In this document: positions 1-64,000 of the stretch, piece by piece | Position numbering within the stretch: the first letter of the stretch is position 1 | Layout: each line of letters begins with the position of its first letter | Assembly: GCA_905178155.1 (NCBI GenBank) | Contig: CAJINV010000012.1 | Coordinates: forward strand, 1,112,004-1,176,003 | Direction of reading: 5' to 3' | Origin: Amoebophrya sp. A120 | Taxonomy: Eukaryota; Protista; Dinoflagellata | DNA: 64,000 bases | Made by a program: the position numbers and the translations under genes | Notes under the pieces: generated by a model | Database searches by the model: none | What the model was told of the DNA's origin: nothing | What the model saw: only the letters and a program-made list of their open reading frames with translations

Positions 1-914
1 TTCATAACAGCTACAAAGACTGTGGTCGGAAAGATAAATGACGGTGAAGGAATTAGAATTTCATTTTTTGACAATCTATGCAAATATCAATGTTTCCTTT
101 TAGATGATCTCAGGTGAAGAGCCCGCTCTATGTCCCGTCCCAGCATTGGTGATCGAACGATCCGCGCGCTTTACGTTCACATTCTAGATACTTTTTTTTA
201 GTCAATTTTGTCAGCGTAATTCTACCGATAGTTGGAGACCTCGACCGATAGAAGGTGGTGCACAGAAGAGCGATCATGATCAATACCGACACCAAAATGA
301 TCTCTTTTGCAATTTTCGGCGGCCGAAAATATCCTCAGTTATACCGATGAATGGTCGTAGCTCAATTCCAATATAAGCACCACGAAAAAAAAGCGTCACT
401 GTGAAGATGATTTTGGCAGCTTTGCAGAATCTGCATCTTCACACGTTCACATTCACTAGTACTCTGCGTCTGCGATCCGTGCTTTTCAAGAAAAGAAATA
501 AACACGACTACATCTCCACTGTGCTGCAGTTGTAGTTCCTCCTCACAAGACAAACAATTGCGGGCGGGATTTTAGTCTGCAGTACAGGTTCACAGTGAAG
601 ACGCCGAATTTGCGCTGCTGGACTCGCAAAGAGCGACGTCTTTGGTAATACCAGGATACAAGAATCGAGGTAGTTCAGGTTTCTGTATCTCCATCTACTA
701 TCATCTGTTATCGGATTTGTAACGCCCATGACGCAGGAGAATTTGACCCTGGTCAGCACGCACGAATAAAGAGCTGCTGCTTCTTCATGATCGTCGCATC
801 GTTTTACTTCTCTCGCTTCATATTTCATCACTGTCGACGTTTTTCTTTATTCTTTTCCTGTTCATCTTCGAGGAATTCTCCTCCACCTCTACGCACGACA
901 TCCTTTTTGATTCT

Positions 915-3900
915 TCACTCCGAGAGCGGTGAGAGCGAGCCCCGTATCAAATGCAAAAATGTCTGGGTCTGGAAACTTGTGATGTTGGGTGGCGTATCAT
1001 GAGGAGGCCACAAGTGCTGGCTCGGCATGAGAAGTTTCTAAGCCTCTAGGTGTAGGTGTTGCCTATTCTGTTTCTGCATGACAAACTGCGTCTCTGCATG
1101 ACAGAAAAAAGGCGCGCTTGGGTAACGCGCATGACAGATTTGAGAGTCATGCCAGACAAGCATGACAAACATGCATTCTTCCAGACCCCGACATTTTTAC
1201 ACTTGATACCCCGTCCGCTGGTACTATCAAAGTGGTTTTCGGCAACCGGAAAGTCGTCTTCTTCCAGAGAGATCGTTCCCTCATCCACGCTCTGCATGTT
1301 CTGCTTCAATTTCGACCACAAACTGTTAAAGGTGTCCAGCGTCTGTGCCGCAACCGCCTGACTTGCGGCGGAGGAGGTCGAAGGGGCGGTAGAAGCTGGC
1401 AGCTGCGCGACCACGTTGTCCTTGTTTGGGTCCTCCTGCTGTGGTCCAGCACGACTCCGGGTCGTCGTGTTCACCGCTGTGCATGATCCACCAAGACGAC
1501 CTCCACCGCCCGCTATACTACTTCTTTGATGCGGCTCCGTGAAGGGCTGCAGTACCTGCGTCTCGTTGACGAAAACGGGCAGCCTATCCTGATCAAAAAC
1601 ATCCCCACAGCACCAAAGTCAAGATGGGAAATCTGCTTGACAAATCACACAGCTTTGGTTGTTTGGCATGACAAGTTTGATGTCTCTTAGTGTGATCCTG
1701 TTTAGCTAGCTCAGAAGCATTACAGATCTACCACAGCATGCTGATCCTAGCATCACAAATCCCAAAACACGAATAGAAAATGCTTCATCCCATAGGACTC
1801 CGCATGAGAAACTTTTTTGGCATGCAGAATTGCATGACAACTCTGGGGTGGGTATGTTTTTACTCAGAATACAGCCACAGGTCCTCCGGCGTCCGAACCC
1901 AGCCGCGCCGGTACTCGCAGCAGGCAATCACTTCCTTGATATCAACTGTAAAAGTGTCTGGGTCTGGAAGAATCCAACTTGTCATGCTGATTTTGGATTA
2001 TAAAAAAATCTGTAATTGCATGAGCAGCAAAGAGAGCCCAAGTTTTGCTACACGCAAAGAGCATTTGTCATGCGGTATAGGCATCAGGAAGCCCTCACAA
2101 AATCTGTGATGCTAGGGCATGCATCACAGACATCAGGAGTCATGCAAAATGTGCATGACAAACCTGGCAATCTTCCAGACCCAGACATTTTTACATTTGA
2201 TAATTGAACCGCGGCCCCAATTTGGACAAAAGCTTCGCGTGCAGGTTGCCAAATTCCGTGCGGTACGCGACCCCCTTTTCGTGGATTACTTCGTAAAACT
2301 ATCCTGCGTAAAAACGTCCCCACCCCAGAGTTGTCATGCAAATCTTCACGCCCAAAATGCTTGCCATGCGCAGCCCCACGAGGAGCATTTTATTAAGGTC
2401 GCGCCCGGAGGGCGATATTGGTAACCAAATGCGTGCGCGAAAATCTAACCAGCGCGAAGGCCCACCAACCTTTTTCTAACATCGCCGCGGCCCGCGCCGC
2501 GAAAGCGCGGCCCTGCGGGCCGCGCTTTCGCCGCGCAGCCGCCGCCAGAAACGAGAAAAAGCACCATTTATTTTTAGTTCCTAGATTCCCACTTCTTCTT
2601 CTTGGGNATGCAAAATGTGCATGACAAACCTGGCAATCTTCCAGACCCAGACATTTTTACATTTGATAATTGAACCGCGGCCCCAATTTGGACAAAAGCT
2701 TCGCGTGCAGGTTGCCAAATTCCGTGCGGTACGCGACCCCCTTTTCGTGGATTACTTCGTAAAACTATCCTGCGTAAAAACGTCCCCACCCCAGAGTTGT
2801 CATGCAAATCTTCACGCCCAAAATGCTTGCCATGCGCAGCCCCACGAGGAGCATTTTATTAAGGTCGCGCCCGGAGGGCGATATTGGTAACCAAATGCGT
2901 GCGCGAAAATCTAACCAGCGCGAAGGCCCACCAACCTTTTTCTAACATCGCCGCGGCCCGCGCCGCGAAAGCGCGGCCCTGCGGGCCGCGCTTTCGCCGC
3001 GCAGCCGCCGCCAGAAACGAGAAAAAGCACCATTTATTTTTAGTTCCTAGATTCCCACTTCTTCTTCTTGGGTCGCGGGCCGCAGTTGTGCTCGCGGCCC
3101 TTGGGCCGCGGGGAAGTGGTGGAGCCCGCGGCGGCCCGCAGGCTCCTGCGATAAGCATTGAAGGCGAAATCCGGTCTGCTATTGCGCAGCGGGGCATCCT
3201 TTCTAGCCCCCTGCATGACAAACTGGCCACCTGGCCAGGAAGGTATGTGGGCCGCGCTCTCATCATCTAACCAGGAAGCAAGGGCGCGCAAAAGAATGCG
3301 TTTTTTGGCGAGCAGAACACCATCGCGAGTAACATTATGCACGAGGGCACGCTGGCCAGGAAAAAAGCGCAAATTTCAAAAAGTTAATCAATTCGCGCCA
3401 TTTCCGGCAGCCCTTTTGGGCCACCCAGATCGAGCATTTCCAAGCGGGAGGAGGCTCACAATTTTGGACCTCATACAGGTCGAAAACCGTGAGGGGTGGA
3501 CACACCTCCACAGGCTTGATAATTGTGTTCTTGTCGTCCAATCCCGGTGGTACGAGGCTGCGGAAAATTTCGCGAACCCCTTTTGACCGGCAATTTCCAA
3601 GCGGCTTTTACTTTTTCAGCAAAAATTGTCATTTTCAATTTCCAAGCGGTTTCCGGGGACTGGACAAAATCGGTAAATTTTGTCGGCCGCTTCTATGCTG
3701 CGAAAAACTGCATTTTTTCAACGCTTTTTTTCAATTTCCAAGCGGCTGGAGCTGCCCGGACGTGACGCATTTTTCGCTACAAAACCCATCACACCATCGG
3801 CCCTTTCCAAAAATGCCACTATCTTTTTTCAGCTTCAGACCGGGCGGAGCTGCAAAAATGATCTTTTTTACCCTTTTCGCACTTGATAACTGCTGTTTTG

Positions 3901-6900
3901 GCTGCTTTCGGTAAAATTCCCAGAAATTCTGCCCGATTCGCTTTCTGAAGGCAAAACACACTTGATAATGCCCGCTTTTTCCACCGATTGCATACCCCCG
4001 AGTTCCTCCCATATGGCAACGGCAAAGCCTTCGCGCTGCGTTTGCGATGGATGAGCATCTCGCAAAGAGCGCTCGCTTGCGCACGCTTTGGTTACCAGAT
4101 GATGCTGTTTTGGGATTTGTCATGCTCGAATCAGCATAATGTAGTCGATTTGTGATGCGGTTGCTCCAGCTAAACAGGACTACCGTAAGAGCCCAAGTTT
4201 GTCATGCGCGACAGTCAAAGGTTGTGGATCATTTGTGTAGCAGATTCCCCCATCTTGAATGCTGTGGGGTGGGGAAGTAGTTTTTCCTCAGGATAAAAAC
4301 TGCAGCGACTCAATTTCGGACTTGACTTTCAGCTCCACCAGTTGCTGCATCAAAAGAAAAAACGCCCCCACCTCGGATGCTTCAAAAATTTGTGATGCAA
4401 AGTTTCCAAAATGAGATTTTTTTGTCTTGCATAAAAGGACTATGAATCTTTCTGATGCAGAATCTCGGCGAGTAAGGCGTCTTTTACACGACAGGCTCGG
4501 TTGCTGCTGGGCTCTAGCGCAACAGAAATTTTAGCTGTTCCGCATTGAAAATTTGTGATGCTGATATATGCAAGAAGACGGGGAATGTTTCGAGATGAAA
4601 GGTTTGCAAGACAAACTTGCCAAGCTCTGGGGTGAGGGCACTTTTCATTGTAATATGCTGTCGCTGCTGTTCCAAGAGGACGTGTTGTTGTACATCGAGG
4701 TCCACCTGGTCCGACCCGTGGCTGATTCCGTCTGGCTGCTCTGTTCGTGTACTACTACCGTCCTTGTGGAGTTCCTGCTTCTTCAAAAACAAAAGCTTCG
4801 TTTCCAGCTCTACCTCCCTCTGCGCGACCTTGGCCGCCTTGTCCTCCAAATGGAGCTGAAGTGCAGTTAATGCGGTTTCCTCGGAAATGGGCTCGGCGGA
4901 CTCGGTCCTATCACACAGAAAAAAGCTGGCAGGGCATATTTGTAATGCAAAAATAAATACACAAAAAAATCTGCATTGCATATCCGAAACAGCATGCTAT
5001 GGGGCCACCCATGGCAAGCGTTTCTGTGTATCTATTTTTGCATCACAAATATGCCCTGCCAGCTTTTTTCTCTGGGATAGGTCCCATCCTCCGCAAAAGC
5101 CTTGACGAACGCCGCGGCGTGGGCTGTATCAAATGCAAACATGTCTGGGTCTGGAAACTTGTGATGCCAAAATCTGGATGACTGAAACGCTTTCGAATGC
5201 AGCCAAGCATGACAAGTCCTTGCAAAGCTGTTTCATACGTAGCGCGCATGACAAACTGCGTTTTTGCATCACAACGAACGCCGTGCGTTTGCTAGTCATG
5301 CAATACAGATTTTCTTGGAATGTAGGGCCAGCATCACAACGAACGCTGTGCGTTTGCTAGTCATGCAATACAGATTTTCTTGGAATGTAGGGCCAGCATC
5401 ACAATTCCAGACCCAGACATATTTGCAATCCATAGGCTAAGGTCAGTTCAAATAAGTACGTTGGAAACGATCCATGATGTCGTGGTGCTTCATATTATGA
5501 AGAAAAGCCAGCCTATCAATCTCCATGTGGCCACAGGAACGGCGTCGTCAAACTCAAAGCATGTGAGGTCATCGAATAAATCACGCAATGGCATTTACAG
5601 GGAAAAAAGGTCCGTCTTCAGTCGACGCACCTCGCAGTCAGTTGTGCTGGGAAAATCGTATTTCTACCCCCGAACTACTAGACCTCTTCAATTCTAGGGA
5701 AGACGTGCAGCCTACGTAAAAAATGACATCATAGCATACCTCTCTTCTCCTTATCTGTCTTAAACGCCTGCACCTGCTCCCGCAGCAGGCGCAACTCATT
5801 ATCGCAAGGAAAAATCCCCCCTCCCCATATTGAAGAGGCAGGTTTTCGAAAATTTGCGTTGCTGATTTGAGGTCACAAATCACGTGTGTGTTGCAAGAAG
5901 ACAAGGGCAGCAGCTTCCGTCCCATTATGGAGCCAGTTTGTCATGCTGTTGAGCCAACATCGCGGACGCTTTTCATGCTAAGCGCCTAAGTCAAAGCCTC
6001 TCTATTCAGGCTTGATATGGGTCTGCAGTCCTCTCCAGCGATTTGCGTACTCAAATACTGCATCACAGATTTCGTTTTCGATATGGGGAGGGGGGATTTT
6101 TCTTTTTGATACTCATCCTCGTGTACCTTCCCCGCCTCCGCCCTCGCCTGCACTAGACCTTCGGCAAACGCAGCCCGCTATGGGGGTGTCAGGATTGAAC
6201 TCGGCAAAATCGAAAAACTTGTAATGCATAAAATGTAGGGCGCGCAAGGTCTGTGTTGGGGCGCAGGCAAATGAGACCGATTTCAAGCCTGTTTCGGGGA
6301 AACAAAGGCGATGCGCTGCCAGAGTAGCATGACAGAAGCAGTCTTCCTTGCCCAAACAGCACGACAGAGTGGACTTTGGTGCTCCCGAAATTTGTCATGC
6401 GCCACTTGGACACTGAGGCTCCAACTGGTATCGATTTTATGCATCACAAATCATTTCAACTTTGACGATTTCGATCTTGACACTTCCATACCCGCTCCTG
6501 CTCTAGTAATTGCTGTAAGTCCGTGTTTGCGGCCTTCAGCTTCGCGACATTATCAAATGCAAATATGTCTCGGTCTGGAAGGATCCGAACTTGTGATGCG
6601 TGTTTCGGATCCTTCAAAGATCTGTGATGCAGAACGTGCAGAAGATGTTGCCCCTTTCTGGCCATTCTCAGAGGGCATTTCTCATGCAGAATACGCATCA
6701 CCTCCAAGGAGCTGCAGAACCTGTGATGCTAGGCCCTGCATTCCAGACGTGGGGGAGCTTGAAAAAACTGCATGACAAAGACAAATCTCGGAATCTCCCA
6801 GACCCAGACTACATTTTTGCACTTGATAGACATGTTTCGCATGCAACTCGTCCAGCTGCGTCTGCATGATTCGGTTCTGAATGGACGCGTAGCTGACAGT

Positions 6901-8157
6901 ATGGATTGCAAATATGTCTGGGTCTGGAAGGATGGAACTTGTGATGCTGTGTTTGGATTCTAAAAAAGATTCGCATTGCATGACAAGCAACAGGAGTCCA
7001 GTTTGTGCTACGCGGGGAGGGCATTTGTCATGCGGAAAGGGCATCAGGAAGCCTGCTAAAAATGAAAATCTGCGATGCTAGCTCATGCATTACAAGCATC
7101 ATGGATCATGGAAAAGCTGCATGACAAACCTTGCATCCTTCCAGACCCAGAAATTTTTGCATTTGATAGACAGCGCCGCCGGCGCCGCCACTGCTCCCCG
7201 AGCTCTGTGTATTGCCGCTGATCTCCCGACCCCAACTCGCTAAGGACAGTATCAAATGGAAAAATCCCCCCACCCCATATCGAAAACGAAATTTGTGATG
7301 CTGTGTTAGTACACAAGTCGGCTTGTAATGCTAGAAGGCCAAGAGCCGCAGTTGTGCCCTCGTTTGCAGGCAATTTGTCATGCTGTTTCCCACTCTCAGT
7401 TGCTTCCTGTCATGCTGAAGATGCAAGGCTTCCCCACGCCACCCGGCAAGACAGTCCGCATCTTTTCCCTTCTAGCATGACAAAGCTGATTTGTGACTGC
7501 AAATCTGCATCACAGATCTCCGTTTTGATATGGGGAGGGGGGATTTTTCTTCTTGATAGACAGCCCGGAATGCTTCCGGGGGGGCGGGGTTCGTGTGTTT
7601 GGCAGGGCCGGAGCAGGCGCCGGGCCCGGGGGATAATTCTTTGATAAAATCGTCCCGGAACAAGGGATATCATTATTTTGCTCGTTATTTCTCACTACCT
7701 GCTGAAGTTCATCGACATAGGGCCCCCGCCGCGTAGGAGTTGTTGTGACGTGCGGTCCTGAAGGAGATATTGACGCCGGAACGTTTGCTGGATAACGAAA
7801 ATCGTCAGGAACAAAATGACCACCGGACTGCGACTGGGGCGGGAAATAAAAGGCTTGCTCTGGTGAAGACGGCTCTGCTGGTCGTGGTGCGACGCCGGGG
7901 AATTGCTTTATTTGTTCCCCGGTAGCTTGGCTCAAGGAATAAAACGTCTGTCCATCTGCTAGTCCTCGTCCTGGAGGTTGTACTAGTTGTTCTTGCTGAC
8001 TTATTCTATTTCCATGATGTACTAGTTCTTGCCTCAGCTGAGATGAGTTTGCGCCGGCTGAGGTCGTTTCACTAGTTATTCTGCCCTGCTCGCAAGCACC
8101 TCCTACCTGCTGCGTGGGAGGACCACTCTCAGAATCTGCGAAATCCGTCTGAGCCAT
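915..8157 (-). CDS. Hypothetical partly coiled-coil protein, multi-exon (12 introners plus one GT-AG intron)
   Basis: Manual splicing (element plus one 5-bp repeat removed) gives one open frame: MAQTDF...HSGLS|LASW...GGAV|SYAS...AKHV|AKLK...QER|AAF...HEDE|LRLL...EKR|AHAA...DGT|ESAE...RQ|QLVE...LQF|YEVI...RF|EVIA...LWL|PVFV...GRG|SLSPLSE*. Confidence 0.75.
945..1208. mobile_element. Introner family A (TIR TATCAAATGCAAAAATGTCTGGGTCTGGAA)
   Basis: ~30-bp TIR; TSD CCCCG/CCCCG. Confidence 0.9.
1585..1871. mobile_element. Introner family B (TATCCTG..AAAAAC.TCCCCA)
   Basis: TIR; TSD CAGCC/CAGCC. Confidence 0.9.
1940..2202. mobile_element. Introner family A
   Basis: TIR; TSD CTTGA/ATTGA. Confidence 0.9.
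2142..3072. repeat. Exact ~465-bp duplication across an N (probable assembly artefact)
   Basis: 2142-2606 matches 2608-3072, separated by a single N at 2607. Confidence 0.85.
2766..4295. mobile_element. Introner family B carrying a ~1.25-kb nested insertion
   Basis: TIR; TSD AAAAC/AAAAC; family-B interior is interrupted at ~2858-4102. Confidence 0.85.
4348..4655. mobile_element. Introner family H (degenerate left end CAT)
   Basis: TSD TGCTG/TGCTG; similar to 56492-56803 in the opposite orientation. Confidence 0.8.
4909..5079. mobile_element. Near-palindromic introner
   Basis: ~55-bp TIR; TSD GGTCC/GGTCC. Confidence 0.9.
5127..5434. mobile_element. Introner family A with internal ~65-bp tandem duplication
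   Basis: TIR; TSD GGCTG/GGCTA. Confidence 0.85.
5800..6111. mobile_element. Introner family C (GGAAAAATCCCCCCTCCCCATAT)
   Basis: TIR; TSD CTCAT/CTCAT. Confidence 0.9.
6179..6490. mobile_element. Introner family E (TATGGG.GTGTCAGGAT)
   Basis: TIR; TSD CCCGC/CCCGC. Confidence 0.9.
6551..6828. mobile_element. Introner family A
   Basis: TIR; TSD GACAT/GACAT. Confidence 0.9.
6900..7168. mobile_element. Introner family A
   Basis: TIR; TSD GACAG/GACAG. Confidence 0.9.
7250..7558. mobile_element. Introner family C
   Basis: TIR; TSD GACAG/GACAG. Confidence 0.9.
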
Positions 8158-8760
8158 TGATCTCCTTTGCTGGGTCCAGGTTCAGATCTTGTTCAGATAT
8201 TTATAAGTAGGTGACACTTTCGATTCTCGCATCCAATTCGACAACTTGGCCTCAGAAATAAATTGTGTCAGAACGAAGCCAGCTACTCGCGGTTGTCGTC
8301 TTTCAAACAAGTGTCAATATCAACAAGAGCGTCCTCTGTTGTAATACGCCGAACGAAAGCACTTTGTTGATCTCCCGGGCCAGCTTGGACATGGCTTTCA
8401 TCCGTTTGTGTACTTCTTAGTCGAAAGATCGGCAACGAAACACTTCACGAAAAAATGCAACATCGATCGTGGAGGCCGAGTGTGGCCATCGACTACGATT
8501 GATCCTCCAAGGGCGAAAAATAGTATAGAAAATGGTCTCTCGAAAATAAAACCACTGTCTTTCCAAGGCAAAACAAGAGGAGCGTCGACTCAAGTAGACG
8601 TAGTGGTCTCTTGAAATTTGTTGGAACTACGGGGAGCCACGAAATCAGTCGGCTTTTTTGTTCATGATTGGCCAACTTTGTTCACCACGACAGTGATTGC
8701 GACGTATGAGAAACACACAACTACTGAACACCGGCGCCAAAAGAGATCAAGTTTTACACT
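8080..8760. repeat. Dispersed repeat, copy 1 (other copies at 12097-13790 and 18676-19075)
   Basis: Shared blocks such as AAATGCAACATCGATCGT..AGGC.GTGTGGCCAT and CTGTCTTTCCAA.GCA. Confidence 0.8.
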
Positions 8761-9649
8761 GAAGTTTTTCTGTAGCAAGACCGGACCCCTATTTTTCCAC
8801 TGTCACAAACTCTGTGCTGACCTATGACGAGATCGCACCATCGGGATGTTTATTTTAGAGTCCTTCAATCTTGGTGCCGTACTTCTCTCGCAGGATATGC
8901 CACGGGGCGAGATAAAATGTATGGAGCCGGCTAGGCTACGAAGCATGCAGGCTATGCTATACGGTCGGAAAGGCAAGATATCCGGGGAAAAAAAAAGTGT
9001 GAAGGAGGATTATACTTGTTGGGGTAGAGTTGATACTGCGAGAGATGTTCTTTGACTGGGAAACTTTACTGTGACTCGCAGATTTTTTTCTGAGATAAAG
9101 GTAAAGCTGCGCTTGAGGGCTGTGCTTCTATTGTTCTGGTGGCAACAAACACGAAGACTCTCATGATCGTGCGAGATCTGGCACCCGTCTACATGGATAC
9201 TAGCGGTCGGTTGATGAAGTGCCACCAGGAAGATCGTAAAAAAAAACAATGCAGACCAGTGCCCTTGAGCAAGCATAAAAGTAAGTAATAGAATTCGGTG
9301 GAGAAGCGACCCGCCTGAAAGTCGGCGCAAAACTTCCCCGCACGGATCCTACATGCCTACTTCTCTTCCAACTCACGCCATCCGAAAGCAAAACAAATTA
9401 AGTATAAGTAAGTAGTATCAATCCAGAGGTGACAACCCATATTCCAGAAAAGAGACTGAGCTAAACTTCGTACGTAGTCAGGAGAAAAAAACAATGTAAG
9501 CATTTTGCAACAAATGAGTATTTTTTTCAAACGGGCATCATCAAAACAGATTCAAAACAAAAATCACAAAAATAATTCGACCTTCTGTGAACACGCTTTG
9601 CCCACTTCTAGGCCAGTGAGCAACGTCCATACTGCCAATAGCATGTCTG

Positions 9650-10072
9650 CTAAAGAGGCAAGAGTGCCGCCCCTACGCCTGCAGTAGCAGCAGCATTTGC
9701 ACACAGTTCCGGATTGTCAGTGCAAGCCTTCGTACCCGCCGCCGCAGCCTGCCCCGCACCCGAGTTATCTACCGCCTGCTGCATCTGCGGGCTCATCGTC
9801 TGCTCCCCCGTCGGGACCCATCTCTGTTCACCCGTCAAAGCCCCAACCTTGTTCATCTTGATGCGCATCTTGGCCTTCGTCGCTTCATCCACTGTTTCAC
9901 CTGCCAACGCCTTGTGTCCCTTCTTCTTCTTGTGCGCCTTGGACTTCACCGCGTCAACCGCTTCGCCGGTCAAGGTTTTACTTGCCTCCTTCTGCTTCTT
10001 GTCGACATCCAGAAACGCTTGCTCGATTGCTGGATTGCTGGATTGCTGGATTGCTGGCGCTGTTTGGTACAA
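9650..10072 (-). CDS. Hypothetical protein (probably a terminal exon)
   Basis: Coding-like 140-aa ORF with an internal LTGE/LAGE repeat; no recognisable domain. Confidence 0.45.
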   Translation of the reverse strand: MYQTAPAIQQSSNPAIEQAFLDVDKKQKEASKTLTGEAVDAVKSKAHKKKKGHKALAGETVDEATKAKMRIKMNKVGALTGEQRWVPTGEQTMSPQMQQAVDNSGAGQAAAAGTKACTDNPELCANAAATAGVGAALLPL

Positions 10073-10144
10073 TATTTAGAATTTCAGAAATCACCTCTAT
10101 CGAAAAGGAAAATCAGACGTAGTCGACGGCCCCATCTCACCAGA

Positions 10145-10422
10145 CCGATTACATTAAAATATGTCTGTGTCTGAAAAAGTGGAACTTGATCGAGTGTGTG
10201 CCTACTTGCATTCGATTCCTGAGCAATCTACATTGCATGACAGGCAAGTGTGCTACTTTAATCGTCATGCAAAAGCGCAGACTGTGATGCGCGCTACGCA
10301 TGAGACGACGTCAGCAATCATGCTCGAGTGCGCTTCAAGGTGGCAGGCTCCTGCTCCATCGTAAAGCCTCACAAAATAAATTGAAATTCCAGACCCAGAA
10401 CACATATTATTTGCAATCCACT
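10145..10422. mobile_element. Degenerate family A introner
   Basis: Decayed TIRs (ATGTCTGTGTCTGAA / TTCCAGACCCAGA) and internal motif copies; ends unclear. Confidence 0.55.
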
Positions 10423-12096
10423 CACTCGTAGCAAATCCAATTCTATACGGGTTTCCAGTTCGACGGGCTGATCGGCGGCGTGTCGGCCTGCTCCAGCAGC
10501 CCCTTGATTTCGTGGCCGCTCCAAACCATTTTTTTCGCACGGTCCTCCTCCATTTTCTTCTCCGCGGCCACCAGGGCGGCGGAGGAAATGAACAGCTTCT
10601 GCGCAGTCTTGGTCATCCTGGACAGCAATAAGATGAACCTGTTCGAAATTGTAATTGAATATTGGTCGTTCACCTGCATTAGAAATTAAAATGATGACTT
10701 CGCAGAGTGCAGCCGTACTTTAAGTAATAAATTTCTGCAGCGCACAAAGTAAGCGGCACCGATCCCGCCACGCATCTTTGATGTTAATGTTGATGATGCT
10801 GATACATACTAAAGCATGCTACTTGCGCTTATGAATTAAAAGTCAATCGCTATATAACAATCAGAATACCGGACGCCTGACGGTTCTGCTAAGTGCTGTG
10901 GAAGGATGGGACGAAAGATGTTGCTCTACTTGTGTCGAAACAACTCAAGACGGTGAGTGCCTGTTATTCGAGTTGTTCTTTGCGTTTTGGTTTCTTTCAT
11001 CAAGTCAGCATCCGTTTCTAAAAAACGAGATGAAAATGAGAGATGATTAAAGCAAAGCGCTTGATTTATAATCGTATTCACTGTTACCTCGTCGGCTTCT
11101 ACTGAAATCCGAAGGAATGCCATAAGAGAAGAGTTCCTGCGGAATCCAAAAAAAAAATCCGATACCTTTAGCTTCACGTGAGCGGTTGCGTTTCGAAGGT
11201 TGCGCTGCGTCTCCACCGGACGAGTGCGCTATTTTTGTTGTTTTCCTGTTGCTCCTGGGAACAAAAAAGAAAAAAATCCTGCTTGTAAGGTTGCTGTTTT
11301 GGGACCATAATATAAAAGTACTTTGACGTCACAACTTGTCCACACTTCTACAGGGATGTGGATGACAATCTACTTGGTTCGGCTTTATTCGTATCTCTAA
11401 CAGCCCGGCCTCTATCTTCCTACAGCAACGTACGCAACGAGTACGAGTCTTCGCACGAACCGCTTGCTCTTGATGATGTAGAACGATGCGCGATCGCGAC
11501 GGGGAAGTCTAGGCTTTTCAACGAGGAGGACTTTTGGACGTCATCGTATTTGTACGCTCACGAGACCCTAAATTCGTCCTACTGGGCGACGACGTGACGA
11601 GTTAGTACGATCGGGCGATTATAGAACAAATCATCATCTATTCGGCTTTGCACTGGCACGATACTATTACTAGTATGACCGAAAGTGTCTACGAACGGCG
11701 CGTTCGCTTCTACGATGTTTTTATCTTATTAGAGTGGCGTTGCAATTGATGAATGTATTCTGTTCAGCGGTGTCGCCTTAGAATGTCCTTCGGGGAGTAG
11801 CGCTGCAATTATTTGCTTCAGCTTGAAAATTCACGTTTGCAGAACGAACAGCCAGCGTAACAATCATGACAGTGCCTGTGGTCTAACAGTGGCGCGTCTT
11901 TGGATTGACAACCTGCCGGATGTACAACATTTGTCTTTTTGTAGAACAAGTCAAGAAGTACGCACTATACCCTCCTCGTGCTTATTGTATAATACGACAC
12001 GAGCGAGAAGAAACGCACAGTTGCACACACCGTGGCGAAAAGAAAACAAATCCGCAGCAGGGTAGTTACATACTCGGCTGCAGCTGTGCCAAGATC

Positions 12097-13790
12097 TTCT
12101 GCCCTGCTCGCAAGCACCTCTTCCTTGCTGCGTGGGAGGACCAGGATCAGAATCTGCGAAATCCGTTTGACCCATTGATCTCCTTGGCTGGGTCCAGGTT
12201 CACGTTCCGATCTTCTTGTTCAGATATTTATAAGTAGGTGACACTTTCGATTCTCGCATCCACTTCGACAGCTTGGCCTCAGAAAAATGCCGTGTCGGAA
12301 CGAGGCCAGCTACTCGAGCTCGTGGTCTTTCAAACAAGTGTCAATAAATATTAAGGGGGCTCTCTGTGATACGCCGACGAGCAAAAGCAGTTCATTGTTG
12401 ATCTCCCTGGACGCGACAGTTTGGACGTAACATGGGTTCATCTGCTCATCCTTTTGTGTACTTAGCTGAAAGATGAAGATCGGGATCGGCAACGAAACAC
12501 TTCATGAAAAAATGCAACATCGATCGTGGAGGCCGAGTGTGGCCATGATCGACTACTACTACGATTGATCCAAGGGCCAGAAATAGTAGAGAAGGTGGTC
12601 TCTGTAAAATAAAATCGCTGTCTTTCCAAAGCAGAACATGAGGAGCGTCGACTCAAGTAGACGTAGATCGGCTGCAACAAGGCCATGTCACGATGAATCC
12701 AGAATGTACCAAATATAGCCGCCGAGGCGGGGGTAGTGAGGTCCAGCGGGGTCTTTTTGCCAGACTGGACGACGCTGGGCCTTTTTGCTCTTTTCAGAGG
12801 AGAAACGCTTTCCCGCACGCTATGGCCCCAGAAGGGCCTCCGCCAGGGTCGGCCCTGTGGGCCGCCAAAATCGGGACCATAGCATGCGGGTTGGCCTGCT
12901 GCTTTTGGCGAGGTTTGCGTCCTTTGGTTTTTTTTTGTTGAAAAGCCGCGCCCCTGCCGCCTCCTGAATCGAAACGCTTTCCCGCATGCTATAGCCACCC
13001 AAGGGCCCCCACCAAGCCCGCCGCCCTGGGCGCCCCACATCGGGCCCATAGCATGCGGATTGGCTGAGATTTTGGCGAGCTTTCCGCCTTTTGTTTTTTT
13101 TTGTTGAAAAGTCGCACTTTTTGGATTGTTCCCCGCATTACAAATGCCCGTTTTTGGTGGCCGTCTTTGCGACCTCCAAAAGTGGCCAAAAATGGTGGCC
13201 ATAGCATGCGGATTCGCAGCTTTTTTCGGCTTGGCATTTTTTCGGCGCCCCTTTTTGGGCGCCCCAAATCGGCGGAATTAGGTGCGCTGGGCGCCTCAGA
13301 AGGGCGCCCCTTTTGCCGGCTCCTCTGCGTCGTTTTTTAGATCGGCGACCGATAGAATCCGCCGGCGATTCGGTGCCGACACAGCCAGAGCCGACTGATA
13401 AATGGGAATTTTTTATGTCAAAAAACGCTTCCGGCCGATTGAAAACTGCCGGCCGTTTTGCTGTCTGGCTGTCAAAAAAACTCCCCGGTTAGAACCGTTC
13501 GGTGACCTCACTACATAGATATGAAAACTAAACAGGTCACAAAAAAAAAATCTCTAGAACAACAAGCTCCTGGGAATTCAAACTGTCCTTCTCGGACGTC
13601 GAGCAGGAGGTGGTGCGAGGTGATCAGAGTCGGGCTCAAGATCAAGAACGTAGTGGTCTTTTGCAATTGTATTCTGTAACCGGGAACCACGAAACCAGTC
13701 GGCTTTTGTTCATGGTTGTCGGAGCTAATCCCGAACCAAAACACACGAATGCTGAACACTATCGATCGCCAGACCGTAGTTGTAGTTCCA
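12097..13790. repeat. Dispersed repeat, copy 2, split by a ~1-kb GC-rich insertion
   Basis: Homology to 8080-8760 stops at 12666 and resumes at ~13648; ACGTAG is duplicated at both junctions. Confidence 0.7.
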
Positions 13791-14753
13791 CTGTCATTGT
13801 AACAATGACAAAGTGTTTGCTGCATGAGCATTCCTTATGTGGTTGGAAATCTATAGCGCATCATGCGTAATTCGTATGACTCAAGGACTGCGGAGTACGA
13901 CACGGGGGCTTTGAGGAATCGCATTCATCTTCACACATGTAGCACATCTGTAACATTCCATTTGCTTTGTACTGCTGATTGTCACATTTTTATATATATG
14001 CATTGTCTTCTCTCTTTGTTTTCTTGTTTTCTTGTTTCGTTGTTGTCTTGAGATCTGACAGTTTTTGGTGATTTACCACCATTCTGGGTCGAGTGTTGAG
14101 CACTTTCTCGCTGGACAATGTGCATACGCTGACAATGGTGTACGTGATCGTGAAAATCAAGAATTGATGCTTCACGGAGGAGTTCTCGTCTGTCCCAAGA
14201 CTATAATTTTCTTCGTATCTAGTACAATTATACAAAATACTTATCTCCCTCTTTCAATAAAACACCTGTCCGCCCTTAGTGTTCAAGAGATCAAAGACCA
14301 ATCCCTATCCACCGATCAACCCATCGTAAGTTTTCAGCGAATGACAAAGATCCGCCAAAGCCGTCGCCACGTGACAGAGATGACAGACGGCGTTTTTACA
14401 ATGAAGAGATACTTACTTTAAACTGGCGTTTCTACAAGCAGCTTCCGTCATTTCAAACGCTGTCGTGCAAACTCTTGCACCTCCTTCTAGAGCATGATTA
14501 TACATTTTTAGAGCTAACTCTTGCACCTACATTCAACAGCATGATTATACTTTTTTAAAGCTACAGGTTGGATCAGTAGGACAAGTGTAGTTTATTTCTC
14601 ACGACTCTTTTTGATTTTATTCCACCTCCCGACGAGACGCAAGAATTGCTTGTTCCCTCGTTCAAGTGCGTCGAAATTGTTCGTCTGCACGGACGGCATC
14701 TGCACGAAGGTCTACTTCGCATCATGGCATGTTAGACGACCATCGCGGAATTT

Positions 14754-17700
14754 TTACAGGGCGGCTCTAACTTCGACCTCCCCCCAATTGATATTTGTCG
14801 GGACGAGATTTTCCCGGATTTTCAAGGTCCCCTTCAGCCGCGCCATAGCCTTGGCGAAGCCGAGTTGCAAAGCGCCACGTGTACGCACCTCGGTCGCCTC
14901 TTCTTCGAACACCTGTTGCAGCTATGCATTGCAAATATCGTCCTCGATCTGGGTTAGCTGGATTTGTGATGCAGGATTCGTATGACTATAAGACTGCAAT
15001 CGGTCGTTGTGCTGCGTGAAAATACTTACTTTTTCTGAGTACCTTTTTGTCCTCGTGCTGAGCGGCAATTCTCCGGAATGCGACTTCTTTTCACGAGTGA
15101 GTCCGCAACTACAACCGGGCTTAGAAACTTGTTACGGTCATGCGTTATTTCATATTGCGGTTATTCCGTACCAAAAGGAGTTTTATTTAGACCTGTCATG
15201 CAAGAATAGACTCCACATGACAAGAACTTCGTCGTGCTTTTAGTTTTATCCCGCTGAGGACCCCGACTTTTTATATTTGCAGTTGGTAGCAACACGCTCG
15301 GTGAACTACGACTAGAAGCAGGCAACCCGCCCTCCTTGTCCGCCGCCCCTGTACACAAGCCCCTCACCCAGGTCGCTTTGCTATCCATCGCGAACTCAAC
15401 GGCCCTGACTTCAAAGGCGGCGGGGTCGCGCGAAATTATCCCCGCACTCGGTCGTCGGACGGCTCCACGTAGTGCGGCCCGTCCTCGCTCCTTCTCCTGC
15501 TGCTGCACGACATGGACATACGTGAGGTACTCCCCCACTAAGTAAAACTCGAAGGCTTCTAGGAAGTCCGCGCGGGCTTTCTGCAATTCCATGTCCTTCT
15601 CACTCATGTGGCTACTTTGCGGCTGCGCTCCCGCCCGCTCCTCGGGGTGGTCCCGGATCGCTGTAGCCGAATTGAGGATCTTTGTAGCCGCCTTCAGGAA
15701 AGTTTTCCTCGCGACCCCCTGCAGGTCACGGAAAGATCTATCAACTGCAACAATGTCTGAGTCTGGTGTCATGCACGTTTTGCATGAGCCATGATGTCTG
15801 CGGTGCATGCCGTAACATCACAGATTTTTTGAGGGATTCTTTTTCTTGATGCCTATTCTGCATGACAAATGCCCCTTCAGCATCCGCGTAGCAAAAGTCA
15901 CATTCTCTTTGCTGCTCGTCATGCAATACAAATTTTTTTAGCATCCAAAAACAGCATCACAAGTTGCATTCCTCCAGACCAAGACATTTTTGCATGTGAT
16001 AAGATCTTCGTGGACCGTAGTTCCGCTTGAACCACGTCGAGTACTGATTGTCGAATTTCGTGTAGTACTATCCAATGCAAATATAATGTCTGGGTCCGGA
16101 AGATTCCGAGCTTTGTCATGCATTTTTTCCAAGCTCCGCCAGGTCTGGAATGCAGGGCCTAGCGTCACAGGTTCTGCAGCCCCTTGGTAATGTCTTTTCT
16201 GCACGAGAAATGCCCTATCAGCATGCCCAGAGAAAAGCGCCTTTTGCAAGCCATGCAATACAGATTTTTGTGTGATCCGCAAAACGCATCACAAGTTCGC
16301 AGCCTTGTTCCAGACCAAGACATCTTTGCGATGCATATGTACCGCCGAAAAGCAGTGTCGTACGTTCCAACAAGCTTATAGTTGCTCGTGCCCGCGATTT
16401 TGTTTCTCGAGAAAGAGACGCTTTCGGGACTAGAAAACGTCCTGTTCTCCTCCTCTCGTTTCGCCACCCGGGATAGCGCCTCGTTTTGCCCGATATGCTT
16501 TGCAAATCATGTCTGGGCCTGGCAGATGAGTGCGATAAGGTTTGTCATGCTTGTCTGGTATGACTCTGAGGTATGTGAAGATCATGCAGCTGCCAGGTCG
16601 GTGTACAAAAAGTAAAAGACAGAGAGCCGCCTCCCTGTCATTATGAAACCGCAGGAGTAGTCTCCCATAATGTGGCATTAAAGATACGGAAAAAAATAAC
16701 GCGACACAAAAAGTTGTCATGCCATTGACTGCGTAGTGCAAAACTCCATCATCGTGAACAGTTGTGCAGCCTAGCAGGAGCGTCGTTACAACCACTTATT
16801 TCCACCAGAGGACCACACCAGCACAGACCCAGGGTCTCCACCAGACCCAACATTTTTATTTATGTTTGCATTCGATACCCGATAGCATAGGCGTATTTGG
16901 CGAGCAGCCTTCGCAGCACGAGATATTCAAAGGCTTCCGCGTCATCCTCAAAGATTGTCGCGTCGGCTACCGTTCTTTCTAGTCGTAGCTCAAAAGCACT
17001 GCGACGACGATGATCAAGCGGGGTGGGGGTCCCAGAAGCAGGACGAGCCAGAAAAGCAGTGTAAGGGGACGATAGGGTGGCAGCTCGATCTAGTTGTACT
17101 TGCCTTTCGTGATGTGCAGAAGTGATGTCCCAACTCGCCGGCCCGTGCGGATAATCACTTGCATCTTCTGAGCTTCTACTTCTATCAAGACAGGGCATTA
17201 AGCGTTGCCGCCACGACCGCCTTCCTCCGGTTGTACCACGACCACGGCCCTCCGTACTAGAGGTTGTAGTTCTGGGCGGCCTGTAGTTGACGACGTCAGA
17301 AGCGGTGGCGGTGCCTATCCATTGCAAATATCGTCCCTGGGGCGTGTCTGGAAGGATACGAACTTGTCATGCGTGTTCCGGATCATATAAACATCTAGTT
17401 GCATGGACGTATGACCACTTGCAAAAAATAACTAAAGGGGGCCACTTCTGGCCATGCTGCATTGGCTCATGCAGAATCATAGGAAGGCATCATCACCTAG
17501 AGGCTGCAAGCAGAGCTTGTGATGCTAGGCCCGGCATTCCAGATCCAGACGTGGTGGAGCAGGATCAGGAACTAGACCTTGGACGAAAATAAATCTGCAT
17601 GACAATAAAACTCGGAATCGACCCTCCAGACCGAGACCAGAACACGCTTGCATTTGATAGAGGTGCCGTGAATTGTTTGCAGAAATTCTTGTCCCGCAAA

Positions 17701-18081
17701 TTCCAAACGCTCAACTTGACCAACAACAGGAGGTTGCTGCAGCCCTTCTCCTCGATGATGCTCTTCAATATGGTTATGAGGGAAGTGCTGCTTTCGGTCG
17801 GGTGTTTGAGCGGGATGCAGGAGGGACTGACGCAGGTACAGGTTGCTCCTCTCGTCCGACCGAAAGCCAAATCCGAGCCCGGCAGCTTCACGACGATCAT
17901 CACGACCAGGACGATCATCCGTGGAGCTACCAGGACGATGAGGTCCCAGTCCTCGTGAAGAACGAGCCACGACCCCGGACGTCTGTCCGAGTTCCAAAAG
18001 CTGCAGTAGAGCAGCGACCCTCAGCAACATGGCAATGCCGCGACGAGAGCTGCGAGAGGTCATGGTCATCGTGAAGAACAT
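14754..18081 (-). CDS. Hypothetical protein with possible signal peptide; 5 introners
   Basis: ORF pieces join in frame across the elements: MLLRVAALLQLLEL...YAIG|QNEA...RRY|YTKF...RRS|FRDL...SVL|QQVF...RAAL*. Confidence 0.7.
14923..15288. mobile_element. Degenerate introner
   Basis: TATGCATTGCAAATAT / ATATTTGCAGTTGGTA; TSD GCAGC/GCAAC. Confidence 0.7.
15739..16001. mobile_element. Introner family A
   Basis: TIR; TSD AGATC/AGATC. Confidence 0.9.
16069..16337. mobile_element. Introner family A
   Basis: TIR; TSD AGTAC/TGTAC. Confidence 0.9.
16494..16877. mobile_element. Introner family A (diverged)
   Basis: TIR; TSD CCCGA/CCCGA. Confidence 0.85.
17316..17659. mobile_element. Introner family A (diverged)
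   Basis: TIR; GTGCC repeat is offset by 3 nt on the right; frame retained. Confidence 0.75.
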
Positions 18082-20077
18082 AATTAAAATTGTAAAGTTA
18101 ATGTAAATGTTAAGTTAAACTCACAGTAATAAAGATCTACAGAAAAATAATTTTGTTTGGAAATAGATAGTACTATGTGTGGAAAAGCAGGTTGGGATAG
18201 GGAAGATTAGTTGCTTGTCAATAATTCGTCTTCAAATACGTAAAAGGGAAAGTTCTTTTGGGCGACAGTTGGTAAACCGCCAGCAAGAGTTTTTTAGGTT
18301 TTTTTTCGTCGCTTTATGTACAAGCTATGGTGGTTTGTCTTTGTTCTAGTTGTAGTTCTACTTTTCGTTTTCCAGCAAATAATAAACTGTACCAGTAGAG
18401 GCGCTCTTTCGGTTGATTTGCGGTGTTTATTCCCATTCTTGGTGCATCAAACGATCGTCCTCGCACTTTTCATTCACATTCTAGATGGTACTTTTGGTCA
18501 ACTACATTTTTGTCAGTGAAAAAATTCTACCGAATTATCCATCGGCCTAGACCGAGAGTGCACAGAGGCAGAAGAGTAGAGTAGATCCTGATCAATTATA
18601 CCGACATCTCTATACTTTTGCGATTTTCGACGATCGAAGATATTCTGCGGAGCTGTTGAAGACCTCCTTGTGGGGGTTCAGATCTTGTTCAGATCATATC
18701 AGTATCGGACGCTGATTCTCGCATCTACTTCTACAGCCTGGCTTCAGAAAAATGCTGTGTCACAACGATGAAACCAGCTGAGCTACTCTGGGTGGTCTTG
18801 TTTCAAGCCACTGTCAATAAGGGTCTGTATCATTGTCGACCAAAAGCACTTTGATTGTTGATCTCCAGGGACATTTGGACGTGGGCTTTCATCCTTTTGT
18901 GTCGTGCTGAAAAGATCGGCAAACAAACAGTTCACGAAATCAAATGCAACATCGATCGTCGAGGCGTGTGGCCATCGACTACGATTGATCCAAGGGCCAA
19001 AAATTATTTACAGGTAGCCTCTGCTGGAAAAAATCACTTCTGTCTTTCCAAAGCAAAACATGAGGAACGTCAACGTCGCCACCGAGAATTCGTTTGATCA
19101 AGACGTGGATCAGCATGGCATCGTGTCCTCACGAAGCCAGAAAAATAAAAAGATCAACAAACAAGAGACCGTAGCCGAGAGGACGTCGAGCGGCGTAACC
19201 CGGAAAAAAACAAAAGCACTCCTCAACACAGTAGCCGCCGTCGTCCCGCGGCCCACTGCATCGACAGTAGAAGCCACAGTCGCGCCAATTTTCCTCTCGC
19301 GGTCTTGCTCAAGTCTGCAGGTGATTATGTCATGTCTTGCTTTGATGTCAATGTGTGCATTTTCAATACATTCGTATTTTGGAGGGCATGAGAATGTTAT
19401 CTGAAATAGCATTTGATCATACCTGAGGACCACTGGGACAAAGACAGCTGCAGCTCATAAATTAGTTTCGCAACGCTCTTTTTTTTGTACATGACTACTG
19501 CTACATGGAGCGAATGTTTGGTACATAGCGGCGGTAGCTGCGTGTAAAAACTACTCCGAGGGGGTGTAATACAAAGCCGGGGGAAATGAGCAATAGAATA
19601 TAGAAACAAGGAGCGACGTTAGTATAATTTCGTGTACTTCTACTAGCAGCTGTGCTGGAACTACACTGGGGCGCAAAGCAGATATATACTGCAATCATGT
19701 AGTAGCGTAAAAAGCCCGGCGCCGCGTATCCATAATAGTACCTAGCACAGCCGTTTCTACTCCGTGGTCCATTTTTTGCTAAATAATCATAAATGAGTGA
19801 AAGTTCAAATTGTCCATTAAGCTCCTCCTCGCTCGGAAATTTTTTGTGTTAAGGAAAGAGTAGCGGTGAGCTAAACCAGTAGAATTTTACCATTAAGCCC
19901 ATTGGGTTGTTTGTTAAAATTTTGCATTTGCTGCTAAAGATCCTGGTAGTAGAAATAGCACGAGCACTCGCCACAGGTGGTGCTTCTTCATCAATTTTAC
20001 GTATTGATGATAAGTTACAGCATTTGTGTGTAAGTACTTCTTTTCTTCCCACCACGAAAAAACTCAAAAAGTATCCC

Positions 20078-22813
20078 TCACACCGCCGCCCGTTTGATTT
20101 TCCGAATCCAATCCGAGAGGGGCCGCATCTCCGACTTCTTATCGGGGTACTGCTGAAGAATCTGCTGCAGCAGCGGTTCGAGATCCTGCAGAAAGGATTG
20201 CATTTCCTCTTTCCCTCCGCTGAAAAAATCCTGCCATATGGGCAGAAAGTCCTCGTTTTATCCTATGCAAAAACGTCCCCGCCCCATAGTCAAGATGGGG
20301 ACTCGGCTAGACAAGTCCACAAGTTTTGGCTGTTTTGCATGACAGATTTGGACTCGTAGTGCAGTGCTGTTTGAGCTAGCTCAGCAGCATCACAGACCTA
20401 GTATATCATGCTGATTCGAGCATGACAAATTCCAAAACACAACTGGAAAATGCTTCTCATGGGGCTCCGTATGAGAAACATTTTCAGCATTCAGATTTGC
20501 ATCACAACTCTGGGGTGGGGACGTTTTTACACAGGATACGTTCTCCGCTAACTTTGCGAATCCCTCTACGGCAACACCTGGAATTATATATTTTTGTAGT
20601 GTTGCGTCGTGGTATCTATTTCACATTGTCCCTGAGTTTATTCTTCAAATTCTTCTACAACTAGTACGACCTTCACGTCGAACTACCTCAGCAAACAACA
20701 ATAGATGCTACCGAGGAAGTCTATCTGGTAGTCCCCCTTCCTGGCGACCACGTGGCGCAAGACGAGATAAAGTATTCTGTGTTCCTTCAGTATCCAAGAA
20801 ATAAAAACGTTGCTATTGTAAATTTGTGATGCGCAACATGCAAAGTGATTGCGTCTGTCATGCTTGGCATGCATCGTAGGATCCATTAAAGGGCGTTTTC
20901 GCGTACGATCTGCGCATGACAGGTTTTTGCTGTCATGCCAGACAAATTTGTAATGCTGTTCCTCCAAAAAAGTTACACCTACAATGTTTTTTTCTTGGAT
21001 ATTCAGCTTCGCCAGGAGCTCCCGGTTGTTCAGTTGCTCGGCGTGCTTCATGAGGGCCGTAAAGTAGTAGATGACCACATTTTCCTGGGATTTCAGACTC
21101 TCCTTGTACACGTTGTCACCCTTCCTATCGTGCGCGGTTGTGAGGACCTGACGAGAGGACATTTCGTTCATGATCTACTTCCGTATTCGTATTGATTCAC
21201 TTTTGTCATGCCAGCATTGCAGTTGGAAGCGAGAAAAGCGTGCCAACGTCCATGCAAAGAAGAAAGTAAGTATACTATACCGTGGCGATATGCTCGATGA
21301 GCAGAATGCAGTCGGTGAGCTGCAGCGTCTCCACGTGCATAAAGCCCCGAAGCAGTAGGAGCCCCAGCGATTCTTCAAACAGATTGCATTTCCGTATTGC
21401 AGCGGGCCTAAAAATGTTTATTGGACAATTTCGTTTCCAACTCATAGTAGATGCCACAACCAGTAGAAGCAAAGCGAACACAATGCTGCGCAAGGAACTA
21501 CTTACTTTCACGCCACAACACATTCACATTCCTGAAAGAAATCATAATGATATCAGAAAAAAGGAATCCAAAGTCCACACTAGAATCTGATTCTAGTGTG
21601 GGTTGATTATCAACAGTACTCGTCCATGTTCAGCTGCGCGCATATCTCTCGGAGTCTCCTGTCCTGCGCTATCGTATCCCCCACGGCAAACTGCCACTCT
21701 TTGTAGTCTATCATCATCCGGAGGCAGACATTCACTTTCGCTTCCTCTACCAAAATCCTAATCGCGTCTTCGTGCGCCGCTTGGTCCCACAACGTGCCCT
21801 CGGAAGTAGAAACGCGACCTTGGAATTACAGTTGTAACAGAAGGTTTAGGGATAGAGAATTCTTCTTGTCACCATCTGCACCTGCATGGTCGCCCTATCT
21901 GTCATCAACATGCAAATATATGCGAATGTGATTTCGTCACTCACGTTTGAGTAGCAACAATGCGCCACGATAACTACATGAACTTCTACAAGCAACGTGT
22001 CACTGGATCTACCTTTCTGCTCCGCGACGCTTTCTTCACTTGGTATCAGTGACTCCAGCTGTGCTAGCCGCGATAACTGCTCCAGCGAATCCACCAGAGT
22101 GAGCCAGTTCATGCACAGGACCTATCAAATGCAAATATCCCTGGATGTCTGCAAGAATGCAAGTCTGTCATGCTTGTCTGGCATGACTCTCAAACCTGTG
22201 ATGCGTGAGCACGAGAAGGCTGTCGTCTTGCGTGTTCCGCATGACATGCGGAATACGCAACACCTAGCAGCCCAAAAATTTGTCATGCTTGGCTGCGTAT
22301 TGCAGTGCGAATATCTTTCATTTTTAGCACTACCACTTTCCAGACCCAGACATATTTGCAACGCATAGGACCGGGTGTATCCTCAATTGTCGGACGCACT
22401 GCCGCGCGGCCTGTATCAAAAGGAAGAATCACCCCTCCGCATATCGAAAGCGAAATTTGTGATGCTGTATTTGAGTACACAAAGCGACTTGTATTGCTAG
22501 AAGGCCAAGAGCCGGAGTTGTGGCCTCATTTGCAGGCAATTTGTCATCGTGTTTCCCAGTTCCAGCTGCCTCCTGTCATGCTGAAGATGCAAGGCCTTCC
22601 CACGCCACCCTGCACTACAGTCCGCGTCTTTTCCCTTCTAACATGACAAAGCTGTTTTGTGTACACAAATCCAGCATCAGAAGTTCCGTTTTGATATGGG
22701 GAGGGGGGATTTTTCTTGTTGATAGCCTGGGCTCGGACTTCCGATGCATCCGACGTGCGGTCGTCGTCCGACTTGGTCTGCGATTCGTATTTCTGCGATT
22801 TTGTCTTGAACAT
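20078..22813 (-). CDS. Uncharacterised protein, multi-exon (4 introners plus GT-AG introns)
   Basis: MFKTK...RAQA|ARQCVRQLRIHPV|LCMNWLTLVDSLEQL...TLWDQ...EEAKVNVCLR...FEESLGLLL...RPLSDWIRKIKRAAV*; some internal junctions unresolved. Confidence 0.7.
20259..20538. mobile_element. Introner family B
   Basis: TIR; TSD CGTTT/CGTTC. Confidence 0.9.
20791..21001. mobile_element. Introner (TATCCAAGAAA.AAAAC.TTG)
   Basis: TIR; TSD TTCAG/TTCAG. Confidence 0.9.
22123..22367. mobile_element. Introner family A
   Basis: TIR; TSD GGACC/GGACC. Confidence 0.9.
22414..22724. mobile_element. Introner family C
   Basis: TIR; TSD GCCTG/GCCTG. Confidence 0.9.
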
Positions 22814-22871
22814 CACCGTCATTTGGGGGTGGATGACGAGGGAGATTGGTTTTTCTTTTTACAGGCGGTGT

Positions 22872-23402
22872 TTAAACAATAAACCTTGTTCCGAGATGAA
22901 GATACCGCCGACTCATGCGTGGAGAGAAAAAATGCCGACCCCGGATGTCTGGAATGAGCTTGTTCTCCCAGGTGTCGGCGGGCGCTTCCGCGGCAGGCCG
23001 TTGGTTCAACCGGATGGGAGAAGGAAGTTTTCGTGGTTGCGATATTACGAAAGACGCTTCTACTAGCGGTGGCGACGCAGTCGCAGCATCGAAGACTTCA
23101 TTATGTTTTACTACTTGTTTGATGTTCTTGTGTGGGTTTTTTGCAACGCTCTGCTGCATGCTCATCATACTTTTTTCCGTTTTAAGGAGCGTCCCTCGTG
23201 CGTCCCTCAGTTCCGTGAGGATGCGCTCATCCTTTCTTGGCGCCAGGGTCTTTGGAGGCACTGCTCCGGTGAAGAAGGCCTTAGTGCCACTCGCTCCCAG
23301 AAGCTGTGAAACAACTACACGCAGAGTCATTTGCTGATGTTGTTCCATATACACGACACTCCAGGCGGGCATAGCATTAACATCTTCTTCGCTCAACATC
23401 AC
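22872..23402 (-). CDS. Hypothetical ORF or exon
   Basis: 176-aa ORF with no recognised motif. Confidence 0.3.
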   Translation of the reverse strand: MMLSEEDVNAMPAWSVVYMEQHQQMTLRVVVSQLLGASGTKAFFTGAVPPKTLAPRKDERILTELRDARGTLLKTEKSMMSMQQSVAKNPHKNIKQVVKHNEVFDAATASPPLVEASFVISQPRKLPSPIRLNQRPAAEAPADTWENKLIPDIRGRHFFSPRMSRRYLHLGTRFIV

Positions 23403-23817
23403 TCAAGTTAGTTTTAGACACTTCAAGAAGCCACCTGGTTAGAGGCGACCAAACCACGGGGAAAAAAACTTTCTACGAACGCAACTACACGGATGGACGG
23501 ACAGCTAGTACTTCTCGGTACGGCAAGCAAGACGGCTAGCGGCAACCGGAAAAACGGCAAAGTTTGTCGCTCATGAAGCGTATGCCGCTCGATAAAATTT
23601 CTTGTGTACAAAACATTTGCCATGTTGGATGTCATGCAATATTCGATTTTCGAATGGTGTGCTTGTGAGGATCCGCTTGTTCCTGATGTGTTCTCGTCAA
23701 CATCATGAAGTCATGAATTTTCCTTGCAACAATCTACTACAACTGTGACATAATTCTCTGTACAAAAGACTTTTGTTTGTGTTGACCAGATCAACATGAA
23801 AACGACGACATGCTTCT

Positions 23818-25335
23818 AGTTTCTCTAGTTCTAGCACCACCATTATTATCATGGGGTTACTACGGTCTCTGTATGCTTTCAGGGCCATTAGCAGCCCATT
23901 ATTATCTATGTAGAACTTATGCTTCTTGATTTTTCGGAGGGTGGTAGGATCGATCTTTTTGATCAGCTCGCGAATGTGATGGATAAGACCAAAACACTCG
24001 CCATCAAAAGAATCAGGATCCGCTTCTGGGATCTCTGACACAATGCCACAACAGCTCACCACCAGTGGTGCGGGGGTCTCCTCCTGGAACTTGCATCCCG
24101 ACCAGGAGGCACCGCCCCCGCTGCCCGTGTCCCCTTTTGCTCCTCCGTCTGTGCATGAGACCATTATTGTTGGATCTGCGATGGCCCGCTGGATCTCGGC
24201 CTCTGTGATCTGGGAGATCAGCAACCTGCACTTGTCCTTCAGCTTGTGGTCGTCTCCGCATGCTGCTGGGTCCGGGACCCCGAAATCCGCCGCCACCGTG
24301 CTCATGTCGCGCACACTAATCTTGTCCACGCCTCGCCAATACTTCCTACCGATGCTGAGCGCTACTGCTGCCTCCGCTAGTTCCCTAAAGTCGTCGCTCA
24401 GTGCTATGCGGTTCATCCTGTCAGACCAGGCCTCTGTGCACGGGGCCCACAACGGGTTGACAAACTGCGCGGCTCCGACTACTTCTCCCGGATCTCCTTG
24501 TGCGTGGATGTTCGCTGACGAGGGAAACTCGTCGGCCTCAACATCTTCATCAACTTCTTCTGCATCCGGGGTGCCGGCGGTGGGTGGAGGAGAGGGAGGA
24601 CGCGCGGCACTACTGCTACTGCTACTTTTACTGCCTACTGCTGCTGAGGTTGCTTCTCCCGGGGGCGCCGGAGGATGAGGACGGAGCGCCGACGCCCTGA
24701 CACTATCTGACTCATTACTGCCGGATCTATCTGCAGCTGGCGGTACGGAGAGGTGGTGGGAGCTGCTACTGCTGCTTGACATACCGGCCTGCGGCAGGGA
24801 GGACAGGAGAAGGGAACTACTACTGCTACTGCTGCTTACCTGTGGCGCAGGTGGACGTTTGCTACTGCTACTGCTGCTGGGGGCGCTTTCGCCAACTGCG
24901 ACATCATTCCGCGGCGGGGTGGGGAGGGATACAGCGTTACTACTGTTGCTGCTGCTACTGCTGCACAGCGGCGCCGGCGTGGGAGGAAGAGGGCCGGCGG
25001 CTGCAACAAGTCCTACGGCCGGCCGGAAGCTCGGGATGTTGTCACTGCTGAGGTGGAGGCTCCATAGCTGCTGCGCCGCGCCCTTGAAGAACACCATCAA
25101 CGCGTCCACCAGCATGTAGTCGATGGGAGGGGCGAGGCCGGTAGTGTGGAAGAGGACGGCATTGCTAGTATTCTTCGGGAGGTCGAGGCGTTGTTTGATT
25201 TTACTACTGAAGGCCGCGCTGATCTCTTTCTTGGCCGCCAGCGTGAAGAAGGGAAAAGTCACCACCGAAATGGAGGTGACTGCAGGATAGGCGAAGGCGT
25301 TCATCAACATTATAAGCTGCTTGACTCCCCACCCC
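23818..25335 (-). pseudogene. Non-LTR retrotransposon ORF2 fragment: RT thumb/connector, Ser/Pro linker and RNase H
   Basis: RLDLPKNTSNAVLFHTTGLAPP resembles a LINE thumb; RNase H catalytic pattern TDGG...GECFGL...YIDN; truncated at both ends. Confidence 0.75.
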
Positions 25336-28300
25336 GTACAAAAGACTTTTGTTTGTGTTCACCAGGAGCCTTCCTTCGATCAACATGAAAACGACGACAT
25401 GCGAGGAAAGGGACAAGGGGAAGGGGCCGCTATGTGGCAGGCCATACAGCTACGTACAGGCGCACCGGCCGGGAAGGCCTCGCGGCCCGCCAGGAAGCCG
25501 CCGGTTTGTCCTCAGACACGGTGGGGCGCTCCATTTTCTCCGGTTGGGGGCCCCTCCCAACCGGAAAAAATCGAGCATCCCACCGTGTCTGAGGACGGGC
25601 CGGCGGCTTCCCGACGGGCCGTCGAGGCCTTCCCGTGGCGCCTGTTGCTGTTCTTTTTTCGCCCTTCCCTTCGCATTTTCTGTGGCCTTCAGGTCGGTTC
25701 ATTCCCCCGCCCCTCTTCCGACCTGACTCAACATCTCGCGACCTTGGGGCAGACAAGGGCGGAGGAGTCCTCGTTTGGCCCTCTACTAGCTTTACCCCAC
25801 ACAGAGGGCCGCAATGCTTGGTCCGACATTCGCACGACTTCCCCTCGGCACCGCTACGGAGCCTGCGCGTCTGTCAAAAAGCGGCGCGTCTGCTTTGAGG
25901 GTGCTTGTCGCAAAATAGTCCTCGCGATAGTCGCTAAGCAGCACGCCGGTGGCCGGACAGCCCAGAAGGCATGCGCGCACAGCCGCGCATAGAAATTCGC
26001 GCTGCTCCCGCTGGTGCCACCGAAGGCCGCCAATTGGCACACGGAACGAGGGCGCGCGCGTCAGGGTAGAAGGGGCACAACCTGAAAAGGCCGGGGCGCT
26101 CTTGGGCCGCCCTTTCGTGCTTTTCTGCCCCGTTAGTTGCCGTTTTGTTTTCATTTGGTCGGCGTTTAGGAGCCTTTTTCTTTGCTAGGCCGATTTGTTC
26201 CTAAGCCTTCCTTCGATCAACATGAAAACGACGACATGCGAGGAAACTGAACCTTCCTCTTCCTCTTCCTCTTCCTCTTCCTCTTCCTCCGACAAATCCG
26301 AGCCACGCCCGTTGCTGTCACTGTCGTCTTCGTCACCATGCTCATTTTTGAACTCTGCAAGCATATCGAAGAGCGACTTCCCGGTGAGCCAATCGAAAGC
26401 GAAAGTGTTGGTGGAGATGCTAAAATCTAGCGACGCATACCAAACCTCGCCCTCCCCGGCAAAAGCTTCGAAAATTTCGTCGAACGTGTGCCCGGGCGTG
26501 CGCGGGATCGCTGGAAGGGCGGCATGGAACTCGTAGCCGCTGCTGTGTGATGGCCGGTGGTCCAGCTCCTGAAAACTCACCGACCGGCTATGCCCCTCGC
26601 AGGGTGACAACATGTAGATCTTGTCCACCTGCGGTCTGTTGCCCGCCCCGGACCCCGAACTCGACATACCACCAAAAGCTAAACCGCTGTTCCCGGAGGC
26701 CGGGTCCTTACCGAACACAAGCGCACCAACACGGCCGGAATCCCTTGCGTCCTCTGCGTGCAGAATGGTCCGGACAATCTCGCGTGGCTGCATGTCTCGT
26801 TCAAAGTCGTGCTCTTCGTACGCCATCTGCAGCGAAGTTCCCGCCCAGGAGCGCGGCGCCTTGCACGCTCGCGTGCGGGCATTTGAAATCTCCTGCTGAC
26901 TTTCGGTCCAGTACTTCTGCAGAACGGCCAGTGGTATTGGCAGCTCCGGTCGGCCCGAAGCCGTTCCTGCGGAGGTAGGCCCCGCCTGCGTAGCCGCCGT
27001 TGCCTCCCGGCTCAGTGTCTGTCCCAAAGCGCTGGCCTGGGCCGGGCGCTGCGCTGCTGCGGTAGTGCTGCTAGAGTTGTTCACCCACTGGACCTGGCCG
27101 CCCGCGTCGATTACTACCTGTCCGCCCCGTGAAGAAGAATTTGCCGTGGCGCCACCGCTTCCGAGAGCCGAAGTGGAGACTGACTGTGGTCCACCGCCCC
27201 GTTCCAAGTCGGCCTTCATCCGCTTCGGATATGGGGTGCGCAAAATCCATCAAAGTCAGATAGTGTTTACAAAAAAGAGAAATGGTAAAGACAATTACTA
27301 TCTGAATCTACATCGCACTGCAAACTGGGTGACCAGATGAAATTTGCGCACCTCATATCCGGTCGGGCTCGTAAATTGCTTTTTCTTCCTCCGGCATTTC
27401 TTTCCACCTTTCCGCAGCCTGATGGAAGGTCTCGCGCGCCTGCGCCTGCACGGCGCTGCCGAAGGCTGGGTCAAGGACATCAGGATCGCGAAGGGTAGGG
27501 AGGCCGCGAACATCATTGCGCCCATCGCGTATCCCTTGGCAGCATCCAGCACCGCCGTCGACAACATGAAACCGACCTTCCTTCGATCAACATGAAACCG
27601 ACGACATGCGAGGAAACCACAACAAGAACGCTATTACGAAAGTATCCGTCAACACAAATTCCCAGTACGACATCAACGGGTCCACATATATTCCCGGTAC
27701 GACAATAACGGTGAGGAGAGGGAGGTGGTGGGTGGAGGAGAGGGAGGACGCGCGGCACTACTGCTACTGCTACTTTTACTGCCTACTGCTGCTGAGGTTG
27801 CTTCTCCCGGGGGCGCCGGAGGATGAGGACGGAGCGCCGACGCCCTGACACTATCTGACTCATTACTGCCGGATCTATCTGCAGCTGGCGGTACGGAGAG
27901 GTGGTGGGAGCTGCTACTGCTGCTTGACATACCGGCCTGCGGCAGGGAGGACAGGAGAAGGGAACTACTACTGCTACTGCTGCTTACCTGTGGCGCAGGT
28001 GGACGTTTGCTACTGCTACTGCTGCTGGGGGCGCTTTCGCCAACTGCGACATCATTCCGCGGCGGGGTGGGGAGGGATACAGCGTTACTACTGTTGCTGC
28101 TGCTACTGCTGCACAGCGGCGCCGGCGTGGGAGGAAGAGGGCCGGCGGCTGCAACAAGTCCTACGGCCGGCCGGAAGCTCGGGATGTTGTCACTGCTGAG
28201 GTGGAGGCTCCATAGCTGCTGCGCCGCGCCCTTGAAGAACACCATCAACGCGTCCACCAGCATGTAGTCGATGGGAGGGGCGAGGCCGGTAGTGTGGAAG

Positions 28301-29404
28301 AGGACGGCATTGCTAGTATTCTTCGGGAGGTCGAGGCGTTGTTTGATTTTACTACTGAAGGCCGCGCTGATCTCTTTCTTGGCCGCCAGCGTGAAGAAGG
28401 GAAAAGTCACCACCGAAATGGAGGTGACTGCAGGATAGGCGAAGGCGTTCATCAACATTATAAGCTGCTTGACTCCCCACCCCGTACAAAAGACTTTTGT
28501 TTGTGTTCACCAGGAGCCTTCCTTCGATCAACATGAAAACGACGACATGCGAGGAAAGGGACAAGGGGAAGGGGCCGCTATGTGGCAGGCCATACAGCTA
28601 CGTACAGGCGCACCGGCCGGGAAGGCCTCGCGGCCCGCCAGGAAGCCGCCGGTTTGTCCTCAGACACGGTGGGGCGCTCCATTTTCTCCGGTTGGGGGCC
28701 CCTCCCAACCGGAAAAAATCGAGCATCCCACCGTGTCTGAGGACGGGCCGGCGGCTTCCCGACGGGCCGTCGAGGCCTTCCCGTGGCGCCTGTTGCTGTT
28801 CTTTTTTCGCCCTTCCCTTCGCATTTTCTGTGGCCTTCAGGTCGGTTCATTCCCCCGCCCCTCTTCCGACCTGACTCAACATCTCGCGACCTTGGGGCAG
28901 ACAAGGGCGGAGGAGTCCTCGTTTGGCCCTCTACTAGCTTTACCCCACACAGAGGGCCGCAATGCTTGGTCCGACATTCGCACGACTTCCCCTCGGCACC
29001 GCTACGGAGCCTGCGCGTCTGTCAAAAAGCGGCGCGTCTGCTTTGAGGGTGCTTGTCGCAAAATAGTCCTCGCGATAGTCGCTAAGCAGCACGCCGGTGG
29101 CCGGACAGCCCAGAAGGCATGCGCGCACAGCCGCGCATAGAAATTCGCGCTGCTCCCGCTGGTGCCACCGAAGGCCGCCAATTGGCACACGGAACGAGGG
29201 CGCGCGCGTCAGGGTAGAAGGGGCACAACCTGAAAAGGCCGGGGCGCTCTTGGGCCGCCCTTTCGTGCTTTTCTGCCCCGTTAGTTGCCGTTTTGTTTTC
29301 ATTTGGTCGGCGTTTAGGAGCCTTTTTCTTTGCTAGGCCGATTTGTTCCTAAGCCTTCCTTCGATCAACATGAAACCGACGACATGCGAGGAAACTGAAC
29401 CTTC
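24579..29404. repeat. Direct duplication 24579-26256 / 27727-29404
   Basis: Identical ORF translations at an offset of 3148. Confidence 0.9.
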
Positions 29405-29764
29405 GTGCCGCTCTTGCGGCAGGCAGGGGTCTCGAAAGATAAAATATTAAGTTTTCTCTGTTGATATCAATTGATATCAAATGATATCAAAAGATATCAC
29501 AGAGAAAGTTGAAAGCAAAACAGAGAAAAGTGTAAACAAGAAACAGAAACATAAACAGAATGAGAAGAAACAAAAACAAACATAAGCAAAAACATAAAGG
29601 ATACACATATAAAAACAAACAGAAATGGCTGCTTGCGCATCACAAACTGCCACTTCTGCACAGAAATACCTGTCGCGGCCTCTGAGTTTTCTCTGTGGCG
29701 AGAGGAGTTTTCTCTGTGATACAGAGAAAACTTCCCTCCCACAGAGAAAAGTCGACCTTTGCCG

Positions 29765-30250
29765 AGGGCCGGCATTTCTACTGGAAATCAGAGTAGAAAC
29801 GCCAGGAGGTCTGGAATTCCTACCGAAAATCCAAGAAGAAGTGCCAGCCTGGCGGAAATCCAGGTAGAAAAAATGCCAGGAGGCCCCCCCCTGGCATTCC
29901 TACCGAAAGTCCAGGTAGGTAGAAACGCCAGGAGGGCTGGCAATTCTACTGGAAATCAAGCTAGAAGCGCAAGCGCCATGGCATTCGTGCCAGAGATCGA
30001 AGATCCCTACAGGAAATTTAAGTAGAAATGCCAGCAGGCCTGGCATTCCTACAGGAAATCGAAGCAGAAATACCAGGAGGTCTGGCATTCCTACAGGGAA
30101 TCCAGGCAGAAATACCACCTCAGCCGGCATTTCTACTGGGAATCAAGGCAGAAATGCAAGGCCCAGCATTTCTACTGAGAGAGAATCAAGGTAGGCAGAA
30201 AGGCCCGAGCCGGCATCCTCGCCCGGAATCCAGGTAGAAATGCCTCGGCC
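29765..30250. repeat. Minisatellite of palindromic ~35-40-bp units
   Basis: About 11 units of GGCATT(T/C)CTACNGGAAATCNAGGTAGAAATGCC. Confidence 0.85.
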
Positions 30251-32291
30251 GGCATTAGGGTACCCGCATCGCGCGCGCAGCGCGCGCGAAGAATTATTTC
30301 GCATGGCCTTCCTTCGATCAACATGAAAACGACGCTCTTTTCACCGCTTCGATTTTCTTCGGGGACTACGCGGCCGACATGTCCTCAGGGGATGGGCAGT
30401 CGATGACGCTGTCTTGGCACGAGCTGGACAAGGGGGGCATGCGGGAATTCCTGAATTTTGATTGGGGAAACCAGCCGTGGAGCGATGCCGTCCTTGTATG
30501 GAACGATGTTCCAAGTGTTTTGGTTTATTGCAATCAGGCACACTAGCCCAGTAGTGCTTGTCGCAATGACGATTTCAATTTTGTAGCAGAAGCCCTGCTA
30601 TAAGCAAACGCGGAGAGAGCTGGTACTGGTAATGAGTCTCATCCAAACATGTTTTCATTCACACAAGAACTCGTAATTTTTGTGCCAGCCGTCTGTTGTG
30701 CACGCGACTGTTGATGACGGTCACTGACACTGTTCCCAAATTGAAGGGTAGTTGCCTTGTTTGCCGCATGCGTTTTGCCAAAACTCCCTTTGCCCTGGTT
30801 GATAAAGGGAAAAGGGCTTGATGTCGCCTGGCACGCCCGCCGTCGGACACACGGGTGTCGTCCAACTCCTGAGCAAAATCGGCAGCGGGCGAATCATCTT
30901 CTCGCATTTCTTTTTTTGTGTCACGTACTTATACTCATGATCCTATTCCTAATCCTTCCTCTCTAATTTCGCTTTTGTTGTACCAGTTCGAATTTTGCAC
31001 ACGCACGCGCGGGTCTGCATGCAGTAATTACTTGCTGACCCGACCGCCGAGCAATTTCTATTTCTACAAGTTGCAGACTCGGTCACAGCTTACTTTGTAA
31101 ACTGACACTCACTCACAGTAACCGACGCTATTATATATGGGATCGTTTCAACGCTTAAAATAAAAAAAATTAATTTTTTGCAATTCAAGGGGTTATATAA
31201 AATGAAAATCATCAGAAGGTGATGCGGGAACTGCCGCCGTCGCGGGCCTCCCAGGTGAACATCTCCGGCTTGTGTTTTGTTCATGGTAATGAAATTTCTA
31301 GACACGTCCCAACTTAAGCTAGTTGAAATGATATGGAAGCTGGAGTCTGTCATCGCGGCAGTAGCAGTTCTAATACCAAGCGCCTTGGTATGGAGAACGT
31401 CGCCAGGGCGATCCGGGCCAGCGGGGAAACTGAACCTTCGTCGTCATGGTGACCTTCGATCAACATGAAAGCGACGACATGCGAGGAAACTGAACCTTCG
31501 TGCCGCTCTTGCGGCGATACATCACCATGACATAAAAAACAACCGTGAAAAATCACGAATCCATTCGAGCAAACAAAAGGAGCCCCTTGCTTTTTCAAGC
31601 AAAGGTGGAACCATGCTGCTACAAGTGCAATAGATTCATGAATTTCTAGATTGAATTATATTGAAACTGAAACCATATTGAAGTAACGAAAAATCATGTT
31701 GATGTAAATGAGCATACTGTGAAGTGAAGCAGCTTGAAACATTCCTCTGTGAATTTTCTGTATCTGTTCGCACAATCAAGCTGCAACATTCTTGAAGCCA
31801 TCATGTGCCCAAAAAAAATTGTAAATAGTATATTGACTTGTTTAAGAAACAACTATGCTGGAAATGGACCAGATTTTGATTTTGTGGCTCGTCTGACTGT
31901 GCATTTTTTCTTACCTTGTGCATGTAAAAACTCGGAGGATGGCACATTCCATATCCAATTCGAGTTGAATTGGAGATAATTGAGGTACTCGTTGCCGTAC
32001 AACTTTATTTGCCTAGAATTGGACTTTTTTTGCGAGTAAGGAGGTGAGTCAGCATTATTTTCATTTTTCCTTCTGCAAGGTAGTTGACTTTCTTTCTAGC
32101 CCGGGGTCGTCGTGACAGACGTGTTGGAGATTTTTCATAGTTTAGGTTTACATGTGAAGAAGAAGTACTAAACGCGGAAAATTTTTAGATGGAAAGTAGA
32201 CCTGAAAATCGTATTCATGGTGTACAACAACTCGTCGTGGTTGTGCTAACGAACAAGCGAGGAAAGAAATCCAGTGTACAATAGCTGTTTT

Positions 32292-35200
32292 TTACGCACT
32301 CGACGCCTGCAGGTACTTGTTCTCCTGTTCGGCAAAAGCTTCGCTGAGCTGCTGACTCCCCCCGAACAACCGCTTGAAGGCTCGGCGATCCAGCATGAGC
32401 AGTGTGGAGTCCTTGACCGCGGTCACCGTTGCAGCCCGCACCTGGTCCTTAAGCAGCGTCAGCTCGCCAAAGAAATCCCCCGCATGGTAGTCCAGCGCTT
32501 TGTCTGATTTTATTTTATATCGGGTGTTCATTTTATTTCTCATGCGAGCGATTCTGCATGAGGAACAACCAACATCCTGATCCTTGTCATGCATATCGCG
32601 CAAATAATAAAACTTATACCTTCCATCCCCTCCTTCACGGCTTTGCACTGCCCGTCTTCCACGATGTAAAACTTGTCCCCGGTGTCCCCCTCCTGGATGA
32701 TAACTTCCCCCTCCTTAAACGCCTCGGCCACCAGACCCTTATGCATTGCAAACATGTCTGAGTCTGGAAACTTGTCATGCTGGGTGGCGTAATATCATGA
32801 GGAGACCACAAGTGCTGGCTCAACATGCCAAGTTTCTGAGCTGCTAGGTCGCGTTGCCTATTCTGCATGACAAAGACAAACTGCGTTTCTGCATGACAGA
32901 AAAGCGAGGCTCTACTTGGGTAACGTGCACGACAGATTCAAGAGTCATGCCAGACAAGCATGACAAACGTGCATTCTTCCAGAGCCAGACACTTTTGCAT
33001 TTGATAACCCTCGCAGATGTGCGATCGCTCGTAGGAGTCGACGGTCTTCAACAGCGGCACTTTGGCGAGGAACCCCTCGTATATGAATGTGCACCAATCC
33101 CCCTCCCTCTCGTTTGTCATGCAAGATGCCCAAAAATCCAGGCTGTGGTGTGCCTCTTGGCACTGTTTGCATGACAAGTTCTGGCAGCCCAAGTTAATAG
33201 CACTGCAAACCTCCTCTGCAAATCTGTCATGCAAAACCTGCATTCTCGCTGGCGCTTGTATTGCCGTTCATCATGCTACACAAATGAGGAGGAGGGGAAG
33301 TTGTGCACTGTCATATCGTAGCGCTCCCGCTTTTTCTGTGCGGACTCCTTCACGATGGCGTTGAACGATTTTCGGTCCAGCTTCCAGAGCACGCAGTCGG
33401 TCTTGGCGTCCACGTTTGCAGCCCGGACGGTGTTATACAAAACCGCCAACTCACCGAAAACGTCGCCTGAGAGGTGATAGATGAGGAAGCCGCGTTGGAC
33501 AAAAAATTCAAAATCTTAATCTCTATTGCGGTAATTCCATCAGAATTTGTCGTGCAAGAACAGCATGATAGATCTTCTTGATCACATGAAGTTTTGTACC
33601 TTCCTCCACCGTTTTCAGCAAAGTGTCCTTTCCGTTGATTTCCTTTCGGCACTCCAGTGCCCCAGATTCGATCACAAGTATGGATGTGGGAACGGTTCTT
33701 GCTGTGCTTCATGCGATTTTTGCTTTTTCTGCATCACAAACTTTCCTTCGGCGTGACAAATTTTGACTTTTGAAATTTAAATTTCATGTGCTATGCAGAA
33801 AATAACGCATGAGAAAACCAGCATGTCCCTTGATGTATGGGAGTGTCAGGATCGAAATCGACAAAATCGAAATAATCTGTAATGCATAAAATGCTACGCA
33901 GAGAGCGACTCTATTGCAGAGGATGCAAGGAAGGCGGATTGTAGTCCTGGTAAGGGTTAAGTATTGGGCTGCTGACTAGCATGACAGAAGGCAGCTCTTT
34001 TGCCCTAAACCGCATGACAGATTCGCTTCCAGGACGAGGAGAATTTGTCATGCGCCGACTACAAACTGTGGGTCTAACTGGCATCGATTTTGTGCATCAC
34101 AAGTTTTGCGATTTTGACAATTTCGATTCTGACACTTCCATATGATGTGCCGGAAACATAACGAACAGAAACTCGCCGATATCGCCTATGTTGATCATGT
34201 ATGAACTGCAAAAGTATCGTAGTCGTATAAATGCATGACAAATTTCCTAAGCATGAGAAATAGAATTTGTAATGCAGAACTGCCTTAAGGACAAGATTTG
34301 TAATGCATGATTACTTAGTACGATACGATACTTTTGCATTTCATATCATGCGCTCGCCCTCCTTTGCGTGCACCTCCTCCATAGCGCCAATAACCTAATT
34401 ATAGGTTTTTACTGTTTTTCGCATGACAAATTTGCTGTGTCATGCCAGAAAGGATGAGGGAAAAACGATTTATATCTATACATCGACTTGTAATGCGGAT
34501 CATGCAGCTGAAGTGGGATCTGTATTGCTGCTTTGCATCACAAAAAACGAGTTATAGCAATACCTGCTTCATCTCTTTGGCGTCCAGTGCTCGGAACATA
34601 AAGGATTTTGACAAGGTCTCCTTTAGTCGGCTCTCCTGGTCCTCCGATTTGGGATAGACTGGTACTTCAAACGCTTCTTTCTTGTTCCACTCACCGTAGG
34701 CCTCCGCCGACACGGAACCACCTGATAGATCAAATTTTTCGAAAGTGTTGTTCTTGCAGTGGTTTGCACATGACAAATTACAGCATTCATGGTGGTTCCT
34801 GCATCACAACGTCATGTGCTCCTGCGCATATCAATTTGTGATGCAGAAACTAGCTACATCAAAAAGCAAAGCACTTCTATACGCATCTTTGTGCTGGCTT
34901 TGTGGTTGAAGGCGGAATCGGACATGACGTCATCGTCGTTTATCCTGTGTAAAAACGTCCCCAGCCCGGAGTTGTATGTAATGCGAATCTGCATGCTTAA
35001 AAGGTTTCTCATGCTCGCGGAGCCCCACGACGAGAAGCATTTTCTAGCTGTGTTGTGGACTTTGTCATGCTCCGATCAGCATGATATACGAGGTCTGTGA
35101 TGCTGCTGAGCTAGCTCAAGCAGCACTACAGTAGGCACGAGTCCAAATTTGTCATGCAAAACAGCCAAAACTTGTGCATTTGTCTAGCAGATTCCCCATT

Positions 35201-35589
35201 TTGACTATGGGATGGGGACGTTTTTGCACAGGATATCGTTATCCTCCTCTTCTTCTTCGAGATCTGGATCCACAACCTTCTCAAACTCCTGTTTGCTGGC
35301 GGAGGGTATGGCAGGGGAAAACACAACTACTTGAGTTCCACAGACAAAGGAATTCCTGACTCGATGCTTCCACAGGCAACAACGGCTGCTGCAGCAGATT
35401 GGTATAATTACCGCTACACTTCCTTGGCTCACTCTGATCCGAAATTCAAAATTGTCATGCGTTAGTGCATCAAGCACGATCATCACATCCTTTCTTTCTA
35501 GTAGAGTCATGCTGTTTTCCCCACACCATACCCTTCTGATCCGTGTCGCCAACCTGGTTGGCCATCTTGGATCCCGTGCACCCGCCCAT
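32292..35589 (-). CDS. pkaR: cAMP-dependent protein kinase regulatory subunit, N-acylated type
   Basis: MGGCTGSK N-terminus; inhibitor site KMRGSVSAEAYG; PKSEDQESRL; two CNB domains (FGELAVLYN..RAA; FFGELTLLKDQVRAAT). Confidence 0.92.
32740..33006. mobile_element. Introner family A
   Basis: TIR; TSD ACCCT/ACCCT; HICEG|LVAEAF. Confidence 0.9.
33082..33315. mobile_element. Introner family F
   Basis: TIR; TSD TCGTA/TCGTA. Confidence 0.9.
33679..34160. mobile_element. Old introner hosting a nested family E introner (33836-34142)
   Basis: Outer TAT/ATA ends restore FLFV|IESG; inner TSD TGATG/TGATG. Confidence 0.8.
34200..34345. mobile_element. Introner family D (TATG.A.TGCAAAAGTATCGTA)
   Basis: TIR; TSD TCATG/TCATG. 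Confidence 0.9.
34941..35235. mobile_element. Introner family B
   Basis: TIR; TSD TCGTT/TCGTT. Confidence 0.9.
35307..35530. mobile_element. Introner with TIR but no recognisable TSD
   Basis: TATGGCAGGGGAAAAC / GTTTTCCCCACACCATA; removing element plus 5 nt keeps the frame. Confidence 0.7.
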
Positions 35590-38500
35590 GATGGTTGTAG
35601 AAGAGTACTTTTGAATGAAGATAAGAGATTCGAAGATGACAGGATTTTATCAAGAAAAATCTTGGCGCACTGCTATAATTCTCCAGCTTGAAGAAAATGT
35701 AGAGAGACAAGTTTTCACCCTAAGCCTTCTAGTATTCTTTAGTGTTCTTCCAACTTCTTCTTGTTGCTCCTCATTAAGTTGTAATAATATCCGCCTCGTC
35801 TTCTTGTCATTCTCTCGCCCTCCAAGGTGATAGGTAGGTTTTACTTTTATTTGTCCTCGCTTTTTCAAATATACACAGCATGTCGCTTCGCAGCTTTGAT
35901 TCACAGGGAGTGTAATTACGGGCTGTCCAGACTAACTGTTATGCCACAGGTTTTGTGCCACATGGGTGTACTTATTGTGCCACATGAGTGATTTGGGTTT
36001 CCATCTGCACTTCAGGTAGACGAGAATGCTCATACTACAGTGGGCTACGTACTGGATTCAGAAGACAAGAAGCAAACAACAAAAGCAAATTTGCACGTAA
36101 CAAAAAAACATCCGAAAAAAACAAAACCGAGACAAGACCGAGTGGGGACGTAGAGGACGCAGAAGTAGAATGTTGTAGACGTAAAGCGAAAACTTAGACA
36201 CCCTTTGCAACATCGACGTGCTAATTTGTATGACTTGCACATGGACGGCCTTTTTTGTATGTACGGTGGCGAAAAAACATGGTTGTGTCTGTGTCTCGCT
36301 CCAGCCAGTCAATTTCAAAAAAAACGTCAAGCAGAAGATACAGGGACTCTCTCACATGGAACAAGTTTTTGGAGCCACAGTCAGATACGCATTGTGAAGT
36401 ACCCATCTCCTCGACTGTCGCGCGGAGAGCCACTCAGACAGCCATGTAGGTAGAGGCGCAAGAAGTGCAAGCACACGCGTGAAAGCGTCGCAAAAGCCAG
36501 ACTGCTGCGTATCCATGTCGACACGCAACAAAAGATAGCACGCATGAATGCGACCCGGCCTGCTCCCGTGCCAGGAACAATCAAGTGCGCTCCACAAAGG
36601 CCATCGTACCAACACGCCTGCGCCACTGGGGCGGGCTCGTCGCGGGGCCGCGTCCATTCATAATTAAAAATGGTAGAGGCCGGCTGCCTCCGGCCCGGTG
36701 GCCGGCCGGGGGGCAACCAAAGGCGTGCGGCGCGGGCGGCTTCTGGGGCGCGGCGGGCAGACCTCGGGCTGTGGCGGGCCCGCCGCGCCGGCCAGGCGGG
36801 CGGCCCACCTCCCGCCCTCTTTCCGCTTGATAGAGCCGGGGTGGGCTGGGCGCCAAAGCAGGGGAATGAGGCGCGCGCCCCCGGCCTCGCTACGCATGTG
36901 CGCCGGGTAGTCCTGGAAGCGATCGGCCACGTTCGCGGCAAGGGAAAGAACTGTCGCTCCATGTCCTTTCTGGCGCGTCGGCCGGGCGCACTGCGCCGAC
37001 GGCGGCTGGCCGCCCAAATATTGCGCGAAAACTTCCGCAGCGAAGCCCGCCTCTGCCGGTGCCAACGCACAGACTCGCCGGGCACTTCAGGCGGGTGCGT
37101 TGCGTCCCCCGCCGCGTTCTTTCAGCAGGAAACCAGCGGCGCCCTTCCTTCGCGCGGCCCAATGCGCCTGGGGACGAGACGCGGGGCAGAGGTCCCCAAA
37201 GCCGCGCAGCACAGGCGGGGCAGAAGCCCGCCGCCGTAACTGCCCCGCTGCGCCCAGAATAGCGGGGCCCTGCAGTGAAACTGTGACGGCGATAACGACA
37301 TCAATCACAGAGGATGGAAGGCAAATTTGGAAAGCGCTATTAAGTAGGTGTCCCTCAGGTAGAGCTCTCGCAAAAACGGCTCGCTCGCGAAAGTTACGCC
37401 TGGATCTCTCTAAAAAGAGCAGGAATGGAGGCACTCAGACCGCCCGCATAGAACAACAGCTCGGCGCACTTCTTTGCAGGTGCAAGCCCACCACAAAAGC
37501 GACCACATGACCATGCGCAATCGCTCTGTCCAAACTTCGCCGCCGACATCAATTATACACGAGCCTCGTCATAAACTCGCTCTCCTCCGTATCTGGTCTT
37601 TCCGTAGCACGTAAAGCTGCAGGACCAAATTCACAGCAGAGTCGACCAGCATGGCTAATGAGAGCCATTTCAGAAATGTGTCGTCCTCTATGTGTAGTGC
37701 TAGCAAGACAGCCCAGAAGACAAATAGCAGCGCTATCACTGTCCACTTGACAATGTGGATTTTTCTCTTCTGCTCACTTGTGAGATCCTCCCATTCGCCA
37801 GCCCCGACCCGTCCGGCGTAACACGCTTCGCAAGCGAAGAAGAGAAAAGCGGTGAGAACCATGATTCATGTTTCACCACTTCATGGTGGAGATGATGACG
37901 ATCACTCTTCTGCCTGGCACAGAGGTTAATGATCGCATCCGCGCACGGGTGTTGCAAAGTTGGGTGCGCTCATAGCTTCTTTGCTTTCTCAACCCGCACA
38001 TGTGAACACATGAACATTTGTTCTGTACCTTTAGCGCCTCGGCCGATATCCATGGATCCGTGCCTTCTCACGTAACTTGATGGAAACAACAAAGGGCGGG
38101 GCGGCAATCCGCATACACAATGCTTCGCAGCCGGCAGAAAAGAGGCGTCAATGAATGATCTATCAGTCACTCTAGGTGGTCCGGCCGGCGCGCACGTCGA
38201 TGAGGCTGGGCGGGCCCGAAGTCCCTCGCCCGGATGCAAGACCCCGGCCCCCGCGGAGCCTTGTGCCCTGATGCCTAGGCTCAGCCAGAACACTCGGCCC
38301 GGGCGGCCGCGGCGGCGGGCCCGGCCGACCAAGAGGGCCAGCGGCGGCAACCGAAAGTAAGAGCCCGGCGAGCCCGCCCGCCGGGCAACATTACCGCGGG
38401 GGAATCCGTGGCGCACAGAGTCCGGGGGCGCTCGGGGGCGCCCGGCGAAGGGCCCACAGGAAGCCCACGGGGCCCAAGACGGGCGGCACCTTGCAGCCGC

Positions 38501-38679
38501 GCGCGCGCGCACCGCCTTGCCGCGGCGCTCTCTCTTCGCGCTTCTTTTTTTTACCATTCTGCCGGGCGTCCGGCGAGGTAAAAACCCAGCCACACGCCGT
38601 CCACAGGAGCAGCGTAGCCAAAGGGCCCACGCCGTCCCTTGGGGCCCCGAGCCTGGGCTTGTCGCTACTTCCTTCACCG

Positions 38680-40027
38680 CGTCGCCGCCGAGCTTGCCGG
38701 GACGCAACCCAAGCAGCGCGGAGCCGGAGGCACGGCGTTCGCGGCTCCAACACATTCTAACCGCCACGCTCGTGTAAGTAAAGCTGCTTGCCCCCTCATC
38801 TTGCATTACCAAGCGGTCGCTCATACACTACTCAAAACGTGCTCGTCGCGCTTGTTCACACACACAGACTCGCTCTCACTACTCACCTCGCGCTCAACAA
38901 AGTTTCAAAACACAAAAAGTAGCACCACGCCTCGCTATCTCTCATGGACAATAATGTAACACCTTCCTACTTTCCGAAACATAAGAGCCGGCGCCAATGT
39001 TCGTCTTGGCTTTTTCCTCCCTCTTTGTGTTGTTCCTCAAGGAACTTCGCTTTCTGCATGGCAGATTGAATCCCGTCGCTCTGCCTGGGCGCCCCGGGCG
39101 GCGTGCGCGTCGATGACACTGGGCTCGGCGCCCCCGGCTGCACGGCCCGGGCGGGCTGGCGCGCGACTGATATCTATAGCCAGGCCGCCCGACGAGGGGG
39201 CCTGGCCAACACGACCAGCGGAGCCTTTTACCATGACAGACTCGGCCCAGGCGGCGGTGGGCTCGCTGACAAGGCCGGCAGCGGCAAGCCAAAAAGCCAC
39301 ACAGACCCGCCCACGGGGCCACACTGCAACGCAAAACACGCAACACACCGCAGGCCCGGGGCCAGCCAATGCAGGGCATCCGGTTGGCCCCGCAAGCGCA
39401 GTGGGCGCGCTGGCTTGGCAGGCGAGGCGGAAAAGAGGACAGGCACGCGCGCCACGGCAACCAAGACGCTGCGCGCGCGACTGCTCGGCCGAGCCGGCCG
39501 ATGTGTCGGGGCGCGCGCGCCGGCGCCGCGCGCGTCTTCGTTCCTGGGCTGCTTGTTGGCCGACGGTCGCCGCACGGGCTGCCCTCGCCGCGATATTCTT
39601 CATTGCCTTCTTCGCAATATTCTTCATCGCCGTTTTCGCCACGCCCCCGCCGGGCTTGCCGGGAAGCAGCCCACAAGACAGGCAGCGCGCAGTTGGAGGC
39701 GCGGCGTTTGCGGCTCCGTAACATTCTAGCCTTCCTGTTCGTTTGTTTTTGAGCGAAGCTTGCCCTTGCGTTACTCAGTGCCGGTCGCTCATCAACTACT
39801 TACTCAAAAAATGCGCGCGTTCTTTCACACGCACAGACTCGGAAATCTCTGTCTCTCACCTCCTGCTCAACAGTGTTTCACAAGACTAAAGGCCTACGTC
39901 TCCTGTCTTTCATGGACTATACCTTAACACATTGCTACTTGCATTCCAAAACAGCAGAGCTGCCGCCAATTTTCGTTCGAGGCTGTTCCTTCCTCTTTGT
40001 GTTGTTTCTCAAGGAATTTCGCTTTCT
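38680..40027. repeat. Diverged ~370-bp direct repeats flanking a GC-rich block
   Basis: 38680-39056 resembles 39640-40027, both ending CTCTTTGTGTTGTT.CTCAAGGAA.TTCGCTTTCT. Confidence 0.65.
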
Positions 40028-40638
40028 TCGAAAAGTTGTTCCTTGGTGAGGAAATCTTGAATGAGAGAGATGAGAGACGTTTCACTTTGCGAGCTTCTTG
40101 AGAGATGATGAGACACAGTAGACAGTAAACCTAAAGAGAGATGATGAGATGAGACGCAGATGGTCTTCATCTGTGCGAAATCCCTATCGTTATCACCCGT
40201 TGGTTGGAAACAAGGATAGAGAGTTCTGCCTGTAGTTGAAAATGATAAAAGAGAGAGATGAGAGATGATGAGTACAACAGAAACAACGTGGCTGCAGAAA
40301 CGCAGTTCTTCGACATGGTGGTTGATGTATCACGTATTGTACAGTACAAAAGCATTATTGTACAGAAGAGTAGTCTCCACCGGGGCTATTGGTACATTTT
40401 TTTGGGAGGATCATTACAGGAAGTAGTAGAAACAAGCATTTACAGTTCCATTTAGCAGCGCATTACTTTTAGGTGCAAAAACACATACACAGGTGTGCAA
40501 CACGTAGACGTAGCAGGAGGAGCCTGACCAGCAATTACAGCTGCAAAGTCATGGCTCTATTATTTGAAATGCAACGCGTTCCACCCTCCACTTCCCTTCC
40601 AGACCCTGCAGCAAAACGACCTTCTATCCGCCAATCTT

Positions 40639-42554
40639 CTACACGATCAGCTGATATGCGGTTTTTTTCTCCGCGAGCTCGTGCAAGGCGCCCGGGCCAC
40701 CGGTCAAGCGGTTAAATGCGTCCCGGTTCAACACCAGCAATTTGCAGTCCGTCACCGCTTTGATCGTGCACTGCCGCTTCTGGTCTTCCAGTAAAGCTAA
40801 TTCTCCAAAGAAATCACCCGGTTTCGTGTACTCCAACACCTGTTTTTCCTCCCCCTCTTCCCCTTCCTTTTTCAACGCCACGCAACTCCCCTTTTCCAGA
40901 ATGAAAAACTCCGAGCCGACCGCGTCTTGTTTGATGATAATTTGTATCAAATGCAAATAGGTCATCTGGGTCTGGAAAGATGCAGGAACTTGTGATGCTA
41001 CCTTTGGATTCTACATAAAATCTGTACTGCATGAACAGCAAAAGAGGTGCAATTTGTGCTACGTGGAAGGGCATTTCTCATGCGAAATGAGCATCAGAAA
41101 GCCCTCGCAGAATCTCTGATGCTAGGGCATGCATCACAGACCTCATGGGTGATGCAAAATCTGCATGACAAACTCCTGCATTCTTCCAGACCCAGACATT
41201 TTTGCAGTTGATAATCTGGTTTGCCTTCACCTCCCGTTCCACGATCCCGTCTACGATTTGCGACTTCTTCGTCTGCTCGATCCTCTGGAAGAGTGGGACT
41301 TTGTTCAGAAACTCCAAAATCATGTCGCGTTTGCTTTTATTCGTGGTTTGCAACACGGCGTTGTAATTTTTCCGGGTCAAGTTCCAAATAATCGTCGATT
41401 CTTTCGTGCAAACGACGGTGAAATCCCGGTTTTTCTGGTGCAAGACCGCCATCTCGTCGATGATGTTGTTGTCGTTTTTGTTCAAAGGTTTTGGCGTCAC
41501 AATTTTCACCAACTGCTCATTTGGATCCGCGAGATCATCGTCTCGTAAGTGAACTTCGCCGTGATCGAGAATGGAAAGGTAGTCTGCGTTGGCGGACTTT
41601 TTGTACAAGACATCCCCGGGTTCTAGTGGAACTTCCTCCATCGCGTCGATGAGTTTCTGCAAAGATTCCTCCGAAAGCTTCTCGAACAGGACGGACCTTA
41701 CCTGATAGAACAAGATGAAGATATTTATCCACGACCGGATCCCGAAGATGATCATCACAGGGAAAAAGCAAAAACTTCGATTCCTGTATATTAAGTTATT
41801 GCTAATCTAGCAGCTGTAAAGCGTGGTCGGATACTAGTACCATGTTGACTACATCAAGCTCAAAAAGAAACCAGAAATCAGCCTACAATCTATCAATTAT
41901 CCGTAGTAGTTCTAAGTATATTTGTACCAGCGTATTCCGCAACCTCTTCCTTTGGCTATCGCTTTTCGCGAATACGGGCACAACTTCCTCACCCTCCATG
42001 ACCGGCCCGGGCGACAGTCCCCTACTTCTGGGCGACGACGCCACCGCTCGTCGTTTTTCCGCATTTCTATTCGGTGCGACCAAATCCGCGTCGTCTAGAA
42101 GCAACTCGTCGTCCGTTTCCAGTCCCGTCATCTCGCCAGATTCGGGATTTATCCCATCTTGTCCCGCCGCTTCCCCCTCCCCCTCGACCGGCTTCGCCAA
42201 CGCCGCGGCTTCTTCCTGTTCCTGTTTCGCTAACGCTTCCTCCTCCATCTGAATCCTTTTCTCGACCGCGGCCTTTTCCAAAGACCCTAACGCCCGCCCG
42301 CATTGGTTGATCTTCTCGTTTAGCTGCTTGTTTTCATCCAGCAACAAGTCGTACTGTGTGGAGACCGTGTTCTTTCGCAAATTGCACCAGGCCAGGAGGT
42401 AATTTGTCGGATCTTGGTCGAGTTTGGCGCAGAACAAAGCGTCCATCACCATGTCTTCGAGAAGGGGGTTCAGCGTATCGCGGACGTATTTCTTCTTGGC
42501 GTCGCTGATGTTCAGCTTCTCCAAATCGTCGGAATTCACGTTGCCGGGCGGCAT
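40639..42554 (-). CDS. PKA regulatory-subunit-like protein with Dpy-30/RIIa-like N-terminal domain and two CNB domains
   Basis: YVRDTLNPLLEDMV...DPTNYLLAW; PVFAKSDSQRKRL; FFGELALLEDQKRQCT; GT-AG intron at ~41702-41925 plus one introner. Confidence 0.85.
40945..41213. mobile_element. Introner family A
   Basis: TIR; TSD ATTTG/ATCTG. Confidence 0.9.
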
Positions 42555-43251
42555 GGTCAGACTGTGGATGTGGTGGAGTTTTTTTACGAATCAAAATTAT
42601 GGGGCTACTGTACAACTGTGAGAACCAAGTGCTTCTTGGGGAAATAATGTACTGATAGCGCAGAACAATGGGAATGAAACCAAGTTGAGGTCCTGATGTT
42701 CAAGGAAAAGTAGAGAAAGCGACATGTTGCACTACTGTTCGACTGACAGTTTGATGAGGCATAGGCGCCGCGGAAAAAGAATCCGTTTTCGTACGAGGAT
42801 CCGCAAATAAATGCTGTACGAGGGACGATGTGGTCTGAACGAGACTTCTTGTCAGAAGGTTTTATTTCAGTCCTTAACACAGGCTTAGTCAAGCAGGAGC
42901 TATCGATGGACGAAATGAACCGAAATAATGGACGAAATCTTCACACCGATAGTAAAATCCAAATCCTGTCTTCATGCGTTTCCACAAACCGAGAGGATCT
43001 GAGGAGGAGGCACTTACAACTCAAGGACAGACCGATTATTGCTGTGTTGTCTCAAATTCAATTTCATCTTCTAGGGCGGGCTTTTCATCCTGACACTCTA
43101 CCTTGCGGATACGGAAACAAGGAGCTTGTTCCGTGCAATTGCAGACAGAAACAAATGAAATCGACTTCGACAGCAGATACTGACTGGTAGTTACAAAAAA
43201 GAAATTATCAAACTTGTGTCGCAAAAGAAACAAGTAGTTAGAAAACAGAAG

Positions 43252-46200
43252 TCAATACGCATCTCCCCCCGCCGTTTCCGCGTCTGTGATTCCGTTATGC
43301 ATTGCAAAAGTATCGTACTAGTAGTATCGTACTAGTAGAAATAGCATTACAGATTTATTCAGAAGGAAAAATGGAATTTGTAATGCTGAATGAGCTAAGG
43401 GACCAGATTTGTCATGCATGACTGCAATTACTACGAGTACGATAAATATCCCCTCGTACAAAGCACCAACGACGCTCATGAGCAAAAGTCTCTAACTGGT
43501 ACGAAAGGAGAAATGATGTAGGTAGGTGCGTGGAAACCAACTAAACCGACATCAAATGGGAGACACAGTCTGCACAACCGAGAAACACTTTTTGGAAGTC
43601 AACGTGCGTAGAGCGGGCTCCGAGACGGGGATAACACCGATCGAAGTCCGGGGAAGATCGCAAGGTCTGAGTATAACACGCACGAGGACGGTCTACAACG
43701 GCATGCAGAGCTACTAGGTGTCGTAAATGTCGTAGCGTCAGCAACATGGGTGAGGAGAAGCTACGACACAAGTCGGAGTAGCTTAGCGGTGGGAGTACAA
43801 AATACAAAGTCACAAGAGTCTAAAGCCGGTGGTAGAAACAAAGAGAACAGGTAGAGACGAAATGAACGACGTTGGAGCAGTTTCCGCATGTGTATATTTA
43901 TCTTAGCAAATATCCCCTCGTACAAAGCACCAACGACGCTCATGAGCAAAAATCTCTAACTGGTACGAAAGGAGAAATGATGGAGGTAGGTGCGTGGAAA
44001 CCAACTAAACCGACATCAAATGGGAGACACAGTCTGCACAACCGAGAAACACTTTTTGGAAGTCAACGTGCGTAGAGCGGGCTCCGAGACGGGGATAACA
44101 CCGATCGAAGTCCGGGGAAGATCGCAAGGTCTGAGTATAACACGCACGAGGACGGTCTACAACGGCATGCAGAGCTACTAGGTGTCTCATAGTCGCTGGC
44201 TAACGCAGCACAAATGGTTTGATCACGCCAACTGTGACCGGGATCTACGTTGCATATGTGGAACGGGATCAAGATCAAAGAGGAACGACGGAGGGCAGGC
44301 ATATTTCTAGTATCGCCTGCAGTACTCGTGGCCATTTGTGTGACGGTGTTGTGTCATTATGAAAAGTGCAGAAATGTTCACAAAATGATGTACATTCAGC
44401 TCGAAGAGCACAGCACGCTGAAACATGATTTCATTTGTGCAATGCGAGAAGTTTGAAACAAAGCGCGAAACAGGTGAAATGGTGATAGCTCTTTAGTGTG
44501 AAACTTCGCTACCGCTAGCATTGTACAAACTGAAGAAGGACACAACATCCGTGCCGGAAGCAGCATGCGTCTGCGAGACCATGCGGGCTTCCGACTCGTT
44601 CTGGAGGGGACGATGGATCGGCTTGTAGTGTCTCTGGTGGATGTCGTGATCTTCTACTGTAAAATGCGCTTGGGTAGCTGGGTGAAGGTCGAAGCGGTGG
44701 CGGAGATAGAGCTCCGCGTCCACGGAATAGTCGCGCTCCCACTCGGTGGAGTTGGGCGACCAGAGAAACCAACTATTGACCTTTTCCTTGTATGCTGCGT
44801 ACTGGGCGCGCTGCTGGGGTGTGCCGCCCGGTAAATAGCCCAGCATCATGGAGCGCAGGCGTAATGCGATCGCTAGGCCGCGGCGGATTCCATACGGATT
44901 GGTTTTCAGTGTGGCTGCTATGTGCTCCAGGTCACTCCTGGATGCTGGTAGTACGTCGGGAAAGAAGATGCCCGCCGGTAGGTGCACCTGCAGTGTGCAT
45001 CATGATGGTAGTGAAATAAAAGAATGATCTACGTTGCGAATCCGGCCAGAAAGCCAGTTCATCGCTGAGGCTGAATCAAAAAAGGTTGAAGAAGCGTAGG
45101 AGTACCATATTGAGTTCGCCCGGAGACTCGTCAACTTTAACATCCCGCGCATGCGCCATCACATGGCCTGGGATCTTGCTGCTCGGCAGGGCTTTTTGGC
45201 CGGAGATGCTCTCGAAGCTGATGGGCCTCAGGCCGCTCGTCCACCACATGACGAAGATCTTCTGGTGTCTCACGGATAGTTTTGCAGTTTCGGGAAAGGA
45301 GGGCGGGCAGGCTCGGGTGCGTGTGTACTGCCGCTGCATCCTCTTAAGCGTTTCGTACGTTTGCGATTGGCACTGCTGCCTCCACGGCTGTATGAAAGGG
45401 TGAAAAACCGGAGGTGAAGGCAAAGGGAGAGGTGACATTGACAACTTTTGCACTACTACACCTGAGCCTGGGCACAGGATGGAAACGAAAGAGGAAATAT
45501 ACAAACTCATGCAGGTTCATGCGAAGATGGCTCAGCGGGGGTGGGACATAAAACAGAGGCGCACCACCTGGATGCAAGATGAAGATCGCAGCCTACCTCT
45601 CCCTCTGTATTCATATAGATTTTCACTCTGGATAGGCTGCTTGCGCTCCAAACCGTGCAGGCTGCGGAGCCTCTGGCACACGAGGGAGACGCATGCCTTC
45701 ACGTCCTTGTACCCATGCTGGACAAGGTAGTCGGCGAAGTCCAGCACGTCGCTGAACTTGATGTCGGGGTGTGCGTTTTGAATATCCTGCACCTGCTTGG
45801 TGGTCGTCACCGTACGAATGTCAAGGAGCCAATCCTTGTGGTTTTGCGTGAGGCAGTAGTGCGACCAGAGTCGCCAAAAAGCGTTCCGCTGCGCCAAGGT
45901 CTTCGGCGGGTACCACTTCTCTTCTGGCCACACCAGGAAGACAGTGGCGTCGTCTAGTGGGTACTGATCCCGGAAGGACGCCGGCACCAGTGCTGCAGCA
46001 CGGGTGTTGTCGCTCTCGCTGGACCACTTTGGGAAATCAACTCGCACTCCATTGTAGAAGTTGCACTGTCTCCCAGCTGCCTCGCCTATAGGATCCTTAG
46101 GCAACTGCTTTGGCAATTTTGCTGCTGCTCGCTCGTGGTCAAGGAGGGCTAGGCCGTCGGTGAACATTTTTCCTTCAAACAAGCTCTGCCCTGTGCAGAG

Positions 46201-49200
46201 CTAAGATGGTGCAACGCGTGCGCCGCTCAATCCTATCGCGCGGCCTGCTCAGGTCTGCGTGGATCACTTGATTCTACATAAATTATACAACGCGCAACGT
46301 GTCGCGTTTTTTGGAAAAGTTTGTTACAAAACGCGATGGGAAAACAGGTGTCGTGCCAAGTTTAATTTTTACAAGATAAGAACTACTCCAGAAGTAAGTC
46401 GACCATGTTCTCCTCCATTTCTTTCGCAAAAGCTCGGATCTCACTCCAAATCTGCTCATCTGAAAACTGAAAATCTACATTGTAAGTCTTTTGTAAAAGC
46501 TCGAGCAGATCAGTGCGGGTCGTGGCGTCCGCAGGGTTGACAGTAGTGTTGATGTAGCAGTAGTGCCACAGAGTTTGCGGGTTCTTGTGGGCCCAGGCAC
46601 AAAGTGCACTAATTGCACTAGTGCTAACAGCGTTCTTCAATGACCCCGAGCAGATGCCAGCTACTGCGCCTGCATTATCGCAATGCAGCAGCGAGTTTTT
46701 GCCCTCGAGGTGTGTGGCAAAGAGCCGCTGCGCGATCGCAGCAGCCAGAATCTCGTACGTAAGTATGGACCCTCTGCGGAGGATCGGGGGCAGTTGTGAC
46801 TGCTTCGTGTGAAGCGAGAAGCCAACTGTCCGCTGCTTGTGCTGGAAGAGAGTGGCGCCAATGGCCACCTCGTCCCGCTTGAAGCTGGCGTCGCTCATAA
46901 CATGGGCACGCTCCCGGATCATTCCCAGCCTGACGATGTCTGTGGTGTCTCGTAGCTGGATGATTTTCTTGACCTTGTTCAGAATGATGCACAAGCTCTG
47001 CCGTGTGGTGGGCTGCGCTACTAGGCGGAAAAAATCTTTCTCCGAGGCGGTAAGCCGGTACAAGTGCTGCAGGATCGGGATGCCACGCCGGAACTTCCGG
47101 CTGTGCATCACATGGATCAAAAGCCCCTGCATGCGCTGGAGGTTTTTGAATGTGCAAAAATTCCGGCACTTGTCGGCGGCGAAGGTGGCCACTAGCTTGT
47201 CACACTCCTCCGAGATCCGCGCGACCTTCTTTTCCGGGACGTAAAGCGAGATCTTCGCGGCGGTTTTGTGGCAGGCGATGCCCAGCAGCTCGCAGGTCTC
47301 ACCCGTGCGGCAAGTTTCGTGCTTTTCCGGTGCTATGGCCACGCCGATGGTGGCGAGGAAGCGCCGGAATGCTGCCTCGTCCACTGGGATCAATTCGTCT
47401 GAACCGACGTACATGATATCATCCACATACACAAAGCAAGGAATCCGCAAAACTTTGTTGACGTAGTGGGACACCAATTCCGACACTGTTCCACAGAATC
47501 CGTAGATACTGTGAACATTGCCGAAGTTCAGGGCGAAAAGCTTGCCGAAGACCATCTTCTTCTTGAAGGGGTCGAATATCTGAAACTTGTTCAGCTCCGG
47601 ACGCTTCACGGCGCATTGGAAATACGCTTGAAACAAGTCGTCTTTTGCAATCGCGGGGAGAAAGCTGTGACCTTTAAAGTCCGGCTTCGGCTTTGGCAAC
47701 GCCTTCACATGCTTCCAGGTGTACTTCTCGTTGTACTTCCGCGCGATCTGCCTACCCTTCGCGATGGACTGGCTGACATCGGCGCGGTCCTGCCAGAAGG
47801 CGTCGGAGTACTCGGGGTTGGCGCAGTATGCGACTCCCTCGATAATTTCCGGCAACCCCGGCAAACTCATCTTCTCGCTTTGCGGTGACAGGTGGTCATT
47901 GACCGGGCCGTCGTTGGAGATCGGCCGGACCTTCGCGAACGCTCCGGTCTCGTCGTTGAGACGCTGGCCAAGGCCGAAGATACTGGAAAACCAGTCGCCT
48001 CGGCTCTTGGCTTCCGCCAACTCCTCCGGCGTTAGCTCGACGGCCAGACCGGCGTCAATGAGCTTTGAGTACGCTGTGAAGCTGCGCTGCTGCACATCTT
48101 CGGTCTCGAAGGACCTGGATGTGCAGTGGGCCAATATGACATGTAGTCGCGCTAGAAGAAAACCTCGCAAGAAGGCTAGAAAATGGAACTTGCTCAGGCG
48201 TAAAACAGAAAAGGAGAAAAGTATAAGAATACCACGGCCCCGACCGTATCTTGGCAAAAGACTGCAGACCTGCATGTCGCTCGGGGTCGTAGAAGTCGAA
48301 CTGGGTGAGGGTTTTCATGTACTCAGGCGAGAGGGGCTTGGCGTTTTCCCATGCTTTGAACACAGGGACGCGCCCCCGCGTCAGGAAGCCCGTGTTGATG
48401 AAACCCGAGGCCCCGAAGGCTCGCCTCCTCGACCACTTGTCCCCGAAATTGGCGTCGCGCGCGGCGAGTAGCATCGCCATCGCGTCGCACTCTCGAGTTG
48501 GAAACAGTGGGTCCTTCCCGATGTACATCGCGTTCACCCTGCGCACGTGGTCGGGCTTTGCCTTCGTGTACAAATCTCGCAGCTCTGTGCTCAGCTGCAC
48601 CCTGCGATCGAAATCGGACAGGACGCGATCTAGCCGCGCGGTTTCGTCGCTCACCGCCGTGCTGGCGGGCAAAGCGTCGACGCCCCGGAGGTGGTCGATC
48701 GCATCTTTTTTGAACTGGGGCAATTTTGGCATTTTCGAGGGGGGGGCGAAAGCAAAAAAGGAGAAGGGCTTGCTGCTACACTAACACTACTGTCGCTGCT
48801 ATGCCACGATGGAAATTCTCGAAAATACTAGTTCTTTACTGAGAGCGGAATGTCGAGTACAAAAGTCAAGCCGTGCTAGTTACGAAAACGAAGCGTGCTC
48901 CTTACGAGTAGAACTTCCCCATGTTCATGCACTGTGACTGCTGTGCGCGACTTAGCCAACCCCCACGACAGGCTACTCTGCTGTGCTCTGACCCGTCTAC
49001 TGACACAGAAAAATCTCCCGTATGTGTAAATAGTAGGACGAGAACTTCGTAGAGCGAGCCCCACCGAGAACGCTTGTAGCGCAGCGAGAGTCGAGAATGC
49101 GAGATGCTTCAAGGCGTTGCACCGCTATCACAATCAGAGAGGAGACTAGAGCAAGCCCGGGCATTTAGCTCGAGCCTGGGCACCTGAATCGCTTTCAATT

Positions 49201-52200
49201 CCCTGCGTTGCATCTTGCTTATCGCTACTGTGATCAGCACAAGGCGATCCGGTAGGGTCGTTGCCAATTCGCTTGCTCCGTCGAGGTCGTACAAACAAGC
49301 GCTCCGGTGCGTTCGCTAAAAACTGTCTTCCGATCGCGATCGGAAAAAATAGAGTCGGTGTGATTTCTGGTCCGAAAAATAATACAAATCGATAGCCATT
49401 CGGCAGCGTCTTAATGCAGAGAAAACTCGAAGAATCGTAGTCGAACGTGAGCGATTCATGCTGGCTGCTACAACATCGGTCTTTGCCGCAAAGGTAGTGT
49501 GGGTGGTAGTCAAATTTTAAAGATTAATTCTCATCGACAAGAGCGAATGCGTGTCACAAACTAGGGAGCGAAAGATCTATAAGCGAGCTACGGCGGGTGC
49601 TGTTCATGCTTTCCGCCTTTCTTCCCTTTCTCGCCCTTCGTCTTCCCGTCGCCCTTGCTGGCCTTTTTTCCCGCGCCTTTCTTCCCGGCGGGGGCGGGCG
49701 GGTTGGTCCACTGGGAGATGTCGACCGTGGCGTTGAAATTTTCCGTGTGGTACTTGGTGCTTGCGGGGTGGCCGCCATTATCACGCTCGCACTTGTCGCC
49801 CCATTTGCAGTACATCACGTCGTCGCTCCCGGGCAGGCGGAAGCCGCACAATCCGCCGCAGAACAGGGTGCAGATGGTGGCGTTCTTCCGGATCGTTTCC
49901 ACTTCCGTGCAGTACGCTGCCGCGAGGCCCGGCCGGGTGAAGGAGAGGGCGGCTGCGAAGCCGGTCTCCGTGCCCCTCCCCGCTCCCGGGGTATAACCTG
50001 TGGCTATTTTGTGAATACAGAAAGAGATGCGTGATTTTTAAGCGTAAACGGCCGTCAGTAGAAAATCTGCAAAAACATGTGCAAAAACTAGGAAAACGCC
50101 CCCGCGTATGTGATCGGGATCGATGGTTTCTAGGCGTAAACGGCTACCGAAATTGAACAGCAAACTACAAGGGAATAGCTAAAAAGCTGCACCAGTCGGC
50201 GCACCCGCCGCGGCGGCTGTGTGCGTGGCTGTCGGTGCTGCTGTGGCCGAAGCGCCACCAGTGGTAGCGGAGGTAGTGCTAGTGTTGGTCGATCCAGTCC
50301 AACCGCCACCACCCCCCGCACCTTTCGTCGTCGCCGCCTGCTTTGGGGCCGGTTTGCTGATCTGGTAACCAAAAGTCCCGTCCTTCTCCTGTACCTTGCG
50401 CAGCTCCGCATGTGCGGTTCTGTCGAACGGCCGGACATCATCAGCAAGGCCCGCAATGGCCTTGACAAACTCCTTGGTGGAAATTTGCGGACTATTCGCC
50501 TCCGTGGCTATGCAGAGTTCGGCGTAGAGCAGGATCAGGTGCGGGAGAGAGCAGTCGGATTTCTCCCCGGTGAACTTCTTCAGCGTCTTCTGGTCGCTGA
50601 GCCGCTGTCGCAGGCTCGTGTACTTGTCCAGTGCGCTGCTTTTCCAAAGAGACGTCCCGGCGAACGGGATAAGCAGGAACAGTTCCGGGAGGTTGTGCTT
50701 GCACAGGAGTTTGTTCACATTTGTCAAGTCGCCGTGCTGCACATCGGATCCATGCATGGTGCTGAAGGATCGGCATTCTTCGAAGATCTTCTTCACCAGC
50801 ACCTTGATCTCCAGAAATTTCACACCGGGGAAAAGTCGCTGCGTTTGCGCGTTCAGTGCGCCCCGGCCGATAAGGACCACCTGGTGGAATTCATCGATTG
50901 TTTTTGCGGTGCGCGGCCATCCGAAAGGAACGAGCAGGTCGGACTTGGAAACTTTCTTGCTGACGTTCGCGCAAAAGTCGTCGAAACTGGGCTCGTCGAA
51001 GAGGTTGCTCATCAGGCAGAGGACCATGTCCTGCACAAAGTTCGTCTTTTCCAGGGTGGAAACTTTGCTACTGTATCTGCCAAGCACACCCTGCGACAGG
51101 ATGGCGCCGCAGATTGGGTTCCCGAGGTCCTTGCCGACGTACGTAGTGCCCTTCCGGGCGCACTCCGCGGCTGCTTCGAACTCCGGCTGTACCTCTTCGC
51201 AGAGGAAGCAGAAAAACCTGCGTGCGTAAAACAAGAGATATTGTTGGGTGGAAGAACCGGAAATGCAAACGAGCTCATAAGTGGGTGGCCTGACAAATGT
51301 GTAGCATAGAGGAGACGGAGCAAAAGAAATATACGACGGGTTCGGGCGTCCCTTGTTGTTCACCAGCAGGCTGCCCCAATGCTTCAGCGGTGGGTTGTAT
51401 CCGGCTGGTGCCCTGGAGAAGTACTTGGTGAGGTAATCGTCGTCGTCTATCCACTGCTGTAGCCCTTCTTTCGAGCGCGGCTGGAAGTTCGAGCGCATGA
51501 CCTGGCCGGTACTCAGGTTGACCAGTGCGAAGGTCCCGGCGGATGCTGGTAGCTGCTGCTGCTGCTGCTGGGCCCCCGCCTGCTGCAGCATGCCGATGCC
51601 CTGGTATGACGCGTCCGCCAGGAGTCCCATGGGGTTTGCCTGGGCTGGCTCGGCGGCTGCTGTCACATCGGGTTTGACCGCGTTGGCTCGGCGGAGCTTC
51701 CGCAGCGCTAGACGGTCTGCTTGCGATTGGAGGCCACCTGGAGGACAAAAATTGCATCAATGAATTATATATCCAGGGAAGCTTACGCATACGCTGTGCT
51801 GTGAAATGCTAGCGCAGAAAAGACGAAATAGGAAGCACGTGTAACTGTGTACAGTTCTGCAACCCAAAGTGCTTCCCGCGCACCGCTCCTGAGGAGTCGG
51901 AAGATGCTCCGCCGCTGCTAGGCGGGGAGGCCACGCGCGCCCTTTTGTTTACGTTCTGCTGTGGTGAGGCGGGCATCGGTGGGTGTCCCATGATCGGCTG
52001 CGCGGCGCTGGTGTCCGTGTCGCCTCGCGCTTTCAAGTCTTCCTTCTTCTTCTTTACAAAGTCGTCCATGTGCTCGCGAGCTGCTTGCACTTCGTTCGCC
52101 GAACAGCTTTTGAACGGCCAGTCACGCGGAGCGGCGACTGGTTGCTGCTGCTGTGCTGCTTGCTGCAGGTTCTCGGGCTGCTGGGGCGGCGCCGAGGAGG

Positions 52201-55200
52201 AGGACGCGGCCGGAGCCGCTACTGTGGCATTAGCTTTCGCCTGTGCCACCTGGCGCTTCGCTTCCAGATCCGCGATGGGGTTGGAATCCAGTAACTGCTT
52301 GGCGAAGGCGGCGGTGAACGGGTGCAAATTTTCGAGGTTAAGCCTCCGGTCGTGGTGCAGCATCTTCAGCGCGATGTTGCAGCGCATGAACGTGAGCACG
52401 AGTCCGTAGGTTCCGACATCGGAGTAGTTGCCGCCGCAGAACTGGAAGGCCTGGCGGACCGGCGTTGGCCACTGTGCCAGGGCCCGCTCGAGTGGCGACC
52501 GGAACCACTTGTACATGATGATCACGGTGCGAACATGGTGGAAGATGTTCCCCAGCCCGCCTGGAAAGAGGGTGAGAAACTCGAAGACGTCGTCCTTGGT
52601 GTCGTTGGCAATCGAGCTGAGGCCGTCCGCGTGCGCCACAGTCGACAAAGCGAAAACGCCGTGCAGAATCTTGGCCAGGATGCTGCCAACTCCGTCCGGC
52701 TTCTTGGGGTCCATGCAGGACCGGTCGGCCCGCAGTTTCTGGGTGATTTCCGCGAAGATGGACTGTGGTCGTGTTTTCTAATCATCAATGCCAAATTAAT
52801 TCACGAGCACCCTGTTAGTGACCAAGTACTGCAGTTCTTCCGTTTACCATGCTGATCTTGCAGCAGCATCGTGCAAAGCTAATTTTCATGCATATCTTCC
52901 GCATGATCACACGGGTACAAAAATGTATAAGATGCGTAGGAATAAAACTGCAGTCGGGTAATCATCAAAGCCACGTACCTTGCTCTGCGCGCGCTTTGTC
53001 CACTTCGTGCTCGTGGGGTCCATCAGCTGCTGCTGCACTTCTTTGTACATTTCCTGCACCCGGGCCAGGTCGAAGGACTCGCCGGGCGGCACGATGTCAA
53101 AAGGGGCGAAGAGCTTGTTCTCCAGCACTGACTTAAGCGCGGCGAGTTGCTGCGCGTTTTCCTGTGCGGATTTTTGCAGCGCCAGCTGGCTCACGTCGCC
53201 GGGAAACAGTTTGCTGGGCGAGGGGTCGCCAATTCCGGGCAGGTTGGACCCGCCCCCGTGTGGGGAACCCGGCTGCGACGGCATCGTCTACGTAGTGCGT
53301 GTAAAACTGGTAGTACGCCTGGTGGAGGTCAGGCCGCGGAGCCAAAAACATTGGCGCGGCTGAGAACCATCGGTGATAAGATGGATCGAAATGGCTAGAA
53401 GTAGTAAAGGTAAGTATTCGAACTGCAACATGGGCACAGGTGTGCGCGGTATCTCTCGAGGCTGGGCGACGAGAGTACAACTACGCTCACGGGTGTCGCT
53501 CGCGGTGGACGAGAGTGAAGACGTGCGACCCGGTCGAAAAAACTCTCTCGATGACGGCAGAGGAACTGAAAAGTGATCTAACGACCCTGACCAAACCGAA
53601 GTAGAACAACAACTGGCGCAGTTCTAGCAGGTGCCAAAAGTGCTGCTGGTGCGGAGGGCGCGCGTCGTGAGCGCGCGGCGAGTACACGGAAAACCTACTG
53701 AGACAGTCTATGGAGTCGAACAACCGGACAAAACACAGTTCTAGCACGTGTAAAAAGTGCTGGAAAAGGGGAGGGAGGGGGGACAGGGTGCCAGGGGTGA
53801 ACACACGTGTGGCGGGAACACAAGGTAGGAGAACACACGGTGCTATGACTATGGGGGTGCGGAAGCACTGCCAAAGCCAGTAGCACTGGAGGGGAAAAAG
53901 AGATCATATGTCGCAAGGAATAAGGGAGAAAACCACGTGGCAAGAAGCTCAGCCTTCTGTGGGCTGGCTTAGTGGGTACAGCGCCCTAGCTGTCCCGAAT
54001 GAAACTTGCAGTGGGAGAATAGGTGCATGTGAGTAGTGCAGTGGAATAAAGTGCACGAGGTGTGTGGCACCAAGCGCAGACGGCCCCTGAGGTTTTTCAT
54101 CCATTAGACAGACAAGTGACAGCTACCACGAAGTGGTAACCCAACCGGTCAATGAGTCCTCGACTCTAAAGACACAGGCAGGTATCCATCGTCCCCTCCA
54201 GAACGAATGTCATAGCATGCACCAGATCACATCGGCAGTCCGCAGGGAGCGGACCGCAGAATCTAGACCCGGTGCGTGCTAAAGGATGCGACAAAATACA
54301 AAGTCACAAGAGTCTAAAGCCGGTGGTAGAAACAAAGAGAACAGGTAGAGACGAAATGAACGACGTTGGAGCAGTTTCCGCATGTGTATATTTATCTTAG
54401 CACTTTTGCATTGCATATCCGTATTTTTCCAACAACTTTTTCCGTTCCTGCTCCAACACGTACTGGCAGTTCGCCTCCACGATGTTCTGCGTATCAAATG
54501 CAAATATGTCTGGGTCCTCCAGAAGATTGCGAGATTTGTGATGCAGTTTTTCCAAGCTCCACCAAGTCTGGAATGCAGGGTCTAGCATCACAGGTACTGC
54601 AGCCCCTTGCCCTTGGCCGTGAACGTGATTCCTCCGTTGCATGAGAAATAACACCCTCCGAGCAGGCCCAGGAGACGTGGGCATCTCTTGTTCTTGCGAG
54701 TTATGAAATACAAGATTTTTGTATGCTCCGCAACACGCATCACAAGTTCGTATCCTTCCAGACCCAGACATAGTTGCAGTTGATACTGCACCTTCTTCCG
54801 CAATTTCACGGATCTGAAGTCCTTCAACGCAAACAGCCTTTTGTTCTCGTCCTTCACTCTTCTCAGCCTTTCCGCTATTCTCTTCTGCTTTTGCTTCTCC
54901 TCTAGAAGCTTCTCGTCCATGGTCAGCATCGATTGCCGGTTCTGCTCTTCGATGCGCAGCTTCAGTTGCGAAATTACTGCTTCCAAGTCCTTGTTCAGCT
55001 GCACGATTTTGTCGTGCTCTTCCAGCAGAACCGCGGTCTTCCGCGCGTCCGCCTTGTAGGAGTCTAGAACCACTACAACGTTGTCCATTTCTTCCTGCCA
55101 GGCGGTTCGCTGTTCGGTGTGCTTCACCCGCAACTTCCCCATCTGGGTCTCAATTTTTAGTTTCTCTTCGTTCAAAAATTCCATTTGCCGCCCCTTGTTC

Positions 55201-58200
55201 TGGATCTTTATCGTGAAGTCTTTCTCAATCTGGACGATCTTCTGCTTCTCTAGATCCACTTCAGATTATCAATTGCAAAAATGTCTGGGTCTGGAAGGAT
55301 GCAAGGTCTGTCATGCTTGTCTGACATGACTGAAGAGTTTGCGATGCGTGTCCAAGAAGAGACCCTCTTGCTTGTCATGCAAAACGCAGCTTGTCATGCG
55401 GAAAGCGCAACACGAAGCCGCGCAAAAATCTCTCATGTTGGCTGCGCATTACAGAAAATTCACCATTCAAAAATCAGCATTACAAGTTTCCAGACCCAGA
55501 CATATTTGCATTTCATACAGTTTCCTTCTGCTTCAAATCCGCGCTCCACTTCATGTGCTCCTTTTTGTATGACAGTGCACCGCTCCTCCTCCCCCTCATT
55601 TGTATAGCATGAACGGCAATACAAGCATCAGCAAGAATGCCGGTTTTGCATGACAAGTTTGCACTGGATTGTAGTTCTATTTGGACTACCAGAACTTGTC
55701 ATGCAAACAGTGCCAAGAAGCAAAGGGTGGATTCTGTATTTTGCATGACAAATGAGGGGGACACGGGGAGTTGTGCGCTGTCATATCTTGTACTCAAGCT
55801 TGAAAAACTCGTACTCGCTTTCGATTTGCTCCTTCTGTTCCTGCATGACTTGCTCGTTGTTTAGCGCTTTCCGGACTTTTAAGTTCAAACCGGTGACCAA
55901 ATCCTCGTGCTTTTGTCGGATTTCGTTCAAGATTAATTGGTGTTTGTTCTTCTCCTCCACCATGTCATGTTCGTATTTCTCATCTTTCTCCTTCACAACC
56001 TGCTGCAAATCTTCCACCTTTTCGTCCCGTTTTTCGGCCAGGTAGTCCTGCGACTCGATAAACTCTTGCAGCTCCTTCTTCAGGTCGTCCCTCTCGGTTG
56101 TCAAAGTTTTGATGATGCGGTCCAGCTCTTCCTTGTGCAGGTAGAGTTTCACGTAGTTCGCGTCTAAATCCTCGTACAAGAGATGTTCCCTCTCCCGGGT
56201 GAGAATCTTCTCGTTCGTCATCGTATCCACAGTATCCACATGATTTCTGTAGTCCTCCCAGATTTGCGAGTACAAGTCCTCCTTCCAGTGCGAGTCCCTC
56301 TCAAACTGCAACAGCTTCGCATCTTCGTAATTCTCTACTAACCTACGCCGCTGCGAGAGGATGTCCTCGATCTGGTAATTTTTCCTTTCCAGTTCGAGGA
56401 GCTTCTCCTCCTCGTTCGTTTGGATTAACCGATGTCGATGCGACAAGTAATCCTCGTAGCCCATGTTGAAGTTTTCGCGCGCGAGAACCAGTATTACAAT
56501 GAAAAATGCCCGCAGCACCCCCGAACTTGGCAGCGTTAGAACATGCAAACCTTTCCAATAGAAACACTCCCGTCTTGCATATATCAGCATCACAAATTTT
56601 CCATGCTGAATATCTCAAATCTGTGTTGCAAAGGAGCCCAGCAGTAGCCGGATCTGTCATGCAAAAGATACGTTCCGCAGCCAGATTCTGCATCAGCAAG
56701 GCTCGTAGTCCTTTCATGCATAGATAAAAAGTTCTTCGTTTGAAAACCTTATGCATGAGAAACTTTTGCAAAATCCGGGTTGAGGGCATTTTTCATTTTA
56801 ATAACCCGTCTTTCTTCTTTATCCATTTCAAAATTCTCCACCATCCGCACCTCCTATCCAACGGAAAAATCCCCCCTCCCCATATCGAAGTGGAAATCTG
56901 TGATGCAGGATTTGAGGTACCAAATCGAGTTGTCATGCTAGAAGGCCAAGAGCCGCAGTCGTGGTCTCGTTTGCAGGCAATTTGTCATGCTGTTTCCCAC
57001 TCTCAGCTGCCTCCTATCATGCTGAAGATGCAAGGCTCCCCCACGCCACCCAGCACTACAGTCCGCATCTTTTCCCGTGTAGCATGACAAAGCTGATTTG
57101 TGACAACAAATCTGCATCACAGATTTCCGTTTTGATATGGAGGGGGGGATTTTTCCTCTCAATACCTCCTGCGCGATCCCCTCTTCGATCAGCATGTTTT
57201 GTCGTTCGCGGTTCCATATCCAGTGCAAAAGCGTCCTGTCGTACTAGTATGAATTGCATCACAAATCTCCTCAGCATGAGTAATGCTGATTGTGATTTGC
57301 CATTAGATCGAGAATTGTAAAAATGCTTGACTGCGATTAGTACGAGTACGCTGCTTTTGCAGTGCATATTCCAGGCGACCTCCGTTGTCCAGCGGAGCTC
57401 CCATTTGACTTGCTGGTTTCGCTATTGAACAAAAAAGTTCATTTGGTAGCGGTAGCGATCTTACTACTCGCACTCGCGTTCTTGCAAGACAAACAGTCGC
57501 CGACATGCACGGTATGCAATACAAATTCCGGTCGTAGTTTTTGCCTTGCCGGACAGCAAGAGAAATTTCGCTAAAGCTAGAAAAACTTTATGTTGGTGTG
57601 ATATTCGCCAATCTTCCTTCATCATCTCTTGCTGTTCCCGGTTTCTTTCCAATTCCAGCATCGCTTTCTGCAACTCCTGGTCCAGAAACTCCGCTTCTTT
57701 CGTTTTCTGCTCGATCATCAACTGCAAATCTTGCTCCAAATCCACCGTTATCCAATGCAAAAGTATCGTACTCGTAGTTAGTAATTGCAAGCATGCAATA
57801 CAAATTAATATATTTATATAAGGCAAACTTTGGGGCCGGAGAGGGTCCGATAGAGGTTGGGGAGAGGTTTCGTAGAGGTTAGACAGAGGGTCGGAGAGGT
57901 AAAGTAGAGGGTCGACCAAAACAAGAGGGTCGGGGAGAGGTAAAGTGAGAGGGTACGGAGAGGGTCGGGAGAGGGTGCGCAGTATAGGGGACCGTATAGC
58001 GGCGCTATACGCCCGAAGAGGGTGCGTAGAGGTTGAGTAGAGGTCAAGTAGAGGGTAGGGGGAGAGGGTCGAGAGGGTCAGAGAGGTTCCACAGTATAGG
58101 GCGACCCTCTAAGCGACCCTCTATGTCGACCCTCTCCGGGAACCTCTTTTTTACCTCTCGGCGGACCCTCTCGGGACCTCTTGGACCCTCTCCCGGACCC

Positions 58201-61200
58201 TCTTCGCGACCCTCTCCGAACCTTTCCCGGACCCTCTCCGAACCTCTCCCGGACCCTCTCCGGGACCCTCTCCCGGACCCTCTACCAGAACCGCCCGCAC
58301 AGTGAAGCTCGCCCGTCTGCGCGCAGTGCCTGTGTCCTAGAGTAAGAATAAACAAAGCTAGGGCCTAAAAGTTCAGGCCTCCCCTGCAAGTTTTTCTTTT
58401 TTGACTCCAGGGCAGACCAGGGCGGCTGTTCAAAGTGCATGCGCCGCTCTGCGTCCCCCGGGGGGGGCGCGGCGCCACGCCTTAACGTAGGCGGCCACCT
58501 AGGGTGGCCGCAACTTCACACAGTGCCCGCGCGCGGGCAGCAGGTGTTGCGTCTTTGTAGCGGCGCGAAAGTGGTTGCGACTAAAGTAGCGACAGCTTTT
58601 CTCTGCCCGTTGTCTCTCGGCGCAAGCATAGCGCATTAGCCTTCGCAAGCACATGCAGGCCCCGCCGCGTGCTCGCTGCCTAACAGGATTCCAGCTCGCC
58701 ACCTTGTAGAAGCGGCACTCCCCCTGTTCAGGGTGCACCCCTGCAACCAACTCCCCTTCCAAGAAAGGCCAACAACCCCCGGCCCCGGGCGCTGCTTTTT
58801 TCGCCAACAAAGAACGCAGGCCGCGGAGGTATCGCTGCCTGCGTGTGTGCGCTGCGCTTTCTGGGCCAACCCCGTCAGACCGGCGCGGCCCCGCCTGCTT
58901 TTTTGGCTGTGCAGCGGCGCGCCACCCTTGGCATCGCCTTCCCCGTTGGAACACCTCCTCCGAACAGCCTCCCTCCCCGGCGGCCTCCGCCGGGGGGTGG
59001 CTGGTCTCTCTCTTAAGGCAAATCAGCATTACAAATTTCATTTCTCATGCTGAGCAAATTTGTAATGCATTTATACGAGTACGATACTTTTGCAATGCAT
59101 AACCGTGTTCGCCCGAAAACTCGTCATGGTGGCGTCCAAGGTTGTGTGCTGGTCGGTTAGCGTGGACAGTTGCTGATTCAACTCTTCGATCTCCTTCTGC
59201 TTCGCCTCTCGCAGATCCACCAGCTCCTGCTGCAGTTTTCCCTGTTCGTCTATTAATTGATTTTTCTCCGCTACAAGCGATTCCACTTCCGAGGTAAGCT
59301 TCTCCACCTGAAGAACCCCCTCGTCGTGCCGGGTCTGCATATGAACTGCAAAAGTATCGCACTCGTAGTAATTGCGGTCATGCATTACAAATTTTCTTTT
59401 TAAGGTAAATCCGCATCACAAATTCCATTTCGCATGCTGAGGAAATTCAAATAATTTGTAATGCATTTATACGAGTACGATGCTTTTGCATTTCATACTG
59501 CAGATCGGCGTGCAATTGCTGGAGATTTTCCAATTCCGCTTTGACGTTCTTGTTTTCGTTCTGAACGACGAGGGTGGTCGCGGACAAGAGTTCTTTTTCT
59601 TGGTTTAAATTTTCGATTTTTTCCTCCAAGTCGTTTTTTGTCTTCTCCAACTCCTCTTCAACTTTCTTTTTCTCTTCGATTAAGTTGTCCCTTTCCTTGG
59701 TGTATGAACTGCAAAAGCATCGCACTCGTATAAAAAATGCATTACCAATTTCCTCAGCATGAGAAATGCAATTTGTAATGCGGATTTACCTTAGCAAAAG
59801 GATTTGTAATGCATGATTGCAATACGAGTACGATACTTTTGCACAGGATATGGTGACGGCCTGTTCGCGCTTTTCCGCCTCTTCCTTCTCGCTTTTCGCC
59901 CTCTTCATTTCTGGCTCGAACTCCTCCCATTTTTTCTGCAGTTCCTCGTTCTTCTCCTTCAATTTCTCCACTTCCCCCTGCAGTTTTTCCGTCTGCTTCT
60001 CCGCCGCTTCCTTTTCCCGTATAAAAACCCGCTCAGGTGTCACTAATATCTCAAGCGTTACAATAGAATCTGGAAATCTGTGATACAAGAAGTGCATGAG
60101 CTAACCCGCTCACGCAGGATTGCGCATGACAAGTTTCGGAGCCCCAAACCGCACTGGAATCATCTGCCGGAATTTGTGTTGCAGAAAGTGGAACGCGCTG
60201 CCGCGATTCTGTCATGTACAGCATGCAAGACAAACTCCAGATTCTATTGTAACGTTTGAAAAAATTGTAACATCGGAGCAAGCCATATCCCGGACGGCGG
60301 TCTTTTTCTCGTCCTCGAGGGTTTTCAGTTCTTTATCCTTCTCTTTTATTTTCTCCTCCAGTTCGTCATTGGTTTTTTCCAACTTTTCTCGTTTCTCCAC
60401 GTGCTTTTGCACGTCTTCCTCCAATATCAAGTGCCAATATGTCTGGGTCTGGAAGAGTCATGCTGCTTTTGCATGACAGCGAAGGTCTGGCATGGAAGCT
60501 CTAGCATCACAGATTTCGAGAAGCTTCCGCAATGCCGACTCCGCATGACAAATGCCCCATTTTGGTGACAAGAAGCGGGCAGCTTTTGCTGCCTATGCAT
60601 GAGAGATTTTTTTATGTGTTGTGAAATGCGCATCACAAGTTTGCATTTTTCCAGACCCAGACATATTTGCGATGCATATCCAAATCCGTGATTTTTCGCT
60701 CTAAATCCTTTTGCACCTTCTCCGCCTCCTTTGCAACTTTCTCTGCAGCGTCTTTTTCCTTTTTCATTTCGGCCATTTCTTCCTTGTTTTTCTTCTTCTC
60801 CTCCTTCATCTCCTCGACCTCCTTTTCTTGCTTTATGCAGAGCAAAAGAGTGCTGTGCTGTGTAAGCGTACTTAACATGCAGAAGCAGATGGTGCAGGTG
60901 CACATCAACAGCGCAGTAAATAATTTTGTCTGAATGTTGAAAGGTGCTATGCTCAGCGACAGAGAGATGTCTGTTCAGACTGACACGCAGTATTCGGCAC
61001 AAGAACATCATTCAATACGCGATTATTTTTAAGCACTTCTCTTTCACTCTGGATACTTTTTTCCATTTTGTCATTTGCCTTTTTCAAATCGTCCTCCGCA
61101 TTTTCCTTTTCCGTCTGCAGATTGTCCTTGTCTTTCTTGAGCTGCTTTATCAAATGCAAATATGTCTGGGTCTGGAAACTTGTGATGCTAAAATGTGGAT

Positions 61201-64000
61201 GATGGAAACAGTTGCGAATGCAACCCACCATGACAATTTTCCAGAACGCTTGTTTCTCATAGGCAATCCGCATGAGAAACTGCGTTTCTGCATGTACAAA
61301 AGAGGTTACGCAATACAGATTTTCTAGGTATGGAAAGCTAGCATTACAAGTTCCAACCTTCCAGACCCAGACATATTTGCAATCCATATGCTTGATCTCT
61401 TTTTCATTTTCCTCGTTCTCCTCTTTCAGCTCGTCTTTTTTCTTCGTCACCTCCTCCAGCTGCCCGCTCAGCTTCTCCGCCCGGGCCGCCTCGCGCTCCT
61501 TGTCGTCTTTGTTGTTGTCGTTTTCCTCGGTGAGCTTGTCGTGGTCTTTTTTCAAAGCGTTCAAATCTTTCTCTAATTGGTCGCGCTCGTCGTCCAACTT
61601 GTCGCTTTTCTCGCTCAGCTCCTTCACCTCGTTTTCCAATTTCTCGACCTTCTTATCCCCGTCTTCCTTCGCGTCCTTCAATTTGTCCCTTTCCTCCGAC
61701 AAATCCGAAACTTGCTTCTTCAAACTCTCTGCCTCCTTTTCAAACCCATCCTTTTCGTCATCGAGCTTGTCCGCTTTTTGCGTCAGTTCGGTGACTTCCT
61801 TGGTCAGCTTTTCCACCTGTTTGTCCGCATCTTCTTTCTCGTCCGTGAGTTTTTCCTTGTCGGTTTTCAGCGTATCAACCTCCTTCTCCAGCTGCTCGGT
61901 TTTCTTTTCAAATTCTTCCTTTGCGTTGTCCAATTTGTCGGATTTTTCCGTCAACTCAGCGACCTCCTTCTCCAATTTTTCTGCTTTCTTTTCCGCGTCT
62001 TCCTTTTCATCTGTGAGCTTTTCCTTATCGGTCTGCAGCGAATCTTTGTCCTTTTCCAGGGTTTCGACCTGCTTCTCGAACTGCTCCTTTTCGTTTTGGA
62101 GTTGATCCTTCGTCTTTGTTAGCTCTTCGATCTCCTTTTCCTGCTTTTCTCCCTTCTCGACCGCGTCCTTCTTTTCATCGGTGAGTTTTTCCTTCTCCGT
62201 GTTGGCGGTATCCAGGGTTTTCTCCAGTTCCTCTATTCTCTTCTCGCCCTGTTCTATCCCACAAAAAAAGTGTTACAGTTACACATTTGATGTAACTTCA
62301 GCATCACAAGTTTTCTCCGCATGACAGAGAAAACTTGCAATGCAAAGATCATAAGGGAAAACAGGAACGAAACGAGGCTCCAAAGCGTTTCCTGCTCTCG
62401 CATGAGAAAGGTTGTCTGTGTTGCCAGTTTTGCAACACAATGTGTAACTGTAACACTTTCTTCCTCCCATATGTTCCTTCTCCGCCTTTAGCCCGTCTTT
62501 CTCGGAGTTGGCTTCCTCGAGCTCCTTCTCCAATTTACTGACTTTCTCCTCCCCGTCTTGCTGCAGGGCGGAAAGCTTTTCTTTTTCGTTCTCCAGCTCC
62601 TCCTTCGCTTTCCCCAGCTCTTCCACCTTTCCCTCGGCGGCCTGCTTCTCCCCTTGCAGCCCATCCCGCTCGGACTCCAGCTCTTCTTTCGACTTTTCTA
62701 ATTCCGTATCAAATGCAAATATGTCTGGGTCTTGAAGAGTCGGAGTTTGTCATGCACATGTTGCATGACGCGTGAGGTCTGTGATGCAGGTCCTAGCATC
62801 ACAGATTCTTTGACGGCTTCTTGATGCTTATCACGCATGAGAAATGGCTTCTCCGCGTGCCAAGAACTGGACCCCTCTTGCTGCTCATGTTGCAACACAG
62901 ATACTTTTAGAATCCGTAGACAGCATTACAAGTTCCACCCTTCCAGACCCAGACATATTTGCATTTCATATTCCGCCAGTTTTTCCTCCGCGGTGGTCTT
63001 CTCAGCGAGCAAGGCTTCTTTCTCTGCTTCCAATGCCTGCTTCGCAGTTTCGGTTATAACCCGCTCAGGTGTTACAATCTCAAACGTTACAAGCAAGTCC
63101 GGAATTTGTGTTGCAAAATGCGCAACATCTGGCCTACTCCCACAGGAGCGCGCATGACAAGTTTCGGAGAGCCAACCCCGATGAGAATCTGGCGAAATTT
63201 GTATTGCGAAAAGCCCAAGTCTCTGTATGGCACTCATGCTGTTTATGCAAGACAAATTGCAGACTCTATTGTAACGTTTGAGATTGTAACATCTGAGACA
63301 GACATATCGGTTTCCTCCGCTTTCTGGTCCGCGGCGGTTTTTTATGAGACTGCCCAACTCCTCCTCCCCCTCATTTGTATGGGATGAACGGCAATGCAAG
63401 CGTCAGCAAGAATGGCGGTTTTGCATCACAAATCTGCACAGCCACAGGAAACTTGTCCTATTTGGACTGCGAGATGAACTTGTCATGCAAACATTGCCAA
63501 GAGGCACAGTGTGGATATGGGATTTTGCACGACAAATGAGGGGGAGAACGAGGGGGGTTGTGCTCTCTCATACTTTTTCCCCCTGCAACCCATCCCTTTC
63601 CGATTCGAGTTCTTCCTTATCAAATGCAAAAATGTCTGGGTCTGCAAACTTGTCATGCTAAAGCTGCATGATAGACGCACTGCAGTACACAGCTATGCAT
63701 GACAAATATTTTGGCTGTCATGTCTTACGTATTCCGCATGGCAAACTGCGTTTTTGCATGACAGGTAAAAGGGCTTTCTCGTGCCTATGCAACACACAGA
63801 TTCTCGAATCATGCCAGACAAGCATGACAAACTTGCATTCTTCCAGACCCAGACACTTTTACAGTTGATATTCCTTCTGCTTCTCCAATTCCGCGACCTT
63901 CTCTTCCGCGGCCGTTTTCTCTGCGGTCAGACCCTCTTTCTCGGATTCCACCGCTTCCAATTTCTTCTCCGCCGCTTCCTTTTCGCCCTTCAGACTATGT
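43252..64000 (-). CDS. Long E/K-rich coiled-coil protein (5' end outside window); 19 introners; last intron ~11 kb
   Basis: Heptad-rich exons; the junctions I translated join in frame by the 5-bp rule; terminal join LLEKYG|ITDAETAGGDAY* (stop at 43252). Confidence 0.85.
44493..46182 (-). CDS. Tyrosine recombinase of the retroelement (2 introns)
   Basis: TSGLR (Arg), DVK (Lys), YGIRRG (HxxR position), FLW, ERDY (Tyr); intron 44988-45105 joins ELNM|VHLP in frame. Confidence 0.8.
46383..48732 (-). CDS. Reverse transcriptase plus RNase H (DIRS-type; 1 intron)
   Basis: RT motifs DDLFQAYFQ, LNFG, YVDD; RNase H motifs SDAS, YEILA, CDN, NPADATTR; intron 48115-48232. Confidence 0.9.
49588..53284 (-). 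CDS. Gag-like ORF1 with C-terminal Cys/His cluster and basic tail (4 introns)
   Basis: Four ORF pieces joined by GT-AG introns; CTLFCGGLC...CKWGDKCERDNGGH; lies upstream of RT. Confidence 0.65.
54492..54785. mobile_element. Introner family A
   Basis: TIR; TSD CTGCG/CTGCA. Confidence 0.9.
55267..55517. mobile_element. Introner family A
   Basis: TIR; TSD CAGAT/CAGTT. Confidence 0.9.
55568..55785. mobile_element. Introner family F
   Basis: TIR; TSD TTTTG/TCTTG. Confidence 0.9.
56492..56803. mobile_element. Introner family H
   Basis: TIR TATTACAATGAAAAATGCCC; TSD ACCAG/ACCCG. Confidence 0.9.
56855..57164. mobile_element. Introner family C
   Basis: TIR; TSD CCTCC/CCTCC. Confidence 0.9.
57217..57368. 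mobile_element. Introner family D
   Basis: TIR; TSD TTCCA/TTCCA. Confidence 0.9.
57749..59101. mobile_element. Introner family D with a nested ~1.2-kb insertion
   Basis: TSD ACCGT/ACCGT; insert flanked by TAAGGCAAA direct repeats. Confidence 0.85.
59340..59497. mobile_element. Introner family D
   Basis: TIR; TSD CTGCA/CTGCA. Confidence 0.9.
59703..59850. mobile_element. Introner family D (opposite orientation to 59340)
   Basis: TIR; TSD TGGTG/TGGTG. Confidence 0.9.
60020..60287. mobile_element. Introner family G
   Basis: Imperfect TIR; TSD TCCCG/TCCCG. Confidence 0.9.
60425..60678. mobile_element. Introner family A
   Basis: TIR; TSD TCCAA/TCCAA. Confidence 0.9.
60834..61055. mobile_element. 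Old introner with eroded TSD
   Basis: Imperfect TIR; removing element plus 5 nt restores ME-K-QEKE. Confidence 0.7.
61148..61388. mobile_element. Introner family A
   Basis: TIR; TSD TGCTT/TGCTT. Confidence 0.9.
62255..62471. mobile_element. Introner (AAAGTGTTACAGTTACACATT TIR)
   Basis: TIR; TSD TGTTC/TGTTC. Confidence 0.9.
62707..62970. mobile_element. Introner family A
   Basis: TIR; TSD TTCCG/TTCCG. Confidence 0.9.
63055..63306. mobile_element. Introner family G
   Basis: TSD TCGGT/TCGGT. Confidence 0.9.
63343..63572. mobile_element. Introner family F
   Basis: TIR; TSD TTTTT/CTTTT. Confidence 0.9.
63618..63870. mobile_element. Introner family A
   Basis: TIR; TSD TTCCT/TTCCT. Confidence 0.9.

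What the first reader, a model, noticed from the sequence alone, without database searches (positions are those of the whole stretch)
945..63870. One grammar for about 50 non-canonical introner introns: TAT...ATA ends plus an exact 5-bp stagger
Seen: at least 8 families with otherwise dissimilar TIRs begin TAT and end ATA, flanked by a 5-bp TSD of unconstrained sequence. Removing the element plus 5 nt restores the frame at the junctions I translated, including conserved PKA-R motifs and cases where the TSD has eroded (60834, 35307, 33679). Most cannot be given GT-AG ends; 59703 has no G in its sense-strand TSD (CACCA). Established: IR/DR-flanked non-canonical introners were reported in Amoebophrya (Farhat et al. 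2021), with mechanism and mobilising enzyme unresolved as far as I know. Inference: a single transposase lineage with a 5-bp TSD and TAT termini, which I cannot match to a familiar superfamily, paired with splice sites measured from a terminal RNA hairpin.
Basis: partly seen in the sequence, partly recalled or inferred. Interest (0 to 1): 0.82.

Follow-up and report, generated by a model that had tools for sequence, protein, structure and literature searches.

The report
One cut rule for Amoebophrya introners
These are about 50 copies of already-described jumping introns in the marine parasite Amoebophrya, and transcripts show them removed with exactly five extra bases, the informative junctions all fitting one cut position one base before the element's TAT start, which likely turns their seemingly random splice sites into a single testable rule.

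Summary
The window is Amoebophrya sp. A120. It holds 51 TAT...ATA elements: 35 with an exact 5-bp TSD, in 8 multi-copy clusters plus singletons. The elements, their TAT start and their direct repeats are published (Farhat 2021), and one family is listed as '5-bp TSD, TA/TA termini, Ginger' (Gozashti 2025 supplement). Not found in print is the cut rule. All 15 listed transcript joints, and 20 of 24 junctions checked against annotated proteins, remove element+5 nt. Eroded TSDs pin one register: intron = N-TAT...ATA-NNNN (RNA: 60834 exact, 55568 bound; proteins: 35307 exact, 16069 and 17316 bounds). The donor's +2 U is the element's first base; +1 and the acceptor are free (1 of 51 is GT-AG). The rule also appears to hold across an 11.1-kb intron carrying a retrotransposon (25-nt evidence). 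Likely mechanism: a relaxed U2-type spliceosome counting from terminal motifs, with TIR pairing choosing partners. No lariat data and no transposase found. The long elements are nested cargo, not autonomous copies. RNA support comes from one sample.

The parts
945..1208 (-). introner, exact TSD
   Evidence: protein P0017 fits element+5
1585..1871 (-). introner, exact TSD
   Evidence: P0017
1940..2202 (-). introner, TSD mismatch at sense position 5
   Evidence: annotation skips the adjacent exon, no clean test
2300..4295 (-). 2.0-kb TAT...ATA element, exact TSD, spans an N gap and an assembly duplication; uncertain
   Evidence: not RNA-tested
4348..4655 (-). introner with CAT at the + strand left end (sense end ATG), exact TSD
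   Evidence: P0017
4909..5079 (-). introner, exact TSD
   Evidence: P0017
5127..5434 (-). introner inserted on the acceptor of a canonical GT-AG intron, TSD mismatch at position 1
   Evidence: no exon-exon fit
5800..6111 (-). introner, exact TSD
   Evidence: P0017
6179..6490 (-). introner, exact TSD
   Evidence: P0017
6551..6828 (-). introner, exact TSD
   Evidence: P0017
6900..7168 (-). introner, exact TSD
   Evidence: P0017
7250..7558 (-). introner, exact TSD
   Evidence: P0017
14923..15288 (-). introner, sense start TAC, TSD mismatch at position 2
   Evidence: P0016
15739..16001 (-). introner, exact TSD
   Evidence: P0016
16069..16337 (-). introner, mismatch at position 5; limits k to 4 or less
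   Evidence: P0016
16494..16877 (-). introner, exact TSD
   Evidence: P0016
17316..17659 (-). introner whose direct repeat is displaced by 3 nt; the cut follows the element ends, k at least 4
20259..20538 (-). introner, mismatch at position 1
   Evidence: DNA only
20791..21001 (-). introner, exact TSD
   Evidence: DNA only
22123..22367 (-). introner, exact TSD; GT-AG possible only at k=1
   Evidence: DNA only
22414..22724 (-). introner, exact TSD
   Evidence: DNA only
27230..27357 (-). short candidate, 2 TSD mismatches; uncertain
   Evidence: DNA only
32292..35590 (-). host gene: PKA regulatory subunit (approximate span)
   Evidence: P0002, an exon matches it at 100%, PF00027
32740..33006 (-). 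introner, exact TSD
   Evidence: P0002
33082..33315 (-). introner, exact TSD
   Evidence: P0002
33679..34160 (-). outer introner, 2 TSD mismatches, contains 33836-34142
   Evidence: P0002
33836..34142 (-). introner nested in another introner, exact TSD
34200..34345 (-). introner, exact TSD
   Evidence: P0002
34941..35235 (-). introner, exact TSD
   Evidence: P0002
35307..35530 (-). introner, all 5 TSD positions differ; only k=4 fits
   Evidence: P0002
40945..41213 (-). introner in a second cNMP-binding gene, mismatch at position 3
   Evidence: DNA only
43296..54417 (-). 11,122-bp element: a ~164-bp introner split by a retrotransposon; exact TSD; appears spliced as one 11,127-nt intron
   Evidence: 25-nt loose end in X1 and X2 equal to 43266-43290, unique in the window
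43444..54402 (-). nested retrotransposon with split direct repeats (43444-43722 / 43908-44186; 43797-43908 / 54291-54402) and an RT ORF at 46383-48314; DIRS/PAT-like by layout
   Evidence: Pfam RVT_1 E=0.0019, below cut-off; Atlas RT clusters 0.95; tyrosine recombinase by eye only
45391..45634 (-). introner inside a gene of the nested retrotransposon, exact TSD
   Evidence: splicing inferred from piece arithmetic of an X1 contig
54492..54785 (-). introner, mismatch at position 1; k 1-5
   Evidence: RNA joint, skip 299
55267..55517 (-). introner, mismatch at position 2; k 2-5
   Evidence: RNA joint, skip 256
55568..55785 (-). introner, mismatch at position 4; k 4-5
   Evidence: RNA joint, skip 223, both=1
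56492..56803 (-). introner, mismatch at position 2; k 2-6
   Evidence: RNA joint, skip 317
56855..57164 (-). introner, exact TSD; the only GT-AG at k=4
   Evidence: RNA joint, skip 315
57217..57368 (-). introner, exact TSD
   Evidence: RNA joint, skip 157
57423..57603 (-). introner, weak TIR, exact TSD
   Evidence: RNA joint, skip 186
57749..59101 (-). 1,353-bp element: short introner with a 1,186-bp insert (57828-59013) flanked by a 9-bp repeat
   Evidence: RNA joint, skip 1358
59340..59497 (-). introner, exact TSD
   Evidence: RNA joint, skip 163
59703..59850 (-). introner, sense TSD CACCA; AT-CC at k=4
   Evidence: RNA joint, skip 153
60020..60287 (-). introner whose outer TIR bases are out of register, exact TSD
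   Evidence: RNA joint, skip 273; fold
60425..60678 (-). introner, exact TSD
   Evidence: RNA joint, skip 259
60830..61056 (-). exactly placed intron around element 60834-61055: last base of the 5' TSD copy + element + 4 bases of the 3' copy (k=4)
   Evidence: RNA joint 60829 to 61057, both=0, X1 and X2
61148..61388 (-). introner, exact TSD
   Evidence: RNA joint, skip 246
62255..62471 (-). introner, exact TSD
   Evidence: DNA only
62707..62970 (-). introner, exact TSD
   Evidence: RNA joint, skip 269
63055..63306 (-). introner, exact TSD
   Evidence: DNA only
63343..63572 (-). introner, mismatch at position 5 (an open test of k=4)
   Evidence: DNA only
63618..63870 (-). introner, exact TSD
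   Evidence: DNA only

Best explanation
These are non-coding TAT...ATA elements with 5-bp target duplications that transcripts lose together with five extra bases, at a register the informative junctions place one base before TAT and four bases after ATA; they are likely mobilised by one family of cut-and-paste transposase and likely removed by a relaxed U2-type spliceosome that counts from the element ends. Steps: (1) Shown: 5-bp TSD, TAT-N7-AAAA ends, both orientations. (2) Inferred: one transposase family binds the shared subterminal GCATGACA-type repeats and cuts with a 5-bp stagger at unconstrained targets; an integrase-like (Ginger/TDD-type) enzyme is the leading candidate, about 0.4. 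(3) Shown: element+5 is removed, so the exon is restored whatever the target. (4) Shown at 2 junctions exactly and bounded at 3 more: intron = N-TAT...ATA-NNNN. (5) Inferred: TAT supplies +2 to +4 of the host's own GTAT-type donor, so only +1 varies; the acceptor is set by distance from the terminal ATA (candidate branch A at -7 or -5), not by AG; TIR pairing picks the matching ends, which would explain correct joining across 11 kb and around nested elements.
For: Element+5: 15 of 15 listed RNA joints; 20 of 24 protein junctions, only d=5 of 0-9. Register: 60829 to 61057 with both=0 gives k=4; 55562 to 55786 with both=1 gives k 4-5; three more joints allow 1-5, 2-5 and 2-6. P0002 fits only k=4 at 35307; P0016 gives k<=4 at 16069 and k>=4 at 17316. 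At k=4 donors are AT 20, GT 13, CT 10, TT 8, with 14 different acceptors. Three of the four canonical introns in the PKA-R gene start GTAT and one GTAC. The offset does not follow stem extension. Subterminal motif: 16.2 per kb in elements against 0.73 per kb outside; TGTCATGC-type peaks in decile 2 and GCATGACA-type in decile 9. Both orientations occur within families in minus-strand genes. Farhat finds nearly all spliceosomal proteins and U2, U4, U5, U6 in A120. Polarella class 12 uses the same geometry but needs NNAGG.
Against: No lariat, branch-point or snRNP data. Farhat did not detect U1. The sense 3' end resembles a branch consensus only in part of the elements (positions 4-6 vary). X1 and X2 are one sample, are contigs, and are only guessed to be RNA by the tool; the annotated proteins probably rest on overlapping RNA, so they are not an independent data set. 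Only 2 junctions fix k exactly. All genes tested lie on the minus strand of one window. At 5127 the annotated mRNA joins 3 nt after ATA at an AG; this fits the rule only if the introner is removed first. The 11-kb join rests on 25 nt, under the tool's 31-nt bridging threshold. No transposase was found. Gozashti lists a Mutator-like A120 family with 8-9-bp TSD.
Confidence: 0.6

Rival explanations
1. Same elements and same register, but removal is by a non-spliceosomal or separate machinery that recognises the terminal RNA stem with 1-nt and 4-nt overhangs.
For: Terminal stems are predicted (z -0.89, -2.77, -6.03). +1 and both acceptor bases are free. U1 was not detected. Matching ends are joined over 11 kb, past an internal element. 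Euglenid introns with TIR stems leave as circles (review section).
Against: The offset is constant while the stem extends 0-4 pairs outward and in-register pairing of the first 12 nt ranges from 6 to 12. At 35307 the cut lies inside the predicted stem. TAT matches +2 to +4 of the host's canonical donors. The 60834 fold is no better than shuffles.
Confidence: 0.25
2. The TAT families are moved by several unrelated enzymes, or by an RNA route, and share ends only because splicing selects for TAT...ATA.
For: 8 clusters and 11 singletons with unalignable bodies. Gozashti classifies A120 families as TIR, non-LTR or unknown, with automated TSDs of 2-6 or 11 nt. Farhat argues against general transposase mobilisation because none was found in A120.
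Against: One TSD length, one terminal consensus and one subterminal motif in 456 of 463 elements. The mobile unit (element) differs from the spliced unit (element+5) and inserts both ways. In this window the long elements owe their coding content to nested inserts, which could produce such mixed labels.
Confidence: 0.15
3. The joins are reverse-transcriptase template switches at short direct repeats beside a hairpin; the elements stay in mRNA.
For: Direct repeats plus a stem are the classic setting for this artefact (recalled). No direct-RNA reads were available.
Against: 60834 is joined with zero shared letters and 35307 with no TSD left. Element lengths are not multiples of 3 in 36 of 51, so retention would break genes such as PKA-R, whose spliced product aligns with intact relatives.
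Confidence: 0.02
4. The elements are excised from DNA (ciliate IES-like), and the contigs read excised DNA.
For: TA-containing ends and a precise footprint; the kind of X1/X2 is a guess. The X5 joint table was truncated, so a minor excised DNA form is not excluded.
Against: X1 contigs also lack canonical GT-AG introns in a stretch that an X5 contig spans unbroken (44157-54320), and X5 contigs run from exon into element. The 4+1 split of the two TSD copies is not what simple DNA excision leaving one copy predicts.
Confidence: 0.02

Closest known systems
Amoebophrya A120 introner elements (Farhat et al. 2021, PMC7789003)
   Same: Same strain and elements: IR starting TAT + 7 variable + at least 3 A, direct repeats, non-canonical splice sites, about 240 nt, many families.
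   Different: The paper gives DRs of 3-5 nt varying in length and position, and splice sites 'variable' relative to the hairpin, with the border 'unknown'. Here one TSD length and one register fit all informative junctions. The subterminal motif string and nesting are not in its main text.
Amoebophrya A120 introner family 38 (Gozashti et al. 2025, PMC12130899, supplement file 8)
   Same: [quoted passage not shown]
   Different: Noted for 1 of 58 families; 56 are left with superfamily unknown. No common grammar or register is stated in the passages and rows I saw.
Polarella glacialis class 12 introner-like elements (Roy et al., bioRxiv 10.1101/2020.10.14.339549)
   Same: 5-nt TSD; 5' site made of the last TSD base plus the first element base; 3' site from TSD positions 3-4.
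   Different: Needs an NNAGG or NAGGH target and so stays GC/GT-AG. In Amoebophrya the target is free; in the related assembly only 6 of 220 would be GT-AG.
Ginger2/TDD-4, TDD-5 transposons (Bao et al. 2010, PMC2836005)
   Same: TIR DNA transposons with integrase-like enzymes; TDD-4/5 make 5-bp TSDs.
   Different: Ginger ends are TGTNR and most make 4-bp TSDs; these end in TAT. No enzyme was found here.
Euglenid nonconventional introns and Fritillaria borealis non-canonical introns (review PMC11282704; PMC13326754)
   Same: TE-derived, TIR and TSD-like ends, non-GT-AG.
   Different: Fritillaria keeps preferred dinucleotides and uses a modified U2 spliceosome; euglenid introns leave as circles by an unknown route. 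Which path Amoebophrya uses is untested.

Membership tests
Amoebophrya A120 introner elements | host is strain A120 | tested here: met
   three exons match proteins labelled Amoebophrya sp. A120 at 100%
Amoebophrya A120 introner elements | IR starting TAT, 7 variable bases, then at least 3 A | tested here: met
   terminal consensus of 926 ends against paper section 11
Amoebophrya A120 introner elements | 3-5-nt direct repeats at the boundaries | tested here: met
   5 bp
Amoebophrya A120 introner elements | spliced, with non-canonical sites | tested here: met
MITE / non-autonomous TIR DNA transposon | TIRs, fixed-length TSD, short, multicopy, both orientations | tested here: met
MITE / non-autonomous TIR DNA transposon | autonomous partner with the same ends | tested here: inconclusive
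   none in the window or in 734 kb of a related assembly; whole genome not held
Ginger1/Ginger2 | TGTNR termini | tested here: not met
   TAT ends
Ginger1/Ginger2 | 4-bp TSD (5 bp in TDD-4/5) | tested here: inconclusive
   5 bp: unlike most Gingers, like TDD-4/5
Ginger1/Ginger2 | integrase-type DDE transposase | not testable with these tools
   no coding copy available; fam38 sequence not obtained
U2-type spliceosomal intron | GT-AG (or GC-AG, AT-AC) ends | tested here: not met
   at k=4: 1 GT-AG and 2 AT-AC of 51
U2-type spliceosomal intron | U at donor +2 | tested here: met
   follows from k=4 for all 51; fixed exactly at 60834 and 35307; partly circular, because the list was selected on TAT
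U2-type spliceosomal intron | lariat with a 2'-5' branch, snRNP dependence | not testable with these tools
   only contigs available for this strain
Polarella class 12 ILE | 5-nt TSD with 4+1 splice geometry | tested here: met
Polarella class 12 ILE | NNAGG or NAGGH target | tested here: not met
Euglenid nonconventional intron | excision as full-length circles, no lariat | not testable with these tools
   no raw reads of this strain
DIRS/PAT-like retrotransposon (nested insert 43444-54402) | RT plus split direct repeats | tested here: met
DIRS/PAT-like retrotransposon (nested insert 43444-54402) | tyrosine recombinase | tested here: inconclusive
   motifs by eye only; no hit on single exons in Pfam, PHROGs, Atlas or PDB

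The most novel reading that the evidence does not exclude
Amoebophrya has a splicing machine that needs neither G at +1 nor AG at the 3' end. It reads a transposon's TAT...ATA ends, pairs them even 11 kb apart, and cuts at fixed offsets that exactly cancel a 5-bp target duplication. A single, still unnamed integrase-like transposase family and this machine together make any insertion site harmless, and the tens of thousands of 'signature-less' introns collapse to one rule, NT...NN.
Probability: 0.45. Interest if true: 0.85.

Novelty: already known. Interest (0 to 1): 0.6.

Why it matters
The elements are published, but the source paper left the splice borders unknown and called them variable, and later catalogues gave mixed TSD lengths and classes. 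If the k=4 register holds genome-wide, the 29,850 repeated A120 introns get exact ends. That tells where to look for branch points and which snRNA or protein contacts remain (only +2 to +4), and it separates a relaxed spliceosome from a new nuclease-ligase route. It would be a case where any 5-bp target is tolerated, unlike introners that must land on AG/GT. It also corrects gene models: the annotated protein P0018 starts after the 1.36-kb intron and reads into the 11-kb one.

Tried and rejected
1) The 11.1-kb TAT...ATA element as the autonomous transposon: rejected. It is a ~164-bp introner (121 of 164 positions identical to 59340 and to 34200) split by an RT-bearing element with split direct repeats. 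2) The 1.35-kb and 2.0-kb elements: no long clean ORF; the first is nested cargo. 3) Transposase hunt in the related assembly: 14 long TAT/ATA/TSD pairs, several probably two separate elements by chance; an integrase-motif regex over ORFs >=100 aa gave 2 isolated motif hits that were not followed up; Pfam on 100 of 157 ORFs >=250 aa (window ORFs and low-complexity ones dropped) gave 0 transposase or integrase hits. Only 734 kb, so not evidence of absence. 4) Published donor counts (fam2: 6,681 of 9,716 NT, 392 TA; Farhat Table S4: nine NT-xx sites) look supportive, but 6,598 of 9,716 acceptors are also AN, the mirror register. They are probably aligner-driven and are not counted as support. 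5) Drift of old elements towards GT: 17 of 72 mismatched against 72 of 220 exact have G at +1 in the relative: no support. 6) A fixed -7 branch point in the host's canonical introns: not evident in the six examined. 7) Raw RNA run X7 is another strain: 20 reads laid, all only partly on the stretch; uninformative. No run on record as RNA holds the stretch. 8) The whole genome is not held and the related contigs are not searchable as genomes. 9) Earlier scan findings: none. 10) Junction peptides at mismatched TSDs in the relative were listed but not tested against homologues.
Full report
Observation. An unbiased scan of inverted-repeat pairs shows that only TAT-ended pairs carry a flanking direct repeat, and only of 5 bp: 26 of 145, none at 6-10 bp, against 3 of 342 for the next trinucleotide. 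Terminal-profile and alignment scans plus inspection gave 51 elements between 945 and 63870: 35 exact TSDs, 11 with one mismatch, 5 more eroded. This list is selected on TAT...ATA. The 48 short ones form 8 multi-member clusters and 11 singletons, and three small families plus the largest occur in both orientations. All genes checked are on the minus strand. A pattern scan returned 134 loci (734 kb) of a related assembly, where 352 of 675 TAT pairs have an exact 5-bp TSD; among 456 curated elements 332 are exact, TSD base use is flat, and length classes modulo 3 are even.

Identity. Three exons match database proteins labelled Amoebophrya sp. A120 at 100%. Farhat 2021 (abstract, sections 10, 11 and 16, passages, supplement passages) already describes these elements: IRs starting TAT plus seven variable bases plus at least three A, DRs of 3-5 nt, a 5-bp example, U1 undetected, no transposase in A120, splice position 'variable' and 'unknown'. 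Gozashti 2025 (passages, and all 58 A120 rows of supplement file 8) lists fam38 as Ginger with '5-bp TSD, TA/TA Termini', fam65 as Mutator with 8-9-bp TSD, and 56 families with superfamily unknown.

Splicing. Contigs of runs X1 and X2 (one sample; RNA is the tool's guess, but an X1 contig lacks canonical GT-AG introns where an X5 contig is unbroken) were laid on 54300-64000. All 15 listed joints skip element+5 (3 more not shown), including the 1,353-bp element and 59703, which has no G in its TSD. Against three annotated proteins, 20 of 24 elements fit only d=5 among d=0-9. The four misses are a nested element (33836), two beside an exon the annotation skips near an assembly gap (1940, 2300), and one sitting on the acceptor of a canonical intron (5127).

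Register. Let k be the number of TSD bases kept from the upstream copy. The joint 60829 to 61057 has no shared letters and gives k=4 in both runs; 55568 gives 4-5; 54492, 55267 and 56492 give 1-5, 2-5 and 2-6. The PKA-R protein fits only k=4 at 35307, where all five TSD bases differ; 16069 gives k<=4 and 17316 gives k>=4. At 17316 the direct repeat is displaced by 3 nt and the cut follows the element ends, not the repeat. So the intron is N-TAT...ATA-NNNN. Donors are then AT 20, GT 13, CT 10, TT 8, with 14 acceptor types; one of 51 is GT-AG, and only two could be in any register. Caveats: one RNA sample, annotation probably from overlapping RNA, two exact pins, one strand.

Long elements. It is instead a short introner split by a retrotransposon with split direct repeats and an RT ORF (the recombinase label is by eye). 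A contig in each of X1 and X2 ends with 25 letters before 54418 that match 43266-43290 uniquely, so the 11,127 nt appear to be removed by the same rule; this is under the tool's 31-letter bridging threshold. Only 15 nt of the element remain at the donor end. An introner within the insert (45391) is also removed, by piece arithmetic. The annotated protein P0018 misses both long introns.

Mechanism, mobility. One TSD length, one terminal consensus, and a GCATGACA-type motif in 456 of 463 elements at 16.2 per kb against 0.73 outside, with one orientation peaking near each end, are what a single transposase family with subterminal binding sites would leave (inference). The mobile unit differs from the spliced unit, which argues against reverse splicing. 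The enzyme was not found. Ginger membership fails on termini; TDD-4/5 share the 5-bp TSD (passages). An integrase-like enzyme is the best lead, at about 0.4.

Mechanism, splicing. TAT equals +2 to +4 of the host's own donors (three GTAT and one GTAC in the PKA-R gene), and most spliceosome parts are present. The geometry is that of Polarella class 12, which needs NNAGG (passages); here no such selection is seen (6 of 220). The offset is constant while the predicted stem extends 0-4 pairs beyond the ends, and at 35307 the cut lies inside the predicted stem. I therefore read sequence as setting the register and pairing as choosing partners, with a relaxed U2-type spliceosome (0.6) ahead of a separate hairpin-directed machine (0.25). 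Neither is tested. Fritillaria offers a precedent for the first (abstract and one section) and euglenids for the second (review section 6).

Novelty. The system is known. I found no statement of a fixed register, a uniform 5-bp TSD across families, or the subterminal motif in eight searches of the open library and the parts of papers read. Subscription papers are not covered, and supplementary figures are images I could not see. Verdict: real, already-described elements with an apparently new and directly testable cut rule; interest 0.6.

Noticed in passing
window 43444-54402: An RT-bearing retrotransposon with split direct repeats sits inside an introner, is itself transcribed and spliced in X1, and carries an introner and canonical introns: three nesting levels.
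   Followed up: partly
window 57828-59013; L036 11267-12068: A 1,186-bp GC-rich non-coding insert with a 9-bp flanking repeat inside an introner; an 88% copy over 817 nt lies in the related assembly. A TIR element of 1,186 bp is listed under fam103 in Gozashti's table; identity not tested.
   Followed up: partly
window 32500-32617, 34398-34563, 34725-34881: Three canonical GT-AG introns of the PKA-R gene carry the introner subterminal motif (2, 5 and 2 copies) and start GTAT: possibly aged introners.
   Followed up: partly
window 5122-5740: An introner inserted on the acceptor of a canonical intron; the mRNA could arise by ordered two-step removal or by use of the AG in the downstream TSD copy.
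   Followed up: partly
related loci L001-L134: TSD mismatches by sense position are 19, 19, 8, 7, 15 among 60 elements: positions 3-4, the last two intron bases, differ least. Strand was inferred from codon use, so this is a lead only.
   Followed up: no
window 22900-31500: A region of long near-identical repeats (for example 25290-26200 and 28440-29350) with ORFs of 551 and 354 aa that have no Pfam hit; perhaps another mobile element or an assembly effect.
   Followed up: partly
window 2203-3070: A 466-bp duplication across a single N, which probably explains why the annotated protein P0017 skips an exon.
   Followed up: partly
window 40600-42560: A second cNMP-binding (PKA-R-like) gene about 5 kb from the first.
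   Followed up: no
window 37970-39800: Two similar GC-rich ~900-bp units in tandem, unexplained.
   Followed up: no

Follow-up and report, generated by a model that had tools for sequence, protein, structure and literature searches.

An internal motif arranged in helical phase across introner families of Amoebophrya sp. A120, a candidate DNA-stage mobility signal

The window analysed here, a 64,000-nucleotide stretch of contig CAJINV010000012.1 from Amoebophrya sp. A120, carries genes interrupted by numerous introners (Table 1). Forty-nine TAT...ATA elements were curated by hand and make up 15,659 bp. Eight canonical GT-AG introns, seven of them RNA-supported and one inferred, account for 1,242 bp, RNA-supported exon for 7,969 bp, and a 10,956-bp insertion at 43445-54400, whose open reading frames (ORFs) gave no Pfam match, separates the two halves of one introner; the rest of the window amounts to 28,174 bp.

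Table 1 Features of the window, with positions counted from its first letter
Feature	Positions	Strand	Details
Family A introner (TIR TATCAAATGCAAAAATGTCTGGGTCTGG)	945..1208		264 bp, TSD CCCCG, five broad motifs all +; sites 1096/1129/1160 at intervals of 33 and 31 bp
Family B introner (TIR TATCCTG..AAAAAC)	1585..1871		287 bp, TSD CAGCC, motifs on +; 1717/1750 33 bp apart
Family A introner	1940..2202		263 bp, both orientations; 2103-/2121+ back-to-back, 2121/2153 32 bp
Family B introner with >1-kb internal insertion	2300..4295		466-bp exact duplication around N at 2588, probably an assembly artefact
Eight introners of five TIR families, all with motif	4348-4655, 4909-5079, 5127-5434, 5800-6111, 6179-6490, 6551-6828, 6900-7168, 7250-7558
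Six family A copies, mostly aged	10147-10410, 14924-15290, 15739-16001, 16069-16337, 16494-16877, 17316-17659		Several lengthened, 2-3 broad motifs each; bounds of the first two placed by eye
Family B introner	20259..20538		Spliced out with one 5-nt TSD copy; four broad motifs, all antisense in RNA; has a TIR stem
Three introners gone from the transcript that also lacks 20259..20538	20791-21001, 22123-22367, 22414-22724
Four canonical GT-AG introns, gene of 20259..20538	20578-20711, 21148-21280, 21408-21619, 21819-22012	-	Three without motif, one with a single copy
Canonical GT-AG intron without recognisable TIR	32504..32619	-	Two broad motifs, 47 bp apart
Introners, cNMP-binding-domain gene	32740-33006, 33082-33315, 33679-34160, 34200-34345, 34941-35235, 35307-35530		First four junctions seen in RNA contigs; 33679-34160 is an old element with 33836-34142 nested within
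Canonical GT-AG intron without good TIR	34395..34563	-	Four broad motifs
Family A introner, second cNMP-binding-domain gene	40945..41213		Sites 41131/41163 separated by 32 bp
Family E introner split by 11-kb motif-free insertion (43445-54400)	43296..54417		Motifs at 43344-43417
Ten introners, one minus-strand gene	54492-54785, 55267-55517, 55568-55785, 56492-56803, 56855-57164, 57217-57368, 57423-57603, 57749-59101, 59340-59497, 59703-59850		Lengths of run X1 contig record 1 match loss of seven of the ten, with one TSD each
Family E introner, lattice broken by 1.2-kb insertion	57749..59101		Absent from RNA contig (inferred by length arithmetic)
Old TAT...ATA element without motif, terminal stem kept	60834..61055		Absent from RNA contig (86 nt = 96 - 2x5)
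Other introners of 60020..63870, all with broad motifs	60020-60287, 60425-60678, 61148-61388, 62255-62471, 62707-62970, 63055-63306, 63343-63572, 63618-63870

The introners are 110-330 bp long, start with TAT and end with ATA, carry terminal inverted repeats (TIRs) of ~25 bp and are flanked by a 5-bp target site duplication (TSD). A TIR pattern scan returned 134 stretches, which yielded 130 related loci (748,556 bp) that overlap the window in repeats only; as these loci were picked by the TIR of one family, that family is over-represented in the sample. A strict detector found 548 unique elements, 35 of them contributed by the window, which fell into 31 broad clusters, with 22 subfamilies of at least four copies. 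All 44 consensus ends start with TAT, a figure partly built into the detector, and A occupies positions 11, 12 and 13 in 36, 38 and 42 of them, respectively; a perfect 5-bp TSD flanks 418 of 612 TAT-intact copies. The 548 copies are short, non-coding and TIR-bearing, with a TSD and multicopy families, like miniature inverted-repeat transposable elements (MITEs) and other non-autonomous TIR DNA transposons. Their ends also follow the A120-type inverted-repeat pattern of TAT, seven variable bases and at least three A, and the direct repeats of such introners are represented by the 5-bp TSD; where elements are intact, the joint in the RNA has an ambiguity of 4-6 nt. In anatomy and family lengths they fit the published A120 introners, for which the available text of PMC12130899 lists lengths of 149, 208-227, 250-271 and 305-322 bp.

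A preliminary description of this DNA had claimed that an internal motif, GCAT[CGT]ACA[AG]A, is shared in both orientations across the introner families and is rare in exons, intergenic DNA and the large insertion, there called a YR element, and both claims are borne out by the counts. The window contains 100 matches (53 on the plus and 47 on the minus strand) between 1076 and 63831, whereas 100 dinucleotide shuffles gave a mean of 0.97 +/- 1.02 and a maximum of 4; the enrichment over background on which the motif had been staked beforehand is therefore present. The curated elements hold 94 of the matches, the eight canonical introns four and the rest of the window two, with none in the RNA-supported exon and none in the 43445-54400 insertion. 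A broader form, W-GCA(T/A)(G/C/T)A(C/G)A(A/G)(A/G)T, derived from 2,284 sites, has at least one match in 48 of the 49 elements. This broad motif occurs at 16.5/kb in elements, at 15.4/kb in element-like DNA (a class that takes in intact copies missed by the detector), at 0.54/kb elsewhere and at 0.175/kb in coding-like DNA. Two further statements have to be withdrawn. The motifs were said to lie often in facing pairs, but facing is the rarest arrangement among 147 adjacent pairs in window elements (22, against 89 same-orientation and 36 back-to-back), and 12 of the 49 elements have a single orientation only. The families were also said to share little else, but TAT/AAA ends are common to them and, with motifs and TIRs masked, spacers are similar in 23 of 231 subfamily pairs (judged with only 12 shuffles per pair). 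Because of this shared spacer sequence the families are not fully independent, and part of the phase pattern described below may be inherited through partly homologous spacers.

The sites form a lattice. In the family consensus maps, same-orientation sites lie 31-33 bp apart and opposite-orientation sites ~16 or ~48 bp apart, so that a module reads -,+,-,+ over ~60 bp with two-fold symmetry. This four-site module often recurs at 80-85 bp; module-centre distances read from the maps are ~31, 52, 74, 80-87, 93-96 or 126 bp depending on the family, and across 15 families with different TIRs the modules mostly recur at whole helical turns. Single sites flip orientation yet hold their position. The first outward site is mostly 35-36 or 43-47 bp from the element end (55-56 bp in one family), so that motif copies lie near the ends, as in subterminal arrays, and the arrays occupy the interior too.

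When periods of 7-15 bp were scanned, phase peaked at 10.4 bp, the helical repeat of B-DNA, with a 6-bp offset between orientations. At this period, 176 pairs from the consensuses of 15 families gave a mean cosine of 0.49, compared with 0.35 for the best of 300 random placements, a null computed on a coarser grid than the scan. It was 0.46 for the 86 same-orientation pairs alone, for which no offset is fitted, and 0.34 for the 63 pairs at least 90 bp apart. Inter-module phase, assessed with modules intact and spacers randomised, gave p=0.001 for the 15 families and p=0.0105 for a stricter nine. In the window alone, with period and offset fixed beforehand from the family-consensus scan, the mean cosine was 0.36 over 308 pairs from 39 elements without large insertions (null maximum 0.13), and 40 of 126 same-orientation pairs within 100 bp fell at 30-34 bp. 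Site positions keep phase with the ends of the element as well (R=0.37, n=77, Rayleigh p 2e-5). Phasing was weak, with mean cosines from -0.10 to 0.18, in 6 of the 21 scored subfamilies. Total element lengths displayed no helical periodicity, and a proposal that they are multiples of ~52 bp or helically periodic did not hold. Since a 10.4-bp phase and an orientation-dependent half-turn offset are properties of double-stranded DNA, all sites would lie on one face of the helix.

Removal of the elements from transcripts was followed in contigs from runs X1-X4, which are one sample, taken as RNA by guess. These contigs skip eight elements, each with one TSD copy, and seven GT-AG introns in the same transcripts; because they also skip the GT-AG introns, they behave as spliced RNA. 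The lengths of contig records in which junctions are unlisted match removal exactly (283 nt = 308 - 5x5 for five elements, and 45 = 55 - 2x5). Run X5 contigs cross exon-element borders unspliced, raw reads of run X7 barely map (20 reads), and the stretch 15560-18894 is without RNA contigs, which carries no message on expression. The element flanks have no GT/AG preference, and removal from mRNA does not depend on GT-AG, as in A120-type introners.

The preliminary description had offered, as one half of its interpretation, an intron-definition or branch signal for this splicing, and that half is not supported. The host strand could be predicted for 310 of the 548 elements, in which 583 sense sites stand against 659 antisense sites; 45 of these elements are antisense-only, 29 sense-only and 2 without sites. 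Elements lie either way round relative to the host gene, with no overall bias; one of 22 subfamilies is skewed (0:7, p=0.016 uncorrected). The core UNAC resembles the branch consensus yUnAy, and mirror sites were therefore compared in 387 host-oriented copies. In 236 of these, a sense site lies no more than 60 nt from the 3' end; 38 lack sense sites altogether, and in 35 none comes closer than 100 nt to the 3' end. Divergence was 0.054 at the 3' sense site and 0.037 at its 5' antisense mirror (p=0.02, the opposite of what a branch role would give), and it was equal at the candidate branch A (0.056 versus 0.055). The motif thus lacks the profile of a branch point, which would be on the sense strand, near the 3' end and kept in immobile copies; moreover, a motif-free element (60834-61055) and an antisense-only one (20259-20538) are removed all the same. 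We set aside pairing between motifs in the RNA as a general requirement, since some families have sites in a single orientation. Splicing is likely to rely on the ends, that is, on TAT and the TIR stem (z = -9.6 in one element), and not on the motif.

Within subfamilies, identity to the consensus is 96% in motif core columns, 93% in the inner TIR and 82% in spacers, which makes the core the best-conserved interior class of the elements. Its decay was analysed in 693 aligned copies out of 773 long matches. Binning by spacer divergence, which hinted at strong motif retention, was discarded: it mixes lineage differences with age and carries an HMM-detection bias, and we therefore relied on TSD mismatches and length as clocks. 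In copies with two TSD mismatches, core divergence rose by 0.062 (0.038-0.087) and that of conserved spacer columns by 0.085 (0.050-0.122). In copies lengthened by at least 20 nt the increases were 0.057 for the core, 0.078 for the inner TIR, 0.105 for conserved spacer and 0.028 for the terminal TAT, and copies with mutated TAT ends had little core loss (0.013-0.016). Between modules, copy-private indels of at least 2 nt occur at 7.7/kb, compared with 6.5/kb inside the 32-bp pairs (p=0.07) and 5.4/kb within motifs; all indels pooled are depleted in pairs (p=2.5e-5). These observations fit selection on still-moving lineages followed by near-neutral loss, and decay of the core may be slower than neutral, for a sample of ~700 copies out of tens of thousands in which private changes are not purely post-insertion. 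Decay in old copies had been named as evidence against a splicing role; sites and spacing do decay, which largely settles that point, and some residual constraint may persist.

Canonical introns were predicted and filtered on flank score, with 53 of 159 kept for the motif count and 102 of 159 for phase; a first predictor had been too strict (27 introns). In a window check under the stricter filter, five of six predicted introns matched RNA-supported ones, one with a wrong acceptor. Of the predicted canonical introns, 43 have no element homology; together they contain 20 motifs, where 2.7 would be expected, and the motif is absent from 31 of them. In TIR-less canonical introns the mean cosine is 0.38 +/- 0.15 over 22 site pairs, and one intron (L055:5111) retains all four sites at family spacing with both TIRs decayed. 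Because some canonical introns keep phased motifs, the motif may have a weak host role.

A search for the protein partner covered ~0.73 Mb. None of 11 long candidates was a long TIR element with a transposase ORF, and none of 178 ORFs belonged to a transposase family. In one locus (L034), what looked like a 6.2-kb autonomous element whose TIR carries the motif turned out to be two distinct family E copies paired by chance, and a scan of viral contigs gave nothing. Section 16 of Farhat et al. (PMC7789003) reports no transposase in A120, U1 snRNA is given as not detected in A25 or A120, and movement without an identified transposase and splicing without canonical sites or detectable U1 are stated as open questions in the available text of that paper. 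In the article text and supplements that were searched, we found no report of the internal motif or its phasing. The motif strings do not occur in those supplements of PMC7789003 and PMC12130899 that were covered, their sole match in the Amoebophrya literature is a primer, and the available text of PMC9860276, PMC12005148 and 10.1101/2020.10.14.339549 does not describe an internal motif. The phased motif lattice is thus apparently an undescribed feature of a known element class.

We propose, with moderate confidence, that the motif is a helically phased site in non-autonomous TAT...ATA transposons, bound by a putative double-stranded-DNA protein that bends the element for end pairing. A sequence-specific protein would bind the lattice sites cooperatively on double-stranded DNA and bend or wrap the short element, bringing its two ends, only 110-320 bp apart, into synapsis; the common TAT/AAA tip would serve as the cleavage end. 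After insertion the lattice would be dispensable, with the TIR stem and TAT tip guiding splicing. We envisage a single protein that would bind all families and act when the ends synapse, either the DNA-binding domain of the transposase or an accessory factor for bending. Of the transposase-binding array envisaged in the preliminary description, a protein-binding array on DNA accords with the 10.4-bp phase, the cross-family conservation and the decay, while the transposase as binder is our inference, the search having returned none.

The alternatives differ in what would read the lattice and when. A host DNA-binding protein could read it after insertion, marking introns in chromatin and helping their co-transcriptional removal. 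The motif excess and phased site pairs of TIR-less canonical introns, the spacing retained in L055:5111, core decay at 55-75% of that of conserved spacer columns on two clocks, its low level where TAT is mutated and the reported non-detection of U1 in the available text of PMC7789003 would all suit such a protein. We nevertheless regard it as unlikely, given that most of the canonical introns examined lack the motif, that the motif-free element and the element with a 1.2-kb insertion are still missing from RNA contigs, that phase-breaking private indels are barely depleted inside pairs and that motif-bearing canonical introns can be former introners with remodelled ends. An RNA-level branch-point or intron-definition signal is highly improbable on the evidence above, and a 10.4-bp phase would be meaningless on single-stranded RNA.

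Less likely still than a host intron-marking protein is that the lattice positions a general chromatin protein (a histone tetramer, nucleosome or DVNP) and so aids excision or insertion. The distance of 80-85 bp at which the ~60-bp module often recurs is close to one superhelical turn, DVNP is among the genes listed as detected in the two strains, and other introners are tied to nucleosome linkers in the available text of PMC9860276. The signal, however, is a specific word of 10-12 bp and not a dinucleotide pattern, no clear WW/SS periodicity was seen outside the motifs, and the motif is nearly absent from exons and non-intron DNA. Spacer similarity and the common TAT/AAA ends might instead mark the motif as a functionless relic of families built by duplicating or shuffling one ancestral block. 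This is improbable and already disfavoured, as the motif columns are far better conserved than the spacers between them, module spacings vary by family yet mostly stay near whole helical turns, and individual sites change orientation in place. A more far-reaching idea, which we consider doubtful, combines mobility with marking: a host or domesticated DNA-wrapping protein would pack every introner into a particle of 60-bp modules, licensing both the movement of the TIR families and the marking of introns. If that were true, the identity of an intron would lie in a helical code of the DNA and not in the sequence of its splice sites.

Under the preferred reading of a bending protein bound to DNA, two signals are separated: the lattice inside the element acts like a signal for mobility at the DNA stage, and the likely splicing signal lies in the ends. 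The lattice may explain how many TIR families share one machinery. In addition, the motif and its spacing rule provide a bait with built-in controls, scrambled or shifted by half a turn, for catching the mobilising protein.

By analogy, the lattice would work like the subterminal binding arrays of other transposons, while belonging to none of the Emigrant/Lemi1, IS1535 and Hermes families. The TSD of hAT elements is 8 bp long, unlike the 5 bp of the introners. As in Hermes, a hAT element whose multimeric transposase uses a separate domain to bind many subterminal sites in both orientations (PMC6188088), introner sites are numerous and of both orientations, but hAT spacing is described in the available text as variable, whereas introner spacing is phased. 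The left end of IS1535, of the IS607 family, offers helically phased 9-bp motifs that nucleate a protein filament for end pairing, according to the available text of PMC6188088. However, IS1535 has a bacterial serine transposase, no TIRs or TSDs, and direct repeats 10-11 bp apart, whereas introners are TIR elements with 5-bp TSDs whose sites alternate in orientation at spacings of 31-33 bp. As described in the available text of PMC10045372 and PMC2836005, IS3EU/GingerRoot share TA..TA termini with the introners but usually have a 6-bp TSD, and TDD-4/5 share the 5-bp TSD but Ginger2/Tdd elements end in TGT instead of TAT, so that neither group matches on both termini and TSD. The closest likeness in anatomy is to the A120 introners themselves (Farhat et al. 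2021, PMC7789003; Gozashti et al. 2025, PMC12130899), with inverted repeats of TAT + 7 nt + AAA, direct repeats at the junctions and non-canonical splice ends; in the available text their families are defined by inverted repeat and overall similarity, with a shared internal motif or helical phasing unmentioned. Emigrant, the MITE partnered by Lemi1, is likewise a non-autonomous TIR element with subterminal motifs that are bound cooperatively besides the TIRs (PMC1636448, available text). In contrast to Emigrant, which is one family with a known partner, the introners comprise at least 15 families with different inner TIRs, all of which carry one motif along the whole element.

When insertion sizes were counted in 693 element copies from the window and the related loci (for example, window:43296-43345), insertions of 3 nt (n=641) stood out against those of 2 nt (n=252) and 4 nt (n=163), with extra peaks at 6, 9 and 12 nt. 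Only 11% of the insertions are tandem duplications, and their number rises with TSD mismatch, from 0.9 to 2.65 per copy.

Introners also receive larger sequences (see table). The ORFs of the 11-kb insertion had no Pfam match, and the 1.2-kb insertion is 88% like L033:11267-12068, in a related locus outside the window. Both of these large insertions have family E introners as hosts. On either side of the A-tailed insertion stands a duplicated stretch of ~16 bp, and the motif is part of that duplication. At window:33679-34160, where an intact introner lies within an older one, RNA contigs skip the two together as a single 487-nt block.

The predicted intron in L055, another outside locus, keeps four of four motif sites at family E spacing despite the decay of its TIRs, and is a candidate for an introner in the course of conversion to a canonical intron.

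Features in and around introners and repeats
Position	Feature	Details
window:2142-3073	exact 466-bp duplication	surrounds single N at 2588
window:23563-31515	second large repeat region	duplication with 3,148-bp spacing
window:33679-34160	older degenerate introner	intact introner 33836-34142 nested inside
window:43445-54400	11-kb insertion	within family E introner; RT-like ORFs judged by eye
window:57804-59010	1.2-kb insertion	within family E introner; GAGAGGGTC repeats
L035:4631-5602	~700-bp A-tailed insertion	within family A introner
L055:5111-5250	predicted GT-AG intron	family E interior, decayed TIRs

Exons separating adjacent introners are often 35-90 nt long (window:56804-57422 and loci). 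Shorter gaps are rare (10 of 430 in the window and loci), and this size pattern suggests that insertion or splicing requires a minimum spacing.

In the second large repeat region, which RNA-like contigs cover in part, the unit CCTTCGATCAACATGAAA(A/C)CGACGACATGCGAGGAAA recurs. The 466-bp duplication, which contributed one duplicate motif match (2619), is probably a scaffolding artefact.

The triplet-insertion signature of introner copies is unusual for non-coding DNA. Fast protein evolution has been reported for the genus Amoebophrya, and the signature might have a bearing on it.

What the first reader, a model, noticed from the sequence alone, without database searches (positions are those of the whole stretch)
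43444..54401. Intron-rich tyrosine-recombinase retrotransposon: about 7 spliceosomal introns across gag, RT and YR
Seen: a complete element with RT (YVDD), RNase H and YR. Its ORFs are joined by GT-AG introns that I checked for frame: 52978-52778 (or 52763), 51334-51218 (117 nt, stop-free), 50192-49998, 48232-48115 (118 nt) and 45105-44988 (118 nt). Two more have clear acceptors (51738, 45388) but uncertain donors. The terminal repeats are nearly identical (A identical; B has 2 differences in 279 bp), so the intron-containing form transposed recently. Established: retrotransposition normally purges introns; the main exceptions are Penelope-like elements, and I recall only isolated introns in DIRS-group elements. 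Inference: this element selectively copies unspliced RNA while making all its proteins from spliced mRNA, or it can also move as DNA through its YR.
Basis: partly seen in the sequence, partly recalled or inferred. Interest (0 to 1): 0.9.

Follow-up and report, generated by a model that had tools for sequence, protein, structure and literature searches.

The report
Retrotransposon that keeps seven introns
A young jumping gene in the marine parasite Amoebophrya has seven introns splitting all three of its genes, four of them seen cut out in RNA-like sequencing data, so it likely copies itself from unspliced RNA, although copying through RNA normally erases introns.

Summary
Confirmed, with corrections. 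The 10,959-bp minus-strand element has split direct repeats (A, genes, B-A-spacer-B), a gag-like gene, RT/RNase H and a tyrosine recombinase. Database proteins label the host Amoebophrya sp. A120.

Seven introns: four are skipped exactly in RNA-like contigs, one more matches the public annotation, the RT intron is supported by homology (17 of 18 relatives), and one has only its donor supported. Intron 6 is not GT-AG; it is a 249-nt hairpin with a 5-nt direct repeat, resembling an old introner.

The element looks single-copy and sits inside a high-copy introner, while its own introns show no sister copies, so they predate this insertion. A relative with about 39% RT identity carries three predicted introns at other positions.

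Best reading (0.62, inferred): proteins come from spliced, gene-sized mRNAs, and only unspliced full-length RNA is reverse-transcribed. Main rival (0.2): movement as DNA. I found no intron-rich element of this order in print (10 searches). This scan noted similar elements in other genomes.

The parts
54291..54402 (-). A1 repeat (5' end of element), identical to A2; the first T is shared with the target site
52979..53284 (-). gag-like exon 1 (ATG at 53284, inferred start)
   Evidence: RNA-like contig piece 52979-53495 in X3
52763..52978 (-). intron i1, GT-AG, 216 nt (or 201 nt with acceptor 52778); acceptor unresolved
   Evidence: donor edge; both acceptors keep the frame; retention stops gag at aa 125
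51853..52762 (-). gag-like exon 2
   Evidence: its 3' part is in P0162
51738..51852 (-). intron i2, GT-AG, 115 nt
   Evidence: junction present in annotated protein P0162; X3 contig starts at 51737
51335..51737 (-). gag-like exon 3
51218..51334 (-). intron i3, GT-AG, 117 nt, stop-free in frame
   Evidence: skipped in X3 record 12; P0162
50193..51217 (-). gag-like exon 4 (weak similarity to AT5.2 family proteins, E 5e-7)
49998..50192 (-). intron i4, GT-AG, 195 nt
   Evidence: skipped in X4 record 17; P0162
49588..49997 (-). gag-like exon 5 with a Cys/His cluster and stop (predicted protein 1017 aa)
48233..48732 (-). RT exon 1
48115..48232 (-). intron i5, GT-AG, 118 nt, frameshifting if kept; supported by homology only
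   Evidence: no RNA depth in this region
46383..48114 (-). RT/RNase H exon 2 (YVDD; protein 743 aa; no methylase domain found)
45637..46167 (-). tyrosine recombinase exon 1
45388..45636 (-). intron i6, non-canonical (CC..AG or equivalent), 249 nt, 5-nt boundary direct repeat, long terminal hairpin: introner-like
   Evidence: skipped in X4 record 15; placements; 41 terminal pairs, 0 of 100 shuffles as high; P0161
45106..45387 (-). tyrosine recombinase exon 2 (first catalytic Arg motif, conserved Lys)
44988..45105 (-). intron i7, GT-AG, 118 nt
   Evidence: skipped in X3 record 10 and X4 record 15; P0161
44493..44987 (-). tyrosine recombinase exon 3 (Y-x-x-R in place of H-x-x-R, conserved Trp and Tyr; protein 435 aa)
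43908..44186 (-). B1 repeat; holds a 15-nt motif (43959-43973) shared exactly with the 3' region of relative L001
43797..43908 (-). A2 repeat
43723..43796 (-). unique 74-nt spacer between A2 and B2 with a predicted hairpin
43444..43722 (-). B2 repeat (3' end of element)
54403..54417 (-). left piece of the host introner's 5' inverted repeat, into which the element inserted without a target-site duplication
43294..43443 (-). remainder of the host introner (high-copy family; 5-nt direct repeat at its ends, in the last coding stretch of a host ORF)

Best explanation
This is an intact, recently inserted split-direct-repeat tyrosine-recombinase retrotransposon whose three genes are interrupted by seven introns, and it likely passes them on by reverse-transcribing its unspliced full-length RNA while making its proteins from spliced mRNAs.

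Shown: the repeats, the three genes, splicing at four junctions, a single intron-bearing DNA form, and insertion into an introner without target duplication. Predicted from sequence: introns at other positions in a relative.

Inferred steps: (1) gag, RT and YR are made from separate gene-sized spliced mRNAs, each lacking at least one end of the element; (2) only the unprocessed A1-to-B2 transcript carries both ends needed to rebuild a B|A junction, so it is the productive template; (3) the cDNA is circularised and inserted by the recombinase; (4) because introns survive copying, the family gains and loses them like host genes, including by introner insertion (i6).
For: Repeats: A identical, B 277 of 279, in the A1-ORFs-B1A2B2 layout that defines Ngaro retrotransposons (PMC8547959 section 11). 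RT and RNase H catalytic residues are intact and conserved in relatives at 34-40% identity, so reverse transcription is likely still selected.

Introns predate this insertion: in DNA-like run X1 one unbroken 10,164-nt contig spans all seven at depth 44, against 42.6-46.8 for four single-locus records and thousands for the flanking introners. No intron has a significant match elsewhere in the window (best E 0.013).

Relative L001 (RT 39% over 712 aligned residues, YR 33%) has three GT-AG segments whose removal restores both reading frames; 0 of 3 share a position with the window's three RT/YR introns. It is the sister row in the RT tree (99/97).

Coverage in X3/X4 forms separate blocks over gag and over YR, with zero depth from 46356 to 48390, which fits gene-sized mRNAs. 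X3 bin depths leave unexplained coverage in the two bins holding i6 (17.7 seen vs 13.8 expected; 6.7 vs 5.3), while X4 leaves none; this hints that intron-retaining RNA exists.

Precedent: tagged DIRS-1 yields some unspliced cDNA (PMC7192593 passages), and plant Copia elements keep an unspliced full-length RNA beside a spliced Gag mRNA (PMC5580714 abstract).
Against: Only one copy is seen at 88% identity or more; a recent copy-and-paste event should leave a donor unless it segregated away. No RNA contig covers RT, and no full-length unspliced transcript was seen. Contigs cannot show RNA starts, ends, strand or level, and drop rare variants. X3 and X4 are one sample and are only guessed to be RNA. 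The A120 annotation was transcript-based and may rest on the same RNA, so it is not independent. In the DIRS-1 assay a marker intron is normally removed in new copies. L001 introns are predicted from sequence only. The intron status of the 19 AT5.2 gene models is unknown, since no DNA was available. Raw-read run X8 held 1 read on the stretch and gave no information.
Confidence: 0.62

Rival explanations
1. The element mostly moves as DNA: its recombinase excises it as a circle and reinserts it, Crypton-like, so introns are never exposed to splicing. Reverse transcription is rare or serves mainly to refresh the repeats.
For: Single copy with no donor. YR contigs are the deepest of the three genes (depth 22 vs 3-8 for gag and 0 for RT). 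No target-site duplication; only one T is shared at the junctions.
Against: DNA-only movement would not keep A1 and A2 identical 10.5 kb apart, nor keep RT/RNase H intact across a family diverged to 34-40% identity. Any RT round on spliced RNA would still remove introns. The ends are not permuted, although two equivalent B|A junctions would exist in an excised circle (inference; one copy only).
Confidence: 0.2
2. Mixed templates with turnover: both spliced and unspliced RNAs are copied, introns are lost now and then, and the very high intron-gain rate of this host refills them. There is no strict selection for unspliced RNA.
For: 0 of 3 intron positions shared with L001. The host gains introns massively (PMC7789003). 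i6 looks like an introner insertion.
Against: All seven introns lack sister copies at 88% or more, so none is a fresh gain; seven old introns surviving frequent spliced-template copying is unlikely. No intronless DNA form shows in X1 contigs, though rare variants would be dropped.
Confidence: 0.11
3. An old immobile or domesticated copy that gained introns in place, with its repeats kept alike by gene conversion.
For: Single copy; expressed and spliced; annotated as ordinary genes.
Against: It sits inside an introner whose family has many copies at 88% or more, so the insertion is younger than the introns appear to be. The junctions are crisp, all three ORFs are intact, and L001 shows predicted introns in a second lineage.
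Confidence: 0.07

Closest known systems
Ngaro retrotransposons (DIRS order), e.g. Cafeteria burkhardae Ngaro (PMC8547959, section 11 read)
   Same: A1-[gag, RT/RNase H, YR]-B1A2B2 layout, same gene order, no methylase found, insertion into another mobile element.
   Different: Seven introns across all three genes; about 11 kb rather than about 6 kb; ORFs separated by 855- and 215-nt spacers; a 74-nt spacer between A2 and B2; Y-x-x-R instead of H-x-x-R. The passages read report no introns in Ngaros.
PAT-like elements and SymbioDIRS of Symbiodinium (PMC7192593 introduction; PMC5890265 passages)
   Same: Split direct repeats, RT plus YR; SymbioDIRS also occur in dinoflagellates.
   Different: No methyltransferase domain here. 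SymbioDIRS were annotated with intronless gene models.
Penelope-like elements (PMC8557442 passages)
   Same: Retroelements that retain spliceosomal introns after retrotransposition.
   Different: Different RT clade and a GIY-YIG nuclease; most of their ORFs are uninterrupted and the shared intron is in the 5' UTR. Here every coding gene needs splicing.
Plant Ty1/Copia splicing (PMC5580714 abstract) and retroviral env splicing (recalled)
   Same: Unspliced full-length RNA is kept beside a spliced subgenomic mRNA.
   Different: There the spliced-out region is coding and the unspliced RNA itself encodes Pol. Here unspliced RNA cannot encode full-length RT, YR or Gag (6 of 7 introns truncate the protein when kept).
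Amoebophrya introner elements (PMC7789003, section 3 part 3 read)
   Same: i6 has a 5-nt boundary direct repeat, terminal pairing, a non-canonical end and a length near the 240-nt A120 average.
   Different: No repeated copies were seen, and it lacks the TAT...AAA inverted-repeat motif of A120 families; it would be a degenerate singleton.
Cryptons / Glomhoppers (PMC13465315 passages)
   Same: Tyrosine recombinase, introns in the gene, no true target-site duplication.
   Different: DNA transposons without RT, gag or split direct repeats.

Membership tests
Ngaro (DIRS order) | Split direct repeats A1...B1A2B2 | tested here: met
   with an extra 74-nt spacer between A2 and B2
Ngaro (DIRS order) | gag, RT/RNase H, YR in that order | tested here: met
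   gag is assigned by position, a Cys/His cluster and weak family similarity, with no Pfam hit
Ngaro (DIRS order) | No methyltransferase after RNase H | tested here: met
   RT ORF ends about 47 aa after the last RNase H Asp; no methylase hit
Ngaro (DIRS order) | YR with H-x-x-R and catalytic Tyr | tested here: inconclusive
   Arg, Lys, Arg, Trp and Tyr are conserved. His is replaced by Tyr here, in L001 and in three AT5.2 models read; His stands in P0003, P0004 and P0141
Ngaro (DIRS order) | RT groups with reference Ngaro elements in a tree | not testable with these tools
   No labelled Ngaro, PAT, DIRS or VIPER references were available; the tree shows only an Amoebophrya-rich clade (100/99) among unlabelled hits
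PAT-like (DIRS order) | Split direct repeats | tested here: met
PAT-like (DIRS order) | Methyltransferase domain | tested here: not met
DIRS1-like | Inverted terminal repeats with internal complementary region | tested here: not met
   no inverted pair at the element's ends among the 12 pairs listed
Crypton | YR only, no reverse transcriptase | tested here: not met
   intact RT/RNase H
Penelope-like elements | GIY-YIG nuclease or none, no YR | tested here: not met
   YR present; no GIY-YIG hit
Amoebophrya introner (intron i6) | 3-5 nt direct repeat at the boundaries | tested here: met
   5 nt; L001 has the same five letters once at the aligned site
Amoebophrya introner (intron i6) | Terminal inverted repeat or hairpin | tested here: met
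   41 pairs between the first and last quarter, 0 of 100 shuffles as high; imperfect; overall folding z only -1.75
Amoebophrya introner (intron i6) | Repeated copies elsewhere in the genome | tested here: not met
   no depth excess in X1 at 88%; no significant hit in the window; older, more diverged copies not tested

The most novel reading that the evidence does not exclude
A family of tyrosine-recombinase retrotransposons in Amoebophrya has fully separated its coding RNA from its genomic RNA: every protein needs host splicing, including the host's non-canonical introner splicing, while only never-spliced RNA is copied. The element therefore evolves introns like a host gene, targets introners as safe landing sites, and can carry introner-derived introns to new loci. 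It may also switch to DNA excision and reinsertion through its separately expressed recombinase.
Probability: 0.35. Interest if true: 0.88.

Novelty: new variant of a known kind. Interest (0 to 1): 0.74.

Why it matters
Loss of introns is the standard signature of retrotransposition and the basis of the usual reporter assay, including for DIRS-1. Penelope-like elements are described as highly unusual for keeping introns. An element that needs seven splicing events to make its proteins, yet hands all seven introns on, must sort RNAs between translation and copying, or have a DNA route. It gives a natural built-in reporter: PCR on extrachromosomal DNA across any intron tells the routes apart. 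It also means that ORF-based TE annotation misses such elements. Here gag and YR are in the public annotation as unnamed proteins.

Tried and rejected
No whole genome was held, so a genome-wide BLAST for copies was not possible; copy number rests on per-contig depth in one run, which the tool warns is a rough guide.

No listed holder is on record as RNA. Raw-read run X8 laid 1 read, so X9 and X10 were not used. The first lay included flanking introners, which filled the joints table (15 rows shown, 228 hidden; 24 pieces shown, 9633 hidden). A second, element-only lay gave no result, so i1's acceptor and i5 remain without RNA evidence.

Searches for relatives with DNA context: viral contigs 0 of 4 stretches, genome contigs 0 of 64, metagenome contigs 1 of 284. 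The YR alignment had no usable seed. Pfam found nothing for YR or gag, the PDB sequence search gave 0, and Rfam gave 0 matches, so no known ribozyme. The single-sequence fold was useless (pLDDT 35). The protein atlas did not answer.

Rejected: that the introns are copies of one another. 4 of 45 pairs reached p<=0.05 with low scores, about chance level. Rejected: GT donors for i6, since the observed skip allows none, although minor isoforms using internal GT sites cannot be excluded. Rejected: private insertions or frameshifts, given exact splicing and identity with annotated proteins.

Literature: 10 searches found no report of an intron-rich DIRS-order element. The word 'intron' occurs 0 times in five DIRS-order surveys. 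The Poulter and Goodwin papers (subscription journals) were not read; I recall that they mention single introns in some vertebrate DIRS elements, unverified. Only 1 supplement file of PMC7789003 was held as text (0 hits); its figures on repeats could not be seen.
Full report
Anatomy. The element occupies 43444-54402 on the minus strand. Repeat A (112 nt) is identical at both places and repeat B (279 nt) differs at 2 positions. The order is A1, genes, B1, A2, a unique 74-nt spacer, B2. Three genes follow in order: a gag-like gene (predicted 1017 aa), RT/RNase H (743 aa) and a tyrosine recombinase (435 aa). RT has only a weak Pfam hit but clear family conservation of YVDD and the RNase H acidic residues. 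The recombinase has no profile hit; a 13-row alignment gave a model of mean pLDDT 71.6 whose best structural matches are Cre and other tyrosine recombinases (best E 1.4e-3).

Host and site. The window is full of short inverted-repeat elements interrupting genes. Their ends fit the A120 introner motif described in PMC7789003 (section 3 part 3). Two database proteins identical to the window's exons are labelled Amoebophrya sp. A120. The element interrupts the 5' inverted repeat of one introner; the intact motif occurs at 5 places in the window, one being the other arm of the same introner. There is no target-site duplication; one T is shared by the left, internal and right junctions.

Are the introns real? 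I laid 4 of the 10 listed runs. DNA-like run X1 holds one contig of 10,164 nt with all seven introns and no differences. Runs X3 and X4 (one sample, guessed to be RNA) hold contigs that skip 118, 249, 117 and 195 nt; these skips equal i7, i6, i3 and i4. They behave as RNA: coverage is uneven, and host exon pieces end at introner borders within longer contigs. My spliced recombinase is letter for letter the annotated protein P0161, and P0162 is an exact suffix of my gag model, covering i2, i3 and i4. That annotation was built from transcripts and may not be independent of X3/X4. The RT intron i5 has no RNA cover, but its removal aligns without gaps in 17 of the 18 relatives (of 21 tried) that align there; the two recombinase junctions are gapless in 9 of 9 and 11 of 11. 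For i1 only the donor edge is supported. Keeping any one intron truncates the protein in 6 of 7 cases.

Correction. i6 cannot be placed as GT-AG (6 equivalent placements). It has a 5-nt boundary direct repeat and 41 base pairs joining its ends, against a shuffle mean of 8.1 (0 of 100 as high); the other six introns show no such pairing (21-100 of 100). The relative L001 has the five repeated letters once at the aligned site. It therefore looks like a decayed introner insertion, spliced by the host's non-canonical route (inference).

Are the introns older than the insertion? The long contig has depth 44; four single-locus records have 42.6-46.8; A and B have 77 and 67. The element thus looks single-copy at 88% identity or more. 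The flanking introners reach summed depths in the tens of thousands, while bins holding the introns stay at 44-54 (one bin with a CAG run reaches 140). An intron gained after the repeats were last made alike (2 differences in 391 nt) should still have near-identical relatives; none shows. So the introns came in with the element (inference). Contigs drop rare variants, so rare intronless DNA is not excluded.

Is it a family trait? One metagenome contig, L001, encodes RT and recombinase at 39% and 33% identity. It has three GT-AG segments of 99, 113 and 121 nt whose removal restores both frames, and it lacks all three of the window's RT/recombinase introns; the nearest pair is about 7 codons apart. 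In a tree of 35 rows (the window, 9 close and 25 distant hits chosen by hand from 160 proteins) the family is one clade (100/99) and L001's protein is the window's sister (99/97). A 15-nt motif in B is shared exactly with L001's 3' region (0 of 1000 shuffles as long), a candidate replication signal.

Mechanism. Split direct repeats and a conserved RT point to replication through RNA (PMC8547959 section 11; PMC7192593 introduction; repeat regeneration in Ngaro/PAT is recalled). In DIRS-1 a marker intron is removed in new copies, although some unspliced cDNA forms (passages). For seven old introns to persist, the productive template must be unspliced. Coverage suggests why: gag contigs reach into the spacer before RT, recombinase contigs begin near 46260-46269, and nothing covers 46356-48390. 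If spliced mRNAs are gene-sized, none holds both ends. Contigs cannot prove starts or ends, so this step is inferred. The DNA route is the main rival: one copy, no donor, recombinase deepest, RT unseen. It does not by itself explain identical A repeats or RT conservation.

Comparison. The architecture is Ngaro-like, but membership by phylogeny could not be tested, and the H-x-x-R motif reads Y-x-x-R. Penelope-like elements are the known intron-retaining retroelements, mostly with uninterrupted ORFs (PMC8557442 passages). Copia elements keep an unspliced genomic RNA, but that RNA encodes Pol (PMC5580714 abstract and outline). Ten searches found no intron-rich DIRS-order element in the held library. 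I also saw passages of PMC12130899, PMC12477816, PMC5718144, PMC5890265 and PMC13465315, and word counts for PMC6681497, PMC3266345, PMC3783388, 10.1101/2021.08.05.455354 and PMC2685390. Single introns in some vertebrate DIRS elements are recalled from papers I could not read. Earlier notes of this scan describe intron-rich elements of this order in three other genomes; I did not check them and take no support from them.

Verdict. It is a new variant of a known kind, with RNA-level support, a non-canonical introner-like intron inside the recombinase, and predicted intron turnover in the family. The copying route is inferred and directly testable. Interest 0.74.

Noticed in passing
window 43100-43913: RNA-like depth is highest over A2/spacer/B2 (78-86), and a 2900-nt X3 contig of depth 34 starts at 43443 and runs through the unspliced introner remainder downstream, while upstream host exons have depth 4-11. 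The 3' repeats may drive transcription into the neighbouring cyclic-nucleotide-binding gene (Pfam hit).
   Followed up: no
window 43723-43796: Unique spacer between A2 and B2 folds into a 10-bp stem; part of it resembles sequence just after A1. Role unknown.
   Followed up: partly
window 43959-43973 and 43495-43509; L001 3779-3793: Exact 15-nt motif shared between repeat B and the 3' region of a relative with about 39% RT identity; candidate priming or recombination signal.
   Followed up: partly
window 43294-43330: The 3' arm of the host introner carries a tandem duplication of about 14 nt not seen in the intact copies near 59100-59850.
   Followed up: no
window 1100-63900: At least two abundant introner families interrupt host genes throughout the window (15 copies in family D2); known for this genus (PMC7789003).
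   Followed up: partly
window 23700-31500: Near-identical duplicated segments 3148 nt apart (24576 and 27724), a 63-nt motif repeated six times, 42-nt tandem units near 29765-30159 and low-complexity ORFs; may be another mobile element.
   Followed up: no
window 57800-59050: A GC-rich insert with 12-nt tandem repeats (58169-58297) appears to lie inside another copy of the same introner family, a second case of nesting in this introner.
   Followed up: no
window 51218-51334: Intron i3 is in frame and stop-free, so retention would add 39 residues to the gag-like protein instead of truncating it.
   Followed up: partly
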